A DNA stretch of 63,777 bases, the filler included, from an uncultured Methanosarcinales archaeon (lineage in GTDB: Archaea; Nanobdellota; Nanobdellia; Woesearchaeales; CAZKBD01): assembly GCA_964550945.1 (NCBI GenBank). It is 3 parts of 3 records of this genome, joined end to end, with 100 filler letters (N's around TTAATTAATTAA, not from the genome) between each part and the next. Parts side by side here need not be neighbours in the genome. Positions count along the whole stretch, not along the records: positions 1 to 28,270 come from CAZKBD010000014.1; positions 28,371 to 56,026 come from CAZKBD010000015.1; 1 more part is not named here. One strand, 5' to 3'. Shown piece after piece: positions 1 to 63,777 of the stretch. Position 1 is the first letter of the stretch. The number at the start of each line of letters is the position of its first letter. A program made the position numbers and the translations under genes. The notes under the pieces were generated by a model, which worked only from the letters and a program-made list of their open reading frames with translations, had not been told where the DNA came from and did no database searches.

Positions 1-88
1 CTTGCTTTGCACAGCCAACTAACAATATTAAGGCAGCTAGAAAAAAAGCCATATTTATTCTCCAATTATTCCATCTAATTCCATCCAT
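1..88 (-). CDS. N-terminus of a putative lipoprotein (runs off window)
   Basis: Manual translation MDGIRWNNWRINMAFFLAALILLVGCAKQ: hydrophobic stretch plus LVGC lipobox-like motif; start uncertain. Confidence 0.5.
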   Translation of the reverse strand, partial: MDGIRWNNWRINMAFFLAALILLVGCAKQ

Positions 89-203
89 AATTACATCCTC
101 CGCATCCAGTGCAGGTTAAGCACCTCTTTGTTTTGCTGGTTTCATACCTAACTTGATTATTATAATCGCTATTTGAAGAATAGCTTTGTGAAGAGTAGTC
201 CAT
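75..203 (-). CDS. 42-aa Cys-cluster peptide (CxxCxxCxxC)
   Basis: Manual translation MDYSSQSYSSNSDYNNQVRYETSKTKRCLTCTGCGGCNYGWN*; ATG 1 nt after the upstream stop; overlaps the next ORF. Confidence 0.6.
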   Translation of the reverse strand: MDYSSQSYSSNSDYNNQVRYETSKTKRCLTCTGCGGCNYGWN

Positions 204-204
204 T

Positions 205-699
205 TTATCCTCCGTCAGCCATCCAGCCTTCCTCTTCTGTGTAAAATGCAGTGGGGTTTTTTATAAATTCGTAGGCTTTCTGGATTAACTCGTAATGGGC
301 ATTTTCCTGGTCCATCAAAACACTGAAAAATTTTTTCAATTCTTCATCTTTTGTACTGATGTTTTGTTTTTTATAAAATTCATAAGAGCTTTTTTCCAGC
401 TCAAGGGCAGTTTCATGCGCTTTTATATCATCTTTGCTAAGAGCAGTCTTTTTTCTGAATTCCTTGACAGTCATTGTGAAGAATTCTTTTGTGTGGCTAG
501 GAGCTTCTCCTCCTAATTCTATTTGGTTATTTTCCAAATAATCCTTGATTCCCTGGATATGGGAAAGCTCTTGATCAGCTAAATAACTAAATGTCTCTGC
601 TACAATCTGGTTTTTTGTTTTTTTTGCAATCTCCTCATAAATATCATGGCCTTTTTGCTCAAAGTCAAGAGCTTTATTCAACGCTTCTTTTAATTCCAT
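205..699 (-). CDS. Ferritin-like / rubrerythrin-family di-iron protein
   Basis: Duplicated E..ExxH pattern (ELSH, ENAH); GGTGA RBS. Confidence 0.85.
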   Translation of the reverse strand: MELKEALNKALDFEQKGHDIYEEIAKKTKNQIVAETFSYLADQELSHIQGIKDYLENNQIELGGEAPSHTKEFFTMTVKEFRKKTALSKDDIKAHETALELEKSSYEFYKKQNISTKDEELKKFFSVLMDQENAHYELIQKAYEFIKNPTAFYTEEEGWMADGG

Positions 700-741
700 A
701 GATAATCACCTTCACCTAATCTTAGCGATATAACCATACAT

Positions 742-1314
742 TTAATACTTTCTTTTTCTCTGGCCTATGGCCTCCAGCATCTGCATGCTTAATCTAGACA
801 TCTCAACCGGATGCTCTGCATATTCGTCCTCATCATAATGGTCGGCTTCATGAGGAATCCCGTCACCATAAGGATTTGTTATTGCTGAGGGCTCAGGATT
901 TACATCATAAAGATCAACTGAGCCGGTTAAATATGCGCCTTGTGGATTGATTCCATAGGCATTTTTCATATCGGTCTGGGATATAATAGCTTTATAAAAA
1001 TTTGCATTAGCAAGGTTAGCCTGCGAAAGATCGCTATTTTCAATTCTTGAATATGAAAAGTTTACTTCATGCAAATCAAAGCCGTAGAAGCTGCCTTTTA
1101 TGTCCATTCCTGAAAGGTCTGCATGCGACAAATCAGGCTCTTCTAGCTCAATTCTTTTTGTCTTGGATGTTTGCTTCTTTTCTTTCTGTTTCTTAAGATT
1201 TATTGTGTGGACATTTCCTTTGTTATTGACCACAATTTCTATAATTCCCTCTATTTTGCCTAGCCTTAATTTTTCTATCAGTCCGTTGATCGATTCGACA
1301 TCTTTTGATATCAT
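742..1314 (-). CDS. Pentapeptide-repeat protein
   Basis: ADLSG / SDLSQ / ANLAN / ANFYK repeats; acidic His-containing tail. Confidence 0.75.
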   Translation of the reverse strand: MISKDVESINGLIEKLRLGKIEGIIEIVVNNKGNVHTINLKKQKEKKQTSKTKRIELEEPDLSHADLSGMDIKGSFYGFDLHEVNFSYSRIENSDLSQANLANANFYKAIISQTDMKNAYGINPQGAYLTGSVDLYDVNPEPSAITNPYGDGIPHEADHYDEDEYAEHPVEMSRLSMQMLEAIGQRKRKY

Positions 1315-1426
1315 AATCCTTAAGCGCGTTTCTGCATTAGTTTAAACCCCAATCAAACTTATCCAGACAATCATACTATCAAATCTAATCACCTTATCTA
1401 TATAATGTCTTATTTAGGAGGGGTTG

Positions 1427-1660
1427 TTATGCCTCTAATGCATCATCTATGGCAACCTTATCAAATCCAACAATTATATTGCCATCTATATCAAGTACAG
1501 GAACTCCTAACTGCCCTGATTTCTCTACCATCTCATCTCTTCCAATATTGTCTGACGATACATCAATACTCTTGAATTTGACTCCCTTCTTTGCCAAGTA
1601 ATCCTTTGCCTTATCGCACCAAGGGCATGTTGGTGTTGAGTATACTGTTACATCTGCCAT
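1427..1660 (-). CDS. Glutaredoxin (NrdH/YruB-like)
   Basis: YSTPTCPWC, GVPV, IVGFD motifs; GGAGG RBS. Confidence 0.92.
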   Translation of the reverse strand: MADVTVYSTPTCPWCDKAKDYLAKKGVKFKSIDVSSDNIGRDEMVEKSGQLGVPVLDIDGNIIVGFDKVAIDDALEA

Positions 1661-1671
1661 TTTTTACCTCC

Positions 1672-2106
1672 TTACTTTCTTATATTGTCAAATATCCTTT
1701 GTTTCTCTTTCTCTGAAAGCTTTTCATCCAATTCAGGGTAAAACAAGCGCTCTTCAACATTTTTGTGATGCCTTAGCACTAAATAGAGTTCAGATGCATC
1801 TATTGCCGCGCCATTTCTTATTGAAACAGAGATATTATCTAAAATACCAATCATTCTTCTGTGGTCTAATTTCAGTGATTCAGCAATTGGCAAATGGTCA
1901 TTCCTTTTTTTAAATGCCAAATTTATTATTTTCTCTTCTGTACTGAAATGATCTCTTAGCCCATTGTCTAATTTGTTGAACAATGCTTTGGAGTTTTTCG
2001 AGTCTCTGTCTTTTGAGTTTTTGACATCATTGAATATTTCAGCTAAGCGTTCATGGTCTTTGACCATAAGCCCAGTAATAGTGGATATGCTTCTCATTTT
2101 GCGCAC
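1672..2106 (-). CDS. Hemerythrin-domain (HHE) protein
   Basis: DH, HFSTEE, DH, HKNVEERLFYP motifs. Confidence 0.85.
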   Translation of the reverse strand: MRKMRSISTITGLMVKDHERLAEIFNDVKNSKDRDSKNSKALFNKLDNGLRDHFSTEEKIINLAFKKRNDHLPIAESLKLDHRRMIGILDNISVSIRNGAAIDASELYLVLRHHKNVEERLFYPELDEKLSEKEKQRIFDNIRK

Positions 2107-2118
2107 CTCTTTTCCTAT

Positions 2119-2949
2119 TTATTCTTTTATAGATCCATCTATCCCGACAACAGCTTTTTTTAAAGTAATCCTTTTTCCGGATTCGCCTAAAGCTTGTTCA
2201 ACAGCGTTATACATACCATAACAACAGGGAACTTCCATTATCGCAACTGTGATAGTGTTTAAGTCGTTCATCTCTATTATTGATTTAATCTTTTCTTTGT
2301 ACCCTTCTATATCGTCGAGTTTAGGGCAGCCTATTGCAACAGCCTTTCCCTTCAACATTCTGTTGTGGAAGTTGGGATTTGCGAAAGGAACGCAATCTGC
2401 CGCAATAAGCAGGTCAGCATTCCTGAAAAATGGAGCTGATGGGGGCAATAAATTAAGCTGGACAGGCCATTGCCTAAGCTCTGATTCCTGCTCTGAAACA
2501 GATTTAGCGGTTTGCTTGGGGGATTCTTTCCTTAAATCCCTTAGGGTAGCGCCAGGGCATCCGCCTGTATGCGAACAATCTTCAACTAAATCAGGAATCT
2601 TGGTATTCTTTTCTTTTAAAAAATCGATAGCCTGATTGTAATACCCTGTTTCGCCATGATCTTTTAGATGAGATAGGTGGGCTTTTATGGTATTTTTTCC
2701 TTGTTTTACAATGTTTTCCATAACCTTCTTTTCATCGTAAGGCTTTGCTTCCCTCTCTTCTATTATAATTGCTCCTTGTGGGCAATGGCCAATACATGCA
2801 CCAAGCCCGTCACAAAATAGGTCACTTATCAATCTCGCTTTGCCATCTATCACTTTCAATGCTCCTTCAGGGCAGTTTGGGATGCAAAGCCCGCAGCCGT
2901 TGCACTTTTTCTCATTGATTTTTATTATCTTTCTTTTTGCCATTTTCAT
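2119..2949 (-). CDS. 4Fe-4S ferredoxin-domain protein with Cys-rich C-terminal domain
   Basis: CNGCGLCIPNCP and CDGLGACIGHCP; WPVQL, ADC, GCPKLD, MEVPCC motifs. Confidence 0.88.
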   Translation of the reverse strand: MKMAKRKIIKINEKKCNGCGLCIPNCPEGALKVIDGKARLISDLFCDGLGACIGHCPQGAIIIEEREAKPYDEKKVMENIVKQGKNTIKAHLSHLKDHGETGYYNQAIDFLKEKNTKIPDLVEDCSHTGGCPGATLRDLRKESPKQTAKSVSEQESELRQWPVQLNLLPPSAPFFRNADLLIAADCVPFANPNFHNRMLKGKAVAIGCPKLDDIEGYKEKIKSIIEMNDLNTITVAIMEVPCCYGMYNAVEQALGESGKRITLKKAVVGIDGSIKE

Positions 2950-3427
2950 TCATCCTCTTGTTTAGCAACTTCTTTGCTGAATTTCTCACATCTGCATCAT
3001 AAAAACTAGTGATTATATCTTTCCATCTGAATCCGGGATTTGCATTATAATATATAAATTCTTCACCTGAGAACATAGCTAAGCGGTCTGAGTCATAGAG
3101 TATCTTGAATAAATCATCTGGATTCTCCAACCGTTCATGATGTTTTGTTATGATCATACAGATGATGCTAATGTCAAGAGCAGGGCATTTTAGCCTTTCC
3201 AGCAGTCTCTTAGCTATAACAGGCCCTTTTTGGTATTGCGCTCTTATTGATGAGCCACCAACGTCATGCAAAACAATCAGTGAGAATACAATCTCCCTAT
3301 TGAACTTGCTTAGCCTATATCGGTGGTAATTTTTTTTTGCTATATCCAATACTCTTATTGTATGGCCCACACCCAACTCATTTTTTTCTAGATAGGGTTC
3401 AGCAAGCTCAAGCAATTTTTTGTGCAT
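2912..3427 (-). CDS. HD-domain protein
   Basis: GHTIRV, LHDVG, HH and DSD motifs. Confidence 0.8.
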   Translation of the reverse strand: MHKKLLELAEPYLEKNELGVGHTIRVLDIAKKNYHRYRLSKFNREIVFSLIVLHDVGGSSIRAQYQKGPVIAKRLLERLKCPALDISIICMIITKHHERLENPDDLFKILYDSDRLAMFSGEEFIYYNANPGFRWKDIITSFYDADVRNSAKKLLNKRMNENGKKKDNKNQ

Positions 3428-3486
3428 AACAACACCTAATTATAAAAGATAAAATAAATAAAAACATTTAATCTTATTTTGTTCTT

Positions 3487-3510
3487 TTAACAACATCCAT
3501 CGCCACACAT
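3487..3510 (-). CDS. Putative 7-aa micro-ORF MCGDGCC
   Basis: ATG TGT GGC GAT GGA TGT TGT TAA; perfect GGAGGTGA RBS (3516-3523) 5 nt upstream. Confidence 0.5.
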   Translation of the reverse strand: MCGDGCC

Positions 3511-3592
3511 AGCAATCACCTCCGCACTGTTTGTATCATATTAAGATTAAGTAAATAGCCGGGGGAGGAAAGAGGGTCCTAAACCTTGCTAT

Positions 3593-3730
3593 TCACCTAA
3601 TCTGATTGATTAGCAGATCTTTTTGTATTTGCTGTACAATGTTGGTTGTGTCAAACAAACTATCAAACTCTGATTCTATTGTTTCTGTCTCAAAGCATTT
3701 TCCTTTTTGGCATACAATGTTTTGTTTCAT
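3593..3730 (-). CDS. 45-aa hypothetical protein
   Basis: Manual translation MKQNIVCQKGKCFETETIESEFDSLFDTTNIVQQIQKDLLINQIR*; co-oriented with neighbours. Confidence 0.5.
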   Translation of the reverse strand: MKQNIVCQKGKCFETETIESEFDSLFDTTNIVQQIQKDLLINQIR

Positions 3731-3836
3731 GTCAAGAACCGCCCCACTAAAGTGGGGGCGTGTTCTTGAGCACAGTCAGAAATCGCCCTCTTACTCTCCG
3801 AACTGAAGTTGGGAGATTGCGAGTGGCGATTTCTGA
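3731..3836 (-). repeat. Double-hairpin palindromic element, copy A
   Basis: Minus strand TCAGAAATCGCC..GGCGATTTCTGA CTGTGC TCAAGAAC..GTTCTTGAC; TGTTTCA at 3723-3729 and 3837-3843. Confidence 0.75.
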
Positions 3837-3840
3837 TGTT

Positions 3841-4071
3841 TCAAACCACCTTTATCTTTTCATTAATATCTCTAACAAGCTTGTTTACATCAATACCATG
3901 GCCAATTGCTCCTTGCTCAATGGTTTCCCAGGTTGCGACATGGCAGCCAACGCAGTGCAAGCCATGTTCCAGCATTATCCCTATTGACTCAGGGTATTTC
4001 TTTACAACTTCTCCTATCAGCATGTCTTTTGAGATGTTTTCTTTTTTTGTCGTAATCGTTATTTTTTTCAT
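3841..4071 (-). CDS. DUF1858-domain redox protein
   Basis: IGEVVKKYPE and GLHCVGC..ETIEQGAIGHG motifs. Confidence 0.88.
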   Translation of the reverse strand: MKKITITTKKENISKDMLIGEVVKKYPESIGIMLEHGLHCVGCHVATWETIEQGAIGHGIDVNKLVRDINEKIKVV

Positions 4072-4251
4072 AGCTAATTCTGAATCAAGAATATATATAA
4101 ACTTAATTACTTTTGAATATAAGAAAAAATGGTAAAATCATTATAAATAAAAGGAAAAATATATAAACACTAATCATTTATTGATTAAACTATAGGAAAA
4201 GACATTAATTTTTGTATATAATAAATAATATAGTAATGCCTTTTCCTAATA

Positions 4252-4304
4252 CATAAAAATTGATTTGCAATTTTTAGTACAAGAAATGCTTAAGCATTTC
4301 TATG
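4252..4304 (-). repeat. Compact double-hairpin element, probable family member
   Basis: Minus strand AGAAATGCTTAAGCATTTCT TGTAC TAAAAATTG..CAATTTTTA; 4282-4301 is a perfect 20-bp palindrome. Confidence 0.5.
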
Positions 4305-4385
4305 TAAGCAAAGGACAAATAGATTATATGGACTTACGATTATTAGTGTCCTTTGCTATAAATGAAATAAGGCGATCAAATCCGC

Positions 4386-5240
4386 ATGAAGGCAATAAAA
4401 AGAATTTTACAAGCGCAGAGGAATGAGATCACAGAGCACTATATCTACAATAAACTATCTCTTTCTACAAAAGAAAAGCATAACAAAAAAATACTAGGAA
4501 AAATAGCGAATGACGAGTTAAAACACTATAATATATTGAAGAGGCATACAAAAAAAGAAATAAAGCCGAATAGGCTGAAAATCTGGAAATATTACATCAT
4601 CTCTAAACTTCTTGGCTTGACCTTTGGTGTCAAGCTTATGGAAAATGGAGAAAAAAAAGCCCAGATATCATATGCCACTATCGGCACAGCTGATGCAAAA
4701 AATATTGCGCAGGAGGAAAAGGAGCACGAGAAAAAATTGATTGATATGATTGACGAGGAACGCTTAAAATATGTCAGCTCTATTGTTCTCGGACTGAATG
4801 ATGCTTTGGTTGAATTAACCGGAGCGCTTGCTGGATTTTCATTGGCTTTGCAGCAGACAAAGCTTGTGGCAATTACTGGGCTTATAACAGGGATTGCTGC
4901 TTCTTTATCTATGGGCGCATCAGAATACCTGTCAACCCAATCGGAAGGGGGCCAGAAAAACCCATTAAAGGCCTCTATATACACTACTTTTGCTTATGTG
5001 TTGACAGTAATGTTTCTGATATCCCCATATCTAATTTTTAAGAACGTTTATTTCGCTTTGTTCATCACGCTATTAAATGCGATTATAGTGATACTTGTAT
5101 TTACATTCTATATCTCAGTTGCAAAGGATTTTTCATTTAAAAAAAGATTTTGGGAGATGGCTTTGGTCAGCTTAAGCGTGGCTGCTGTATCTTTCGGCAT
5201 CGGCTTGTTGGTAAGGCTATTCTTTAATGTGGAGGTATGA
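4386..5240 (+). CDS. Ferritin-like/VIT1-CCC1 fusion, putative iron exporter
   Basis: N-terminal DELKH and EEKEHE; C-terminal VLGLNDALVE and SMGASEYLS with TM helices. Confidence 0.9.
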   Translation: MKAIKRILQAQRNEITEHYIYNKLSLSTKEKHNKKILGKIANDELKHYNILKRHTKKEIKPNRLKIWKYYIISKLLGLTFGVKLMENGEKKAQISYATIGTADAKNIAQEEKEHEKKLIDMIDEERLKYVSSIVLGLNDALVELTGALAGFSLALQQTKLVAITGLITGIAASLSMGASEYLSTQSEGGQKNPLKASIYTTFAYVLTVMFLISPYLIFKNVYFALFITLLNAIIVILVFTFYISVAKDFSFKKRFWEMALVSLSVAAVSFGIGLLVRLFFNVEV

Positions 5241-5241
5241 A

Positions 5242-5805
5242 ATGCCTAAAAGCGCGTTCCAAAAATTGGATGAATTCAAGAAAAAAATCCATTTTAATGA
5301 AAAGCTTGGGCTGGATGATAGAGACACAACTATCCTCTCATTGGTGCAAAAAAATCCAAATGTCTCGCAAGAGGAAATTGCCAGAAAAATAAAGCTGTCT
5401 CAGCCTTCTGTCGGCGCAAGAATAAGAAAGCTCCAGGAGAAAGGGATTTTATATAATGTTAATGGAGTGAATTTTAGGGTGGTAGATCTGAGTTTAGCTA
5501 AAGTGGATGTGAATGCGACAGACACAGCAGCAATGATCAGCGAGTTTAAGGACTGCCCTTTTTTTATTAATGCGTTAATCACGTCTGGAAGGCATAATCT
5601 CTGCCTGCTCTTTATGGCTACTGACCTTAAGAGGCTGGAATGTATCGTAAATTACCATCTAAGAGGGAACCCTAAAGTAAAAGATGTGGAATTGAATATT
5701 GTCATATCAACTGCTAAGGATTTTGTTTTGCCATTAAATATAGATTATGAGAATAAAAGGCAGCTTGAATGCGACCAGAGATGCATAGATTCTTTGCCTA
5801 AATAA
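5242..5805 (+). CDS. Lrp/AsnC-family transcriptional regulator
   Basis: LDDRD..SQEEIARKIKLSQPSVGARIRKL HTH; Cys-containing tail. Confidence 0.85.
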   Translation: MPKSAFQKLDEFKKKIHFNEKLGLDDRDTTILSLVQKNPNVSQEEIARKIKLSQPSVGARIRKLQEKGILYNVNGVNFRVVDLSLAKVDVNATDTAAMISEFKDCPFFINALITSGRHNLCLLFMATDLKRLECIVNYHLRGNPKVKDVELNIVISTAKDFVLPLNIDYENKRQLECDQRCIDSLPK

Positions 5806-6862
5806 TATTTATTACGCTTTCTTTTTTATTGATCTCAAATATATTTCCTAAAAACTTCTCAACAACATAGATATTTGTTAATGTATGGTTAGTTATTTCA
5901 GTTGTTTTTATCTTTCCACCAAACAATGCAAGCCAGGGAACAAGGTTATCTGCCAGATGATTGTCAACCGGCGCTTTTTGATTTATCTCTTTTATCAGGC
6001 TATTGGCAGCTTCCTGGCCAACTAATTCTGCTTTTTTTCCTAATTCGCCAAGACTGTCTGCTCCTATTGCTGCTCCTGAAGAAAATGCTGCCCATAAAGT
6101 GATTCCTGAGCCTGGGCAAGCAGCGTTGTTGTATTCTGCCTGGATGTTGACTGGGCAATTTAATCTATTCAGAATAAGTTTCGCAGATCTTGCCTGCCTT
6201 TCTGCGACTTCTGCTTTTTCAAGGAATTTTGAAGCGTGCGATATTCCGTTAATCTTAACTAGACTTCCTTGTTCAGTCAATTCAATCTTCTTATTTTCTT
6301 TTCTTAAATATCCTGATAATCCATCAAAATCATTGAAATTGTTCATCCTGTAGGCCGGATTTATTTTGATTTCAACCTCTCCCTGGCCTTTTGGATAATA
6401 GCCGCGGTTTATCAGCTTGGCATCAATATTTGCATATTTTTTTATTATAGGAAGAAGTATGCTTGTAAAATAATCCCAAGGCATGCTCCATTGGGTATCA
6501 CTGCCACCTTTAATATTTAGCTTGATCTTTTTATCTAAAAAGAAGCAAGGCAATAGTAATGATTGCAATAATAAAGTGATTGAGCCAGCTGTTCCAATAT
6601 CAATAGTTAGGTCTTTGGCTTTAATGTCCTTTGGAGTAAACTTAAGATGGTCAGAGCCAAGCTCTGCTCCTTCAACATCCGCATTACAAAGCTCCTGCAA
6701 GGCTTTTATGCAGTATAAGTGCTGGTTTTTCAATCCAGGCTGTTTTCTTCCTTTCCTTATATCTTTCACTTCAAATGGCTGTTTAGTTAATGTGGATAAA
6801 GCTAGAGCTGTCCTTGCGATTTGGCCTCCGCCCTCAAGATAATTGCCATCTAAATATATCAT
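5798..6862 (-). CDS. rtcA: RNA 3'-terminal phosphate cyclase
   Basis: EGGGQIAR, RGYYPKG and VDNHLAD motifs. Confidence 0.95.
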   Translation of the reverse strand: MIYLDGNYLEGGGQIARTALALSTLTKQPFEVKDIRKGRKQPGLKNQHLYCIKALQELCNADVEGAELGSDHLKFTPKDIKAKDLTIDIGTAGSITLLLQSLLLPCFFLDKKIKLNIKGGSDTQWSMPWDYFTSILLPIIKKYANIDAKLINRGYYPKGQGEVEIKINPAYRMNNFNDFDGLSGYLRKENKKIELTEQGSLVKINGISHASKFLEKAEVAERQARSAKLILNRLNCPVNIQAEYNNAACPGSGITLWAAFSSGAAIGADSLGELGKKAELVGQEAANSLIKEINQKAPVDNHLADNLVPWLALFGGKIKTTEITNHTLTNIYVVEKFLGNIFEINKKESVINII

Positions 6863-6895
6863 GAAAATAAAAGAAAAAGAACAACTATATAATAA

Positions 6896-7129
6896 TTACC
6901 AATTAATGTCATCTAATTCTTTGTCCAAGTTTTCTAAATCACTAGAATCTAAATCTGCATTAATCGTGTCAATACCCTCAATCCCTGATTCAACATCTTC
7001 TGTTAATGGCGTATCAGGAGTTACTTGAGCAGCAGGCGTTGCTGCTTCTGGTTTTTGTTCAGGCTTTGTCTCCTTGCACGATACTAACAGCACAGCCAAA
7101 ATAAGGATTATTGCGATTGCTTTTTTCAT
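6896..7129 (-). CDS. Small acidic lipoprotein
   Basis: Signal peptide with LVSC lipobox; ATGA overlap with upstream gene. Confidence 0.7.
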   Translation of the reverse strand: MKKAIAIILILAVLLVSCKETKPEQKPEAATPAAQVTPDTPLTEDVESGIEGIDTINADLDSSDLENLDKELDDINW

Positions 7130-8358
7130 ATTGATTCACCTTGTTCTGTTATTTCATCTCCACCTTGCGCTTGGGTGTTTTCTTCGTCTTCTTCTGTTTT
7201 GTTTGTCGGAAGATCATCATCTTCTTGGTCTTCTCCAATTCCTTCTTGCTCGCCTGTTCCTTCGTTTTCTCCAGCCCCTTCGTCACTTGTTTCATCTTCA
7301 TCTTCTTCCTCAGCAGTTCCTTCATCGCTCTCTTCTTGCTTGCCTATCCCTTCTGCTGTTTCCTCATCTTCCAGCTCTTTATTGCCATTAGCTTGTTTTA
7401 TCGCTAAAACAATGTCCCTTAATTTCTTCTGAGCATCCTGTAATGATTTATGCGCGGCTTTCATGCTGGATTGGGCTTCTCTAATAAACTCTGTGTTAAC
7501 TGGATCAGACTGCTTTGCTTCATTGAATTTTGCAATAGCAGCATTGTAGCTAGTTTTTGCGTCGCCAATCAAACTATTGAATTCGTCGATCAGGGGGCTT
7601 ATAGCAGTGGTGTTTTTTCCATCAGCTTCCATCCTCTCAATGATCTTTTGCAGTTTTGTTGTTAGCTGCTCAGATTTAACTATTATTCCGCCGATTCTGG
7701 CATTTACAATCTGGCCTGAATGTATCTTTGCACTATCCTTTATTTTAAGCCAAGCTTCTTTTAGCGTCTTTACAGCTTCTTTTATCTCTTCTTTTGAATT
7801 AGAGGTTTCAATTACGGCTTTTGCCTGCTCAACTGAGGCTATCTGCTCTTCAATTTTGGCAAGAATCTCGTTTGCTTCTTCTTCAGTCAAGTCTTCATTT
7901 TCCTCTACTCTTGATTTTAATTTGTTTAAATGCTCCAAAATAGCATCTGCCGAATTAATTAAATGCTCCTTTGCTTTTTCTTTTATTTCATCCTTATATT
8001 GATTGCATGTAGAATTCTCACTGCTTTGGCATTCTTTTACCTTATCTTTTATTTCAGAGAATTTCTGCTGCGTTGCCTGATATTTTAATCTTGCAGCCAA
8101 AAAATTCTCTTTTGCTTTTAAGAAATTTGATCTTGCCTTCTCCACTTTAATCTTGGTTAAGGCTCTTGCCTTGAATTCAAGGTTTGCGTTGAATTTTGTA
8201 ATATCTGAATCGTTTATCTTCTGAGCCCTTTCCTGTATTTTCTGCTGTATTTTCGCAGCATCTACAGGCTTATCAGCCCTATTCTCTGCGCTTGCTGTTG
8301 CAGCAAGGCTTAACAAAAATAACGATAATACAAAAATTCCAATAACTGTTTTTTTCAT
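7126..8358 (-). CDS. Secreted long alpha-helical protein with acidic tail
   Basis: Signal peptide, coiled-coil-like body, E/D-rich C-terminus; GGTGA RBS. Confidence 0.75.
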   Translation of the reverse strand: MKKTVIGIFVLSLFLLSLAATASAENRADKPVDAAKIQQKIQERAQKINDSDITKFNANLEFKARALTKIKVEKARSNFLKAKENFLAARLKYQATQQKFSEIKDKVKECQSSENSTCNQYKDEIKEKAKEHLINSADAILEHLNKLKSRVEENEDLTEEEANEILAKIEEQIASVEQAKAVIETSNSKEEIKEAVKTLKEAWLKIKDSAKIHSGQIVNARIGGIIVKSEQLTTKLQKIIERMEADGKNTTAISPLIDEFNSLIGDAKTSYNAAIAKFNEAKQSDPVNTEFIREAQSSMKAAHKSLQDAQKKLRDIVLAIKQANGNKELEDEETAEGIGKQEESDEGTAEEEDEDETSDEGAGENEGTGEQEGIGEDQEDDDLPTNKTEEDEENTQAQGGDEITEQGESI

Positions 8359-8416
8359 TTTAAATCACCTGTGCAGTTGAAAGTGGCTTTTATTTATAAA
8401 TTTATCCCAAGAAGAA

Positions 8417-8779
8417 TCACTTGAACACTGTCTGCAATTTTTTTGTGTAGCTGATGGGATCTTTTTCCTTTAATTTTCTTATCAGGTTGAAATAAGGCAG
8501 AACTTCTTTTTCAATCTCCTTAAACAATCTCTCTCCTCTTCTTGTCAATTCCACCTCTTTGTTATCATAAGTGATTAATCTCTTTTTTTCTAATATCTCT
8601 AGATTTCTGTATAATGCCCGCTCTTGTTTTTTCGCTATCTCTGCTTTTTTTACCAAATCGATAAACGAAACCTTACTTATAGAAACAGCTAATCGCTTGT
8701 CTTTAATCTTATCATTCGCTTCCTCAAACCATTTGCCTAAAGCGTAGAGTATATATTTCTGAACTTTTGAAACCTTCAT
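8417..8779 (-). CDS. Winged-helix-like hypothetical protein
   Basis: ALYRNLEILEKKRLITY..LTRRG pattern. Confidence 0.6.
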   Translation of the reverse strand: MKVSKVQKYILYALGKWFEEANDKIKDKRLAVSISKVSFIDLVKKAEIAKKQERALYRNLEILEKKRLITYDNKEVELTRRGERLFKEIEKEVLPYFNLIRKLKEKDPISYTKKLQTVFK

Positions 8780-8816
8780 ATATTGATGACTGGGGATAAT
8801 AGATATAAAAAAGTTG

Positions 8817-9230
8817 CTATTTTAGCCTTCTGATCATCTTTACTGCAGTTTCAACAGATCTTTTTGCATAGCCGTCTATTCTTTTGACGCCGTCAGCTCT
8901 TGTCATTCCTGGCCCTGAAATTCCTAAACTTACTGGCTTTCCTGACTCTACTGACAAGTCTGCTAGTTTTCTGGCTGCATTTTGAGCAACAATCTGGTCA
9001 TGCTCTGTGTCGCCTTCAATTACAGCTCCTAAGCATACTACAGCATCAATATCCCTGCTTTTTACCATGCTGCTTACAGCTAAAGGCATGTCAAATGCTC
9101 CTGGCACCCTTATTAATCTAGCTACTTTTGCTCCTAAGAATTCTGTATGCTCCTGGGCAATCTTACTCATCATATGAGTTATGTCTGCATTGTAGTCTGA
9201 AACTACAAATCCAATCTTTTCGTTTGTCAT
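8817..9230 (-). CDS. ribH: 6,7-dimethyl-8-ribityllumazine synthase
   Basis: VPGAFDMP, LGAVIEGDTEHD, KPVSLGISGPG. Confidence 0.95.
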   Translation of the reverse strand: MTNEKIGFVVSDYNADITHMMSKIAQEHTEFLGAKVARLIRVPGAFDMPLAVSSMVKSRDIDAVVCLGAVIEGDTEHDQIVAQNAARKLADLSVESGKPVSLGISGPGMTRADGVKRIDGYAKRSVETAVKMIRRLK

Positions 9231-9697
9231 CTTATCCCTCCAACATTATCTTTTCCCTGCCTGATTCCTTCTCCTGCATTTTTTGACAGTTTTGTTTTGC
9301 CTTTAAACAAGGCGATTGCGTTGCTTGTATGATCATAAGCTCTGTTAAATGTAATATCATACAGCTCTTTTTCACTCTTTGCCTCGCCTAAATGGACAAA
9401 AACTTCAATTATGTGCTTATTTGTCAAAAGCTGTGTTTTTATCAGGCCTTGTGAAGCTTCATGAGCGCAAATCTTATCAATTTCTTTATCTCCGGGCATG
9501 CCCAAAGCAAGGCAGATATCGCAATTGTTTTCTTCAAATAGTTTTTTGCAGGCAACTGGCAGGTCTTTTACACCTGGAACAGTGTACCTTTCAATCCTAT
9601 ATGATTCCATACTGTCTTCCAATGCTTTTTTAGCTATCTTGAACATATCTACTCTAGCGAACATTGTATCAGCAATTCCAATCTTCATTATAATCAA
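9227..9697 (-). CDS. ribC: Archaeal-type riboflavin synthase
   Basis: GIADTMFARVDM, TVPGVKDLPVACKKL, HIIEVFVH. Confidence 0.95.
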   Translation of the reverse strand: MIIMKIGIADTMFARVDMFKIAKKALEDSMESYRIERYTVPGVKDLPVACKKLFEENNCDICLALGMPGDKEIDKICAHEASQGLIKTQLLTNKHIIEVFVHLGEAKSEKELYDITFNRAYDHTSNAIALFKGKTKLSKNAGEGIRQGKDNVGGIR

Positions 9698-9706
9698 CCA
9701 ACCCCC

Positions 9707-10345
9707 TTATTTTGTTATTGTTACTTTGCTATTGTCTTTTAATCTTAATTTATCTCTTAGCTTAACAGGAGCAATAATTTCAATTATATCTTCACTATGC
9801 CTTGCCCTCTCTGGCATGACTACTGCTCCAACAGCATTATTGATCCTGATTTTATAACATTTTAATGAGCCAAAGGTTCTTTGCTTTGTGCTAAACCCTT
9901 CAATCTTGATATCCTGCAAATTGCTTAAAAACTCATCAACATCACTTCTCTTAATCTGCAGATTTAAAGTTCCGTTAAAAGCCTTGAATCCAAGCTTTTT
10001 TTCGAATTGGCTTTGGTAGCCAGCCAAGCCCACATAGTATGCGCCTTCTCCAATGCCTCCTTTTACTGTGCCTGATACGCTTTCTTTGCTTGTGAATATT
10101 CTCTTTAACACATCAAAATTTTGCTTTAAAAAATCCCTTCCTTTTTCTGCAATAGCGATTGAGATGCCGTCTGGCCTAACCTCTCTTTTTATCAGGCCTT
10201 TGGATTCCATATCCCTAAGCTTTCTGCTGGCGCTTTGCTGTGATATCTTAATATCAGCTGCTATTGTTGCTGTTGAGCTGAATATACTGCTAAACATCCC
10301 CCCTTTTCTGGCTATATATGCCAAAATCTCGAAGTAATCATACAT
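9707..10345 (-). CDS. ribK: CTP-dependent riboflavin kinase with N-terminal HTH (RbkR-type)
   Basis: SQQSASRKL HTH; GIGEGAYYV, GTLNL, IEIIAPVKLR. Confidence 0.93.
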   Translation of the reverse strand: MYDYFEILAYIARKGGMFSSIFSSTATIAADIKISQQSASRKLRDMESKGLIKREVRPDGISIAIAEKGRDFLKQNFDVLKRIFTSKESVSGTVKGGIGEGAYYVGLAGYQSQFEKKLGFKAFNGTLNLQIKRSDVDEFLSNLQDIKIEGFSTKQRTFGSLKCYKIRINNAVGAVVMPERARHSEDIIEIIAPVKLRDKLRLKDNSKVTITK

Positions 10346-10504
10346 ATCAAGCTGGAAAGTAGTTGCTACTTATAAATTTTTCGCTTAACATTTTTGAGTA
10401 ACATGGAATGCAAATCTTTATAAATAAAATGTCACTCCCGTTAGATAGATAAAATGGTGCAAAATCACTCCAGTGAATTCTGGAGATTTTTGGAGGGAAT
10501 TAAA

Positions 10505-10939
10505 ATGAGTAAACTTGTAAGAATTGCTACGCCAAGAGAAATTCAACATTATGTGAACAGTGTAACTGGAGGGATCTCACCCAAAGAAGTAAGAGCTGCT
10601 TTGGAAGAGGAAGGGTTACACGCAGGTAACATGAAACACTACCTTATTCATTGGGAGGTATTGGGTCACGATTTTCGTCATCATGATATTACTAGATTTA
10701 AATATCATACTAACTTAGTAGGGGAAGAGCCATTAGCTATTTCCGTTCTAATAGGTGATCCATGTATAGCTGGAGAACCAAGAAAACATGAATTAAGGCA
10801 TATGATTGAAATCTATTTGGATCATCAGTACTTTCATGCTCCACGTTTTGCAATAACGCAGCCTAGGGAATATCGCACTGTTGCAAAAGCGTTTGAGGAT
10901 CTGGGCTGCAGAGTGGAAAGAATTGAGAGGGCTGGATAA
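10505..10939 (+). CDS. His-rich hypothetical protein
   Basis: ORF; GGAGG just upstream favours ATG 10505 over 10454. Confidence 0.6.
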   Translation: MSKLVRIATPREIQHYVNSVTGGISPKEVRAALEEEGLHAGNMKHYLIHWEVLGHDFRHHDITRFKYHTNLVGEEPLAISVLIGDPCIAGEPRKHELRHMIEIYLDHQYFHAPRFAITQPREYRTVAKAFEDLGCRVERIERAG

Positions 10940-11017
10940 GAACATTTATTTCTTATACTTTCTTTTTTGTTAAAAAACAAATAAACATTTAAATAATAAA
11001 CTATTCTTTGTTATCTG

Positions 11018-12166
11018 ATGCAACAAAAACCTTTGCTTGTTGTGGGCATTGATCCAGGAATTACTGCTGGTTATGCTGTCCTTAGTATTAATGGGGAGGT
11101 TATTAAGGTAAAGTCTTCTAAGCAGTTAGACATCAATTCATTGATCTCTGAAATACATTCTCTTGGAAGGGTTTTGCTTGTGGGTGTTGATAAGATGAAC
11201 AGCCCTTCGTTGGTTGACAGGTTTGCTACAAAATTAGGCGCTAAACTTGTAAGCCCCAAGACAGATATGAAGGTTATGGAGAAGAATCTTTTGACCAGGG
11301 GGCTTAAATTTAGCAATGATCATGAAAGAGATTCATTAGCTTCAGCTTTATTTGCCTTTAGAGAATATGCTCCTTTGCTTAAAAAGATCGATAAGTTTGT
11401 TAAAACTCACGGAAAGGAAGAGCTGGCTGATAAAATAACATCTCTTGTGGTCTTAAAAGGCATTGCTATCCAGGAAGCTGCTGACCTTCTGGAAGAGCCT
11501 GAAGAAGAGAAAGCAGTTAAAAGGATAATCGAGCAAAAACAATACTCTGAAGAGGATTTCTTAAGGATATATGACAAGCTAAAAAGCCTTAGGAGAGATT
11601 TTTCCTTATTAAGGGGATATAATGAAAAACTGAAAGGCGAGATAGAGAGATTAAAGGAAGAAAAAAGGTTCATTCTTGGCGTAACCAATAAGGCAGATAA
11701 AAAGTCTGAGGAAAAACTGGAATTTAAAGAAAGAAGGATACAAACTTATGATAGCCATATGAAGCTAAAGGATGAGCTGATCAGGATATTAAAAGACAGA
11801 ATAGTCTTATTGTCATATTTTTTAGCGAATCAAGGGGAGAATTATCTTGTCAAGAAGCTGGATAACCTTGGCTATAGCGAGTTTGAGCTTAAAAATCCTC
11901 TATTGAACATCCAAAGAGGGGATATACTTTTAGTCAATGATATCTCAGTTTTCAGTGAAAAGACAATCAGCCAATTAAAAAACAAGGTAACCACAATAAT
12001 CTACAAAAACAATAAGGCAGATATCCCTTTTTTAGTTGTCAAAAGCAGCGAATTAGACATAAAAGAAGAAGAGAATTTCGCTTTAGTCAACAAAAAAGAG
12101 CTGGACAAAAGAATATCCAGCTATGAGCTGCTGAAAAAGATAATCCAGGATTATAAATGCCCTTGA
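11018..12166 (+). CDS. DUF460-family protein (RNase H-like fold plus coiled coil)
   Basis: VVGIDPGITAGYAVL and NDHERDSLASA motifs. Confidence 0.85.
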   Translation: MQQKPLLVVGIDPGITAGYAVLSINGEVIKVKSSKQLDINSLISEIHSLGRVLLVGVDKMNSPSLVDRFATKLGAKLVSPKTDMKVMEKNLLTRGLKFSNDHERDSLASALFAFREYAPLLKKIDKFVKTHGKEELADKITSLVVLKGIAIQEAADLLEEPEEEKAVKRIIEQKQYSEEDFLRIYDKLKSLRRDFSLLRGYNEKLKGEIERLKEEKRFILGVTNKADKKSEEKLEFKERRIQTYDSHMKLKDELIRILKDRIVLLSYFLANQGENYLVKKLDNLGYSEFELKNPLLNIQRGDILLVNDISVFSEKTISQLKNKVTTIIYKNNKADIPFLVVKSSELDIKEEENFALVNKKELDKRISSYELLKKIIQDYKCP

Positions 12167-12579
12167 TTTATCTCGCAATGCCTTAAGGTTATCTTTTTTC
12201 CGTCCTCTTTTTTTGCAAGGATCTTTTTTCCGATAGCGATTATCTTTATTTTTTCTCCTTTATAGCTTATTGAGTCGCCTTTTCGGAATGTTGAGACCCT
12301 AAATAGGACATACAACCTATGGACATCCTTGCTTGTCTGCCTGTTCCTTGTATGCAATCTGGCGCTAAAAAGCAATTCGCCACAGAAACTGTGCTGTAAT
12401 GCGTAGCCAATCTTCCTGAGGAAATTTCTTGATACAAAATAGAAATCAATGCCATTTGGAACTTTTTCTTCTTTTGCAATTTTTTGGCCTTTTTTTGCGG
12501 TTTCACTTTTAATAAAATCAACAACTTCCTTATTGGAATTTCTTAACTGCAAAATGCCTTCAAAATAATTTGGGTGCAT
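12151..12579 (-). CDS. Short NMD3-related protein
   Basis: YFEGILQLRN, NGIDFYF, LHTRNRQTSKDVHR; start trimmed to MHPNY. Confidence 0.7.
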   Translation of the reverse strand: MHPNYFEGILQLRNSNKEVVDFIKSETAKKGQKIAKEEKVPNGIDFYFVSRNFLRKIGYALQHSFCGELLFSARLHTRNRQTSKDVHRLYVLFRVSTFRKGDSISYKGEKIKIIAIGKKILAKKEDGKKITLRHCEINQGHL

Positions 12580-12633
12580 TATCACTATTAAAATGAAAAG
12601 CTTTTTAATGTTTTCTATAATTGACTGATCCAA

Positions 12634-13236
12634 ATGGAAGTAATGGATGCTATAAAACACAGGAGGAGCATAAGAAAATATAGGGAGAAGGCTGTTCCAG
12701 AAAAGGTAGTCAAGCAAATAATTGAGGCAGGAAGATATGCGCCAAGCTCGCATAATTCACAGCCATGGAGATTTATTGTTGTTACAGATAAAAAGGTGAT
12801 TAGGGAGCTAAGTGATTTAATCAAGGCTTGGTTTAAGAATAAGGTCAAGCTAGGCGCTTTTGCTTCTTTCTTTAGCAAGAGGCTGAAACAGACAATAAAT
12901 GCTGCAGAAAAAAGAGTGTTTACTGATAAGGATCTATTCTTTTATGATGCGCCATGTTTAGTGCTGATATACTCTAAAAAGGGAAGGTTTCATGCTCAGG
13001 ATTGCGCTTTAGCTGCTCAAAATATGATGCTGGAAGCTTATTCTCTCGGAATAGGAAGCTGCTGGGTCGGGTTTGCTGATGTTGTCTTGAGCAGAAGCAG
13101 GAAAACAAGATCTGAGCTAGGTGTTCCAAACAAGCATAAGCTAATGGCAACTTTAATATTTGGCTATCCTGAGAAGTTCCCTTCTGCTCCAATGCCCAGG
13201 AAAGATGAAGCGAATGTGATTAAGTGGGTTAAATAA
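12634..13236 (+). CDS. Nitroreductase-family protein
   Basis: RRSIRKY, APSSHNSQPWRF, GIGSCWVG. Confidence 0.92.
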   Translation: MEVMDAIKHRRSIRKYREKAVPEKVVKQIIEAGRYAPSSHNSQPWRFIVVTDKKVIRELSDLIKAWFKNKVKLGAFASFFSKRLKQTINAAEKRVFTDKDLFFYDAPCLVLIYSKKGRFHAQDCALAAQNMMLEAYSLGIGSCWVGFADVVLSRSRKTRSELGVPNKHKLMATLIFGYPEKFPSAPMPRKDEANVIKWVK

Positions 13237-13242
13237 TCTTGT

Positions 13243-13308
13243 TTAATAGCTGATTATATTTATATCTTTAATACGGGAAAAGTGTTTTTTGTTCTTGGTT
13301 AAACCCAT
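13243..13308 (-). pseudogene. VapC (PIN) toxin remnant
   Basis: MGLTKNKKHFSRIKDINIISY* resembles the T-x-N-x-K-H-F-x-R-I end of VapC proteins. Confidence 0.55.
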
Positions 13309-14228
13309 CGTACCCTTTTCTTTAATTCTTTTGTTGATCTTTCTCTAAGAATCCTTATGTTACCCCCTATATCCTTAAAATCTTTCTCAGGCATGTCTTT
13401 CCATGCACCAGCAAAATCCATAATATCATTATTTTTTCTTATCCTCCTTATCTCTTCAACCAAATCACTAGCTAGGTAAGTAAACCCTTTCTTCTTTTTT
13501 AATAAAATGTCTCCTGCCAATCCATTGAAATAGGCTGCGTTTATTGCTGATTGCTGTAATGATAATCCTTGGCCTAAGAAACCGACACACAATCCAGCTA
13601 AAACATCTCCTGTCCCTGCTTTTGTCATTCCTGCATTGCCTGTTTTATTGTAGAAGGTTTTGTCTTTTGATATTATCTCGTCAATTTTTCCTTTTAACAG
13701 GATTATATTGTTTTTTAAAAATTTTTTGTAGCTGTTTTTGTTTAATCTTGAATTTTTCAATAAGATTTCAAATTCCACTTTATGCGGCGTTAGAATTGAA
13801 TTTTTGACATCCTGCAATCTTATGGCTTTTAATGCGTCTGCATCTATAACTAATGGTTTTTTTGTTTCTTTTACATATTTTTTCACAAATGATTTTGCAT
13901 GCATCCCGATGCCATTGCCTATAAGGACTGCGTCAAAATCATTTTCTAATTTTAGGATGTCTTTTGCTCTTGAAGCGCAGAAATCATCCCCTTTGTATTT
14001 CTTGACAACCAGATCAGGGCTTAAAGCGTTTATTGCCCAGCCAACCTTTTCAGGAGCGGCTATTGTTACCCAGTCAACACCGCTTCTTAGTGCTGCTAGT
14101 CCAGCCAATGCAACTGCTCCCGTATACTCTTTAGAGCCGCCTATTACTAAAACCTTGCCGTTATCGCCTTTATGGCTTGCTGCGCTTCTTTTTGGAATAA
14201 CAATGTCCTTTTTTGATACGAATTTCAT
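13299..14228 (-). CDS. nnrD: NAD(P)H-hydrate dehydratase (YjeF C domain) with extra C-terminal tail
   Basis: HKGDNGKVLVIGGS, VIDADAL, LTPH, AGTGDVLAG. Confidence 0.92.
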   Translation of the reverse strand: MKFVSKKDIVIPKRSAASHKGDNGKVLVIGGSKEYTGAVALAGLAALRSGVDWVTIAAPEKVGWAINALSPDLVVKKYKGDDFCASRAKDILKLENDFDAVLIGNGIGMHAKSFVKKYVKETKKPLVIDADALKAIRLQDVKNSILTPHKVEFEILLKNSRLNKNSYKKFLKNNIILLKGKIDEIISKDKTFYNKTGNAGMTKAGTGDVLAGLCVGFLGQGLSLQQSAINAAYFNGLAGDILLKKKKGFTYLASDLVEEIRRIRKNNDIMDFAGAWKDMPEKDFKDIGGNIRILRERSTKELKKRVRWV

Positions 14229-14229
14229 T

Positions 14230-14754
14230 TCAAAATTGCTCATAGCTAAGTATATCTTTTAGCTCCTTTTTTTGAGGCATCTTTGGCTGCTCATCTGGAT
14301 AGCCAACAACAACTGGAAGGATTATCTCGTAGTTATCTGGAATTTTGAGCATCTTTCTCAATTCTTCCTGCTCAGCCATTAAAGCGCCTAAGCAAAGCGA
14401 GCCAAGAGCTTCGTTAGTTGCTGCTAAAATAAGGTTTTCTATTGCTAAAAAACAATCGCTTCTTGCCCACGTAAATTCTTTGCTTGAGCAAACAACAATA
14501 AGCGCAATATTTTCAACAAAACTTGTGTCCTGAGGATATATCTTTAATTTTTCCCTTGCGCTTGTGTATAATTGACTAATCTTTTTTAGATTCTTTTTAT
14601 CCCTGACTACAACAAATTTCCATGGCTGGCTATTCATTCCAGTTGGAGCTAACCTTGCCGCATCTATTATTTTTTCAATTAATTCGTTTTTTACTTCTTT
14701 GGCCTTATACTTCCTAGTGCTTCTTCTTTTTTTAATGACTTCTATGAATTCCAT
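14230..14754 (-). CDS. Nitroreductase-family protein
   Basis: RRSTRKY and APTGMNSQPWKF. Confidence 0.92.
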   Translation of the reverse strand: MEFIEVIKKRRSTRKYKAKEVKNELIEKIIDAARLAPTGMNSQPWKFVVVRDKKNLKKISQLYTSAREKLKIYPQDTSFVENIALIVVCSSKEFTWARSDCFLAIENLILAATNEALGSLCLGALMAEQEELRKMLKIPDNYEIILPVVVGYPDEQPKMPQKKELKDILSYEQF

Positions 14755-14755
14755 T

Positions 14756-15355
14756 TTAGTTCACCTTTATGCCAATATCAGCAATGATGGTTTTGCTTTT
14801 ATATTTTTCTAATCCTGGCTTTAAGTCGTGAAAGGTTGCGATCAAATCAGCATTGATTGCAATGTCCTCAATCGCTCCTGTATCTGGATTAAGGCCAGAT
14901 GGAATGTCAACTGCCAACTTAAATGCTTTTGAGTTATTTATACTATGGATTATAGACTTTATTGGCTCGTTAATCGTTCCTTGAATGCCTGTGCCGAGTA
15001 TGGCGTCTACAATAATGTCATAGTAATCAAAATCTATCTCTCCATAATCGTATAGAATCTGTATTTTTGCATTATCTAATATCCTTTTATAATTAGTTTG
15101 AGCTTCTTCCTTGAGTTGGGATTCATCTCCTATAAATAACACTTCAACAAGGCAGATATCAGATAGATAATGAGCAGCAACAAATCCATCTCCTCCGTTA
15201 TTGCCATGGTAAGCAACTATCAGGATTTTTTTGTCTTTAAGATCAAACTTGTCCTTTAGTATTTTATATATTCCTCTGCCTGCATTCTCCATCAGTGTGA
15301 ATTTTGAGATGCCGCAGTTATTTTCTAGCTCTTTCATCTGTTGGGTTGAGATCAT
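14756..15355 (-). CDS. nnrE: NAD(P)H-hydrate epimerase (YjeF N domain)
   Basis: LMENAG, GNNGGDG, VDAILGTG, AVDIPSG. Confidence 0.93.
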   Translation of the reverse strand: MISTQQMKELENNCGISKFTLMENAGRGIYKILKDKFDLKDKKILIVAYHGNNGGDGFVAAHYLSDICLVEVLFIGDESQLKEEAQTNYKRILDNAKIQILYDYGEIDFDYYDIIVDAILGTGIQGTINEPIKSIIHSINNSKAFKLAVDIPSGLNPDTGAIEDIAINADLIATFHDLKPGLEKYKSKTIIADIGIKVN

Positions 15356-16149
15356 TATAAAAACTCCTTTATCTTCTCTTTTGCATCTTCACAATCATCA
15401 AATCTTTTTATTAGCTTATCCATCTCTTCTTGGGTGTGTATGCCATTTTCAACTAAAAAGTCAGTGAAATCTATCTTTTCTGAGTTTTCTATCCTCTTTA
15501 GGAGCTTTTCATGTGGATAATCAATAGCTGGCCTTATCTTGTTGTGCTTTTTCCATGCATCTATCACTGTTTTATTGACCCATTCTGTTATTATGTCATT
15601 CTGTATAGCATTTAAAAAATTGTCTCCGAAACTATCATATAGCGATTTTATTAATTCTTGATTACTAGTTGGCAGGAATGGCACAATATCCTCAATAGCC
15701 GGGCATGTTCCGAACATATCTCCTGGATTTGCTCCGGCATCAAGAAAGGGAGTTCTTTGGAATGGGAAAAACCTGCAGATATATGCTCTTTTTTTGTTAT
15801 AAATGCTGCATTTCCCGTCTTTCAATAATAAAGGGCATCTGTCTGAGTCCATATAATAAGTCACAATTATTGTTTTATTTGAGTCCAAATCAAAAACTAC
15901 CCTTGAGGGCTTTATTTTTGCGTCAATATCAACCTCTTTCTGCCATCTCTTGAATCTCTTCGCTTCCCAATCCCATAAGGGGAATGAAATCTTCTCAAGA
16001 GGAACAACATTCACCAGGGGCATCTTGCCATACCCATACTCCTTCAAGAATTTCTCTTCTTCTTCGGATAGTTTTCCTCTTATTTTGGAGCAACAGCTGC
16101 CGCAAGCTTGGCATGTAAACTTCAATCTTTGTTCACTTTTGCTGAACAA
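15355..16149 (-). CDS. YkgJ-family cysteine-cluster protein
   Basis: CQACGSCC, CPLL..GKCSIY, ICRFFPF. Confidence 0.85.
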   Translation of the reverse strand: MFSKSEQRLKFTCQACGSCCSKIRGKLSEEEEKFLKEYGYGKMPLVNVVPLEKISFPLWDWEAKRFKRWQKEVDIDAKIKPSRVVFDLDSNKTIIVTYYMDSDRCPLLLKDGKCSIYNKKRAYICRFFPFQRTPFLDAGANPGDMFGTCPAIEDIVPFLPTSNQELIKSLYDSFGDNFLNAIQNDIITEWVNKTVIDAWKKHNKIRPAIDYPHEKLLKRIENSEKIDFTDFLVENGIHTQEEMDKLIKRFDDCEDAKEKIKEFL

Positions 16150-16912
16150 TTTGATAGCCTCCGCTTGGCAAAAACCGTATTATTTCGTCTATATCACCGC
16201 CAAACTTAGCTTTTATCTTTTTTGCTATGTCAGATGCTTTTTCCTTGCCTTGTTCAATAATAACAAACTTATCTGTCTGGGATCTTATTGCGTCAGGAGG
16301 GCCTCCAATGATCATGTTATCTTTTATGCCGATTGCAAGGCCAATATTGGGCCTAAGATATTTTGTTTCCCCATAGATCATAAAAGCGCCTTTTCCCATA
16401 TATTCGCCTGCTTTTGTTTTTTTGCTGACCTGATCTGGCTTTACATAAAAAACTTCTAAATAGCTTAAGCCAAGCTTCCAGGCTTTTGAGTAAGTTGCAG
16501 TTGCCTGGGCAGTTTCTTCTATTGTTTTTTTTGATATCTCTTTGCCTTGGCTTTTAATCACAAAGAAAGGAGAGCCTGCCAGGTCTGTATGAAGCACTAA
16601 ATCATTTGAATCAGTATGCTTTTTTATCACGATCTCGTTAGAAGTTGCGTCTCTTCCGCCAATAACCAGGAAACCATCACTTGAGATAAACCATCTGAAC
16701 TTCTCATACCACTCTTTTTTCCTTTCTTCTTGTTTAGCAATTGTTTTGGTCTCTTTTTCTTTCTGTTTTTCTAATTTTTCCAGTTTTTTTAGGCTTAGAT
16801 TCAGGGCAGCTTTAGCTCCCTCTAGTTTTCTCTTTATCTTTTTGGCTTTCTCATAATACACAGCCGCATTCTGCTCAACAGTTTTATCTAAGTACAAAGT
16901 TATGTTTGCCAT
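16133..16912 (-). CDS. NFACT RNA-binding-domain protein (short Rqc2-like)
   Basis: WYEKFRWFISSDGFLVIGGRDATSNE and GAFMIYG. Confidence 0.88.
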   Translation of the reverse strand: MANITLYLDKTVEQNAAVYYEKAKKIKRKLEGAKAALNLSLKKLEKLEKQKEKETKTIAKQEERKKEWYEKFRWFISSDGFLVIGGRDATSNEIVIKKHTDSNDLVLHTDLAGSPFFVIKSQGKEISKKTIEETAQATATYSKAWKLGLSYLEVFYVKPDQVSKKTKAGEYMGKGAFMIYGETKYLRPNIGLAIGIKDNMIIGGPPDAIRSQTDKFVIIEQGKEKASDIAKKIKAKFGGDIDEIIRFLPSGGYQIVQQK

Positions 16913-16975
16913 TATTAGACATAAATAGAAGTTAGTATAAAAAGATTGTTTAAAAATCGAAAGATTTATATGGTT

Positions 16976-17003
16976 TGTTTACAATATATATAAAATGTAA
17001 ACA
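16976..17003 (+). promoter_or_regulatory. Inverted repeat in TA promoter (candidate autoregulatory operator)
   Basis: TGTTTACA-N12-TGTAAACA just upstream of the antitoxin ATG. Confidence 0.55.
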
Positions 17004-17012
17004 GGCGATAAA

Positions 17013-17306
17013 ATGACAACCCCCATTGTTGCGAGAATAGAAGATTCATTGGCTGGAGATATAGAGTTTTTTTCAAAAATTGAAAAACTGGACAAATCAG
17101 CTGTGATCAGAAGGCTGCTAACCAAAGCTGTAAAGGAAGAAAAATTAGAGTTAGCTTTAGAGAAATACAGGAAGAACGAGGTATCCCTTGCAAGAGCAGC
17201 AGAAATGGCTCAGCTGCCCTTGGCTGATATGTTAAGAATAGCGGCAGAAAACAAAATACCCTTACACTACACCAAAGAAGATTTATTAAGGGATTTTAAA
17301 GCTTAA
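17013..17306 (+). CDS. UPF0175-family antitoxin
   Basis: RHH-like N-terminus; VSLARAAEMA motif; precedes a PIN gene. Confidence 0.85.
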   Translation: MTTPIVARIEDSLAGDIEFFSKIEKLDKSAVIRRLLTKAVKEEKLELALEKYRKNEVSLARAAEMAQLPLADMLRIAAENKIPLHYTKEDLLRDFKA

Positions 17307-17307
17307 A

Positions 17308-17790
17308 ATGATCATTAGCAACACTTCGCCCTTAATTCATCTAGCTAAAGTAGGAAAACTGGAATTGTTAAAGTTGTTGTTTAAGACGATTAAAATACCG
17401 CTTTCTGTTTATAATGAGATAATAACACATCCTAACAATACAGAGACGGTGATTGTAAAAAAAGCGGTTGATGATGGCTGGTTAAGGATAAAGAGGGTGC
17501 TCCTAAAAGATCCACTTAAAAAATTTTCAACAGTTGCAAAGGCAGAGCTTGAGGTAATAGCTTTGGCAATTCAGGAAAGAGAAATAGCAATTATTGATGA
17601 TAGGGATGCCGTTCAAATAGCCAACATATTTGATGTGGAGGTTCATGGGACCTTATTTGTTATTTTGAAAGCAGTAAAGCAAAAACTGTTAAAGAAAGAA
17701 GAAGCAATTAAGATTGTAAACCAAATGATGGAGAATGAATTTTATTTGTCAAGCAATGTATATGCTTTATTTCTTGAGATGGTAGGCTAA
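17308..17790 (+). CDS. PIN-domain toxin (DUF3368-like)
   Basis: IISNTSPLIHL, IPLSVYNE, IIDD, HGTL. Confidence 0.85.
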   Translation: MIISNTSPLIHLAKVGKLELLKLLFKTIKIPLSVYNEIITHPNNTETVIVKKAVDDGWLRIKRVLLKDPLKKFSTVAKAELEVIALAIQEREIAIIDDRDAVQIANIFDVEVHGTLFVILKAVKQKLLKKEEAIKIVNQMMENEFYLSSNVYALFLEMVG

Positions 17791-18635
17791 AAGAACCTTT
17801 GGCAAAGGTCATAACATTCTAATGTGTTTTCTAGTAAACAGGCAATAGTCATTGGGCCAACACCACCAGGAACAGGGGTTAGATAGCCAGCAACTTCTTT
17901 TACAGAATCAAAATCAACATCACCGCATAATCTTCCATCTGGCAGCTTGTTTGTGCCAACGTCAATCACTATAGCGCCTTTTTTTACGTGCTTTTTTGTT
18001 ATCATTCCTATCTTTCCAGCTGCAACTACCAAAATGTCTGCTTGTTTTGTGTATTCTTCCAGAGGCTTTGTTTTTGAATGGCACATTGTAACTGTCGCAT
18101 CTCTTTGCTGCAATAATATAGAAACCGGCTTGCCAACAAGATTTGACCTGCCAATAACAACAGCATGCTTTCCTTCAATATTGATGCCTGTGCTCTCAAC
18201 CAATCTTATAACCCCTTTTGGCGTGGCAGGGATTATCATGTTTTTTCCAATAAAAAGATTGCCTAGATTTAAAGGGCTTAAACCGTCTACATCCTTATGA
18301 GGAAGGATGCTGTCAATTATCAGCTGCTCATTGATGTAGCCAGGCAATGGAAGCTGGACTAAAATTCCATGAATCTTTTTATTTTGGTTTAGATCGTCTA
18401 TTAACTTTAGCAGCTTTTCTTCAGGCGTGTTTTCATCAAGCTCATACTTTTCTGAGTACATTCCAGCTTCTTTGCAGGCCTTTTCCTTCATATTGACATA
18501 AACATGAGAAGCAGGATTCTTTCCAACAACCACCACAGCAAGGCCTGGCTTTGATTTAAGCTTCTTTACCTTGTTTTTGACTTCCAGCCTTATCTGCTCA
18601 GCAATATCTTTGCCATCAATTATCTTTGCTGCCAT
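17787..18635 (-). CDS. folD: Methylene-THF dehydrogenase/cyclohydrolase
   Basis: HGILVQLPLP, KDVDG, GRSNLVGKP, TPVPGGVGPMT. Confidence 0.97.
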   Translation of the reverse strand: MAAKIIDGKDIAEQIRLEVKNKVKKLKSKPGLAVVVVGKNPASHVYVNMKEKACKEAGMYSEKYELDENTPEEKLLKLIDDLNQNKKIHGILVQLPLPGYINEQLIIDSILPHKDVDGLSPLNLGNLFIGKNMIIPATPKGVIRLVESTGINIEGKHAVVIGRSNLVGKPVSILLQQRDATVTMCHSKTKPLEEYTKQADILVVAAGKIGMITKKHVKKGAIVIDVGTNKLPDGRLCGDVDFDSVKEVAGYLTPVPGGVGPMTIACLLENTLECYDLCQRFF

Positions 18636-18674
18636 ATAATCAAGTATAAAAGAACTTATTAATAAGGCTTTTTA

Positions 18675-19289
18675 TTATATGCTTCTGTATTGAGGATTAT
18701 CCCGCAGCATCTCAGCAACATAGTCAAATCGCCAAGCTATTTTTTTATGAATATCTTCTGGAATGCCCATATTTGGAAAATTAACTAATGTCTGAACATT
18801 TGTTAGGTCTGGAGGTGCTGCTTCCTGCATTCTTCTAACAACATCGCTAATAACTTCAGAATGCTTAGGATATTTTGTTGTTAGCTCTTGTGTGATTGTG
18901 CCATAACTTCCAGGGTCCCCATTATAGCTGCGGCTCTCGCGGGCTGCGCAAGCCATATCAACAATTGCTACCTCTAACATACGCTCTTCATAAAACTTAG
19001 GATTCACCAATACCTTATGATGTGCTTGCCCTAAACGGTGAAGCTGTACAGCACTGCCAACATTCTCTTGAGCCCTTCCGTCTAACGCCAATGCCTTAAG
19101 TATTAACGGCTCCAGTTTATTACCATCTCCAGTAATATCATGGGGTGTTTGAGCGTCAACTCCTGAAATACCTAATTGAGCAAGAAAATATTCTACATGC
19201 TCTACATGGCGCTGAGTAGCTAAAAGAAAATGAGACATCTCATCTGCAGTCGGGTTAAAATTGCCCATAAATACATAGGGGTTTCTCAT
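18675..19289 (-). CDS. Hypothetical protein, possible HD superfamily (DUF5662-like)
   Basis: H..V, HD, H and HH spacing followed by D. Confidence 0.5.
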   Translation of the reverse strand: MRNPYVFMGNFNPTADEMSHFLLATQRHVEHVEYFLAQLGISGVDAQTPHDITGDGNKLEPLILKALALDGRAQENVGSAVQLHRLGQAHHKVLVNPKFYEERMLEVAIVDMACAARESRSYNGDPGSYGTITQELTTKYPKHSEVISDVVRRMQEAAPPDLTNVQTLVNFPNMGIPEDIHKKIAWRFDYVAEMLRDNPQYRSI

Positions 19290-19349
19290 TCTTTATTGGG
19301 AATTTTATATAATTTATAAGTTTTTCCCTTTTTCGGAAGATTTATATAC

Positions 19350-19369
19350 AAGTTAGGCGCACCTAACTT
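19350..19369 (+). promoter_or_regulatory. Candidate DtxR/MntR operator
   Basis: AAGTTAGG-CGCA-CCTAACTT between TATA box and ATG; TTAGG/CCTAA arms as in DtxR boxes. Confidence 0.7.
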
Positions 19370-19370
19370 C

Positions 19371-20003
19371 ATGAGCATCAGCAAAGAAGATTACCTTGGA
19401 GAGATATACCGGCTGCAATTCTCTAATAACAGGGCAGCTAAGCTGACTGAGATTGCAAAGGCCATGAAGATTTCAAAGCCAAGCGCATCACAGATGATAC
19501 GAAAGCTGGCAAAAGAAAAACTTGTTGTGTTTGAGAGGTATAGCGGAATAACACTCACTAAGAATGGGATTGAAGAGGCGCGGGCAATAATCAGAAGACA
19601 CCAGCTTCTTGAAGTATTCTTTAATGATGTCCTGAAGATAAAGGGAAAGTTCCACTCTGAAGCGCATAAGGTAGAGCATAGCTTATCAGATGAGGTTGTA
19701 GATAAGCTTGATAAAATGCTAAAGAGGCCAATTATCTGCCCTGATGGCAACCCTATCCCCCTTAAAAATAATAAGGTAGTTGAATTGAGCGAATTGCCGG
19801 AAAAGAGCGATGCAGAAGTGCTGTTCTCAACTACTAAAGACAAGAGCTGCATTGACCTTTTGAATTCGCTTGGGCTAGTTCCCCAAGCAAGGATTAGGAT
19901 ATTAAGAAAGCTAGGCAATGGCCCTTTAATAATCCTAGTAAAAGATAGTGAAGTTGCATTGGGCCCAGACATATGCTCAAAGATATTTGTGGAGAAAAAA
20001 TGA
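19371..20003 (+). CDS. DtxR/MntR-family regulator with C-terminal FeoA domain
   Basis: EDYL, RRHQLLEVF, EAHKVEH, CPDGNPIP, FeoA-like tail. Confidence 0.92.
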   Translation: MSISKEDYLGEIYRLQFSNNRAAKLTEIAKAMKISKPSASQMIRKLAKEKLVVFERYSGITLTKNGIEEARAIIRRHQLLEVFFNDVLKIKGKFHSEAHKVEHSLSDEVVDKLDKMLKRPIICPDGNPIPLKNNKVVELSELPEKSDAEVLFSTTKDKSCIDLLNSLGLVPQARIRILRKLGNGPLIILVKDSEVALGPDICSKIFVEKK

Positions 20004-21994
20004 GGATCAATTGCCATCCTTCCTATACCCAACGAGGGCATATCCATAAATTTGGGAGAAAAGAGCTTGGAGCGGATATTGCATTAGTAGGAAATCCCAA
20101 TACAGGCAAGAGCTGTTTGTTCACCCATTTAACTGGAATAACCACTATAGTATCAAATTATGCAGGAACAACTGTTGATGTATTAGAAGGCAAATGCAAC
20201 CTTAATGGAAAAGTATTTAGTGTAGTGGACTTGCCTGGAACATACCTTCTTGGCTCTGCAACTGATGATCAGAAGGTTGCTACTGATTATATTATTGAGA
20301 AAAAACCTAAGGTAATCATCAATGTTGTTGATTCAAACCTGCTTGAGCGAAACCTTTACTTGACGTTACAGCTTCTAGAGCTTAAGTTGCCTCTTATTGT
20401 CGCATTAAACTTTTATGAGGAGCTAGAAGATAAAGGGAAGTCCATTGATCATAAGAAGCTCTCATCACTTCTTGGAGTTCCTGTTCTACCTATAGATGCT
20501 CTACGGGGAGCAGGCATAAAAAAATTGATAGATAAGACAGCAACCCTTATTGACAGTAGGCAACAATCTAATTTTTTTGAGGTTATATATGATGATCATA
20601 TTGAGAGGGCAATAAAAAGGATAGCACCCTTAGTTGGAAGAGGAGATATCTCAAAGAGGGCAATATCAATCAGCTTGTTAGAGGGGAATAGTGAACGATG
20701 GGAGGAGTTAAAACAAGAAGACCCTAAAAAGATCCATAAACTAAAGAAGATTATATCCTCCTTGAGTAAGGAGCATTCCTTAAGCACTGAAATATCACGA
20801 GAGCGGCATGGCCAGGCTGCTTTGATTGCCAACAAAGTAACTAAACAGGAAATTACAAAGAAACGGTTTAAAGACGCCTTAGACAGATTTACGACAGAAC
20901 CGGTAACTGGAGTGTTCTCAATGATTGTTGTATTAGCAGCCCTATTCTCTTCTTTATTTTATCTAGGGAATTATCTAAGCACACTTTTCGGAACTCTTTT
21001 CAACAGATTTATTGCAGCTCCGCTGATTCCTGCGATAGAACATGTTCCAGGAGAGTTAGCAAGGGCGATTTTAAAATGGTCTTTAGACGGGATTAACGCA
21101 GGATTACAGATTGCATTGCCATATATTGCAGTGTTCTACATAATGCTTGCACTGCTCGAAGATACAGGCTATTTACCTAGGATGGCATATATATTAGACA
21201 GGGTGATGCATAAGCTGCATTTGCATGGCAAAGCAATAGTTCCAATGATGCTTGGCTTTGGCTGCTCTGTGCCTGCAGTATTAGCAACAAGAATATTGCC
21301 TAACAAAAAAGAAAGGATACTCACTTCAATATTAATCTGCTTCATTCCATGTTCAGCAAGAACAGCAGTCATCCTTGGCTCTGTAGGAAAGTTTATTGGG
21401 CCTTTGTATGCTCTAGCGATATATGCGATTGTTCTTTTGCTGATATTTTTGGTTGGGCACATCCTTGGCAGAATGCTGCCTGGAGAATCTGAAGGATTGA
21501 TAATGGAGATGCCTGAGTACAGGAGGCCATATCTGAAAAATGTGCTCATAAAGACGTGGCTGCGAGTTAAGGATTTTATTGTGATTGCCTTTCCTTTGAT
21601 TATAATTGGAAGTGTTATCTTAGGCATAATGAAATTTTATGGGCTCTTGGAAATAATAACCAAGCCTTTTGAGCCTGTCATAGGAAAATGGCTGATGCTG
21701 CCAGCAGTAGCTGGAATCACGCTTATCTATGGAATATTGAGAAAAGAGTTGGCGCTTGAATTATTATTTGTTTTAGGCGGCAGTTCTTTGCTCCTGAATT
21801 TTATGAGCCCTCTGCAGATATTCATTTTTGCGCTAGTGGTTACACTATACTTTCCATGCTTAGGAACCTTTGCTGTTCTAAAGCATGAGTTCGGCTGGAA
21901 AAGCAGCCTGTTGATATCCTTCTTCACAATTGTACTTGCAGTTGTTGTCGGCGGAGTTGTTGGAAGGATATTCCTTTTCTTTAATATTCTTTGA
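20000..21994 (+). CDS. feoB: Ferrous iron transporter B
   Basis: GNPNTGKS, DLPG, EDTGYLPR, GFGCSVPA, PCSAR; ATGA coupling at 20000. Confidence 0.95.
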   Translation: MRINCHPSYTQRGHIHKFGRKELGADIALVGNPNTGKSCLFTHLTGITTIVSNYAGTTVDVLEGKCNLNGKVFSVVDLPGTYLLGSATDDQKVATDYIIEKKPKVIINVVDSNLLERNLYLTLQLLELKLPLIVALNFYEELEDKGKSIDHKKLSSLLGVPVLPIDALRGAGIKKLIDKTATLIDSRQQSNFFEVIYDDHIERAIKRIAPLVGRGDISKRAISISLLEGNSERWEELKQEDPKKIHKLKKIISSLSKEHSLSTEISRERHGQAALIANKVTKQEITKKRFKDALDRFTTEPVTGVFSMIVVLAALFSSLFYLGNYLSTLFGTLFNRFIAAPLIPAIEHVPGELARAILKWSLDGINAGLQIALPYIAVFYIMLALLEDTGYLPRMAYILDRVMHKLHLHGKAIVPMMLGFGCSVPAVLATRILPNKKERILTSILICFIPCSARTAVILGSVGKFIGPLYALAIYAIVLLLIFLVGHILGRMLPGESEGLIMEMPEYRRPYLKNVLIKTWLRVKDFIVIAFPLIIIGSVILGIMKFYGLLEIITKPFEPVIGKWLMLPAVAGITLIYGILRKELALELLFVLGGSSLLLNFMSPLQIFIFALVVTLYFPCLGTFAVLKHEFGWKSSLLISFFTIVLAVVVGGVVGRIFLFFNIL

Positions 21995-22025
21995 ATGATA
22001 TGCAGCATAAAAATCTTTCACTTTA

Positions 22026-22571
22026 TTAGAAAAAGCTTGCTATTCCTATGATTATGAACAGGACTCCACTTATGGTGTGGACTACCTTTGGCTTTATCCT
22101 GCTGGATATAAATTTTCCTGAGTAGATTGCAATGACTGATAATAAAGCCATTGCTCCTACAACGCCAATAAGGACTAATGTAGGATTATATTTTGTGGCA
22201 AACAATGCAGCTGCTAACTGGGTCTTATCCCCAAATTCAGAAACAAGTATTAGGCTGAAGCCAGATAAAAATGGCTGTTTTAAGTCGCATTTTTTCTCTT
22301 CTTCCTTGCTTTTTAGCAGAATTACCAGCCCTACAATTATGAAAATTATTCCTGCTCCTGCCTTTATATAACTAATAGGGATAATATTTGTTATGAAGTC
22401 CCCTAATAAAATTGCTATACCATCTGCAACAATAAACGCTAAAATAGCCCCTAAAAGCAATTGCAAATGCTTCTTTGTTTTTGCAGCTAAGCATAAAATT
22501 GCCAACTGAGTCTTATCGCCAAGTTCAGCTAGGCCGATGGTGAGAAACGGTATTATTAATTCCTGCAGCAT
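22026..22571 (-). CDS. TMEM165/GDT1 (UPF0016) cation transporter
   Basis: Two E-x-GDKTQL motifs. Confidence 0.93.
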   Translation of the reverse strand: MLQELIIPFLTIGLAELGDKTQLAILCLAAKTKKHLQLLLGAILAFIVADGIAILLGDFITNIIPISYIKAGAGIIFIIVGLVILLKSKEEEKKCDLKQPFLSGFSLILVSEFGDKTQLAAALFATKYNPTLVLIGVVGAMALLSVIAIYSGKFISSRIKPKVVHTISGVLFIIIGIASFF

Positions 22572-22572
22572 T

Positions 22573-22995
22573 TTACCTCATAAAATGATAAGCATAAAAC
22601 CAAAATATGTTGACTAAGACTATGAATAAACCGGCGAAAAAAATATTTGTTGGCGCCTCTAAATAAGGCGTGTACTCAGTTATATAGGGCAGAGTCAGGT
22701 AACCCAGCTTTGATATGAAGACTAATGATATAAAAATCTCAATAGCATTGCTTATTAATGCAAGGATTGTAAAAAAGAAATCGTGCATCATTGTCTTTAG
22801 CTCATGAACAATATCTAATAAGGCTAATATGATGAACAATCCTAAGGTTATTGGCAATAACACCTTAATGTTAGGGATAGTGAAGAACAGATTTGAGTAA
22901 GCAATCATAAACACGCCAAGAACTATTCCTATTAGGATATCTTCATAGCCTATCAGCTTTAATGAACTTCTGTGGTTTGCAGTTCTCCTAAACAT
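22573..22995 (-). CDS. Membrane protein, about 4 TM
   Basis: Hydrophobic segments; operonic spacing. Confidence 0.65.
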   Translation of the reverse strand: MFRRTANHRSSLKLIGYEDILIGIVLGVFMIAYSNLFFTIPNIKVLLPITLGLFIILALLDIVHELKTMMHDFFFTILALISNAIEIFISLVFISKLGYLTLPYITEYTPYLEAPTNIFFAGLFIVLVNIFWFYAYHFMR

Positions 22996-23036
22996 TTAGG
23001 TATAATCCTGAATGCGGCTTTAAATAATTTGCTGTT

Positions 23037-24110
23037 TTAGTAAGAATTTAGCCTGTTTATTGCGTAAATTTTTTCTTTGTCTCCTAATCTTGATTGGTTT
23101 AAAGCGTCTTTTAGTATATTTACTGATTCATCATAGACTTTTTTGTTAACCGGATAAGGTATGCCATCTTTACCGCCGTGGGCAAATGAGTATTTAACAG
23201 GGTCTTTCCAGGAAGCTGGCTTTCCATAAACTAAGTCGGATATTAAAGCTAAGCTTCTTATTGTTTTTGGGCCAATTCCTTTTATTGCGACTAGCTCTTC
23301 GTAAGTTCTTGGCTGGATTTCGTATGCTTTTTGCAGTGTTTCAATGTTCTTCTTGTTCATATCAATTATATCATGCCTTGGAGACATTGTGAAGGATTCA
23401 AAGTTGGTTAATGTTTTTTGAGGTTGTTTTATGTATTTTTCAAGATGTTTTGGATTGTCTCTGATTAAATCCAAACTTATCTCTCTTGATTCTTCGCTTT
23501 CTTTAGCAGTCATGTCTAGCACATCTTTTTCTTTTTTTTCTGCACAGATAGGGTGTTCTGTTATGAAGCTGTCTACATTAGCTGAAAGCCAATGATATCT
23601 TCTTGCGTATTTATCAAACATCCCTTGCTGCACAACAGCCCAGTTTCCTTTTTCATTCAAAATAAAACAATGATGGTAAAGCTGGTAATTGTCTTGGATT
23701 AAAGTATTATCAACTTTTGCAGACATTTTTGATGAATAAACTAGCTGATTTATTTTTTGTGTGGATAATGAGAAAGATTCTCCAATATCCTCTATCTGCT
23801 CTGGAGCTTTTCTTGATGCTCTTCCTTTGCCTCCTGCTATTTTTATTCCAATGTTTAGTTTGTTTAAGGATTCTTTCAAAGCGCCGCATGTTGTTGTAGT
23901 TGTTCCGCTTGAATGCCAGTCGAATCCTATGACGCAGCTTAATGATTGGAAGAAATAAGGGTCGCTTAGCCTTCTGATCAGCTCATCAGTGCCAAATTCA
24001 CTGATAATGATATCGGAAATTGCTCCGCTTAGATTGACCATTCTCTTGAACAGCCAAGGTGGCGCTGAGCCAGGATGTAAAGGGAGGTTGACTAGGCCTG
24101 TTTTTATCAT
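23037..24110 (-). CDS. DUF763-family protein
   Basis: LPLHPGSAPPWLF, DWHSSGTTT, SFAHGGKDGIPYPV. Confidence 0.92.
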   Translation of the reverse strand: MIKTGLVNLPLHPGSAPPWLFKRMVNLSGAISDIIISEFGTDELIRRLSDPYFFQSLSCVIGFDWHSSGTTTTTCGALKESLNKLNIGIKIAGGKGRASRKAPEQIEDIGESFSLSTQKINQLVYSSKMSAKVDNTLIQDNYQLYHHCFILNEKGNWAVVQQGMFDKYARRYHWLSANVDSFITEHPICAEKKEKDVLDMTAKESEESREISLDLIRDNPKHLEKYIKQPQKTLTNFESFTMSPRHDIIDMNKKNIETLQKAYEIQPRTYEELVAIKGIGPKTIRSLALISDLVYGKPASWKDPVKYSFAHGGKDGIPYPVNKKVYDESVNILKDALNQSRLGDKEKIYAINRLNSY

Positions 24111-24114
24111 ATTG

Positions 24115-24212
24115 TGCGGCAGGGACGGGATTTCCTGTATTGATTTGAACGTGTGACGTTCGGGTGAACATCAACTTGGTTTTCAACCAGGTGCTTTTGG
24201 CCATTGGCCACC
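24115..24212 (-). pseudogene. Degenerate tRNA-like sequence with long variable arm
   Basis: D-arm-like GGTGGCCAATGGCCAAAAGCA, CCTGG-TTGAAAA-CCAAG arm, TGATGTTC/GAACGTCA hairpin, GTTCAAATC, 3' CCCGTCCCTGCCG; 5' acceptor strand mostly absent. Confidence 0.45.
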
Positions 24213-24299
24213 TTTTTTCTTTATTATGAGAAAGAGCTTATTTAAATAGCTTATCCGTGCATGTCCAGTGTCCAATGGGTGGATTATCTTAAATTAAAC

Positions 24300-24341
24300 T
24301 AGGTGGCTACATTTTACTTATTCTTGCTTTTTGTGGTCACC
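24300..24341. repeat. 42-bp two-armed site at 3' end of Fic gene
   Basis: TAGGTGGCTACATTT-N14-TTTTGTGGTCACC; 28/42 identical to 25251-25292. Confidence 0.7.
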
Positions 24342-25240
24342 CTCTTTAGGGTTTTCTTGTACTGCTTAATCAGATACTTTACTGTTAGCTTAAGATTTTG
24401 GTTTTTTTGGTATTCCTGCAAGGAAGCATAATACTCTGCTCTGTCTTCCAAAGAGATATTTATTGGCGGATAATTGTTCTTTAGCAGCATATAATTTAGC
24501 AATAATCTGCCTACTCTGCCGTTTCCATCCTGAAATGGGTGTATGTACTCAAATTGGTTGTGAATAATTGCTGCCAAGACCAGCGGCTTGAATTTAGTTT
24601 TGTTTTCCTCATACCAAGAGATTAAATTGGCCAAGGCAGGTTGAAGCTGTGAGGAATGAACACCTCTATGCAGAATCTCCCCTTTTGAATTTCTTATTAC
24701 AATTTCAACGGTTCTTATTTTCCCGGCAAACTCTTTAGAGCCATCAAAGCAAAGCTTATGCAGTTTTTTTATTAAATCAACAGATAAGTCTTCTGTTGTG
24801 CTCTTGAGAAAATGGACTGCTTTTGCAACGCCCTTTGTTTCTATCTCTTCTGGGTCTGAAGTTTTATGCTTTTTTAGGATTTCTGGGACTTCATCTCTCT
24901 GTATGGTAGATCCTTCGATGGCATTGGTGTTGTAAGTAAACTCTTCAGTAAACTTTTTCCATTCTTCATCGCTCAGATGGGCAATCTTTATCTGGTTGTT
25001 GTATCTGTTTAATCTTATTATTTGATTTTTTGTCAGCGTGAAAAGAAAAACTTCTGTGGTTATCTCCTCTAACAGCTTTTTTAGGTGCTGTTTTGCTTTT
25101 TCTTCCGCCTGTTCGAGCTTCGCTTTAGTTAAGTTCTGGCCAAGATATTTTCGTATCTTGCGCACTTTATTTTTTTCTCTGTAAGAGTGTACAAGATAAT
25201 ATTTTACATTCTTTCCAGCTTTTCTTTTTTCCAGATACAT
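24314..25240 (-). CDS. Fic-family protein with basic N-terminal domain
   Basis: HPFQDGNGRVGR and TNAIEG motifs. Confidence 0.93.
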   Translation of the reverse strand: MYLEKRKAGKNVKYYLVHSYREKNKVRKIRKYLGQNLTKAKLEQAEEKAKQHLKKLLEEITTEVFLFTLTKNQIIRLNRYNNQIKIAHLSDEEWKKFTEEFTYNTNAIEGSTIQRDEVPEILKKHKTSDPEEIETKGVAKAVHFLKSTTEDLSVDLIKKLHKLCFDGSKEFAGKIRTVEIVIRNSKGEILHRGVHSSQLQPALANLISWYEENKTKFKPLVLAAIIHNQFEYIHPFQDGNGRVGRLLLNYMLLKNNYPPINISLEDRAEYYASLQEYQKNQNLKLTVKYLIKQYKKTLKRVTTKSKNK

Positions 25241-25250
25241 ATAACCCTAG

Positions 25251-25292
25251 TAGGTGCCCACATTTATAAATCTTTCTTATTTTGTGGTCACC
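25251..25292. repeat. 42-bp two-armed site enclosing the Fic TATA box
   Basis: TAGGTGCCCACATTT-N14-TTTTGTGGTCACC, containing TTTATAAA. Confidence 0.7.
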
Positions 25293-25384
25293 TAATGGCA
25301 TGATTGATTAGCTACTGGCAAATTTGATAATATTTTATAGGTGGGGCTCGTTTAATAATAAAACCAGTAATTAGAATACTACGC

Positions 25385-27199
25385 TTATCCATACATACTT
25401 CCAGTACATTGATACTTTATAACATCCTCTGTTGATCCTGAAAAACTGCCCTGTTTTTCTTCTTCAAGTTTAGTTACTAACTCTGCAATGGGGTATTTAC
25501 AGGTGCTATCTTTACCTATCATATCTTGAGTCTGTTGGTTCTGTTGAGCAAGTTGTTGGTTAATTTGTTCTTCTGTCATTCCACTATCCAACATTCGTTG
25601 TCGTGTTTCTGGTGGATAATCAATAGAGTAATCATCTATACGTTGGTAGACAACACATCTTTCAGCCTGTAAACTTTTTATTTCTCTGTAAGATTTAGAA
25701 TCAATAATCACACCAAATAAATTTAACTTAGTTTCTGTAACAATCTTTGCAGGGCAACAATCTTTTGCGGCATTTATGAAACAGTCATTAGCTAACTCGC
25801 TAGTCCCACAGTTGATAATTTGACTTCCACATTTACTGGTACAATCATTATCATTATTTGCATCGCAACCTGTTGGACAATATAAATCATTATTTATACA
25901 ATCTGCAATTTTTGCATGTGAACATTTAAAATTGCTACAATTATCTTTTGTCGAAACATCATTATCACTGCAATCTACATTTGTATCACATTCCCAAGCT
26001 ACACAACTGTTATTTTTACATTTATAACCTGATTTGCATTGGGTGTCCATAAAGCAGTCCATACACTTCTCACTTGATTGTTCACAGATTTGAGTTCCGT
26101 CTTTACAATCAGCACATATTTTTTTACAATCTTTACTTCCTCTACATTCAGAAGGGTTCACTCCACCCTGAACTTTGATTGTTTTTGTTACAGTTTTGAG
26201 AGGGTTTACGTTTGTTAGTTCTTCTCCTTCTATTTTAGAACAATCTTTATTTAATTTAAACGTAACACTTTCACAATCATACACAGATATTGTATAATAA
26301 TAATCTCCTTCATTATAAAAATAATCAGTACTTCCAGAATAACCATACTCATCTAGTCTAAATGCTTTAAAAGCAATTTTCATCATATTTATATTATTTG
26401 ACGAAATACTGCCTCTCACTGTTGCATAGTATTTCGTATCAACACCCCCTTTTGAATAGATGTATAACGCCACACCATTAAATGGTTTACCTGAATAATC
26501 AATTTTGAACTCTCCAGAAACTGGTTCGGCCATTTGATATGTTGTTTTAGAACTGATTATTTCTAAGGTTAATTTACTGGATTTTTCTAAACTTTTAATT
26601 TCAAAGATTGATTTTCCATCGGTAATTCTTACAAGTTTTATGTATAAGTCATTAAGCCCATCGTTATTAACATCAATTTCTTTAGATTGTCCAACATCTA
26701 AGGTAAGCTTCTTTGGTTCTGAATAAACATTAATAGTTGCTGAATTGGCTGTTACTTCTTCAACTTCAATCAAGTGATCTTCGTCAATCATTTTAAAAGA
26801 AACGGTTTCTTTTTGGTTTATTGTGATTTCTTGTTCTATATCACTCAATGGGGTTTCTTGTGCATTGAGGCACTTTGATATTCTTTCAGAAGGATTTATA
26901 CAAATATCTAGTGTATTAACATTATTATCGTCACATTTTAAATCATTACTACAAATAGGTCTTGTTAAGAAATAAAAGGATGCAACAATAAGGGTAATAA
27001 CAACAATAGCAGATACTCCGATCCAAATAAATTTTTTACTAGGCAAACTTGAAGTTTGTGGTTTATTAACAAAGTCTATTGCTTCTTTTACTTCATTAGG
27101 ATTGTAGCCCTGCTGTATTAAATAGTTGTATAACTGTTGAGAAGAATAGCCCTGCGTTTCTTGACTCCTGACATAATCGACTAGTTGTTTATTCACCAT
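25385..27199 (-). CDS. Single-TM protein with large Cys-rich extracellular region
   Basis: N-terminal helical module, one TM, repeated CxxxxxCxDxxxxTxDxC units. Confidence 0.8.
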   Translation of the reverse strand: MVNKQLVDYVRSQETQGYSSQQLYNYLIQQGYNPNEVKEAIDFVNKPQTSSLPSKKFIWIGVSAIVVITLIVASFYFLTRPICSNDLKCDDNNVNTLDICINPSERISKCLNAQETPLSDIEQEITINQKETVSFKMIDEDHLIEVEEVTANSATINVYSEPKKLTLDVGQSKEIDVNNDGLNDLYIKLVRITDGKSIFEIKSLEKSSKLTLEIISSKTTYQMAEPVSGEFKIDYSGKPFNGVALYIYSKGGVDTKYYATVRGSISSNNINMMKIAFKAFRLDEYGYSGSTDYFYNEGDYYYTISVYDCESVTFKLNKDCSKIEGEELTNVNPLKTVTKTIKVQGGVNPSECRGSKDCKKICADCKDGTQICEQSSEKCMDCFMDTQCKSGYKCKNNSCVAWECDTNVDCSDNDVSTKDNCSNFKCSHAKIADCINNDLYCPTGCDANNDNDCTSKCGSQIINCGTSELANDCFINAAKDCCPAKIVTETKLNLFGVIIDSKSYREIKSLQAERCVVYQRIDDYSIDYPPETRQRMLDSGMTEEQINQQLAQQNQQTQDMIGKDSTCKYPIAELVTKLEEEKQGSFSGSTEDVIKYQCTGSMYG

Positions 27200-27309
27200 C
27201 TTTTATATTTTAATAAGCGTGCTTGTATATAAACATTTTTATCCACCCGAGCTCCCAACTTGTTCGTTAAAGTGAAAATTTAATTAAATACCCCCAATCT
27301 CAACCAAAA

Positions 27310-28008
27310 CTAAATCCCTTTCAAATCCTCTAACTTGACTTTGCCTGTATAAAGCACCATCCCTAGTGCAGAATTCACACCAATACTTTCCAGTTCTTTA
27401 ATCTGCTCAATTGAATTAATGCCGCCAGCAGCAGTTAGCTGGTTCTTGGTTAGTTTTTTCAACCTTTTAATCAATGGAATGTCAATTCCCTGCAAAGTGC
27501 CTTCTTTGTCAACATAAGTATAGAGGAATTCAGAGCAATAGGGCTCTAATGTTTTTATTGCGTCTTCTGTCTTGATCTCTGTGTCGTTGGTCCAGCCTTT
27601 AGTCACTATATTGCCATTTAAGGAGTCTATTGATATTATTATCTTATCTTTTTTTATTTTTTTGTTCAATTCTTTTAAAAAATTGACGCTTATCTTATTG
27701 TCCTTGAACACTGCGCTGCCTAAAATCACTTTTTTTGCTCCTGCTTTTATCATCTGCTCAGCTTTTTCAACTGTCCTTATTCCGCCGCCAACCCGGCATC
27801 TAGCCATTTTACATATAGAGATTATTAGATCAAGATTATCTCCGTTATCCATTGCAGCGTCCAGGTCAATAACCTGCAATTCGCCAAATTCTGAGAAATC
27901 TTTTACCAGGCCAAACACATCAGCTATCTCAATCTCTAAGTTTTCTCTTTTTCCCTGGACAAGCTGGACAACCTGACCATCCATCAGGTCTACACAAGGG
28001 AAGATCAT
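27310..28008 (-). CDS. hisA: ProFAR isomerase (HisA/HisF barrel)
   Basis: IFPCVDLMDGQVVQLVQG, IDLDAA, VGGGIR, AAGGI. Confidence 0.85.
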   Translation of the reverse strand: MIFPCVDLMDGQVVQLVQGKRENLEIEIADVFGLVKDFSEFGELQVIDLDAAMDNGDNLDLIISICKMARCRVGGGIRTVEKAEQMIKAGAKKVILGSAVFKDNKISVNFLKELNKKIKKDKIIISIDSLNGNIVTKGWTNDTEIKTEDAIKTLEPYCSEFLYTYVDKEGTLQGIDIPLIKRLKKLTKNQLTAAGGINSIEQIKELESIGVNSALGMVLYTGKVKLEDLKGI

Positions 28009-28157
28009 CTCTTTTCTTCTCCGCTTATGGTGAATGATTTAGCATTGGAAAATTCCTTTTCAGCGCTAATTGTGAAAGAGCTGGGCCTAGTTCGAATTGC
28101 CTCTCCATTTATCCCTGTTGATGAAGGGGGTATAAAATACCTGTCATTGAACCACAT
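28005..28157 (-). CDS. Possible 50-aa ORF coupled to hisA
   Basis: MWFNDRYF..SFTISAEKE..SFTISGEEKR*; ATGA overlap with hisA start. Confidence 0.35.
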   Translation of the reverse strand: MWFNDRYFIPPSSTGINGEAIRTRPSSFTISAEKEFSNAKSFTISGEEKR

Positions 28158-28270
28158 TTTGTTGAATAAAATTCCTTCAGATTAATAAATTTATGCCTTT
28201 AGTAGGCTAAACATGAAACCTCTTTTTAAAAAATTTTAACAACAAAAATGGCAGGCGACGGTCATTTTGC

Positions 28271-28370
28271 NNNNNNNNNNNNNNNNNNNNNNNNNNNNNN
28301 NNNNNNNNNNNNNNTTAATTAATTAANNNNNNNNNNNNNNNNNNNNNNNNNNNNNNNNNNNNNNNNNNNN
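28271..28370. other. Artificial contig-join spacer
   Basis: N run with central TTAATTAATTAA (stops in all frames). Confidence 0.97.
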
Positions 28371-28375
28371 TGTGA

Positions 28376-28759
28376 CTAAATTTCTAACATACCACCATGT
28401 CTATTGACTGGTGGTTCTTGATAAACCGTAAAATGATCAAAAATCCTTCTACCACTATATGGGCTTGTTACCTCTAAACCAAGTAGGTAATCGCTAATAG
28501 TATAAGTAGCACCCCCAATATCCTTACGCTTTTTATCTTCATATTGTAAAATAAATTCCTCAAATCTTTCAGGAGCAATCTGCTTAATTAAAGAAAGGGA
28601 TTTAGTGTACCATTTTTGGTAAGCTATCACACTATTAGGCAATACAAGTTGTTTTTCCTTTTGTTCATTATAGCTTTCTAACTCTGCTTTCTCTATATCC
28701 GCGGCTTGGTGTATTAAATCTAAAATTTCCTTCTTTATCTGCTCTTTTTTTGAAGACAT
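28376..28759 (-). CDS. Hypothetical protein, possibly truncated
   Basis: ORF ending a few bases from the contig edge. Confidence 0.5.
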   Translation of the reverse strand: MSSKKEQIKKEILDLIHQAADIEKAELESYNEQKEKQLVLPNSVIAYQKWYTKSLSLIKQIAPERFEEFILQYEDKKRKDIGGATYTISDYLLGLEVTSPYSGRRIFDHFTVYQEPPVNRHGGMLEI

Positions 28760-28815
28760 ACTGGTCAGAAGTTAATCTGTTACCTTATATAACATTTCCT
28801 GTTATTGGGTGTTGG

Positions 28816-28971
28816 TTAATCTGTGGCCGTTAAACTTCGGCTGTTAAGTATCGGCTGATTTACTGCTTTCTGTAATAAATCCTTCCATAAATCGCTTTCA
28901 TTAATCTTTGCTCTTTGTGCTGGTGTTTGCCGTTCCAATGCTTGATGTGGTCTTAGCAATTTGTAATATAC
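28816..28971 (-). mobile_element. DDE transposase / integrase-core C-terminal remnant
   Basis: VYYKLLRPHQALERQTPAQRAKI..LWKDLL resembles the Y-N-x-x-R-P-H-x-x-L-x-x-x-T-P-A motif; in-frame stop just upstream. Confidence 0.65.
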
Positions 28972-29094
28972 CTATTTTCTATGTTATCTCTTATCGTTTC
29001 AGTTTATTTATAGTCTACAGTACACACGTTTACGAAAGTTTTAAAAAGAACAGCACTTATATTGTTTTTGAAAAAACATAAAGAGGTGATTAAT

Positions 29095-29115
29095 ATGCCA
29101 GCAAAACATGGATAG
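29095..29115 (+). CDS. Putative 6-aa micro-ORF MPAKHG
   Basis: GAGGTGA RBS, 5-nt spacer, ATG CCA GCA AAA CAT GGA TAG. Confidence 0.35.
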   Translation: MPAKHG

Positions 29116-29129
29116 AGGAGGCGATTTAA

Positions 29130-30032
29130 ATCGATTTTTTTATCAAATACCACAAAATTCTGATTTATTTCGTTTCGCTCTTTCTAATAATCACTGGATA
29201 CTTATACAGAATTGATTTCTTATGGCAAATTGGTGTTGTGACTATCTTATTTGAATTGACTATCAACTATTACAAAGATAGGATACTATATAAGCAAATT
29301 GAAAAAGTTTTAAGGAAAATTTTAGGTATCGAAGACACCACCACAAGATTTTACCCAAGCATGGTCAATTTGATCTATCATAAAGATTTTAATATAGTAA
29401 AAAGGATCATAAAGAATAGACTGGTAAAAACTAACAAAAGTAAACATTCTAATCTAGGGCTGATCTCAGAGGAAATTATTGAGATGGTGCCTCAAAGAGA
29501 AAACATCCATTACGTCTTCTTTAGGGGTTCTGGAGAGGATGAACCCCCTCAAGTTACTATGATTAAATGTGAGGGAGAAAATCTTACTGAAATATTTGAT
29601 CCTAATTCAGATAAAGAAATAGTAAAAAATTGTGATGATAGCGACGTTTGTTTTACTGTTAGAAAGAAACTAGAAAAAGGAAAAAAGTATGTATTCACAG
29701 TTATAACTAAATACCCTCTCTGTATGAGTGACCTTACAATACCTATTCCAGAAGATAAGCTAAATGATTTTAACAAAAAGTATCAAAACATGGATGAATT
29801 TGAATATTCTTTTTTAATGCCAACTCATAATTGCGAAATCAAAATAGAATTCCCATTTAGTTTGAAAAAATACAAGTTACACATAACCAGAGAAAATCCC
29901 TCCATTTCTGAGGTTATCAGTTTAGATAGACATCCGGATACAAAAATTGACAAAAAAAATAATAAAATCAGAATCAATCAATCTAACTTAGTAGGTAGAG
30001 AGATAATACGGGTTATGTATTCCAAAAAATAA
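29130..30032 (+). CDS. Membrane-anchored hypothetical protein; start uncertain
   Basis: Frame of ORF 29238-30032 stays open back to ATC 29130 and adds a TM segment; GGAGGCGA lies 5 nt upstream. Confidence 0.6.
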   Translation: MDFFIKYHKILIYFVSLFLIITGYLYRIDFLWQIGVVTILFELTINYYKDRILYKQIEKVLRKILGIEDTTTRFYPSMVNLIYHKDFNIVKRIIKNRLVKTNKSKHSNLGLISEEIIEMVPQRENIHYVFFRGSGEDEPPQVTMIKCEGENLTEIFDPNSDKEIVKNCDDSDVCFTVRKKLEKGKKYVFTVITKYPLCMSDLTIPIPEDKLNDFNKKYQNMDEFEYSFLMPTHNCEIKIEFPFSLKKYKLHITRENPSISEVISLDRHPDTKIDKKNNKIRINQSNLVGREIIRVMYSKK

Positions 30033-30137
30033 AAATCATAATTTCTCCCCAATCTTTTTAAACCACAAGTTTTATAAACATAAACAATCATTAGCTGTTT
30101 ATAATTAATTATAGCTATAAAAAAAGAGGTGGATTAA

Positions 30138-30629
30138 ATGGCGGATGAACCTTACGAAATTCTCCCTTACAGAGAGGTTTCTTCTTTAAAAAAAGACATT
30201 TCCGATCTTAAACAAAAAATGGGAGATGGCTCTTCAAAGCAATTAGCGGATTCTATCGCAAATCTCTCAAAAACAATGGAGAATATGCTTAATCTGTTTC
30301 AGTCAGCAGCAGAAGAAATGAGATTAGAAGAAAAAGGAGTTAGCTCTGATTCATCTGCGATACTGGCCGAAATAGACAATAAGCTAGACGAATTAATCGA
30401 CCAGAACAAAACAATAGCAGAAGGCATTGTAGCAGTAGCTGACATGATAAAAGGAGAAACTCAACAATCTGAGCAAGAGCAAAATGTAATGCCTGCCCAG
30501 TTTTCAATGCCTCCGCCAGGGCCTGCTCCATCATTTGGGCCAAGGCCAATGGAAATGCCTGAGCCAATACCAACGCCATTAGGAGCTTTCCCGCCACCCA
30601 CAGAAAGACCTAAAAGAAGCTTCTTTTGA
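30138..30629 (+). CDS. Coiled-coil protein with Pro-rich tail
   Basis: ORF with GAGGTG RBS. Confidence 0.75.
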   Translation: MADEPYEILPYREVSSLKKDISDLKQKMGDGSSKQLADSIANLSKTMENMLNLFQSAAEEMRLEEKGVSSDSSAILAEIDNKLDELIDQNKTIAEGIVAVADMIKGETQQSEQEQNVMPAQFSMPPPGPAPSFGPRPMEMPEPIPTPLGAFPPPTERPKRSFF

Positions 30630-30632
30630 AGA

Positions 30633-31118
30633 ATGGAATATCCTTCTAAAATAAGTCATCAGAAATTAAAAAATTTTTTTAGGCATATCTGTGTAGTCAC
30701 TAGAAACTATCAGGAAAAGGAAACCGCAAATAAAAATCTAAAAAATCAAATCGGCAAAATAAGAAGAATTTCTGAAAAGTCCAAGAAAGGCAAAGTTGAA
30801 AAAGAAATAAAAAAATTAGAGAAAAGAATATCTGATGTGCTGGATAAGGAATCGAAACTATCGAGAGTAGGAAGAAAGGAATCATCAACAGTCAGAGAAT
30901 TGAAATCTAAACTGAAACGAATGGAAAAAGAGCTGGCAGCAACAAAAAGAAGCAGAGATATCCAGTTGTCAGAAAACAAATCCAGGATAGAAAAGCTAAG
31001 CAGGCAATTATCATTTCTTAGGTCTGAAGTAACCAACCTTATGGAGATCAAAACAGCTAGACAAAGAAGAATCGACGAGATAGAGAAAAAGATCAGGGAT
31101 GTAGAAAAACTAAGCTAA
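30633..31118 (+). CDS. Basic coiled-coil protein
   Basis: Heptad-rich ORF, 3 nt after the upstream stop. Confidence 0.7.
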   Translation: MEYPSKISHQKLKNFFRHICVVTRNYQEKETANKNLKNQIGKIRRISEKSKKGKVEKEIKKLEKRISDVLDKESKLSRVGRKESSTVRELKSKLKRMEKELAATKRSRDIQLSENKSRIEKLSRQLSFLRSEVTNLMEIKTARQRRIDEIEKKIRDVEKLS

Positions 31119-31285
31119 ACATCCTTTCCCATCACTGTTTTTCTTCCGTTTGCTTTTGCCCTTTCAATCGCTTTTTTTATCAGCTCTTCTACCTTACTGT
31201 TCAAAATAGGCATAAAATCGCCCGCTAGATTAAGCTCCCCTATCCTCTTTTTGATCTGAGTCCTTACAACCAATGAGTCAGCCAT
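31115..31285 (-). CDS. 56-aa histone-fold protein (DUF1931-like)
   Basis: Manual translation MADSLVVRTQIKKRIGELNLAGDFMPILNSKVEELIKKAIERAKANGRKTVMGKDV*; GGAGGTG RBS. Confidence 0.85.
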   Translation of the reverse strand: MADSLVVRTQIKKRIGELNLAGDFMPILNSKVEELIKKAIERAKANGRKTVMGKDV

Positions 31286-31297
31286 TTTTGCACCTCC

Positions 31298-32962
31298 TTA
31301 ATTATGGGTAAACCAGAATTTATCTTCGCTGTCTAGCCTCACAAATCCAAATCTCTCAAATTGGCAGACATCGCCAATATTCAGGTTATAGCTTTCAATA
31401 ATCCCCTTGCGGATTGATTTATCCGGCATCAATACCTCCACTGCACTTAGCTTATTTTTCGGCAGCCAATGGATTATCTTTTCACCCTCTTTTTTATACT
31501 TTTCATACTCCAAAGAATCAAAAACAAACTTTCCTTTCATCTTCCTGAAATTCAAGCAATCCATCAGCCTGTATAGCTTATTATCCTTAATCAGTTCAAA
31601 ATCCTGTTTTGTGATATAAAACTCATCATTAGTCTTGAATTTTCTCCCTCCTTTCTTGTTATCAGGATGCAAATCCAGCTCGACATCAAGCATTGGAGCC
31701 TTGTCAATCTTTATTGCAACAGGATCCCAGACAAAGAAATAGCGGTTTGCTATTGGCTCGATCACATCCCTGTTAAAAGCGTCAATTATCTTAAAAAATT
31801 CTTTCTTGCTTACTTTTTTATCATTTAAGCTGACTCCAACATCAAGGGAATATTTGATAAAAGCTTCTGGCTGATAACCTCTTCTTCTTAAAGCATCCAA
31901 AAAAGGCAGCCTTATATCATCCCAGCCAGAGTAAGTGCCATCTTCTATTAAAGGCCTTGTTTTGGAGCAGCTGACCTGCATATCCTCAAAATTAATCCTG
32001 CCGACAAATAATGCTTCTGGAAATTTCTTGTTTAGATACTCATAGATATACTTTTGCCTGATGGAATTATCATGATGGTCTTTTGCCCTTATCACGTGCG
32101 TTACTTTCATCTCAATGTCATCAACAGCAACAGCCATATTCATCAAAGGCCATACCCTGTATTTTTTTCCTGCTTTTGGATGCTCGCTGTCATTAATCCT
32201 GAAAACAGGAAAATCCCTCATCGCAGGATTTTTATCATTTAAGTTTGTTTTAATCCTTACAACAGCATCTCCTTCTTCGTACTCTTTAAACATCTTCTTC
32301 CATCTTTTCATTGTTTCTTTCGCATCTAATCTTCTGCAAGGGCATTCTATTGATTTTAGAAGCATCTCTTTAAACCCATCTTGGTCACAGGTGCAGACAT
32401 AAGCTTTTCCAAGATTGATAAGCTCTTCCATGTATCTATAATAGATTTCCAATCTTTCTGACTGCACAAACACTTTGCTGATGTTATTTTTAGTGATCCA
32501 CTTTGCATTTTCTTCAATCAGTTTATAGCTTGGCTTGTAAATATTCTCTGGATTTGTGTCTCCGATCCTTAAGATCATCTCCCCTTTGTACTTTCTGCAA
32601 TATTCAGAATTCAAGCTTAAAACATAAGCATGGCCAATATGCAATGGCCCAGATGGAGAAGGTTCAAACCTCATTACCACTTTTCCTTTAACATCTTTTA
32701 GCTCAAGCATCTCTTTCTTCTGTTCTTTTTTCTCCTCCAGTAATTCAGGCGCTAATTTCATCAATTTTGCCTTCTGCTCTGCAACTGGGATCTTACTAAT
32801 ATCATTTATAACTTGAGAAACAGATTTTGCTAACTCTGCAATATCCTTTTTAAGGTCAGGATTTTCCTGCAATACTTTCCCAATAACCGCTCCCTGATTA
32901 GCTTTTCCATTGTATTTTACAGCATTCTGCAAAGCATATTTCAGTATTAATTCATTACCCAT
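31298..32962 (-). CDS. gltX: Glutamate--tRNA ligase, archaeal type
   Basis: YALQNAVKYNGKA, RFEPSPSGPLHIGH, QFERFGF. Confidence 0.97.
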   Translation of the reverse strand: MGNELILKYALQNAVKYNGKANQGAVIGKVLQENPDLKKDIAELAKSVSQVINDISKIPVAEQKAKLMKLAPELLEEKKEQKKEMLELKDVKGKVVMRFEPSPSGPLHIGHAYVLSLNSEYCRKYKGEMILRIGDTNPENIYKPSYKLIEENAKWITKNNISKVFVQSERLEIYYRYMEELINLGKAYVCTCDQDGFKEMLLKSIECPCRRLDAKETMKRWKKMFKEYEEGDAVVRIKTNLNDKNPAMRDFPVFRINDSEHPKAGKKYRVWPLMNMAVAVDDIEMKVTHVIRAKDHHDNSIRQKYIYEYLNKKFPEALFVGRINFEDMQVSCSKTRPLIEDGTYSGWDDIRLPFLDALRRRGYQPEAFIKYSLDVGVSLNDKKVSKKEFFKIIDAFNRDVIEPIANRYFFVWDPVAIKIDKAPMLDVELDLHPDNKKGGRKFKTNDEFYITKQDFELIKDNKLYRLMDCLNFRKMKGKFVFDSLEYEKYKKEGEKIIHWLPKNKLSAVEVLMPDKSIRKGIIESYNLNIGDVCQFERFGFVRLDSEDKFWFTHN

Positions 32963-33126
32963 ATTCCTGATTTAATATTGATTGATATTTAAATGTATGT
33001 GGTTTTGGATTTGATGTGATAAACGTGACTAAACAACATTATCCATTTTGTAGTGATTAAACTAAGAAATATTTAAATAGACAACCCCATTCACACTGGT
33101 TAATTGTTCATGCTGGGGGGAGAGTT

Positions 33127-34473
33127 ATGGCAAAAGATGGCAGTTATAAAGATTGTTATATGCAGCTTCCAGATGGCACAATAAAAATGAGGGATCCTTT
33201 CACTGGCACGGTTGTCAGGGTGAACAAAGAAAGGGCAGCAAGGTTTCCTGCAGAACCGAGAGAGAAGCAGCCCATAAGCCCAGAAATACCTTGCTTTTTT
33301 TGCCCCGGAAATGAACATACCACTCCTCCTGAAAAAAGCAGAGTCCTGTCAAGAGACGGTGAATATATTGTCCATCCAAGGTTAGATCCGGACCAAGTTC
33401 TGACTGATCAAAATTGGGAATTCAGAAGAATACCTAATCTATTTGAAATAGTTCCTTTTAGGTATTGGGGGATGAATTATCATTATGAACCATCTGACAG
33501 GAATAGGCAATGGGAAGAGCGATATCTAGCTTCAGATATGGGTAAAGCGCATCTTATTGGCGGAATGATTGCAGGTAAACCAGTAATTGGTGTAGTTAAT
33601 CCCAAATTAAAAAGCTCAGGGAGAAACCCTGATGAAGTTAGCGAAGAAGAGAAACTTCTAATTGCAGATGCATTTTTCTCAGGAGCACATGAACTGATCA
33701 TCCCAAGAAGGCATTTTAGAGAAGGAGCAACATATCAGCATGAATTGCACTCATCAGGTGACTTCACTCCAAGAGAGCATTTTGAATATATGAAATACGC
33801 TATTGGAGCACTTAGTGATATATATGAAAATAATAGGTATGTTAGATTTGTAAACGTCTTCCAAAATTGGCTTGACGCAGCCGGCGCATCAGTAAAGCAT
33901 CTCCACAAACAATTAGTTGGCAATGATGAATGGGGTGAGAATATAGAAGGCCTTGTGGCACTTGTTGCATCAGACCCTAATGTGTTTAATAGCAGAGGAG
34001 TAAACCTTCACAGCCAGCATAATCTTGTTTTTGCTGAAAATGAGCATGCTATCGCTTATGCTGCAATAGGAACAACAAATCCTGCAATTGTAATATTTTC
34101 TAAAAGTAAAGGAAGTACGCCTATGGATTTAGCTGAAGAAGAACTAAATGGATTTAGTGATATCTTGCATGGATGCCATGCAGCAATGGGCTCACAGTTA
34201 CCCAATAATGAACAATGGTTTTATACTCCAAAAGATTCTGAATACCAAATCCCATTTCATGTACAAATAGATTGGAGACTTAGTCTGCCTGCAGGCTTGG
34301 AGTATATTTCAAGGATTTATATAGCTCTTATGGGACCTGAAGATGTTAGAGATAAGATGGTGCCTGAACTTCATAGGCTAAAAGATGCTGGAAGAATAGC
34401 GCCATTCAAAATCGAAAGAGAGTGCCAATGCAGTCCAAATTGCCTGAGATATGTTGATAACTCACATCAATAA
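33127..34473 (+). CDS. DUF4921-like GalT/HIT-superfamily protein
   Basis: PDGTIK..PFTGT, CFFC, FQNWLDAAGASVKHLHKQLV. Confidence 0.75.
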   Translation: MAKDGSYKDCYMQLPDGTIKMRDPFTGTVVRVNKERAARFPAEPREKQPISPEIPCFFCPGNEHTTPPEKSRVLSRDGEYIVHPRLDPDQVLTDQNWEFRRIPNLFEIVPFRYWGMNYHYEPSDRNRQWEERYLASDMGKAHLIGGMIAGKPVIGVVNPKLKSSGRNPDEVSEEEKLLIADAFFSGAHELIIPRRHFREGATYQHELHSSGDFTPREHFEYMKYAIGALSDIYENNRYVRFVNVFQNWLDAAGASVKHLHKQLVGNDEWGENIEGLVALVASDPNVFNSRGVNLHSQHNLVFAENEHAIAYAAIGTTNPAIVIFSKSKGSTPMDLAEEELNGFSDILHGCHAAMGSQLPNNEQWFYTPKDSEYQIPFHVQIDWRLSLPAGLEYISRIYIALMGPEDVRDKMVPELHRLKDAGRIAPFKIERECQCSPNCLRYVDNSHQ

Positions 34474-34922
34474 AAATCTCCCTTATTATAAATAATCGGC
34501 TCTTCATCACTCAAAACTTCTCCATCAACAACCTCTCCAACAAAAATTGTATGGTCGCCTGCATCGCATTCATTGACAACCTTGCAGTCTAGCCAGGCAA
34601 TGCAGTCTTTTATGATTGGTGCTCCTGTTGCTTTTGCTTCAAATTCAATGTCCTTGAGTTTATCAACATTCTTCCCTGACTGCATTCCAAAATGCCTTCC
34701 AACTTCAATATGATCTTGCCCTAACACATTTACTGCGAATATTTTGCTTTTTTTGATTAAATCATGGCTGTATCTTGTTTTTCCAACGCTTATCATAACC
34801 ATCGGAGGCTGCATTGACGCTCTGCTCACCCATGCAACCGCTAACCCATTCAATTTATCTCCAAGCTTTGTTGTAACAATATGGACGCCAGTTTCAACTT
34901 TCCTGATTGCTTTGTCTATCAT
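34467..34922 (-). CDS. Flavin reductase-family protein
   Basis: FAVNVL, GAPII, GDHTIFVGEV. Confidence 0.92.
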   Translation of the reverse strand: MIDKAIRKVETGVHIVTTKLGDKLNGLAVAWVSRASMQPPMVMISVGKTRYSHDLIKKSKIFAVNVLGQDHIEVGRHFGMQSGKNVDKLKDIEFEAKATGAPIIKDCIAWLDCKVVNECDAGDHTIFVGEVVDGEVLSDEEPIIYNKGDFY

Positions 34923-34985
34923 TATGATCACCAAGATAAAGAAAAATGGCAAAATTTATAAGGTTTCTTATTCATAACTCCGATC

Positions 34986-35708
34986 ATGCAAAAAAGAGGG
35001 GCATTAATCTTAATATCATTTACTATATTCTTATTATCTTTAGCCATAATACATGCTGTAGCCTATACAAATTCTGGAGGCACTGGAAATAATGACAGCA
35101 ATTCGCCAGACAGCTTGGATCAGCAAACAAATGAATCTTGTTTTGATGGAACAAAAAACGGAAATGAGACAGGCATTGATTGCGGAGGCCCTTGTAATCC
35201 TTGTCTAAATCAAACTGCTCAGCAAAATGATTCTGATCTTAACAATCCTGTACAGGACAGTTTTAACCCTCTGCCTCAAATAATGGGTAGTAATTCTGGT
35301 GCAGATAACAATCTGAACAACCCTGCTCCAGATAATGGCTCCAATCCCATTAATCAGGAAGGAGAAATTACGCAACTAAGCCCTAAAAAAATCAATACTC
35401 CTTTTATAGTCTCCCTTGCTGTAAATGTTTTTCTTTTAGTCACTTTTGTTTCCTTTACATTAATATCCAAAAAGAAGAAACCTCCAGTTAAGCCAGCGAT
35501 TACAGCGATTAAACCAGCGATTATGCCACAACCGCAACAGACGGATCCTTATGTGATTAACTTACGGAATTACATCGAATATTACACAAAGCAAGGATAT
35601 GATCCCAACCAAATACGCCAATATCTAATAATGCAGCAAAGATGCCCTGTCCAAAAGGTTGATGAAGCGTTTAATTCTGCGAGAATGGGGGATGAGCTAA
35701 CCCAGTAA
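34986..35708 (+). CDS. Secreted single-TM protein with CxDGxxNGxETxxDCGGPC motif
   Basis: Signal peptide, Asn-rich linker, TM, C-terminal helical module. Confidence 0.75.
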   Translation: MQKRGALILISFTIFLLSLAIIHAVAYTNSGGTGNNDSNSPDSLDQQTNESCFDGTKNGNETGIDCGGPCNPCLNQTAQQNDSDLNNPVQDSFNPLPQIMGSNSGADNNLNNPAPDNGSNPINQEGEITQLSPKKINTPFIVSLAVNVFLLVTFVSFTLISKKKKPPVKPAITAIKPAIMPQPQQTDPYVINLRNYIEYYTKQGYDPNQIRQYLIMQQRCPVQKVDEAFNSARMGDELTQ

Positions 35709-35894
35709 ACGACAGTTTAGCCCTTCTTCTTGTTTTGTAGTATCTCTTGAGTGAATAAAAAACCGAAAGATTTAAATATTAGTACTTCCAGAAACTATAC
35801 ATTAGAGCCAAATAATGGCTCCTTCTCTGAGTTGTCTCATTGAAGATTTTCAAAAAAAAGTTTAGCTAAGACGTTGGGGTTTAATTGTAAAATG

Positions 35895-36048
35895 TCAGAA
35901 ATTTTCCACCAGTTTGTAACTGGTGGCTGAAAGCCAAAACCCATTTGAATTGTGGAAAATTTCTGAGCATGTTCAAAAACCACTGGTCCTTATAGGCAAG
36001 GATTAAGCTTTCGCTTCATTCCACCGGTCTCTGACCAGTGTTTTTGAC
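35895..36048 (+). repeat. Double-hairpin palindromic element, copy B (upstream of tfe)
   Basis: TCAGAAATTTTCCAC..GTGGAAAATTTCTGA GCATGT TCAAAAACCACTGGTC..GACCAGTGTTTTTGAC. Confidence 0.75.
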
Positions 36049-36076
36049 AAGAGGGCAATAGCTGTAAGAGTCTAAA

Positions 36077-36580
36077 ATGGCATTGACTAACAAACGAATA
36101 ACTGAAATAGTAAGCGAAGTTGTAGGAGAAGACAGCATTCCTATAATTGAATTTCTAAAAAACAGGAAGAATATCTCTGAATTCATAATAGCAGATAAAG
36201 TTAAATTAGATATGCAGAAGACCAGAAACATCCTTTACAGGCTCAACACCCATAATATAACCACTTATGTCAGGAGAAAGGACAAAAAGAAAGGATGGTA
36301 TATAAGCTATTGGACATTCAATAAAAAGCGCATTAAAGAGCTTGTTGGCCAGACAAAAAAGAAAAAACTTGAAAAGTTAAAGGAACAGCTAACAAGAGAA
36401 GAAGCCAACAAAAACTCCTTCTTTATATGCCCTCAGGCATGCGCAAGGCTTGATTTTGACCAGGCATCAGAATTTGAATACAAATGCCCAGAATGCGGCA
36501 GTTTGCTCTCACAGCAGGACAATCTAAAAACAATCGAGAATATAAAAGAAAAGATCAAAGAATTGGAATCCGCCAACTGA
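36077..36580 (+). CDS. tfe: Transcription factor E
   Basis: Winged helix with GWYISYW; Zn ribbon CPQAC..CPECG. Confidence 0.9.
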   Translation: MALTNKRITEIVSEVVGEDSIPIIEFLKNRKNISEFIIADKVKLDMQKTRNILYRLNTHNITTYVRRKDKKKGWYISYWTFNKKRIKELVGQTKKKKLEKLKEQLTREEANKNSFFICPQACARLDFDQASEFEYKCPECGSLLSQQDNLKTIENIKEKIKELESAN

Positions 36581-36626
36581 TAAACCAATAGATAGTTTTT
36601 TATACTAATTCCAGAATTTTTCTTGT

Positions 36627-37220
36627 ATGCAGCTAAAAAAGCTTCTGAAGCAGCTTTGGTATTTTATATGGGAAGATGACAGTATATGGAGTTGGATTGT
36701 TAACATAATATTGGCGTTTGTTCTTATCAAATTTATAGTTTACCCAGGATTAGGCTTTATTCTTGGCACTGGCTACCCAATTGTTGCTGTTGTCTCTTCC
36801 AGCATGGAGCATGATTCAAATTTTGATAACTGGTGGGAGCAAAATCAAGATTGGTATTTTGGCAAAGGCATATTAAAAGACAATTTCAAGGCATTTTCAT
36901 TTGTCAATGGCTTTAATCGCGGAGATATTATTATGCTTCATGGGAAAGAACCAAAAGATATAAAAATAGGTGATGTAATTGTTTTTAGAAACAGCAGGCC
37001 TGATCCAATAATACACAGAGTTGTGAAAATCTGGCAGGAAAATAATGCTTATTATTTCCATACAAAAGGGGATAATAATAAAGATTCAATAAAATCCATT
37101 GATCTAGACGAAACAAGAATTAATCAAGAGGATGTTATTGGCGTTGCATTATTCAAGATACCTCTTTTAGGTTATATCAAGATATGGTTTGTTGAATTAG
37201 TACAGCTAATTGTGAGGTAA
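36627..37220 (+). CDS. Signal peptidase I (S26B)
   Basis: VVSSSMEH, IIHRV, TKGDNN. Confidence 0.92.
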   Translation: MQLKKLLKQLWYFIWEDDSIWSWIVNIILAFVLIKFIVYPGLGFILGTGYPIVAVVSSSMEHDSNFDNWWEQNQDWYFGKGILKDNFKAFSFVNGFNRGDIIMLHGKEPKDIKIGDVIVFRNSRPDPIIHRVVKIWQENNAYYFHTKGDNNKDSIKSIDLDETRINQEDVIGVALFKIPLLGYIKIWFVELVQLIVR

Positions 37221-37223
37221 AAA

Positions 37224-37541
37224 ATGTTTTGTCCAAAGTGCGGCTCAATACTGATGCCAAAAAAGGAAGACAGCAAGAAATTGCTTGGCTGTTCTTGCGG
37301 CTATAAGACAAATAAATTGGAATCCGCCACATTAAAGGAAACAATTTCTAAAAAGGAAAAAGCTGTTGAGGTAATTGAGAAAGGCGAATTTGAAACATTG
37401 CCTATAACTCAGATAGAATGCCCTAAATGCAGCAATAAAGAAGCAAGATTCTGGTTAGTCCAGACAAGAGCAGGTGATGAGCCTGAAACTAAATTCTTAA
37501 AATGCACAAAATGCGGCCATACTTGGCGGGATTATGATTGA
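37224..37541 (+). CDS. tfs: Transcription factor S
   Basis: Two Zn ribbons; QTRAGDEP acidic hairpin. Confidence 0.93.
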   Translation: MFCPKCGSILMPKKEDSKKLLGCSCGYKTNKLESATLKETISKKEKAVEVIEKGEFETLPITQIECPKCSNKEARFWLVQTRAGDEPETKFLKCTKCGHTWRDYD

Positions 37542-38308
37542 ATTGGTTTAACTGGCAAATATCTTTTTGCAACTTCTACAACATTATCCGGCTTATGAGG
37601 ATCAACCTCAAGGCACCCACGAGCTTTGTAAAGCGCCAATATATCTGCATATCTTTGTGGATCAGCTGACACAACAACAACAGGAACATATTTGGTGGCG
37701 ACTTCGTCATTCTTTAATGCTGCCATTGCCTCAAAACCCTCTTGATGTTTAGGAGGGCCTGTGTTGTAGTTAACAGCTAGAAATACAAGACCTGCGTTAT
37801 CTTTAATAACTTGTTCAACAACCCACCCAGGTTGGGTGTCTGCGTTAACTTGATGTGTAACTACAAAATAACCGCTGCCAACAAGTTCATTCCTGTATAA
37901 GCCTAAGAGATCAGAATCCCGATGAAATAAAGATATAGTTGGAGTTGTTACATTATAAACAACGTTTTGTATAACCTGTGCTCTAACCGGCTTCCAGATT
38001 AAATGTTCCTCACCAATTTTATCTCTTGCTGCTTTCTTCAAATCTTCGGGAGCGCCTCCTGTAACAACATAAATTGGAACTTCACCATTAACAACTCTAA
38101 TTGCATCAATAAGGTCAACTCCGCTTGGACGTTGGTTCAAGTCAGTAAATACTAAATCATAGTTTGGTTCTTTTTGGAATAGTTCAATACCTTGTGCACA
38201 GAATTCTACAGGAGTTACATTACAGCCACTTCTTTCTAGTATTCTGGTTAAGGACAAGAGTACACTAGGATCATCATCCACAACCAATACTTCCAATTTT
38301 CTTTCCAT
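37532..38308 (-). CDS. Response regulator with tandem receiver domains
   Basis: VLVVDDD, FTD, VVTG, WKP; second degenerate receiver (VPVVVVSA). Confidence 0.8.
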   Translation of the reverse strand: MERKLEVLVVDDDPSVLLSLTRILERSGCNVTPVEFCAQGIELFQKEPNYDLVFTDLNQRPSGVDLIDAIRVVNGEVPIYVVTGGAPEDLKKAARDKIGEEHLIWKPVRAQVIQNVVYNVTTPTISLFHRDSDLLGLYRNELVGSGYFVVTHQVNADTQPGWVVEQVIKDNAGLVFLAVNYNTGPPKHQEGFEAMAALKNDEVATKYVPVVVVSADPQRYADILALYKARGCLEVDPHKPDNVVEVAKRYLPVKPIQS

Positions 38309-38373
38309 AATAACCAGTCAAAATGTATTTGTTTATAAACCTTTCTATTATTATTCACTTTACAGTGGTAATA

Positions 38374-39333
38374 TCAGTAATTAAATCCTTTGCTCTTGAT
38401 GATTTTCCTGTCTTTAGTTATCAGCAACCCCTCAACACCATCCAAAGATTCTATCAATTCAAGGCCTTTCTCAGGCCCTAGAACAAAAACTGTCGTTGAA
38501 AGAGCATCTGCGTCTAATGCTTTATCGGTTATGATTGTAACAGAAATAAGATCAGTTGCTGAATAACCGGTTTTAGGATTGATGATATGATGGAATGACT
38601 TATTCTCATTAAAATACCTTTCATAATCGCCTGATGTTGAAACCGATTTATCAGAAAGGTCTATTATAGTTATATAATCTCCTTTATTCCTGGGATTTTC
38701 CAATGCAATCTTCCATGGCTCATCTATTTTAGAGCCAATTGCCCTCATATTGCCTCCAAGGTTTACCAAAGCGTGCTTTATCCCTTTTTTTTCAAGAACT
38801 TCAATTGCCCTATCAATTGCATAGCCTTTTGCTATCCCTCCAAGAGTTATTTTCATTCCTTTTTTGTTTAACTTTATTGTAGAGCCGTTGATTATTATTC
38901 CCTTGTAACCAATCAGAGTTGATGTTTCTTTTATTTCTTCATCTGTCGGCGCTCTTTTTAGCTCGTTAAAGCTTTCGGTGTATAAATCAAGGATTGGCTG
39001 CACAGTAATATCAAAAGCGCCATCGCTAAGACCAGAGTAATAACCCGACATATTTATCAAATAAGCCAGCTCAGGCTCTACATTCTCCAAAATACCTTCC
39101 TTATTTAAAACTCCAACTTGGCTTTCATTATTATAAATAGTCATAATATCCTCAATTCTCTTAATTTCCTCGAATGCTGCTGCAATAGACTCATTTGCTT
39201 TAGGGGTGTCTTCATCAATAACAATTATCTCAGCAGTTGTCCCCATTAGAATTTGAGATTCTTTTGTTTCAGTCAAAGGAGCGCAGCCGCTGATTAATAT
39301 CAAAAAAAGTATCGCCCATATTAGCTTTTTCAT
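38374..39333 (-). CDS. apbE: FAD:protein FMN transferase lipoprotein
   Basis: ISGC lipobox, GAFDITV, GGIAKGYA, STSGDYE, HHIINPKTG. Confidence 0.95.
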   Translation of the reverse strand: MKKLIWAILFLILISGCAPLTETKESQILMGTTAEIIVIDEDTPKANESIAAAFEEIKRIEDIMTIYNNESQVGVLNKEGILENVEPELAYLINMSGYYSGLSDGAFDITVQPILDLYTESFNELKRAPTDEEIKETSTLIGYKGIIINGSTIKLNKKGMKITLGGIAKGYAIDRAIEVLEKKGIKHALVNLGGNMRAIGSKIDEPWKIALENPRNKGDYITIIDLSDKSVSTSGDYERYFNENKSFHHIINPKTGYSATDLISVTIITDKALDADALSTTVFVLGPEKGLELIESLDGVEGLLITKDRKIIKSKGFNY

Positions 39334-39439
39334 AGGGTGTATGAAATTGGAGTTATATTAAAAACTTTTTGCCAAATGACATAATAAAACCGAAAGGTTT
39401 AAATATATCTTGTGATATCAATTAATATTAAGAGTTATC

Positions 39440-39700
39440 ATGGATATCGCCCAGTATGAATTTGAGATAAGAAGGCATGCTCTTATAAGGGCTATGCAAA
39501 GAGGAGTAACCCCCGATATGGTCGAAGCGACCCTTAAGGGAGGCAAGATAGTAAGATTTGGTAAAAATAATTTGAAATTTTATAAGGAATACAAAAGATT
39601 TACTGTAATTTGTGTTGATCAAATTATTGGAACTGTAATAAAGATTGTAACAATCGAAACCAAGGGTGCTGAGAAATCAAAGATACTAAAACATGCATAG
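39440..39700 (+). CDS. DUF4258-like putative toxin
   Basis: HALIRAMQRGVT..IVT pattern; upstream of antitoxin. Confidence 0.75.
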   Translation: MDIAQYEFEIRRHALIRAMQRGVTPDMVEATLKGGKIVRFGKNNLKFYKEYKRFTVICVDQIIGTVIKIVTIETKGAEKSKILKHA

Positions 39701-39716
39701 CATTTTTTGTATCTCT

Positions 39717-39772
39717 TAGAAATCTTTGATTTCAAAGAGATTTCTGGCACCTCCAAAAATAAATTTTTGTAG
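39717..39772 (+). repeat. Double-hairpin element, copy C
   Basis: TAGAAATC..GATTTCTG GCACC TCCAAAAAT-AA-ATTTTTG; further nested IRs back to about 39668. Confidence 0.6.
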
Positions 39773-39782
39773 GTGATTCAAA

Positions 39783-40139
39783 ATGAAAAAACTTCAAAAA
39801 TCAGAGATGTTTGACAGTGCTAATAAACGCAAAGCGTTTAAGACGTGCACAGAATGTAAAGGAGATATGAAGGAGTTATCAGCTAAAACTCCAGAAGGAT
39901 TTGAATACAAATATTTTAGATGTGATAATTGTGGAGAAGAAATTTTGGATATGAACCAATTACATAATGTTGCTGGAAAATATAGGGCTATGAAGAGGTT
40001 TAATGCAAAGATTTCCAAGTGGGGGATGAGCTTAGGATTAAGAATACCTAAAGAATTGGTGCAAAAGTATCACTTCAAGGATAATGAAGAAGTAACTATG
40101 ATTCCAGAGGAAGAAGGTATAAAGATTATACCAATATAA
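39783..40139 (+). CDS. Zn-ribbon plus AbrB/MazE antitoxin
   Basis: CTEC..CDNCGEE; KWGMSLGLRIPK. Confidence 0.85.
   Translation: MKKLQKSEMFDSANKRKAFKTCTECKGDMKELSAKTPEGFEYKYFRCDNCGEEILDMNQLHNVAGKYRAMKRFNAKISKWGMSLGLRIPKELVQKYHFKDNEEVTMIPEEEGIKIIPI
39794..39844 (+). repeat. 51-nt double-hairpin element, copy E, in frame within the antitoxin
   Basis: TCAAAAATC-AGA-GATGTTTGA CAGTGC TAATAAACGC-AAA-GCGTTTAAGAC. Confidence 0.65.
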
Positions 40140-40178
40140 AAAATGGCCGATTCTATAACAAAGACTAGGATACCATAA

Positions 40179-40258
40179 GAACACAAACGCTCCGTAGGGG
40201 CAATCGCTTTGCTTGCTTGACAAGTGGCCAACGCGAAGGTGTTCGGAGGTAATCCGAA
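40179..40258 (+). ncRNA. Candidate structured cis-regulatory leader
   Basis: GAACAC/GTGTTC stem enclosing two hairpins; overlapping TTCGGA/TCCGAA hairpin covers the GGAGGT RBS. Confidence 0.35.
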
Positions 40259-40566
40259 TGAGAAAAAGGTGGAAAAGAAAGAGCGGCTATACTACGCCAG
40301 ACTTAACTATTTCTAGGAAAGATTTAATCAAATTCGATCTTTTTGTGAATCCTTTTTATGATGATTGGTGGGATTACAGAGACGGATTTAGAGATTTTAT
40401 TAGTGATTTTAAAAAAATAAAAAAGATTCATAAAGCCAGAGGCAAACATATTAGTGAAGAAATAATCAACAAAAGGATACGTATGAATCTAAAGCAGAAA
40501 AGACTCTTAAAAAGGAGGCAAAGCAAAAAGATTATGCAGAAATTGCGGGGGCTCTGGGTAAAATAA
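40258..40566 (+). CDS. Highly basic hypothetical protein
   Basis: GGAGGT RBS; K/R-rich with PFYDDWWDYRDG core. Confidence 0.6.
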   Translation: MRKRWKRKSGYTTPDLTISRKDLIKFDLFVNPFYDDWWDYRDGFRDFISDFKKIKKIHKARGKHISEEIINKRIRMNLKQKRLLKRRQSKKIMQKLRGLWVK

Positions 40567-40660
40567 ACCTTCTTGGACAGCAGAATCGGATTTGTCAATA
40601 CCATGAACTTATTTATTAAATCCGGTTTTTGTGGAAAAATAAAGAAAAAGTAAATAAAAT

Positions 40661-41320
40661 TTATTTCTCAACCAGGTGTAGTGGTCCAACATAAGTTGGA
40701 GGAGTAAATTCTTCTATTTTCATTGCAAAGGATAATACCCTCTCGTACGGTGGGTCATTCTCATGTGGATGACACGTACTACTATCTGGACCATTCTGGT
40801 AACTCTTAGTAGGAACATTGTATCCTACTTCTCCAATACTTCTATAAAACAACTGGTCTGGCCCATAAAATATTGTATAAGGATTCCCAATAGATGCATA
40901 TTTTTCACCAGAACACCCTTCTTCAGTATAATAAAAGTCCCAATCCATTTGAGAATTGTAATCATGTTCATTCTGACCATTATAACTATAATGAAGAAAT
41001 AAATTTAACTTAGGATCATATACTCTCATAATAATATTATCTTCATTTGTTAACATAGTTGTATAGTCAATCAAATACCCCACGTCTTCTCCATTTGCAT
41101 CTACAACCATCAACCTTTTTCCTCCAGAACCAATAGAATCTACCCTTTCTACTAAATTATTAACCTGCTCCTGTAAATTCTCTATCGCTTGCCATATCAA
41201 TTGAAATGGTTTTCCATATTCGTTTACATCGTCTTTTTCCGCAATGGCAAAGATCGAAAACGCCAAAAGAAATACACCTATACACGCTAAAAATATAGTC
41301 ATCTTTTTCATTTTTACCAA
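40661..41320 (-). CDS. Secreted hypothetical protein
   Basis: Signal peptide, short coiled coil, VVDANGEDVGYL. Confidence 0.7.
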   Translation of the reverse strand: MVKMKKMTIFLACIGVFLLAFSIFAIAEKDDVNEYGKPFQLIWQAIENLQEQVNNLVERVDSIGSGGKRLMVVDANGEDVGYLIDYTTMLTNEDNIIMRVYDPKLNLFLHYSYNGQNEHDYNSQMDWDFYYTEEGCSGEKYASIGNPYTIFYGPDQLFYRSIGEVGYNVPTKSYQNGPDSSTCHPHENDPPYERVLSFAMKIEEFTPPTYVGPLHLVEK

Positions 41321-41530
41321 CCCCCCACTTTAAAATATGATGTTATGGTTATATCCAAGTCGTATTATCAACTTTATATATAAATTTTTATGTTCTCTAG
41401 TATAGGGGAGGTATAAAACAACCATATTCCTCTTTATTGACCAGCACCGTAAAAAGGCGTAATAAGAAATAAGTTCTTCAATTTTATCATAAACTTAGGG
41501 ATTCATAAAATAAACTTATGCATACACCTA

Positions 41531-42367
41531 CTAACCAAGCCCTTTCCACAGCTTCCTAGCTCTCTCCAATCTTTCAAAATTGCCAGTATCAAACCACTGC
41601 CCTTGAAAAGGAAATCCTCTTAATCTTCCCATCTGAGCCAGCTTTGGAAAGATATCTTTCTCAAACATGCAAAACCCTTCTGGAATCATATCAATAACTT
41701 CTGGCTCCAATATATAAAACCCAGAATTTATCAGATTAGAAGGAGCATCTTCCTTTTTTGGCTTCTCTACAAACTCCAAAATCCTGGATCCTTCAAGCCT
41801 TGCAACACCATATTGAGTGGGGTCATTTACTGTTGTCAATGCGATTGTTATTAGCGCATCCTTTCTTTTATGAAGCCTGTACATCCTCGGTATGTTGATG
41901 TCCTTAAGCTCATCGCCATTTGAAACAATGAAGCTCTCTTTTAGCTCGTCTTTTATCAGCCTTAACGGGCCGGCAGTTCCTAATGCCTCTTCCTCTTCAA
42001 TGTATCTGATGTTCATCCCAAATTTAGAGCCATCGCCAAAAAAATCTTTTATCTTATCTTTCAGGTAGCCAATCGCCAAATAACAATCCCTGATGCCATA
42101 TTTCTTCAATAAATCAAATAAATGCTCTGTTACTGTTCTTCCTTGGATATCGATCAGCGCTTTAGGGATTTTGTCAGTCAATGGCCTTAATCTGGTTCCT
42201 TTTCCTCCTGCAAGTATGACTGCTTTTTGCGGGACACCAAAACCAAGAGCATCCTTTAATATATTCTCAATCTCCTGGGATCTATTTTTGATTGTTTCGC
42301 CATTTACCCTTTTGTCAATATCCTCAATAAGCTCTTTTTCTAAAGTTATTGTAATTCGCTCCTTCAT
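41531..42367 (-). CDS. Sugar-phosphate nucleotidyltransferase with N-terminal ribbon-helix-helix
   Basis: RITITLEKELIEDID..NRSQEIE RHH; LAGGKGTRLRPLT, FVEKP, WFDTG. Confidence 0.88.
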   Translation of the reverse strand: MKERITITLEKELIEDIDKRVNGETIKNRSQEIENILKDALGFGVPQKAVILAGGKGTRLRPLTDKIPKALIDIQGRTVTEHLFDLLKKYGIRDCYLAIGYLKDKIKDFFGDGSKFGMNIRYIEEEEALGTAGPLRLIKDELKESFIVSNGDELKDINIPRMYRLHKRKDALITIALTTVNDPTQYGVARLEGSRILEFVEKPKKEDAPSNLINSGFYILEPEVIDMIPEGFCMFEKDIFPKLAQMGRLRGFPFQGQWFDTGNFERLERARKLWKGLG

Positions 42368-42481
42368 TAACCAACCCAGAAATATGCTGGTATTTAAATC
42401 TTTTGTTTTTTATATGATAAAGTATGATAGATAGAAAAGTTTATATATAAGTTGTTTTCTAATCAAATCTGAGGGGTGCAA

Positions 42482-43534
42482 ATGGCAAAAACAGGTGAAA
42501 AGAATAAGCAGATAGCAGTATTAACTGGAGGAGGAGATGCTCCTGGATTAAATGCTGTCATTAGGGGAATTACTATAAAGGCAAAAAGCCTTGGCTATGA
42601 TGTTCTAGGAATTTTAGATGGCTGGAAAGGGCTGCTTGAAAAAGGAAAAAACCTCACTCTTGACCTTGATAGTGTTGAAGATATCCACATGCTAGGCGGC
42701 ACAATATTGCACACTTCCAGAACAAATCCTTATAAAGTGGAAAATGGGCCAGCTAAAGTTAAAGAAAACCTGAAAAAATTAAATTGCGAATACCTGATAG
42801 CGATTGGCGGGGAAGACACATTGGGTGTTGCAGCTAAATTATCCAAAGAAGGGATTAACATAATAGGTGTTCCAAAAACAATTGATAATGACCTAAACGA
42901 AACTGATTACACATTCGGGTTTAACACAGCAATCACAAGAGCAACAGAAGCGATTCAAAACCTGCATACAACTGCTAAGTCTCATCATAGGATCTTAATT
43001 GTAGAAGTGATGGGAAGGCATGCTGGATGGATGACTTTGGAGGCAGGAATAGCCGGAGGAGCCTCAATTATCCTGATTCCAGAAGTGGAATTTGACATTG
43101 AGGATATAGTCAAGATCATAAAAAACAGGGAAAAGAAAAATAAATATTATGCTATCATTGCAGCTTCTGAAGGAGCTAAGCTAAAAGGCATAGAGCTTTA
43201 CAAGGATGCAAAAGAAGATTCTTTTGGCCATAAGATTCTTGGCGGGATTGGAGAAATATTAGCAAGAGAGCTTGAGAAAAGGACAGGAAAAGAATGCAGG
43301 CATGTTGTATTGGGCCATTTGCAGAGAGCAGGAGAGCCAACTGTTTTTGACAGGGTCTTAGGAACAAGGCTTGGCATTAAAGCTGCAGAGATGGTAGCCC
43401 AAGGAGAATTTGGAAAGATGGCTGCATTGAAAGGAACTGAAATAGTTGCAGTGCCTATTGAAAAAGCAGTTGGAAAATTAAAAACCGTCCCAAAGCAAAG
43501 ATATGAAGAAGCAAGATTATTTTTTGATTTATAA
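42482..43534 (+). CDS. pfkA: PfkA-family phosphofructokinase, probably PPi-dependent
   Basis: TGGGDAPGLN, GGEDT, PKTIDND, EVMGR. Confidence 0.93.
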   Translation: MAKTGEKNKQIAVLTGGGDAPGLNAVIRGITIKAKSLGYDVLGILDGWKGLLEKGKNLTLDLDSVEDIHMLGGTILHTSRTNPYKVENGPAKVKENLKKLNCEYLIAIGGEDTLGVAAKLSKEGINIIGVPKTIDNDLNETDYTFGFNTAITRATEAIQNLHTTAKSHHRILIVEVMGRHAGWMTLEAGIAGGASIILIPEVEFDIEDIVKIIKNREKKNKYYAIIAASEGAKLKGIELYKDAKEDSFGHKILGGIGEILARELEKRTGKECRHVVLGHLQRAGEPTVFDRVLGTRLGIKAAEMVAQGEFGKMAALKGTEIVAVPIEKAVGKLKTVPKQRYEEARLFFDL

Positions 43535-43560
43535 GCCTAAAGGGGGGGATAAAAATAGCA

Positions 43561-44688
43561 TTGAATCCATTGCCTAGTAACCTAGTGTTTAACGCCTTAA
43601 AGGATAAAGGTTGCATAATACTTGCCTGCAATCCAAGGATTATACCGGGTGTTGCAAAAGGCATATTCAGGGCGGCTAAAGATTTAGATGCGCCTGTTAT
43701 TATGGAACTTGCAAGAACAGAATGCAACCATAAAGTTGGCTATACTGGCTTAACGCCAGCCACATTTTCTAAGTTTCTAAAACAAGCTAACGAAGAAGTA
43801 AAGCATGATGTCTGGATATTGCATGCAGACCATATACAGATAAAAGAAGGAACGCTGAATGAATTAAACGAAGTTAAAGAATTAATCATAGCTCAAATCC
43901 AGGCAGGCTATACAAGCTTTGCAATTGACGCTAGCCATCTATTTAATTATGAAGGGAAAACAATAGAAGAAGAATTGAAACCAAATATAGACGCTACAAT
44001 CGAGATTGGAAGGTTTATTCAGGAAGAGATGAGGGATAAGGAATTCGGGCTAGAGGTAGAGGTAGGCGAAATTGGGAAGAAAGATGATAATGGGATGGTT
44101 TTGACAAAGCCAGAGGAAGCAGTTACATTTATAAGAAAATTAACTGAAGCAGGCGTTAATCCAAATCTAATAGCGATATCCAATGGATCTACTCACGGCA
44201 ATAAATATGATGAAAATGGAAATCTAATCCCTCAGGTAACTATAAATATAGATCAGACAAAAGCTGTTGCTAAGGCATTAAGAGACATGGGTTTTGATGT
44301 CAGGATAGCGCAGCACGGCATAACTGGAACTCCTTTAGATATAATCAGAGATAAATTTCCACATGGCGATATCCTAAAAGGAAATGTTGCTACATTATTC
44401 CAGAATATTGTTTTTGATGCATTGCAAAAACACCAGCCAGATTTATACAAAGAGATATTTGACTGGGTATTAGCAAACAAGCCAATACCAGGAAAAAAAC
44501 CAGAAGAGGTATTTGGCAAAAACAGCAAACATGCTCTTAAGGTGTTCTTTGATAAGATCTATTCAATGAGTGATGAATGCAAAGAAGAGGTTGAAGAAAA
44601 TTCATACAAAGCAGCCGCAGACCATATTAAAGCGTTTAGGTCAGAGGGCTCTGCTTCAATTGTAAGAAAAAAATTAAAAGGTGATTAA
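43561..44688 (+). CDS. fba: Class II fructose-bisphosphate aldolase
   Basis: HADH, IDASH, EVEVGEIG, GSTHG, AQHGITG; TTG start. Confidence 0.9.
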   Translation: MNPLPSNLVFNALKDKGCIILACNPRIIPGVAKGIFRAAKDLDAPVIMELARTECNHKVGYTGLTPATFSKFLKQANEEVKHDVWILHADHIQIKEGTLNELNEVKELIIAQIQAGYTSFAIDASHLFNYEGKTIEEELKPNIDATIEIGRFIQEEMRDKEFGLEVEVGEIGKKDDNGMVLTKPEEAVTFIRKLTEAGVNPNLIAISNGSTHGNKYDENGNLIPQVTINIDQTKAVAKALRDMGFDVRIAQHGITGTPLDIIRDKFPHGDILKGNVATLFQNIVFDALQKHQPDLYKEIFDWVLANKPIPGKKPEEVFGKNSKHALKVFFDKIYSMSDECKEEVEENSYKAAADHIKAFRSEGSASIVRKKLKGD

Positions 44689-45762
44689 ATGTCCAAAATA
44701 AAAGTTGGAGTGATGGGTGTTGGCACAATAGGAAAAAGGGTTGCAGACGCTGTAAGATTGCAGGATGATATGGAGCTTGTTGGCGCAACTGTGCGAAGCT
44801 ATAACTACCGAGCCATTGCAGCAGCCCAAAAAAACATCCCTTTATTTGTAGTTGAAGACAGCAAAGAGAATTTTACAAAAAATGGTATTCCTATCGAAGG
44901 AGGTATACATGATTTGCTAGAAAATGTTGATATTATGGTTGACTGTGCTCCAAAAAAGATTGGGGCAGCCCACAAGGAACAATATTATATCCCTAAAAAA
45001 ATCAAAGCTATTTTCCAAGGCGGAGAGAAGGCAAAAACAGCAGAGTGCAGCTTTGTCGCGCAATGCAACTATAAGGAAGCTGTAAACAAGGATTACATAA
45101 GGGTTGTAAGCTGCAACACAACCGGGCTTGTAAGAACTTTAAATGAAGTCAATAAGAAGTTCGGCATTAAAGAAGCATATGCAACAATGATAAGGAGAGG
45201 AGCAGATCCATGGGATATTCGCCATGGCCCGATAAATGCTGTTGTTCCTGTGCTGGAGCTTCCAAGCCACCATGGGCCGGATGTGCAGACAGTTCTTCAT
45301 GGATTAGGCATTTTTACAACTGCCTTAAGCGTGAGCTCAACATTAATGCACCTGCACACACTAACTGTTGAATGCAAGAAAAAGCCCAATGTTGAAGAAG
45401 CTATCGAGGCCTTTAGAAATACAACTAGAGTAAGGGTTGTTGATAACGCCTCTATGGTCAGGTCAACTGCCGAAATAATGGAATATGCCAAAGACCTTGA
45501 CAGATACAGGGGAGATATGCCCGAAATTGTGGTTTGGAAAGAGGCAATTGGCGCGCAAAATAACAAATTACTATACATGCAGGCAGTTCATCAGGAAAGT
45601 GATGTTGTCTGCGAGAATATTGATGCAATAAGGGCAGCAATGGGATTTGAGGATGGGGAAGAGTCAATCAGAAAAACAAACAAGGCATTAGATATTGATA
45701 TTGGCAGATACGAAACAAAGTTCTTACCGCCTGCTTCTGATGATAAGGGTGGGGGGGATTAA
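44689..45762 (+). CDS. gap: Archaeal type II glyceraldehyde-3-phosphate dehydrogenase
   Basis: GTIGKRVADAV, VVSCNTTGL, SHHGPDV, HQES. Confidence 0.96.
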   Translation: MSKIKVGVMGVGTIGKRVADAVRLQDDMELVGATVRSYNYRAIAAAQKNIPLFVVEDSKENFTKNGIPIEGGIHDLLENVDIMVDCAPKKIGAAHKEQYYIPKKIKAIFQGGEKAKTAECSFVAQCNYKEAVNKDYIRVVSCNTTGLVRTLNEVNKKFGIKEAYATMIRRGADPWDIRHGPINAVVPVLELPSHHGPDVQTVLHGLGIFTTALSVSSTLMHLHTLTVECKKKPNVEEAIEAFRNTTRVRVVDNASMVRSTAEIMEYAKDLDRYRGDMPEIVVWKEAIGAQNNKLLYMQAVHQESDVVCENIDAIRAAMGFEDGEESIRKTNKALDIDIGRYETKFLPPASDDKGGGD

Positions 45763-45790
45763 ATAGACGGTATAAATAAGGGCTAGAGAT

Positions 45791-46225
45791 TTAACTCCGC
45801 TTTACTGCACGCAAACCATAATTTATTGCCTCCAAAGCACAATAGATTGTGCATGCAGTTCCAAGCCCTAACATAACTGCTAGTATAGTTTGGCTGTCCT
45901 GGAAGGGATTATTATTTGCAAGTTCATAATATGAAACTATCATCTGGTTAGTTGAGTCTACTGCTGCTTTGTATGAAGCTGCTGTCAGCTCAGGGGCCCT
46001 TGATAATTGTTCCTGGAATATTGCAGCCCTTTCGTGGGCATATTCTATATGGGAAGTGAGGAAAACATATCCTGCCGAAGTTATAAAGCCGCCAGAAATT
46101 GTGCACAACAGCCTGGATTTTATTGATTCTCTGCGCGCATATTCTCTTTCTTCTGCATCTTCATCTGCAATTTCTTCTAGTGCCGGCTTTTCTTGTTCTG
46201 GCTTTTTTTGTTTTGGCATTGTCAA
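45791..46225 (-). CDS. Two-TM hypothetical protein
   Basis: ORF with two hydrophobic segments. Confidence 0.55.
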   Translation of the reverse strand: MTMPKQKKPEQEKPALEEIADEDAEEREYARRESIKSRLLCTISGGFITSAGYVFLTSHIEYAHERAAIFQEQLSRAPELTAASYKAAVDSTNQMIVSYYELANNNPFQDSQTILAVMLGLGTACTIYCALEAINYGLRAVKRS

Positions 46226-46439
46226 ACTTATAGGTTATCCACTTAGTTTAGCTATAGTAAGATGTTGATGATTATAAACCTTTTGTTGAGTATATCACTT
46301 TAAAGTGGATAATGATATTAAGCTAGGTTGCCAATTCTTGTTAGATATATGGGAAAGATTATTAAATTAAAAGATATTCTTGTCTATACAGGGCGATTAA
46401 AAGCTATTCAGGCCCTAATCAAGATTGGAGGCAATAAAA

Positions 46440-47277
46440 ATGAAAAAATATCTAATTGCAGTTTTAGTTCTGATTATGGCAGTAGCGTTGGTGTTTGCGG
46501 CAAAGCCAAATACAACACGCAACGCAGCAACAAATGACAAATCAGACCGTTCAGTGATAATTCCAGCAAACGCAATACAAATAGAAGATAATGTTTTTAG
46601 TTTAGGGCAATCAATAGACAAAGACGGAAGAGTTGTAGAGGGTTATGCTTTTGTGCATTATTCTGACAAGAAAGGCGAAGCAAAACCTTCAGGAGGCAAG
46701 CCAGGAGCAACAAAATGCTACGGATTTCTTGCAAGCAGTGCAAAGTGGAAAACAATTGAGCCTTATATCATAGACCCTACAAATACAGACGGATTAAATG
46801 ACAGCTTTATTAGGAATAATGTTGCAAGTGATATCTATGCATGGGAGAGTGNNNNNNNNNNCTGGAAAAAATATCTTAGGAGATGAAGTTTCAGGGGTAG
46901 TTGACGGTGCTGATGAAACAAGCCCTGATAACAAAAACGAGCTTTATTTTGGAAGCATTTCTGACAGTGGTGTAATTGCGGTTACAATTGTATGGGGGAT
47001 TTTTGGAGGGCCTCCTGCTGGAAGAGAGCTGGTAGAATGGGACATGGTACTTGACCAGGCCGATTTTGATTGGACAGAAGATGCTTTGATCGAAACAAAT
47101 AAAATGGATTTCTGGAATATCGCAATTCACGAGCTTGGCCACAGCGTTGGAATGGATGACCTTTACACAACTGGATGCTCTGAAGAGACAATGTACGGCT
47201 ATGCAACTGAAGGCGAGACAAAGAAAAGAGACTTAAATACAGGGGATATTGCAGGAATCAGAAAGCTATACAGTTAA
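46440..47277 (+). CDS. Secreted matrixin-like metalloprotease, split by the N gap at 46852-46861
   Basis: Signal peptide in the 5' ORF; HELGHSVGMDD and Met-turn TMYG in the 3' ORF. Confidence 0.85.
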
Positions 47278-47297
47278 ATTATTTTTTCTTTTTTTGA

Positions 47298-48629
<1,332 letters not shown>

Positions 48630-49709
48630 TCAATATTTCTCAATAAATATCTTTCCTTTATCAGCTTTAATTACAACCTCATCCTTCTCGCTTAATTTAG
48701 TTATATTTGTGATAACCTCTGGCAATAGTATCCTATTGCCTCTAAAATCAAGATTACTCACAATCTGCTGAGTAGCTTTATCAGGAGCTTTAATGCCTAA
48801 ATCCTGGAATATCTTTGAAGCACTTTTTTCTTTCCCAGACTCCAGGCGCTCTTTAGTTTTTTTATGAAGATATCTGGCAATCTTATCAGCAACATCTATC
48901 TTTGTGGCTTTAGTGATGCCTTGCAATCCAGGGCTCAAATTTACCTCTATTACTAAAGGCTCTTTTGTTCCTTCAAGCAGATCAATCCCGCATATCTCAG
49001 CGCCAATGGATTGCGCAGCAGTGATTGCAATCTGTTTAGTATGGTAATCAAGCTCGATTGGCTCTCCTTTGCCGCCTGCATGTATATTTGCTCTTGTTTC
49101 GCCTTTTTCTGCATTTCTTTTCATAGAAGCAACAACCTTATCGCCAACAACAATAGCCCTAATATCTGTTCCGTCAGTTTCAATATACTCCTGGATCAAA
49201 AAAGGCTGTTTTAATGTTTCTAAAGCATCCAACAATGAAGAAGCAGCTGCAAAACCCTCAGCATACATAACCCCTTTTCCGCCAGTTCCGCTTGGAAATT
49301 TCATGATAATAGGGTAATTAACCCGTTCCAAAACCTTTTTAGCAGCAGTGGCAGAAGAAGCTAAATATGTTTTAGGCATAGGGATCTTATAGGTCTGTAA
49401 AGCAAGATGGGTTAATAGTTTATTATGCCCGACTGTGAAAGCCTCTGCTTTTACTGGCATGTAAGTTGTGTCATAAAAAGCCATTGTGATAGATCTTAGC
49501 AATTGAGCATATCTAAAAGAGCCTTTTGCAAAAACACAATCATATTTGTCCATTGGCTTTCCGTTGTAAAGAACATCCAGCCTTCCAATGTCCAGATTAA
49601 CCTCAATATTCCTTATATCCAGGTCATCAACCACTTCAAAATATTTTCTCATTGCCTCAAGGGTCATCTTAGAGCTTACACTTCCTAATGAAATAAGCGC
49701 AGCTTTCAT
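48630..49709 (-). CDS. RimK-family ATP-grasp ligase with AbrB-like C-terminal domain
   Basis: GTGGKGV, IQEYI, RANIHAGG, EVNLSPGLQGI. Confidence 0.9.
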   Translation of the reverse strand: MKAALISLGSVSSKMTLEAMRKYFEVVDDLDIRNIEVNLDIGRLDVLYNGKPMDKYDCVFAKGSFRYAQLLRSITMAFYDTTYMPVKAEAFTVGHNKLLTHLALQTYKIPMPKTYLASSATAAKKVLERVNYPIIMKFPSGTGGKGVMYAEGFAAASSLLDALETLKQPFLIQEYIETDGTDIRAIVVGDKVVASMKRNAEKGETRANIHAGGKGEPIELDYHTKQIAITAAQSIGAEICGIDLLEGTKEPLVIEVNLSPGLQGITKATKIDVADKIARYLHKKTKERLESGKEKSASKIFQDLGIKAPDKATQQIVSNLDFRGNRILLPEVITNITKLSEKDEVVIKADKGKIFIEKY

Positions 49710-50074
49710 TCGTTCACCTTCAATAATGGATCTATCAAAAAACCCTGCTTTAAAATATTTTGGCCTATCAAGACCTGATACTTCATGTGGCTTCTATCTG
49801 CCAGGCTGAATTCTGTCTTCATGGTTTTGCCTTCTAAAATAATCTCAGCTTCCACTATGGGCCTTAGCCTTGAGCCATGGGCAGATTTGATAACTTTTGA
49901 GCTTATAATCGGCCCTAATTTTAATCTTTCTGCCAGATTTATATCTATTGAGCTTTTTGTAGCTCCAGTATCTATCCTGGCTAAAATGCCTTTCTTTCCG
50001 TCTTGTTTAAAGTACACTCTTTCAACCATCCCTACAACAGTCCGTTCTTCAAAATCTTTTATTTTTTTGGCCAT
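49706..50074 (-). CDS. RimK-associated retropepsin-like protease (RimB-like)
   Basis: ARIDTGA, RPIV, LADRSHMKYQVLIG. Confidence 0.88.
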   Translation of the reverse strand: MAKKIKDFEERTVVGMVERVYFKQDGKKGILARIDTGATKSSIDINLAERLKLGPIISSKVIKSAHGSRLRPIVEAEIILEGKTMKTEFSLADRSHMKYQVLIGQNILKQGFLIDPLLKVNE

Positions 50075-50145
50075 ATAACTAATTGGTTGTATTTACTACA
50101 ATATTTAAGGTTTTCTAATTGAACAAAGAAAAAATAGAGAATAAA

Positions 50146-51222
50146 TTAATCAAGATACCCTTTCGCCTTCAACAGCTCAGCAACTAGTATAGCTCCGCCA
50201 GCTGCTCCTCTTATTGTGTTATGCGACAAAGCCACGAACCTATAATCAAACACTAAGCACTCCCTTAACCTTCCTATTGTTATGGCCATTCCTTTTCCAG
50301 CATCTCTGTCTAGTTTAGTCTGGGGCCTATTCTCTTCTTCATTATAGATCAAAACAGGATCAGGCGCACTTGGCAATTTTAGCTGCTGCGGCTCTGGCTT
50401 GTAATTTTTCCAATCCTCTAATATCTGCTCTCTTGTTGGCTTTTTCTTGAATTCAACTGAAACAGTTGCCATATGCCCATCAGAAGCCGGAACTCTATTG
50501 CAATGGGCTGCTATCTTGATTCCATCAAAGTTCTTTATCTCTCCGTTTTCCAGCTTTCCAAGTATCTTTAATGGCTCTTTCTCTGATTTTTCCTCTTCGC
50601 CGCCTATAAATGGGATCACATTATCCAGTATTTCAGGGAATGTTGCAAATGTTTTTCCTGCTCCAGAGATTGCCTGCATGGTTGTTATTACCATCCTTGT
50701 TGGCTGATACTTCATCAATGGGGCTATTGCCGGCAAATAGCTTTGCAATGAGCAGTTTGGCTTTACAACTACAAAACCTTTTTTCCAGCCATGGTTCTTT
50801 TTCTGAATATCCAAGAGAATGATATGATGAGGATTTATCTCAGGGATTATCATAGGCACATCCTTTGTCCAGCGGTGAGCTGAATTATTTGAAACAACTG
50901 GAATATCAGCTGATGCATAATCATTCTCAAATTTCTTTATTTCATCTTTTGTAGCTTCAATTGCCGAAAATACAAAATCCACCTTTCCTTTAACTTTGCT
51001 GATATCAGCTACATCACTAACAATAAGATTCTTTACGCTAGCTGGGATTGGTTTGGCTTGAGCCCATCTCCCTTCAACCGCTTCATGATATTTTTTTCCA
51101 GCTGACCTTGGCGATGCAGCTAGCGCAACTACATCAAACCATGGATGATTTTCCAATAAAGTGATGAACTTCTGGCCAACCATTCCAGTTGCTCCTAATA
51201 TTCCGCATTTTAGTTTTGCCAT
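50146..51222 (-). CDS. asd: Aspartate-semialdehyde dehydrogenase
   Basis: GATGMVGQ, PNCS, QAISGAG, HNTIRGAAGGA. Confidence 0.96.
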   Translation of the reverse strand: MAKLKCGILGATGMVGQKFITLLENHPWFDVVALAASPRSAGKKYHEAVEGRWAQAKPIPASVKNLIVSDVADISKVKGKVDFVFSAIEATKDEIKKFENDYASADIPVVSNNSAHRWTKDVPMIIPEINPHHIILLDIQKKNHGWKKGFVVVKPNCSLQSYLPAIAPLMKYQPTRMVITTMQAISGAGKTFATFPEILDNVIPFIGGEEEKSEKEPLKILGKLENGEIKNFDGIKIAAHCNRVPASDGHMATVSVEFKKKPTREQILEDWKNYKPEPQQLKLPSAPDPVLIYNEEENRPQTKLDRDAGKGMAITIGRLRECLVFDYRFVALSHNTIRGAAGGAILVAELLKAKGYLD

Positions 51223-51279
51223 CTTACCTCGCTTAATCTATAACTCATTTAAAAACCTTTTGTTAGTCATATAACAATC

Positions 51280-51588
51280 CTATTTCCCGATAGAATTTAC
51301 AATCTTTTTTAATGAATCATCAACCGCATAAAACAGATTCCTGTCAGTCACTTCAGATGTGAATGGCTTGCCATTATCTACAAGCTTTGCATGGATATCA
51401 TATTTTTTGCTTGCTTCTGTTTCATGAACTGGTTTCATAACTAAAGACAATACTTCGAACTTATTTGTTAGCTCTGACATCCTTCTTGCGTAATTGCCAA
51501 CAATCTTTCTTAAGATGACCATTGATGCTTTGTCCAGATCATTAAATCCAGTTAGCTCAATGTTGCCACCTAGTTTCATGATTTCCAT
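51280..51588 (-). CDS. Hypothetical protein with probable HPF/RaiA-like fold
   Basis: Apparent beta-alpha-beta-beta-beta-alpha pattern ending NLFYAVDDSLKKI. Confidence 0.55.
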   Translation of the reverse strand: MEIMKLGGNIELTGFNDLDKASMVILRKIVGNYARRMSELTNKFEVLSLVMKPVHETEASKKYDIHAKLVDNGKPFTSEVTDRNLFYAVDDSLKKIVNSIGK

Positions 51589-51597
51589 ATTCTCACT

Positions 51598-51720
51598 CTA
51601 TATCTTTTGTAGATAAGAACTATCCTCAAATTGCGTAAGAGCGCATTCATCACAATAAAACTCACTAGAATCTTTAATACAAAATTTAGCTTCTTGACCG
51701 CATATTACGCATTTCTTCAT
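51598..51720 (-). CDS. 40-aa Zn-finger protein
   Basis: Manual translation MKKCVICGQEAKFCIKDSSEFYCDECALTQFEDSSYLQKI*. Confidence 0.7.
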   Translation of the reverse strand: MKKCVICGQEAKFCIKDSSEFYCDECALTQFEDSSYLQKI

Positions 51721-51727
51721 TTGAGAA

Positions 51728-51859
51728 TTATAAGGCTCTTTTCTTTAGTCTGATAAACAGCAGGCCATTTCTTCTTTCAACCTGCTTATGAGTATAAGAA
51801 TTATCTTCATAGGTTATTACATCTATCTTTATAGAACCGTCTTTAAAAATAATATCCAC
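51728..51859 (-). CDS. Possible 43-aa ORF (GTG start)
   Basis: MDIIFKDGSIKIDV..RLKKRAL*; G-rich RBS; operonic spacing. Confidence 0.4.
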   Translation of the reverse strand: MDIIFKDGSIKIDVITYEDNSYTHKQVERRNGLLFIRLKKRAL

Positions 51860-51938
51860 CCCCTACCTGCTATCTTAAGTCTAGCTGCTTATTTATATAT
51901 CTTTTGGTGGGTCTTGAGGATAAAAGTATACTGGTTTG

Positions 51939-52286
51939 CTATTTTTGTGCTCTTTTGATTGATTTATGAGCCAAAAACAATAAATTTGCAAATAAAAATA
52001 CCAGCACCAATATCTGAACAGTTTCTAGAACTAACGCCTTTGTCATAAACTTGAAAATCCAGCCAATGAAAAAGAAGTCCTTGGTAAGATAGATCAATAG
52101 GACAATAAAAACAGATACGATATAATAATTCCTTAGCTCTTTTTTCTTCCAGTCAACAAAAAACCTGGTAAAAACAACCCATAACAAGGCAATATTAACG
52201 ATGAATAACAATATTGATTTGGATAAAGCTATCAGTGAATATAGCACAAACACAATCAAAATCACCAAAACAATTATCTCAATCAT
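51939..52286 (-). CDS. Small membrane protein
   Basis: Strongly hydrophobic; overlaps the upstream gene. Confidence 0.7.
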   Translation of the reverse strand: MIEIIVLVILIVFVLYSLIALSKSILLFIVNIALLWVVFTRFFVDWKKKELRNYYIVSVFIVLLIYLTKDFFFIGWIFKFMTKALVLETVQILVLVFLFANLLFLAHKSIKRAQK

Positions 52287-52971
52287 TTTTGCATAAATTT
52301 CTTAGCGGGCATTCTTTGCAATTTGGGTTTTTATTCTTGCAGTAATTTTTTCCCAGCTCAACTAGTAAAGCATGGTACTCATTATAAATTTTTGCGTTTT
52401 TCTCGGTATTATCCATGAAAATCCCCTGCAGATCATCATAGCCTTTGAATTTAAGCCCTAATCTTTGCATTATCCTTTTGGTGTATGCATCAACCACAAA
52501 TATCGGCTTTTCAAAAGCATATAACAAAATAGAATCTGCTGTTTCAGGGCCAATGCCTTTTATTGATAGTAAACTGCCTCTTAATTTATTAATTATTTTT
52601 TTATTATTATTTTTAATTAAAAATTTATTGATATTTTTGTCAAAAAATTCAGCAATTAACTTCAATCGCTCAGCTTTCTGGTTGTAATAACCAGAAGGTT
52701 TTATTATCCCCGCTAATTTATCTTTATCAATGTTTTTTATCTTTTTAATATCAATCAGTCTGTTTTTATTCAAATTGATAATAGCTTTCTCAACATTCTT
52801 CCAGTTCGTGTTTTGGGTCAGGATTGCCCCTGTTACTATCTCAAACTTTTCATTATCAGAAACAGGATTTTTCCCATTATGTTCTGGCTTAACCTCTCCT
52901 TTCTCAGTTAAAGGCCACCAGCCTTGAGGGCCGAATGAATATAACAGCTTATCAAATATCTCTCTTATCAT
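52279..52971 (-). CDS. Endonuclease III-related HhH-GPD glycosylase
   Basis: GAILTQNTNW, GIGPETADSILLYA, VVDAYT, C-terminal Cys cluster. Confidence 0.92.
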   Translation of the reverse strand: MIREIFDKLLYSFGPQGWWPLTEKGEVKPEHNGKNPVSDNEKFEIVTGAILTQNTNWKNVEKAIINLNKNRLIDIKKIKNIDKDKLAGIIKPSGYYNQKAERLKLIAEFFDKNINKFLIKNNNKKIINKLRGSLLSIKGIGPETADSILLYAFEKPIFVVDAYTKRIMQRLGLKFKGYDDLQGIFMDNTEKNAKIYNEYHALLVELGKNYCKNKNPNCKECPLRNLCKND

Positions 52972-53897
52972 ATCAATTCCCTGAAAAAGTTAGTGATGCT
53001 TTCTCTGTCTTTCAATCCATTTATCTTGGTTCTTATTTTTGTTGAACCCCTAAGGCCTAAAGTAAAATGATGCGCCTGATACTTTAATGAAGAATCACTT
53101 AGCTTATATCTTTTTGCAAGCTCTAAATAATTCAGGAAATCATTAGCCCGTTCTTTTGTACTCTGGTCCTTTAATTTCTCTCCTGTTTTCAGGTAATGGA
53201 CGCATTGCTTGATGAAATAAGGATTACCTATAGCTTTTCTGCCAATCATGACATAATCGCAGCCAGTAGTTTCAAGCATTCTTGCAGCATCTTCTTCAGT
53301 TCTGACATCTCCATTTCCAACAACAGGTATGGATAGGTTCTTCTTCACTTCAGTTATTATGTTTATATCAATCTTCCCAGAATAAAACTGCTCGGCATTC
53401 CTTGGGTGCACAGTCAATAGCGAAGCTCCAGCCTCTTCAATCTTTCTTGCTATCTTTACAGTCTCTTCAGTATCCTTATACGCCCTTATCTTAGCGCTTA
53501 TTGGTTTCTTGCAATTACTGACTAATCCCGATATGATGCCATAAATCTTTTCTTTATCATTCAATAAAGCAGCGCCAAAGCCCTTTTTTCTTATCTTCTT
53601 AATAGGACAGCCCATGTTTACATCTATCAAGTCAAATTTGCCTTCAAGAGCCTTTGCAGCAGTTATTATCTCTTCAGCATTATCTCCAAAAAGCTGCAAG
53701 CCAACAGGCTTTTCTCCCTTGACTGTCTTTACAAGCTTTGCTGTCTTTTCATTTTTCAGGATAACCGCCTTTGCGCTTATCATCTCAGTAAACACAAGAG
53801 CAGCTCCATAATCTTTGCAAATCAGCCTGAATGCAAGATTTGTCACACCAGCCATTGGCGCAACTATGATTTTATTTTTTAATTTGATTTTTTGCAT
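52968..53897 (-). CDS. dusB: tRNA-dihydrouridine synthase
   Basis: APMAGVT, DVNMGCP, TVHPR, GNGDV, MIGR. Confidence 0.93.
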   Translation of the reverse strand: MQKIKLKNKIIVAPMAGVTNLAFRLICKDYGAALVFTEMISAKAVILKNEKTAKLVKTVKGEKPVGLQLFGDNAEEIITAAKALEGKFDLIDVNMGCPIKKIRKKGFGAALLNDKEKIYGIISGLVSNCKKPISAKIRAYKDTEETVKIARKIEEAGASLLTVHPRNAEQFYSGKIDINIITEVKKNLSIPVVGNGDVRTEEDAARMLETTGCDYVMIGRKAIGNPYFIKQCVHYLKTGEKLKDQSTKERANDFLNYLELAKRYKLSDSSLKYQAHHFTLGLRGSTKIRTKINGLKDRESITNFFRELI

Positions 53898-53993
53898 TTC
53901 ATTCCCTTCGGTAGCGAGCCTGAACTCTAGGCGTTTCAAATGAGTTTATAAATTTTTAGAAGAACAATTAATTTATTCCATAGCATACTACCT

Positions 53994-55280
53994 TCATTCG
54001 TATCTCAAAGCTTCAACAGGCCTTAATTTTGATGCTCTATATGCTGGAATTGCACCTGCTATCATCCCTATTGAAATAGATACTGCCAACGAAGAAATCA
54101 GAAGCCATGCAGGTATAACTGTTGTCAAACCTCCTCTCCCACCTACTGCACCACCAATTCCTGACAGGAAGTTTGGAAGCACTCCTGAAATAGCAGAGCC
54201 CAAAATTATGCCTATGACTCCTCCAACTAAGCCAACTAGAGCAGAATTTAATAGAAATATGATCATTATGTCCCTATTCTTTGCGCCAATAGCTTTCATT
54301 ACACCTATCTCTTTAGTTTTCTCCAAAACCGCAGTAAACATGGTATTTGCAATCCCGACAGCTCCTACAATCAAGGATACTGCAGCTATAGCAGCTAGGA
54401 ATATTGTAAATGTCTGTGTAACATCCTGTATGCTTGCTTGAATTTGAGTTGGTGAGGTTACACTATAATCCTTTGTCTTACTTGTAACATGCCTTGATAG
54501 CATGAGTTTTGCATCTGTCTCATTAGTAACTTGATCTACAATATCAGCGCTGCTTACTTTGACAGATATTGAGTCAAGCATATCATTTCCCTTATCCAAA
54601 ATAAGCCTTGCTGCTGAGCTTGGCATATAAATTGCATTGTCGCCGCCATTTCCAAATCCACTACCAGAAGCCTTCAATATTCCGACTATCTTAAACACTC
54701 TACCAGAGTTGGTTGCGGTATATATTGAAACCATCCGGTTTAGCACCAAAGGCTGCTTAAAGGTTGTCTGGGCAACCCTGTTTCCGATCACAATAACATT
54801 CTCATTTGAGTCACCTGTATCTAGATATCGCCCTGATTCAAGTTCTGTTGTAATCATATTCTTCCAAGCTAATGTATCTACTCCCTGAACCGAGACAGAA
54901 GCTGTTTCTGCAAGATAAGTCAGAGATGCTCTTCCAGATACAATCCCATTGACAAATGTGACCCCTTCTACTGACTTTATAACCTGGATGTCTCTTTGTG
55001 TAAGGTTTTTGGCTTTTGATGAACTAGCTGAATCAGAGCGTTCCCCCCCGCCAAACCTAAATCCGCCAGCCGCTCTATCAAATCCGGGGGACACAGTTAT
55101 TATATCAGCACCAAGGCCCCCTAATCTTGCCTGTACATTTGCCTGTGCTCCTTCACCTATTGAGACTATTGCTACAATAGCAGCCACACCAATCACAATC
55201 CCTAAAATAGTGAGCCAGCTTCTTAGTTTGCTGTGTACCAAAATGTTCAAAGCAAGCTTGAATGATTTTTGAAATCTCAT
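53994..55280 (-). CDS. MacB/FtsX-type ABC permease
   Basis: RSWLTILGIVIGV, EIGVMKAIGA, PVEALRYE; ATGA-coupled start at 55280. Confidence 0.93.
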   Translation of the reverse strand: MRFQKSFKLALNILVHSKLRSWLTILGIVIGVAAIVAIVSIGEGAQANVQARLGGLGADIITVSPGFDRAAGGFRFGGGERSDSASSSKAKNLTQRDIQVIKSVEGVTFVNGIVSGRASLTYLAETASVSVQGVDTLAWKNMITTELESGRYLDTGDSNENVIVIGNRVAQTTFKQPLVLNRMVSIYTATNSGRVFKIVGILKASGSGFGNGGDNAIYMPSSAARLILDKGNDMLDSISVKVSSADIVDQVTNETDAKLMLSRHVTSKTKDYSVTSPTQIQASIQDVTQTFTIFLAAIAAVSLIVGAVGIANTMFTAVLEKTKEIGVMKAIGAKNRDIMIIFLLNSALVGLVGGVIGIILGSAISGVLPNFLSGIGGAVGGRGGLTTVIPAWLLISSLAVSISIGMIAGAIPAYRASKLRPVEALRYE

Positions 55281-56026
55281 CTTTTTTTGCTGAAAAAGCC
55301 AATAATCTTTTGTCTTCTTGTCTTGTTTTTTAAAACAAAAAATCCAATAACAACAACAATAATCAAAACCCAGAACCAAACACTTCCGATAAATCCTGAT
55401 TTCTGTTGGGTCTGCCTGCCATTTATAGTTGTTGTCTGGCCGCTAACAGCCCTAAATTGGATAGGCACATTCTTCTCTACACTTCTCCTCTCTCCTGTTG
55501 TGTCTGTATACTCAATCAATACCTTAAGGTCATTTCCCCCATTGTTGACATTTATACCCCCCTTACTGATATTTATTCTAAGTCCTTGAGAATTTTGTTG
55601 GGATGATTGTCCTTTTAAGCCTGTAAAGTTCATCGAGCCAGATTGGACTATTTGGAATGAAACAATAGTATAATCTCCTTTATCCAAGTTGCCAATAATA
55701 GCAGAATTGCTTCCAGCCACCCTAAAAAGCTGCTGCTGAGGTATCTTTACAGATACAGACTGTGCAGGGTTATTTCCAGTGTTTGCAACAGAAAGTGATG
55801 TTTGCCCTGCTGAACTTTCAGAAAACGCAACATCAAAATCTGTCTCTCCTCCTATAAAAATACCTGCTTTGGTGCTGATTATGTTGCTAGTTGAGTTACT
55901 GACTGATTCAGATTTTAAGTTTAGATTAAGCTGATACAGCCCTGGCTTGGTGTTTACATCTGCAATTACTTTGTAAGTTAAGTCTACAGACTCACCTACA
56001 TCAAGGTATTTAACATATTTTGTATC
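55277..56026 (-). CDS. COG1361 S-layer-like protein, C-terminal part (5' end lost at gap)
   Basis: IGNLDKGDY, IEYTDTTGERR, C-terminal TM; usual partner of MacB-type permeases. Confidence 0.75.
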   Translation of the reverse strand, partial: DTKYVKYLDVGESVDLTYKVIADVNTKPGLYQLNLNLKSESVSNSTSNIISTKAGIFIGGETDFDVAFSESSAGQTSLSVANTGNNPAQSVSVKIPQQQLFRVAGSNSAIIGNLDKGDYTIVSFQIVQSGSMNFTGLKGQSSQQNSQGLRINISKGGINVNNGGNDLKVLIEYTDTTGERRSVEKNVPIQFRAVSGQTTTINGRQTQQKSGFIGSVWFWVLIIVVVIGFFVLKNKTRRQKIIGFFSKKR

Positions 56027-56126
56027 NNNNNNNNNNNNNNNNNNNNNNNNNNNNNNNNNNNNNNNNNNNNTTAATTAATTAANNNNNNNNNNNNNNNNNN
56101 NNNNNNNNNNNNNNNNNNNNNNNNNN
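56027..56126. other. Artificial contig-join spacer
   Basis: N run with central TTAATTAATTAA. Confidence 0.97.
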
Positions 56127-56138
56127 TTACCCTACTCC

Positions 56139-56236
56139 GCTTACCAAAACCCTATACTTTGTATAGGAACTTGGTAAGCTCCGTCTGGCCATGCCATTAT
56201 TGACTTGGTCAATAATGCCAATAATGGCACAGACGG
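56139..56236. repeat. Tandem long hairpins downstream of PEPCK
   Basis: GCTTACCAA..CCTATAC-TTT-GTATAGG..TTGGTAAGC, then CCGTCTG..CATTATTGAC-TTG-GTCAATAATG..CAGACGG. Confidence 0.6.
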
Positions 56237-56244
56237 TTAACTTT

Positions 56245-58110
56245 TCAATATCGCCCAAAATCAAAAGGGCTTATAATATCTTTTCCAAACTTTTCTTTTG
56301 CATCATTTAATCTCTGCCTTTGCTGCTCTGTATGCACATGGAACACTTCAGGTATATCTTCTTCTGACCTGTATATGTTTTCAATCCTGTCCAGTTTTTT
56401 TAATAGATTTGAAACCCTGATTGAGAAAGAATATTCATATTCTTCTTTAGTGTAATCCCTGCCAAAAGCTTCTTTAAACAGGCCTTTGAGATCTTCATAT
56501 TTGGGAATAAGGCCAACAGGAGTTTCAATAGCATCATAATCGTTATTGACTCTCCCCTCCATCCATAATATCCAGGCTTTCTTATCATTTTTTCCATTGA
56601 CAAAATTACCTTCCTTCCTTAAAAAGTAGTTTGTTGCAAATATTTGAGGTTGTTTATCCAAATCATCCCCAAATTTCAAATGATTGTTTATATAAACCCC
56701 TAAGGGAACAACAAGAAAATCCATATTTGCCATAGGTGAATGGTCTAATACGCCTTCTTTTCCAATTGCAGCAACAGTAGACTCTGATTCAATCGATGCG
56801 CCAATAAAAACTCCATGAGCCCAACTCAGCGCCTGAAGCACTGGGACTGAAGTATCTGAATCTCTGCCGCCGTATATTATCCCACCAACACTTACACCGT
56901 TAGGATCATCTGATTTTGCATCAGCATTATCCAGCTCATTAATCCTTAAGGTGAACCTTGCATTCTTATGTGATACTGTTATTGCCTTATCTTCTTTGTC
57001 TTTCTTTCCTTCATACCACTCGCCTGAATGATTGAATCCTTTTTTAGGGGTTTCTTTACCCATTCCCAGCCAGTATGGAACTCCATCAACCACAAGAACA
57101 TTATTAAAGACAACTTCTCTTGGCGTGGTTACTGCTTTGTATAAAACTGCATCATCAGTTGGATTTACATCTGCTATCACTCCAAATATGCCTTGCTCAA
57201 CATTAGCAGCAACACAATATCCATCTGAATCTCTTCTAAGGAAAGCGATATCATCTCCAACAATTGTCTGGCCTGATATCATTGCAGTAGATGTCTTACC
57301 GCACCAACTGGGAAAAGCGCCCGCAAAATAAGTAACCCTGCTTTTTCCTTTTGGGTGAACACCCATAATGAACATATGCTCGCAAAGCCAATCCTCCTTG
57401 TTTGCTTTGCTGATAGACAGCCTTAAAGAAAGCTTTTTTAACCCGATGCTAGACCCACCATACTGATTATTCATGCTAAGAACTCTTTCTTCTTCAAGAT
57501 CAATGAACACTCTTCTTTTGTCAATATTCTTTGTTGTCATGTCATCATTCAACTCGCCTGTAGAATGGATGACGTGGAAGAACTGCTTCGAGCCTTTTAA
57601 TTTCTTGAACTCCTCATAACCTTTCCTGTAAAGCATCTGCTGCTGATGCGCAACTGTCGCAGAATCAGTGATCTGCATTGCAGGTATAGAGAATATTGAA
57701 TTATTCGGGCCTAAGCAATGAAAGCAAACCAGCATCTCCTTCCCTTTCATTATGCCATCTAGGAGCTCAAAAGCCTCCTTAAGCCCCTTATCCTTGTCGA
57801 TAGTGCTTATATGCTTGCTAATCTTTTTCCCTTTAGGCAGCAATACCCAGGTATGATCCTTGTCTCTAGCCTGGTCATAATAGTTATCATAATGGATAGT
57901 ATGGCCTTTCATCTTTAAGAGCTGTTCTTCGTTATTCTTGATAGCCAGCTTCCTTGCATAATCAATATCCTCTTCAGAATCGTCAAGCACAGTTACTTTT
58001 GCAGGCTTGCATAATTCAACATAGCGCTCAATAATCTTTTCAACATGAGGATTTTTTATTGCCTCTAATTTCTTCAAGCTTTTTCCATCAATCATAGGCT
58101 TAATGTTCAT
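56245..58110 (-). CDS. pckG: Phosphoenolpyruvate carboxykinase (GTP)
   Basis: WLCEHM, FPSWCGKTS, VGDDIA, HKNARF, YGGRD. Confidence 0.95.
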   Translation of the reverse strand: MNIKPMIDGKSLKKLEAIKNPHVEKIIERYVELCKPAKVTVLDDSEEDIDYARKLAIKNNEEQLLKMKGHTIHYDNYYDQARDKDHTWVLLPKGKKISKHISTIDKDKGLKEAFELLDGIMKGKEMLVCFHCLGPNNSIFSIPAMQITDSATVAHQQQMLYRKGYEEFKKLKGSKQFFHVIHSTGELNDDMTTKNIDKRRVFIDLEEERVLSMNNQYGGSSIGLKKLSLRLSISKANKEDWLCEHMFIMGVHPKGKSRVTYFAGAFPSWCGKTSTAMISGQTIVGDDIAFLRRDSDGYCVAANVEQGIFGVIADVNPTDDAVLYKAVTTPREVVFNNVLVVDGVPYWLGMGKETPKKGFNHSGEWYEGKKDKEDKAITVSHKNARFTLRINELDNADAKSDDPNGVSVGGIIYGGRDSDTSVPVLQALSWAHGVFIGASIESESTVAAIGKEGVLDHSPMANMDFLVVPLGVYINNHLKFGDDLDKQPQIFATNYFLRKEGNFVNGKNDKKAWILWMEGRVNNDYDAIETPVGLIPKYEDLKGLFKEAFGRDYTKEEYEYSFSIRVSNLLKKLDRIENIYRSEEDIPEVFHVHTEQQRQRLNDAKEKFGKDIISPFDFGRY

Positions 58111-58211
58111 TTTTCGTTTAGAACAAATTAGAGGTATTTAAATATATAGTGTTAGAATGGTAACAAATGTTTAGGATTCACAATCAAGACAGAATAGTAT
58201 GTAATTAGGGA

Positions 58212-58616
58212 TTATATATGAGCTACATCCTGTGTGGTAATACTAATATACAAACCATACATTTTATTTAATTCTTTAACCTTAGAATCAAGACACCTGA
58301 GAGTGTTATAATTTTCATCAGAAATCTCCAGTCCATCTTCTCTTCTTATTCTGACAGTTACACAAAACTGTGATTCTACCACTGGCCCTACACCTGCAAA
58401 TAACATAGCGACATAGCTATCCCCATGGTCAATAAGACATCCCTCTGGAACATGTGGTGCTAAATAAGGAATAATGCTCTCTTGTAGTGCGGCCTCTAAT
58501 CTTCCAAAAAGGCCAGTCCTTCTTGCTTCCAACTCTCCAGCACGAGCAGCATAATCTGAAATTTCTGCTTTGAGTGTATCTGCTCCTGGAAGTGCATTTG
58601 CTTCTGGATGATCCAT
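58212..58616 (-). CDS. Hypothetical protein
   Basis: Standalone ORF with upstream TATA-like box. Confidence 0.55.
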   Translation of the reverse strand: MDHPEANALPGADTLKAEISDYAARAGELEARRTGLFGRLEAALQESIIPYLAPHVPEGCLIDHGDSYVAMLFAGVGPVVESQFCVTVRIRREDGLEISDENYNTLRCLDSKVKELNKMYGLYISITTQDVAHI

Positions 58617-58706
58617 TTTATAAGGCAGGAATCCAGATAGGTTAATAAACTTTTCGGTAAATGACTACTGGATAGTATTTACATTTAAGGCGACATTGAT
58701 TAGAGC

Positions 58707-59075
58707 TTATTCTTTATCAACATTAATCTCTTCCCCTTCCTTAACTTTCTTCAACTCACTTAAATCTCCGATAACCTTCCCAAATACATTAACAGCAGAA
58801 GCAGGCCTTATTTCATCTCCTTTGGAAGCTGGTGTTGGTCCAAAAAAAATACAAAAACAGTTTCCAGAAGGCCAGTATCCTAAATCACCCTTTTCAACTA
58901 CTTCCTTAGCAGAATCATCCAGCTCTAAATGCAAAGGTATCTCAAAATATATCTCATCACCCCATGTGCTGGCTATAGACTCAAAAGGCAGTTTATTGTA
59001 AATCGCTTTCCCGGTTTTATTGTTGTAAATCTCTGCTTCAATTTCTATCTTATCGAACTTTATTTTTATCCTCAT
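58707..59075 (-). CDS. Cyclophilin-like fold protein
   Basis: WGDEIYF, GDLGYWPSG, FFGPTP. Confidence 0.88.
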   Translation of the reverse strand: MRIKIKFDKIEIEAEIYNNKTGKAIYNKLPFESIASTWGDEIYFEIPLHLELDDSAKEVVEKGDLGYWPSGNCFCIFFGPTPASKGDEIRPASAVNVFGKVIGDLSELKKVKEGEEINVDKE

Positions 59076-60361
59076 TCCTTGCAAGCCCTATAAATGTTAT
59101 CAAACAATTCAGGAATGAGCTCCTTTTTAAGAGCTGAAAAAGCTATTCTAATGACGCTTCCATTGGCTATAATCCCAGTATCATACTTTTCAAGCAGTTT
59201 TTTTCTGATCCCTTCGCTGTCTATCCCGTCTTCTAGCCTTATGCACATGAAATATCCTGAATTAAAAGGCAGCGCTTCGAAGGATTCTTTATATTCTGGA
59301 TGATCTTTCAATGTCTTGACAACAGTTAAGAATCTTTTTTTCAGCAGGTTATATTTTTGCTTCTTCTCCTTTCCATATTTTGGCGAGCTAAACGCATTGT
59401 ACACCAAAGACTGGGATATATTTGGCGCGTTTGATATATTTCCCCTTATTGCTCCTGCTGTCTTAGCTTCAAGCGCTGAGTATATCTGGGCATTTCCCCC
59501 TTTTATTCCATAGGTGATGAAGCCGACACGAAAACCCCATACGTAATCTTCCTTTGTCGCGCCATCAATCTTTATAGCCAAGATATTTTCATTAATATCT
59601 GCCAATCTTGCAAAGATGGATTCTTTAAAAATTCCATTCTGATAAACTAAGCCGAAATAGGCATCATCAATAATTGCTATTATCTTATTGCCTTCATCAG
59701 CAGATTGCTTTATTGCCTGCACTATCTGATCTACTTCTTCTTCAGTTGGGGTGTACCCTGAAGGGTTATTTGGAAAATTCAATATAACTATCTTCTTAGA
59801 TGGGTTATTGCCCAATAATTTCTCTTTTAAGCCATCTATGTTGAATCCCTTGCCTTTAAAAGTCTGAAAAAGAGAAAGATTCGCGCCATAGGCGTTTTGG
59901 AATATCAAATCATAATTTTCCCAGTATAAATCGGGGCTTATTATCTTATCATCTTCATCAGCAAATAAATAACCAATCATGCTAAGGCCATGTGTTAAAG
60001 CATTTGTCACAACTGGGCTGCTAATCTCTGATTTTAGGCTTGGATTCTTTTGGTAGATCATCTCCCTCCATTTCTTCCTTAGCTCCGGCTTTCCAGAGCT
60101 TGGCGCGTAACTGAAAATATCATTAGGACTAAGCTTGACATTTTTAGCAATAGACTTAAGCCTCATAGGCGTTCCATCATCTTCAACTGCTATACCAATA
60201 GTAGCGTTAATCTTTTTTCCTTTTGCTTCTGCACTCTGGGATAATATGCCTAGTTTTGGAAAGAATATCGCTTTGCCCCGTTCAGAAAGCATGTCAAGTA
60301 GTGCAGGATTATTTTTCTTAATTGCCTCATTTAACTCTATAGCTTGAGCATTTAGTTCCAT
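59072..60361 (-). CDS. Class I/II PLP aminotransferase
   Basis: NFPNNPSG, DDAY, GATKE..WGFRVG. Confidence 0.92.
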   Translation of the reverse strand: MELNAQAIELNEAIKKNNPALLDMLSERGKAIFFPKLGILSQSAEAKGKKINATIGIAVEDDGTPMRLKSIAKNVKLSPNDIFSYAPSSGKPELRKKWREMIYQKNPSLKSEISSPVVTNALTHGLSMIGYLFADEDDKIISPDLYWENYDLIFQNAYGANLSLFQTFKGKGFNIDGLKEKLLGNNPSKKIVILNFPNNPSGYTPTEEEVDQIVQAIKQSADEGNKIIAIIDDAYFGLVYQNGIFKESIFARLADINENILAIKIDGATKEDYVWGFRVGFITYGIKGGNAQIYSALEAKTAGAIRGNISNAPNISQSLVYNAFSSPKYGKEKKQKYNLLKKRFLTVVKTLKDHPEYKESFEALPFNSGYFMCIRLEDGIDSEGIRKKLLEKYDTGIIANGSVIRIAFSALKKELIPELFDNIYRACKE

Positions 60362-60375
60362 ATTACCACCCTAAC

Positions 60376-60864
60376 TCATTTTATTGATTTAGAAATCATA
60401 TCCATATTTAAAGCCTTTGTTGCGTTAAAAACAATAACTTTATGCCCGGCTTCCTTAGCTTCGTTAAGGCATACGTCAAATATCTCGCATTCTAAATTCT
60501 CCTGGATCTTATCTTTTGAATATTCTCTTTTCTTTAGCCTTTTTTGCAGTTCTTTTAGATCGCATTTTGTGATGATGCACAAATCAACATATTTTTTTGG
60601 CAGGTAATGAGAAAGATGGGAGTCAATAACTATCCCTTTTAAATTATTTTTTTTATATTTTTTTATTTTATCAATTAAAAATCGGTTTAATTTTTTTATA
60701 TTAGTGATATAACATTTTCTCTTTCTGTCATAGCTATCATAGATTTTATTTTTTTTGATTAGTTGGGTTACATCTGCATATTTGTAATTAACTTTCTTAG
60801 ATATTCTTTTTGCCAGTGTTGTTTTGCCTGTTCCAACAGACCCAGAAATGCAGATGATCTTCAT
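60376..60864 (-). CDS. Adenylate kinase 6 (Fap7-type)
   Basis: GSVGTGKT, IDSH, RLKKREYSKDKIQENLECE. Confidence 0.85.
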   Translation of the reverse strand: MKIICISGSVGTGKTTLAKRISKKVNYKYADVTQLIKKNKIYDSYDRKRKCYITNIKKLNRFLIDKIKKYKKNNLKGIVIDSHLSHYLPKKYVDLCIITKCDLKELQKRLKKREYSKDKIQENLECEIFDVCLNEAKEAGHKVIVFNATKALNMDMISKSIK

Positions 60865-61166
60865 GTTGATTCCCTTAAACAATCTGAAAATGCATCGTTA
60901 ATCTTCCACTGGCAATTTCCATCAACACAACCGCAGCCGGTTAATTTATAGCAGCCATAGATTTCTTTCCATTCGCAGGTTGTTATAAGCCCCTTAATCT
61001 TATCTTTCTGGCCGCACAACTGCCCAGAGCAGCCGCCAGTGCTGCAATCTAAATCAGAGCTGCACTCATTTACTGTATTTTTTGGTTCGTTAATTGGCTT
61101 ATCAGAAACTTCAGCGCAACCGCTAATCAATATTGTAAACACAAAAAGAATAATGACCTGCCTCAT
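60861..61166 (-). CDS. Eight-cysteine-cluster lipoprotein
   Basis: ISGC lipobox; CSSDLDCSTGGCSGQLC..TTCEW..CGCVDGNCQW. Confidence 0.85.
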   Translation of the reverse strand: MRQVIILFVFTILISGCAEVSDKPINEPKNTVNECSSDLDCSTGGCSGQLCGQKDKIKGLITTCEWKEIYGCYKLTGCGCVDGNCQWKINDAFSDCLREST

Positions 61167-61191
61167 ATAGCTAGATAATAAAACCCTATAT

Positions 61192-61830
61192 TTATTTCTT
61201 TCTAATAATATTGATCATTAAATAAACAACAGAAACAAACAAGGCGCCATACAAGAACCATAAAGCGATATTTGGCTCTGAAACTAGTTGAGGAGCAACA
61301 GTTAATGCTTCCTGAGTTACATTAGGTGCTGCGCCAACCATGAGGTTAGCTGCCACTGGAGCAGCCTCTTCCATGACTGCTGATTTTGTTAATACTGCCC
61401 TATTAGCCTGCTCCATTCCAAAAGCAACTGGCTTCATCAGATATTTGGAAAATACTTGTATAAACCCAGCAGCAGCTACTGCAATCAAGGCAGCTGGCAG
61501 GATGCTCTTTAATTTCTCTTTAATGCCCCAAGTGGAGTTTGGAGCAATTATGATATATTTATTGGCTAATTTGTAATGATTGACCTCTTTTCCTTTTTCA
61601 GAATAATGGAATTCATCAGCTGTAATAAGGCCAGCATCCATCAAATGCTGCAGATTATAATGGACGGTGCTGATCGGCAGATTAAGTTTAGATGCTAATT
61701 CGCTTTCAGTAGCCTCATTTTCAGTCAAATAGTCCAGTATCTTTTTGCAGCTATCATTAGTTATTATCTGAGCCAGTTTCTTAGCCTTGTCTTCTTTCAG
61801 GCTTACAAGCACAAATGATTCCTTTGCCAT
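61192..61830 (-). CDS. ArsR-like HTH protein with two C-terminal TM segments
   Basis: ESELASKLNLPISTVHYNLQHL, YSEKGKEV; two hydrophobic helices. Confidence 0.85.
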   Translation of the reverse strand: MAKESFVLVSLKEDKAKKLAQIITNDSCKKILDYLTENEATESELASKLNLPISTVHYNLQHLMDAGLITADEFHYSEKGKEVNHYKLANKYIIIAPNSTWGIKEKLKSILPAALIAVAAAGFIQVFSKYLMKPVAFGMEQANRAVLTKSAVMEEAAPVAANLMVGAAPNVTQEALTVAPQLVSEPNIALWFLYGALFVSVVYLMINIIRKK

Positions 61831-61953
61831 AGGTACTGAAGATGTAGGAGTATTTAAATAGGTTTTGATAGGTTTGAATTGGATTGAAGTTAAAATAAAA
61901 GAATTGACGCAGAATTAAACTAGTCTTTCAAAAGATTTATATTATAAAATCGT

Positions 61954-61998
61954 AGGCAGAATACCCACAAATTTATTTGTGGGATGAATGCCGTGCCT
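61954..61998. mobile_element. IS200/IS605-type terminal hairpin remnant
   Basis: ATACCCACAAAT-TT-ATTTGTGGGATGAATG resembles IS605-family subterminal hairpins; no tnpA/tnpB adjacent. Confidence 0.45.
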
Positions 61999-62093
61999 CA
62001 TTCCAGTATTTGTGCAAGAGGTAACAGTTGCTAAACTGGGGTTTATGCACTGATATGTATGTTAATCTAATTTTTCTTTGACAACAAATTCTT

Positions 62094-62807
62094 TTACTTT
62101 TTAATCTTTAGATTATGGACTATCTTGAAGTTGAAATCAGGCGTACCCAAAGTACTCCACAAGCGAAGCCATACTGGGAGAAGCATTTCCGTCCCGCGAG
62201 CTGATGTAATATCACCCAGATCAATAACATCTTTCCAGCCGAAGCTCTGGAGAAGTTTTACTACCACTCGCTTTGCCTCTGCATCATTACCGCTGACAAA
62301 TACAGTATGGTCTCCATTTGCGATCGCTGTCGGGTTCACCATCACATTCGCCCGCATAGTATTAAGAGATTTGACTACTCGTGTTTTAGGAAAGGCCTTC
62401 TGAATCCGTTCGCCAAGCGATTCCTCATCTTTGGCAAGTGAGCGTGGTGGCATTCCTTTTGAGAAATCAAGTTCGTTGGCGATATCAAGGATGACCTTGC
62501 CATTCAAATTTTTCGCTCCCGTCAAGTGAAGTGCATCAAGAGAGACTGTGCCGCGCGTGGCGTTAATCACCAATTCACCATGCAGCGCCGCTTTCTCGAA
62601 TGTGCTTAGCGGTAGGTTGTGGTTTTGCTTCTGCCATGCACTAAAGGGCGGTTCTCCGAATGAATTAGGTTTACTCTCTGCCAATGTGCTGGCTACGTCA
62701 CGTGTGCCTATCACCACATCATGACCAAGTTCAGTAAGTTTTCCAGCAAGGCTTCTGCCTACCATGCCAGTGCCTAAAATGCCGATTTTCATATTTTTTG
62801 TGTTCAT
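62094..62807 (-). CDS. F420-dependent NADP oxidoreductase-family protein
   Basis: GILGTGMVG, DIAN, VVKSLNT, GNDAEAK, DLGDITSAR. Confidence 0.9.
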   Translation of the reverse strand: MNTKNMKIGILGTGMVGRSLAGKLTELGHDVVIGTRDVASTLAESKPNSFGEPPFSAWQKQNHNLPLSTFEKAALHGELVINATRGTVSLDALHLTGAKNLNGKVILDIANELDFSKGMPPRSLAKDEESLGERIQKAFPKTRVVKSLNTMRANVMVNPTAIANGDHTVFVSGNDAEAKRVVVKLLQSFGWKDVIDLGDITSARGTEMLLPVWLRLWSTLGTPDFNFKIVHNLKIKK

Positions 62808-62834
62808 GTTAATCCTCCAAGTCAGACTTATTAA

Positions 62835-63299
62835 TTAACGTTCAATCCCTTTAACAATCGGCACAGGATGAAGTCCATGCGCCTGGGGCCAGCCTCTGTC
62901 CCAAAGATAAAGAGCCAGGTCAAGCGAGGCGTCGGCTACCTGAAATTCAGCAACCCTGCCATTTTCAACCTTGAGGATAAAATATTCGATGGATGTGCCT
63001 TCTCTGCCCGTTGGTTGAAGATTGAAAAATGGCTTGACATGCTTCCAGTTTAGGTTAACGGCAATAAAAGCCCTGTTGCTTCCTTCATATTCGTCGATGA
63101 GATCAATCCTCGGCTCCAAAGCTTTTAAAAATTCAGAGCCCCATTTTTTTAGACTCTCAATTCCTTTGACAGGTTCTCGCAACCCCGGACTTTTAACAAC
63201 CACATCAGGCGATATTACAGCATCCCATCTTTCCAATTCGCCACGTTGGAAGCCCTCATAAATTTCCCGAGTAATGCTTTTCTTTTTCTGTATTTCCAT
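62835..63299 (-). CDS. SnoaL/NTF2-like ester cyclase-family protein
   Basis: SPDVV..GIESLK, PTGRE, VENGRV. Confidence 0.8.
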   Translation of the reverse strand: MEIQKKKSITREIYEGFQRGELERWDAVISPDVVVKSPGLREPVKGIESLKKWGSEFLKALEPRIDLIDEYEGSNRAFIAVNLNWKHVKPFFNLQPTGREGTSIEYFILKVENGRVAEFQVADASLDLALYLWDRGWPQAHGLHPVPIVKGIER

Positions 63300-63301
63300 A
63301 G

Positions 63302-63777
63302 TTATTTCTCCAAGGATTTCAGCACAAGCCGCGCCGTTTCTGCGCCAGAATACTGTTGCTGGCCAGTAATAAGGTTGCCATCGACCACTGCATAAGAGGA
63401 GAAAGGCGGTGCAACAACGAATGTTGTATTTTGTATTTTTCTCGCTTCGTCTTCAATTCGGAAAGGCTGGATACGCTGACCAACTGCTTTGTCGGCGATA
63501 TCTTCTTCCGCATTTGAGAAACCCGTCCACTTTTTCCCCTCTACGAGAAGTTTCCCATCGGAGGTTTTTGTCTTGAGAAGTATGACTGTCCCGTGGCACA
63601 CGGCAGCTGCCACTTTTTTGCTTTCGTAGAATTTTGCAAAGAGCTTATGCAAATCCTCGTCATTCACCATTGTGTACATCGGCGATTGCCCCCCAATCAC
63701 GAAAATGGCGTCATAATCCTTAGGATTGACATCGCTGATACTTTTAGTGCCCTTGAGAAGCGCGGCGTGCTCCTTTG
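63302..63777 (-). CDS. DJ-1/PfpI-family protein (5' part outside window)
   Basis: AAVCHG, TGFSNAEE, DGNLITGQ. Confidence 0.9.
   Translation of the reverse strand, partial: KEHAALLKGTKSISDVNPKDYDAIFVIGGQSPMYTMVNDEDLHKLFAKFYESKKVAAAVCHGTVILLKTKTSDGKLLVEGKKWTGFSNAEEDIADKAVGQRIQPFRIEDEARKIQNTTFVVAPPFSSYAVVDGNLITGQQQYSGAETARLVLKSLEK

Follow-up and report, generated by a model that had tools for sequence, protein, structure and literature searches.

Double-hairpin elements dispersed over Woesearchaeota genomes: gene-less, PATE-like DNA likely moved by Y1 transposases in trans

What are the short stretches of paired hairpins that recur with dissimilar interiors in a genome of the order Woesearchaeales, and how might they have reached their sites? 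The window, that is, the whole stretch of DNA analysed here, comprises 63,777 nucleotides and consists of three contigs joined. In the window alone the junction pattern is weak, with two exact matches; when two mismatches are allowed there are 7, compared to a mean of 3.05 in shuffled sequence, and 3 of 100 shuffles reach 7. In the 1.97-Mb genome, 42 strict junctions (RTTYYTGA-N6-TCARRAAY) were detected versus 0, 1, and 0 in three order-5 Markov controls, and with one substitution allowed 49 junction places were found versus none in the reversed and complemented genome. The comparison of genome-wide frequency with composition controls, which the first-pass annotation had proposed, thus speaks for the family, and the double-hairpin family in this genome is real. 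Of 401 genomes from this order, 82 have the junction, in a patchy spread, a count that leaves out one locus titled Methanomassiliicoccaceae (L115), in which the junction occurs without hairpins. Viral contigs searched for the junction gave no match, and an Rfam search of the window gave none at gathering score. The elements are gene-less DNA dispersed over Woesearchaeota genomes: in a set of 131 copies (40 of them from this genome), recognised by regular-expression grammars rather than a covariance model, length ranges from 49 to 210 nt, which leaves no room for a transposase gene.

The following features were located in the window:

3730-3838, minus strand: copy A, 109 nt
3773-3838, minus strand: A module 1, with a TTCA-loop IS200-type hairpin inside and guide CAAT at 3816-3819
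3730-3772, minus strand: A module 2, with a TTTA-loop hairpin inside, guide CACG and end TGAC-A
3839-3843, minus strand: host target of A, TGAA plus A, matching the prediction from guide CAAT
4252-4304, minus strand: region E, a probable sister-family member outside the main grammar, by sequence inspection only
28371-28422, plus strand: right end of an IS200-family element, with which contig C15 begins; it comprises the final tnpA codons (C-D-stop), guide CATA, a hairpin and the end TGAT
35893-36049, plus strand: copy B, 157 nt
35893-35969, plus strand: B module 1, with guide TTTT at 35902-35905 and inner hairpin at 35906-35926
35970-36049, plus strand: B module 2, with inner hairpin at about 36021-36040, guide CATT and end TGAC-A
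39666-39772 (bounds approximate), plus strand: region D, of a sister two-hairpin family, absent from a relative's contig
39792-39845, minus strand: copy C, 54 nt, a short form without inner hairpins, delimited by a relative's empty site

The conserved envelope of the elements reads TG-stem-G-CA|TG-C-stem-CA, that is, two abutting hairpins, an arrangement of which we found no description in the literature. Central and terminal dinucleotides covary in 129 of 131 left modules and 130 of 131 right modules, the termini TGTCA...TGACA with their paired arms are terminal inverted repeats, and the reverse complement of the end-to-end junction, with two bulged bases added, makes up the element centre. 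The double-hairpin plan described in the first-pass annotation is seen at A and B and, in a looser form, at C; the bounds given for these three copies had to be extended, since each hairpin also has a closing 2 bp and a 1-nt bulge. What had been read as a linker of 5-6 nt is actually the centre of the palindrome, CA|TG, and pairs with the element termini. The interiors, regarded as unrelated, are so among the three window copies but form homologous subfamilies genome-wide. Of the five copies listed, A, B, and C belong to the family, whereas D and E fall outside the grammar and look like a sister family. Region D combines GTGCTGAGAAAT...ATTTCTGGCAC with another hairpin, has hairpins nested within it, and probably starts at about 39666 rather than 39717; simpler forms of its sister family occur in L311, L191, and L204. 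No empty site was seen for region E. Folding z-scores are -8.4 for A, -5.0 for B, and -5.3 for D and C together. A bulge-helix-bulge intron was considered and dropped upon inspection, the bulges being 1 nt long and on one strand.

Long copies carry left and right end hairpins of the IS200/IS605 type, each inside an outer stem; their near-terminal palindromes are akin to those of autonomous IS200/IS605 elements and are absent from the 19 of 131 copies that are short at both ends and have no inner hairpins (these 19 are among the 61 copies without a parsable left guide). Inner hairpin types are matched between the two ends, with 45 T1-T1 and 21 T2-T2 copies; free mixing of modules is ruled out at the level of hairpin type, given 3 mixed copies among 69. 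For IS608, two reports describe guide tetranucleotides, one lying 5′ of each subterminal hairpin, that base-pair with the cleavage site; the pairs G1:C2 and G2:C1 are stated, and insertion takes place 3′ of the site without duplication (PMC3201880, PMC5934647). A pair G4:C4 is consistent with the AAAG/TTAC and GAAT/TCAA pairs printed there. In the 70 of 131 copies whose left inner hairpin could be parsed, a set in which copies of one subfamily are not independent, the host flank at -5..-2 paired with the guide at G4:C4 in 64 copies (shuffle mean 26, maximum 39), at G1:C2 in 52 (mean 27.8, maximum 40), and at all three pairs in 36 (mean 6.2, maximum 15); G2:C1, paired in 54, equals its shuffle maximum of 54, so that two of the three pairs beat the shuffles. 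Neither of two neighbouring registers exceeded the shuffle maximum. The same parser, applied to 25 new copies held out from 60 stretches, found G4:C4 in 13/13, G1:C2 in 10/13, and all three pairs in 8/13 (shuffle mean 2.7, maximum 7); the strict grammar missed 26 of the 60 stretches, and on visual inspection these follow a variant of the plan or are interrupted by gaps. For the TTTT subfamily, of which B is a member, register -4..-1 fits no worse. At the right end, the guide is CAYG in 47 of 63 copies and the matching element end is TGAC; the right guide of B, CATT, mismatches TGAC at the fourth pair (8 such copies). A fifth base (R) is constrained at both element ends, and short forms end one base past the tetranucleotide read by the guide, directly after which paired autonomous copies diverge.

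Comparison with relatives reveals empty sites. A zinc-ribbon/MazE-domain gene (39783-40139) harbours copy C in frame behind its third codon, and the corresponding contig of a relative reads M-K-K-C-T uninterrupted, with no target duplication; the search for empty sites at orthologous loci that had been suggested for this family was thereby rewarded with a relative lacking both C and D at the same site. Target duplication is likewise absent from the empty/filled pairs of tnpA alleles L171, L191, and L204, and from nested copies in C16, C20, C59, C64, C68, L056, and L069. For long forms a one-base ambiguity on target duplication stays, and their register cannot be told, since in 87 of 88 the last base and base -1 are the same. 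Short forms insert nested into palindromes of the IS605/PATE type. Among the joints listed for relatives' contigs over 28400-46800, none skips B. Copies are mostly intergenic, and some lie in frame within genes, in either reading-frame direction; of the 40 copies of this genome, 21 share the strand of the gene downstream and 15 lie opposite to it, with no such gene called for 4. The final A of copy A provides, together with the TG behind it, the start codon ATG of a short ORF downstream, the TGA in its host target is the stop codon of a DUF1858 gene, and the TFE gene (36077-36580) starts 28 nt downstream of copy B. This proximity to start codons probably follows from the target, TTRAHR, which overlaps with stop codons and with A/T-rich junctions between genes. 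Among 719 neighbouring ORFs, no cluster recurs beyond 4 loci, and the 30 clusters listed include no mobilising family. Of the two interpretations offered in the first-pass annotation, a non-autonomous mobile element in a DPANN archaeon agrees with the empty sites, the lack of target duplication, the patchy spread, and the in-frame copies in genes, whereas a structured RNA family is at odds with the mixed orientation to neighbours and with a host flank that covaries with an internal DNA guide.

Which enzyme might move gene-less DNA of this kind? No mobilising enzyme had been noticed in the window; the IS right end with its last tnpA codons at 28371-28422 corrects this, being 100% identical over 37 nt to the right end of a tnpA-bearing locus (L273), while the body of the IS element is missing from the assembly. 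The flanks of contigs C144 and C15 join into a single 260-codon open frame. A divergent clade of Y1 TnpA, here A1, was collected at 110 loci; it keeps the HUH motif in 115 of 120 proteins and Y-x-x-x-Q in 119 of 120, and among solved structures it matches the Deinococcus TnpA group best (2fyx, 2xm3; E 5e-9). Of 32 distinct A1 right ends with a short spacer, 29 follow the IS608 rule (shuffle mean 11.4, maximum 18), and L238/239, L266, and L267 end in CATG-hairpin-TTCTTGAC, identical to the end of module 2. In the present genome, an A1-clade right end lies on three contig ends and a left end on three, and profiles of autonomous ends gave 18 right and 15 left matches at E<=0.01, both inner hairpins of B among them, versus 0 in the reversed genome. 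The genome also holds two further IS200 tnpA pieces, whose close homologues have TTTA-loop ends; the ends of this tnpA type differ from the envelope. IS200 elements of both hairpin types are in, or linked to, the same genome. No complete A1 tnpA gene was found in this assembly, neither the exact TGTCAGAAA left end nor the envelope was seen in any autonomous element, and in 30 loci no element lies beside a Y1 gene, the copies at tnpA loci being insertions into the gene. Carriers of A1 tnpA are not enriched in the junction (6/24 versus 82/401 overall, p=0.6); carriers of the IS200 type of this genome are weakly so (8/20, p=0.04, kin not being independent). Presence of Y1_Tnp in general does not track the element (4/9 junction-positive versus 10/51 negative relatives), the domain being found in just 8 of 20 high-copy genomes, and an autonomous-type T1 right end was found in 0 of 5 high-copy genomes. 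The genome has no TnpB; a search for RRXRR/IscB matched nothing in it, but its control likewise matched nowhere, so that this result carries no weight; no A1 relative was detected among 101 candidate stretches of viral contigs. One tyrosine recombinase gene is present in the genome.

Several known families resemble these elements in part. PATEs of Haloquadratum walsbyi are described as gene-less, with IS605-like near-terminal palindromes, no target duplication, and forms down to 52 bp (PMC3119063), and the present elements share gene-lessness, IS605-type near-terminal palindromes, lack of duplication, and terminal-only forms with them. The same text defines PATEs as having no terminal inverted repeats, whereas these elements have inverted-repeat termini, place each end in an outer stem, mirror the end-to-end junction in their centre, and combine two hairpin types in one envelope. 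They probably work like PATEs but are not filed as such, given the terminal inverted repeats. Unlike IS608, they lack tnpA and tnpB, constrain the fifth base (R), and have short forms ending one base later; shifted cut positions have a precedent in PMC4810608, as has a +1 preference in ISDra2 (TTGAT|G). SMR-A of H. walsbyi, about 110 bp long, is portrayed as having inverted termini, no duplication, and insertions into PATE/IS605 palindromes, and its mobilisation is called enigmatic (PMC3119063). By that description, the short forms are like SMR-A in termini, lack of duplication, and nested insertions; SMR-A termini are said there to be unrelated to any transposon and its copies to be >95% alike, whereas here the right end equals the L266/L267 end, and copies and interiors are diverse. 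CGTC-tagged REPs have an unpaired CGTC/TGTC tag, a stem of 8-9 bp, a loop of 4-5 nt, and a CCA tail (PMC3733652); both families form inverted hairpin dimers with TGTC outermost and have no dedicated transposase known, whereas here the tag is paired and covarying, the interiors are long, variable, and of the IS200-hairpin kind, and no CCA tail is present. Unlike a REPtron, no RAYT gene is flanked by the repeats; unlike a classical MITE moved by a DDE transposase, no target duplication appears in empty/filled pairs; and like RPEs, some copies lie in frame in genes. Integron attC sites fold singly, carry RYYYAAC/GTTRRRY cores, and belong to a cassette array accompanied by IntI; here two hairpins abut and copies are dispersed.

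It might be argued that the envelope is the real substrate of another enzyme, such as an attC-like tyrosine recombinase, a topoisomerase, or some other HUH protein, with the inner IS200 hairpins as inherited passengers. The envelope is the sole part common to all copies, the 19 copies without inner hairpins still insert cleanly, the bulged bases and covarying feet recall folded recombination sites, TnpA co-occurs poorly with the elements, and the genome has its one tyrosine recombinase. However, host flanks, different at each copy, agree with the inner guide over a wide range of guide variants, and hairpin types are matched between ends, neither of which would be expected of passengers; moreover, no gene family recurs beside the elements. 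We consider this explanation improbable for the family, and it remains most plausible for the short forms only.

A REP/REPIN-like family near the CGTC/TGTC-tagged REPs and spread by a domesticated RAYT, to which the REP/RPE-like idea of the first-pass annotation came close, appears very improbable. Both ends do start with TGTC, the hairpins are paired in inverted orientation, the mostly intergenic and partly in-frame locations are like those of REPs in PMC3733652, and some sources label A1 homologues 'RayT'. Against this, the tag is base-paired here and unpaired in REPs, interiors are long, the CCA tail is absent, A1 proteins score 45-52 bits with the IS200/IS605 model versus <=20 bits with the RAYT model (both below the cut-off), and A1 tnpA genes lie within multi-site IS elements with guide-ruled ends rather than between repeats; the suggestion to seek an HUH TnpA was sound, and the evidence favours classical IS200/IS605 ends with internal guides over REP/RAYT. 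That the copies form a non-coding RNA or cis-regulatory leader family near start codons is hardly credible: folding is strong and a number of copies have a start codon some 30 nt away or nearer, but strand bias is lacking, contexts are unrelated, in-gene copies run in either frame direction, a relative has neither C nor D, and Rfam has no match. A secondary effect of the elements on transcripts is possible.

We therefore return to transposition, and estimate a probability of about 0.8 that the elements are non-autonomous PATE-like peel-and-paste units, likely moved as single-stranded DNA by Y1 (HUH) TnpA in trans, a reading drawn from sequence comparison. TnpA supplied in trans would excise and reinsert them as single-stranded DNA; type-1 copies, B for example, may be moved by A1-clade TnpA, and type-2 copies, A for example, by canonical IS200 TnpA. 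Since the centre mirrors the end-to-end junction, with two bulged bases in addition, the excised circle could fold into a dumbbell, although the predicted circular fold has both feet closed (full dumbbell) in copy A only. The weakest step concerns forms of about 50 nt without inner hairpins, such as C, which may move likewise, the central CAYR perhaps acting as guide. More speculatively, and less likely than not, the envelope may be a portable chassis that folds any IS200 end pair into a closed dumbbell and serves at least two TnpA clades, central CAYR replacing inner hairpins in the ~50-nt form. If so, few natural Y1 substrates would be smaller than this form, and the movement of SMR-A and CGTC REPs (inverted termini, no duplication) could be explained.

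An abundant unannotated repeat of Woesearchaeota is now tied to a named mechanism and candidate enzymes, and oligonucleotides together with a 150-aa protein allow its mobility to be put to the test. Guides vary widely in nature, each with a host flank to match, so that the IS608 guide rule can be checked in archaea on the scale of genomes. The envelope and the guide-less 50-nt forms also have a bearing on the movement of SMR-A-like and CGTC-type repeats. Annotation is affected as well: copies lengthen genes by 18-50 spurious codons, displace start codons, and interrupt assemblies.

The repeat represented by copies A, B and C is mobile and inserts without target duplication.

Elements and enzyme remnant in the window
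3730-3838 (-), copy A, with type 2 inner hairpins (TTYA loop)
35893-36049 (+), copy B, with type 1 inner hairpins
39792-39845 (-), copy C, a short form
~39666-39772 (+), region D
4252-4304 (-), region E
28371-28422, right end of the A1 type (A1, a clade of divergent Y1 (HUH) TnpA)

Members of the family consist of two modules, TG-TCAGAAAT-(variable)-ATTTCTGA-G-CA followed by TG-C-TCAAAAAC-(variable)-GTTTTTGA-CA, whose first and last two bases covary in 129/131 and 130/131 copies, respectively, the parser admitting some dinucleotides only. The first-pass annotation placed five copies in one family, which holds for A, B and C, whereas D and E look more like members of a sister family. Pattern searches of this genome and its relatives bore out the family: in the 1.97-Mb, 92%-complete genome, whose contigs C14, C15 and C82 form the window, the strict junction was found at 42 places (0-1 in three Markov controls), and 25 of the 26 sites of a structural scan without motif belong to it. 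Across the order, the junction is present in 82 of 401 genomes, a count that includes four flagged as unpublished, with one match for a reversed control pattern; it was found in 0/62 genomes of other orders of the same class. Full copies also occur in one assembly titled Pacearchaeota and one titled Aenigmatarchaeota. Junction-bearing records (at least 118 stretches matched, 80 listed) are mostly titled Woesearchaeota or Nanoarchaeia. Among the matches listed, at least 18 junction-bearing stretches are titled Methanosarcinales, and these titles were treated as unreliable because, for some of the stretches, identical sequence is found at loci of genomes from the same order as the window.

The suggested comparison of loci revealed an empty site for C and D in a contig of another study (one contig, depth 2.4), in which M-K-K-C-T is encoded without the 18 additional codons of the window. 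Moreover, conserved tnpA alleles are broken by copies at exact codon boundaries at three loci (L171, L191 and L204), copies are nested inside one another, and four of six candidates examined in this genome are in-frame intragenic copies, in both directions (C48, C101, C6 and C15). The 5′ flank has the approximate consensus T-T-R-A-H-R (A at -3 in 120 and a purine at -1 in 126 of 131 copies); the 3′ flank of the 131 copies has no comparable consensus. Four copies carry a further two-hairpin insert (GGAAAC...TTTCC-TAG-YGCA...) at one common spot of the right inner hairpin (C16:21070, C25:18505, C28:12847 and C68:9924), and in four copies the central CATG junction is the precise insertion site of another element (C24:13512, C45:11228, C68:10003 and C81:136). 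Another genome (G433) has four copies of one variant in similar-looking contexts (L317, L320, L321 and L326), perhaps a repeated larger unit.

By sequence, the element interiors are IS200 ends. Weak Y1 matches in relatives led to the A1 clade (1103 homologues), whose proteins score slightly below the NCBIfam IS200/IS605 cut-off and find their best solved match in the Deinococcus TnpA group. At 110 A1 loci (30 genome loci and the top 80 of 250 metagenome matches; L291 comes from an unpublished genome), the gene is flanked on both sides by hairpins of the CCACCAGTC...GACTGGTGG type, and 29 of 32 right ends obey the IS608 guide rule. Profiles built from these ends pick out inner hairpins in the elements, among them both hairpins of B. 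The ends of canonical IS200 elements (L164, L168, L172 and L026) are matched by the second type, which has the TTYA loops present in A; both ends of a copy share one type in 66 of 69 classified copies. In many autonomous right ends of the A1 clade (e.g., L213, L226, L289 and L295), the end hairpin is itself enclosed by an outer stem, from which the element envelope may have arisen. A second enveloped family combines the same inner hairpin type with other outer stems (TCTCATTTTCCAC... / AAAATCCGACC...), has CATA as its right guide and terminates in TGAT; five left ends were counted in this genome (family sites: C148:700-850, C4:53040-53190, C58 end, C42:13850-13990, C17:1120-1260 and C96 start).

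The host flank is also predicted by the inner guide (G1-G4, the four bases 5′ of the inner hairpin). A left inner hairpin could be parsed in 70 of 131 copies; in these, comparison with flank positions -5..-2 (C1-C4) gave G4:C4 pairs in 64, G1:C2 in 52, G2:C1 in 54 (only equal to the shuffle maximum, and no test for type 2, in which the parser demands A at G2) and all three in 36. In held-out copies the counts were 13/13, 10/13 and 11/13, with all three in 8/13, which alone exceeded the shuffle maximum. Since copies within one subfamily are kin, shuffles overstate significance; the stronger point is complementarity across many guide variants, rare guides going with rare flanks (TAAG-TAAC, CAAA-TGAT, CAAG-TGAC and TACA-TAAT). 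Guide CAAT of A agrees with flank TGAA, and guide TTTT of B fits three of four bases at -5..-2 and all at -4..-1.

Hairpin binding, cutting, donor sealing and guide-chosen 3′ insertion are established for IS608, as described in passages of PMC3201880 and PMC5934647. In the proposed mechanism, binding of TnpA to the inner hairpins of one strand would be followed by cleavage behind the host target and behind the right end; the donor would then be sealed and the excised circle pasted 3′ of a new target set by the guide. Apart from two extra bases, the end-to-end junction and the element centre are reverse complements, so the circle may close into a dumbbell. The outer stem and left inner hairpin of B are competing folds predicted to lie <3 kcal/mol apart, a competition that could act as a switch. 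Short forms lack inner hairpins, their ends lie one base beyond TGAH, and their targets are less strict; their central CAYR is a candidate guide that agrees with the guide rule, although its fourth pair doubles as closing stem pair.

As to the enzyme, the statement that none is visible in the window overlooks 28371-28422, which contains the last tnpA codons. The advised search for HUH TnpA succeeded in part, yielding two canonical IS200 tnpA pieces and A1-type ends, with the A1 gene itself absent from this assembly. Three contig ends carry an A1-type right end that begins with C-D-stop or F-C-D-stop codons (as in 17/120 homologues), and three carry a left end like those of L284-L286; joining the flank of C144 to that of 28371-28422 restores a 260-codon frame, the best among nine pairings. 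Based on these ends and this frame, it is likely that a three-copy IS has collapsed out of the assembly. No Pfam match was found for the window part (28376-28759, minus strand) of the 260-aa gene thus split. A1 is not enriched in element carriers (junction in 6/24 A1 genomes and 82/401 overall), a Y1 match is missing in 12 of 20 high-copy genomes, and an autonomous-type end was found in 0/5 high-copy genomes; assembly loss or past activity could explain this poor co-occurrence.

No published account of this family was found in the open-access literature searched, and the portions consulted of PMC13343696, a survey of archaeal IS200/IS605, do not cover such derivatives. The element works like PATEs, yet it fails their criterion of no inverted termini; it shares behaviour with SMR-A (compared by description) and a tag with CGTC REPs, but fits neither definition.

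Further short repeats are common to the window (28216-28270, 56127-56181 and 61936-62021) and contig ends C44, C157 and C55/C24. Numerous contig ends fall into repeat families, probably further collapsed IS elements. Both IS200 tnpA pieces (L001 on C153 and L002 on C146) are each followed immediately downstream by an apparent DGR cassette, comprising a target gene with variable repeat, a template repeat and the start of a reverse transcriptase. In addition, ARAGORN detected only 12 tRNA genes in the whole genome, most with introns, and several tRNAs appear interrupted at non-canonical positions.
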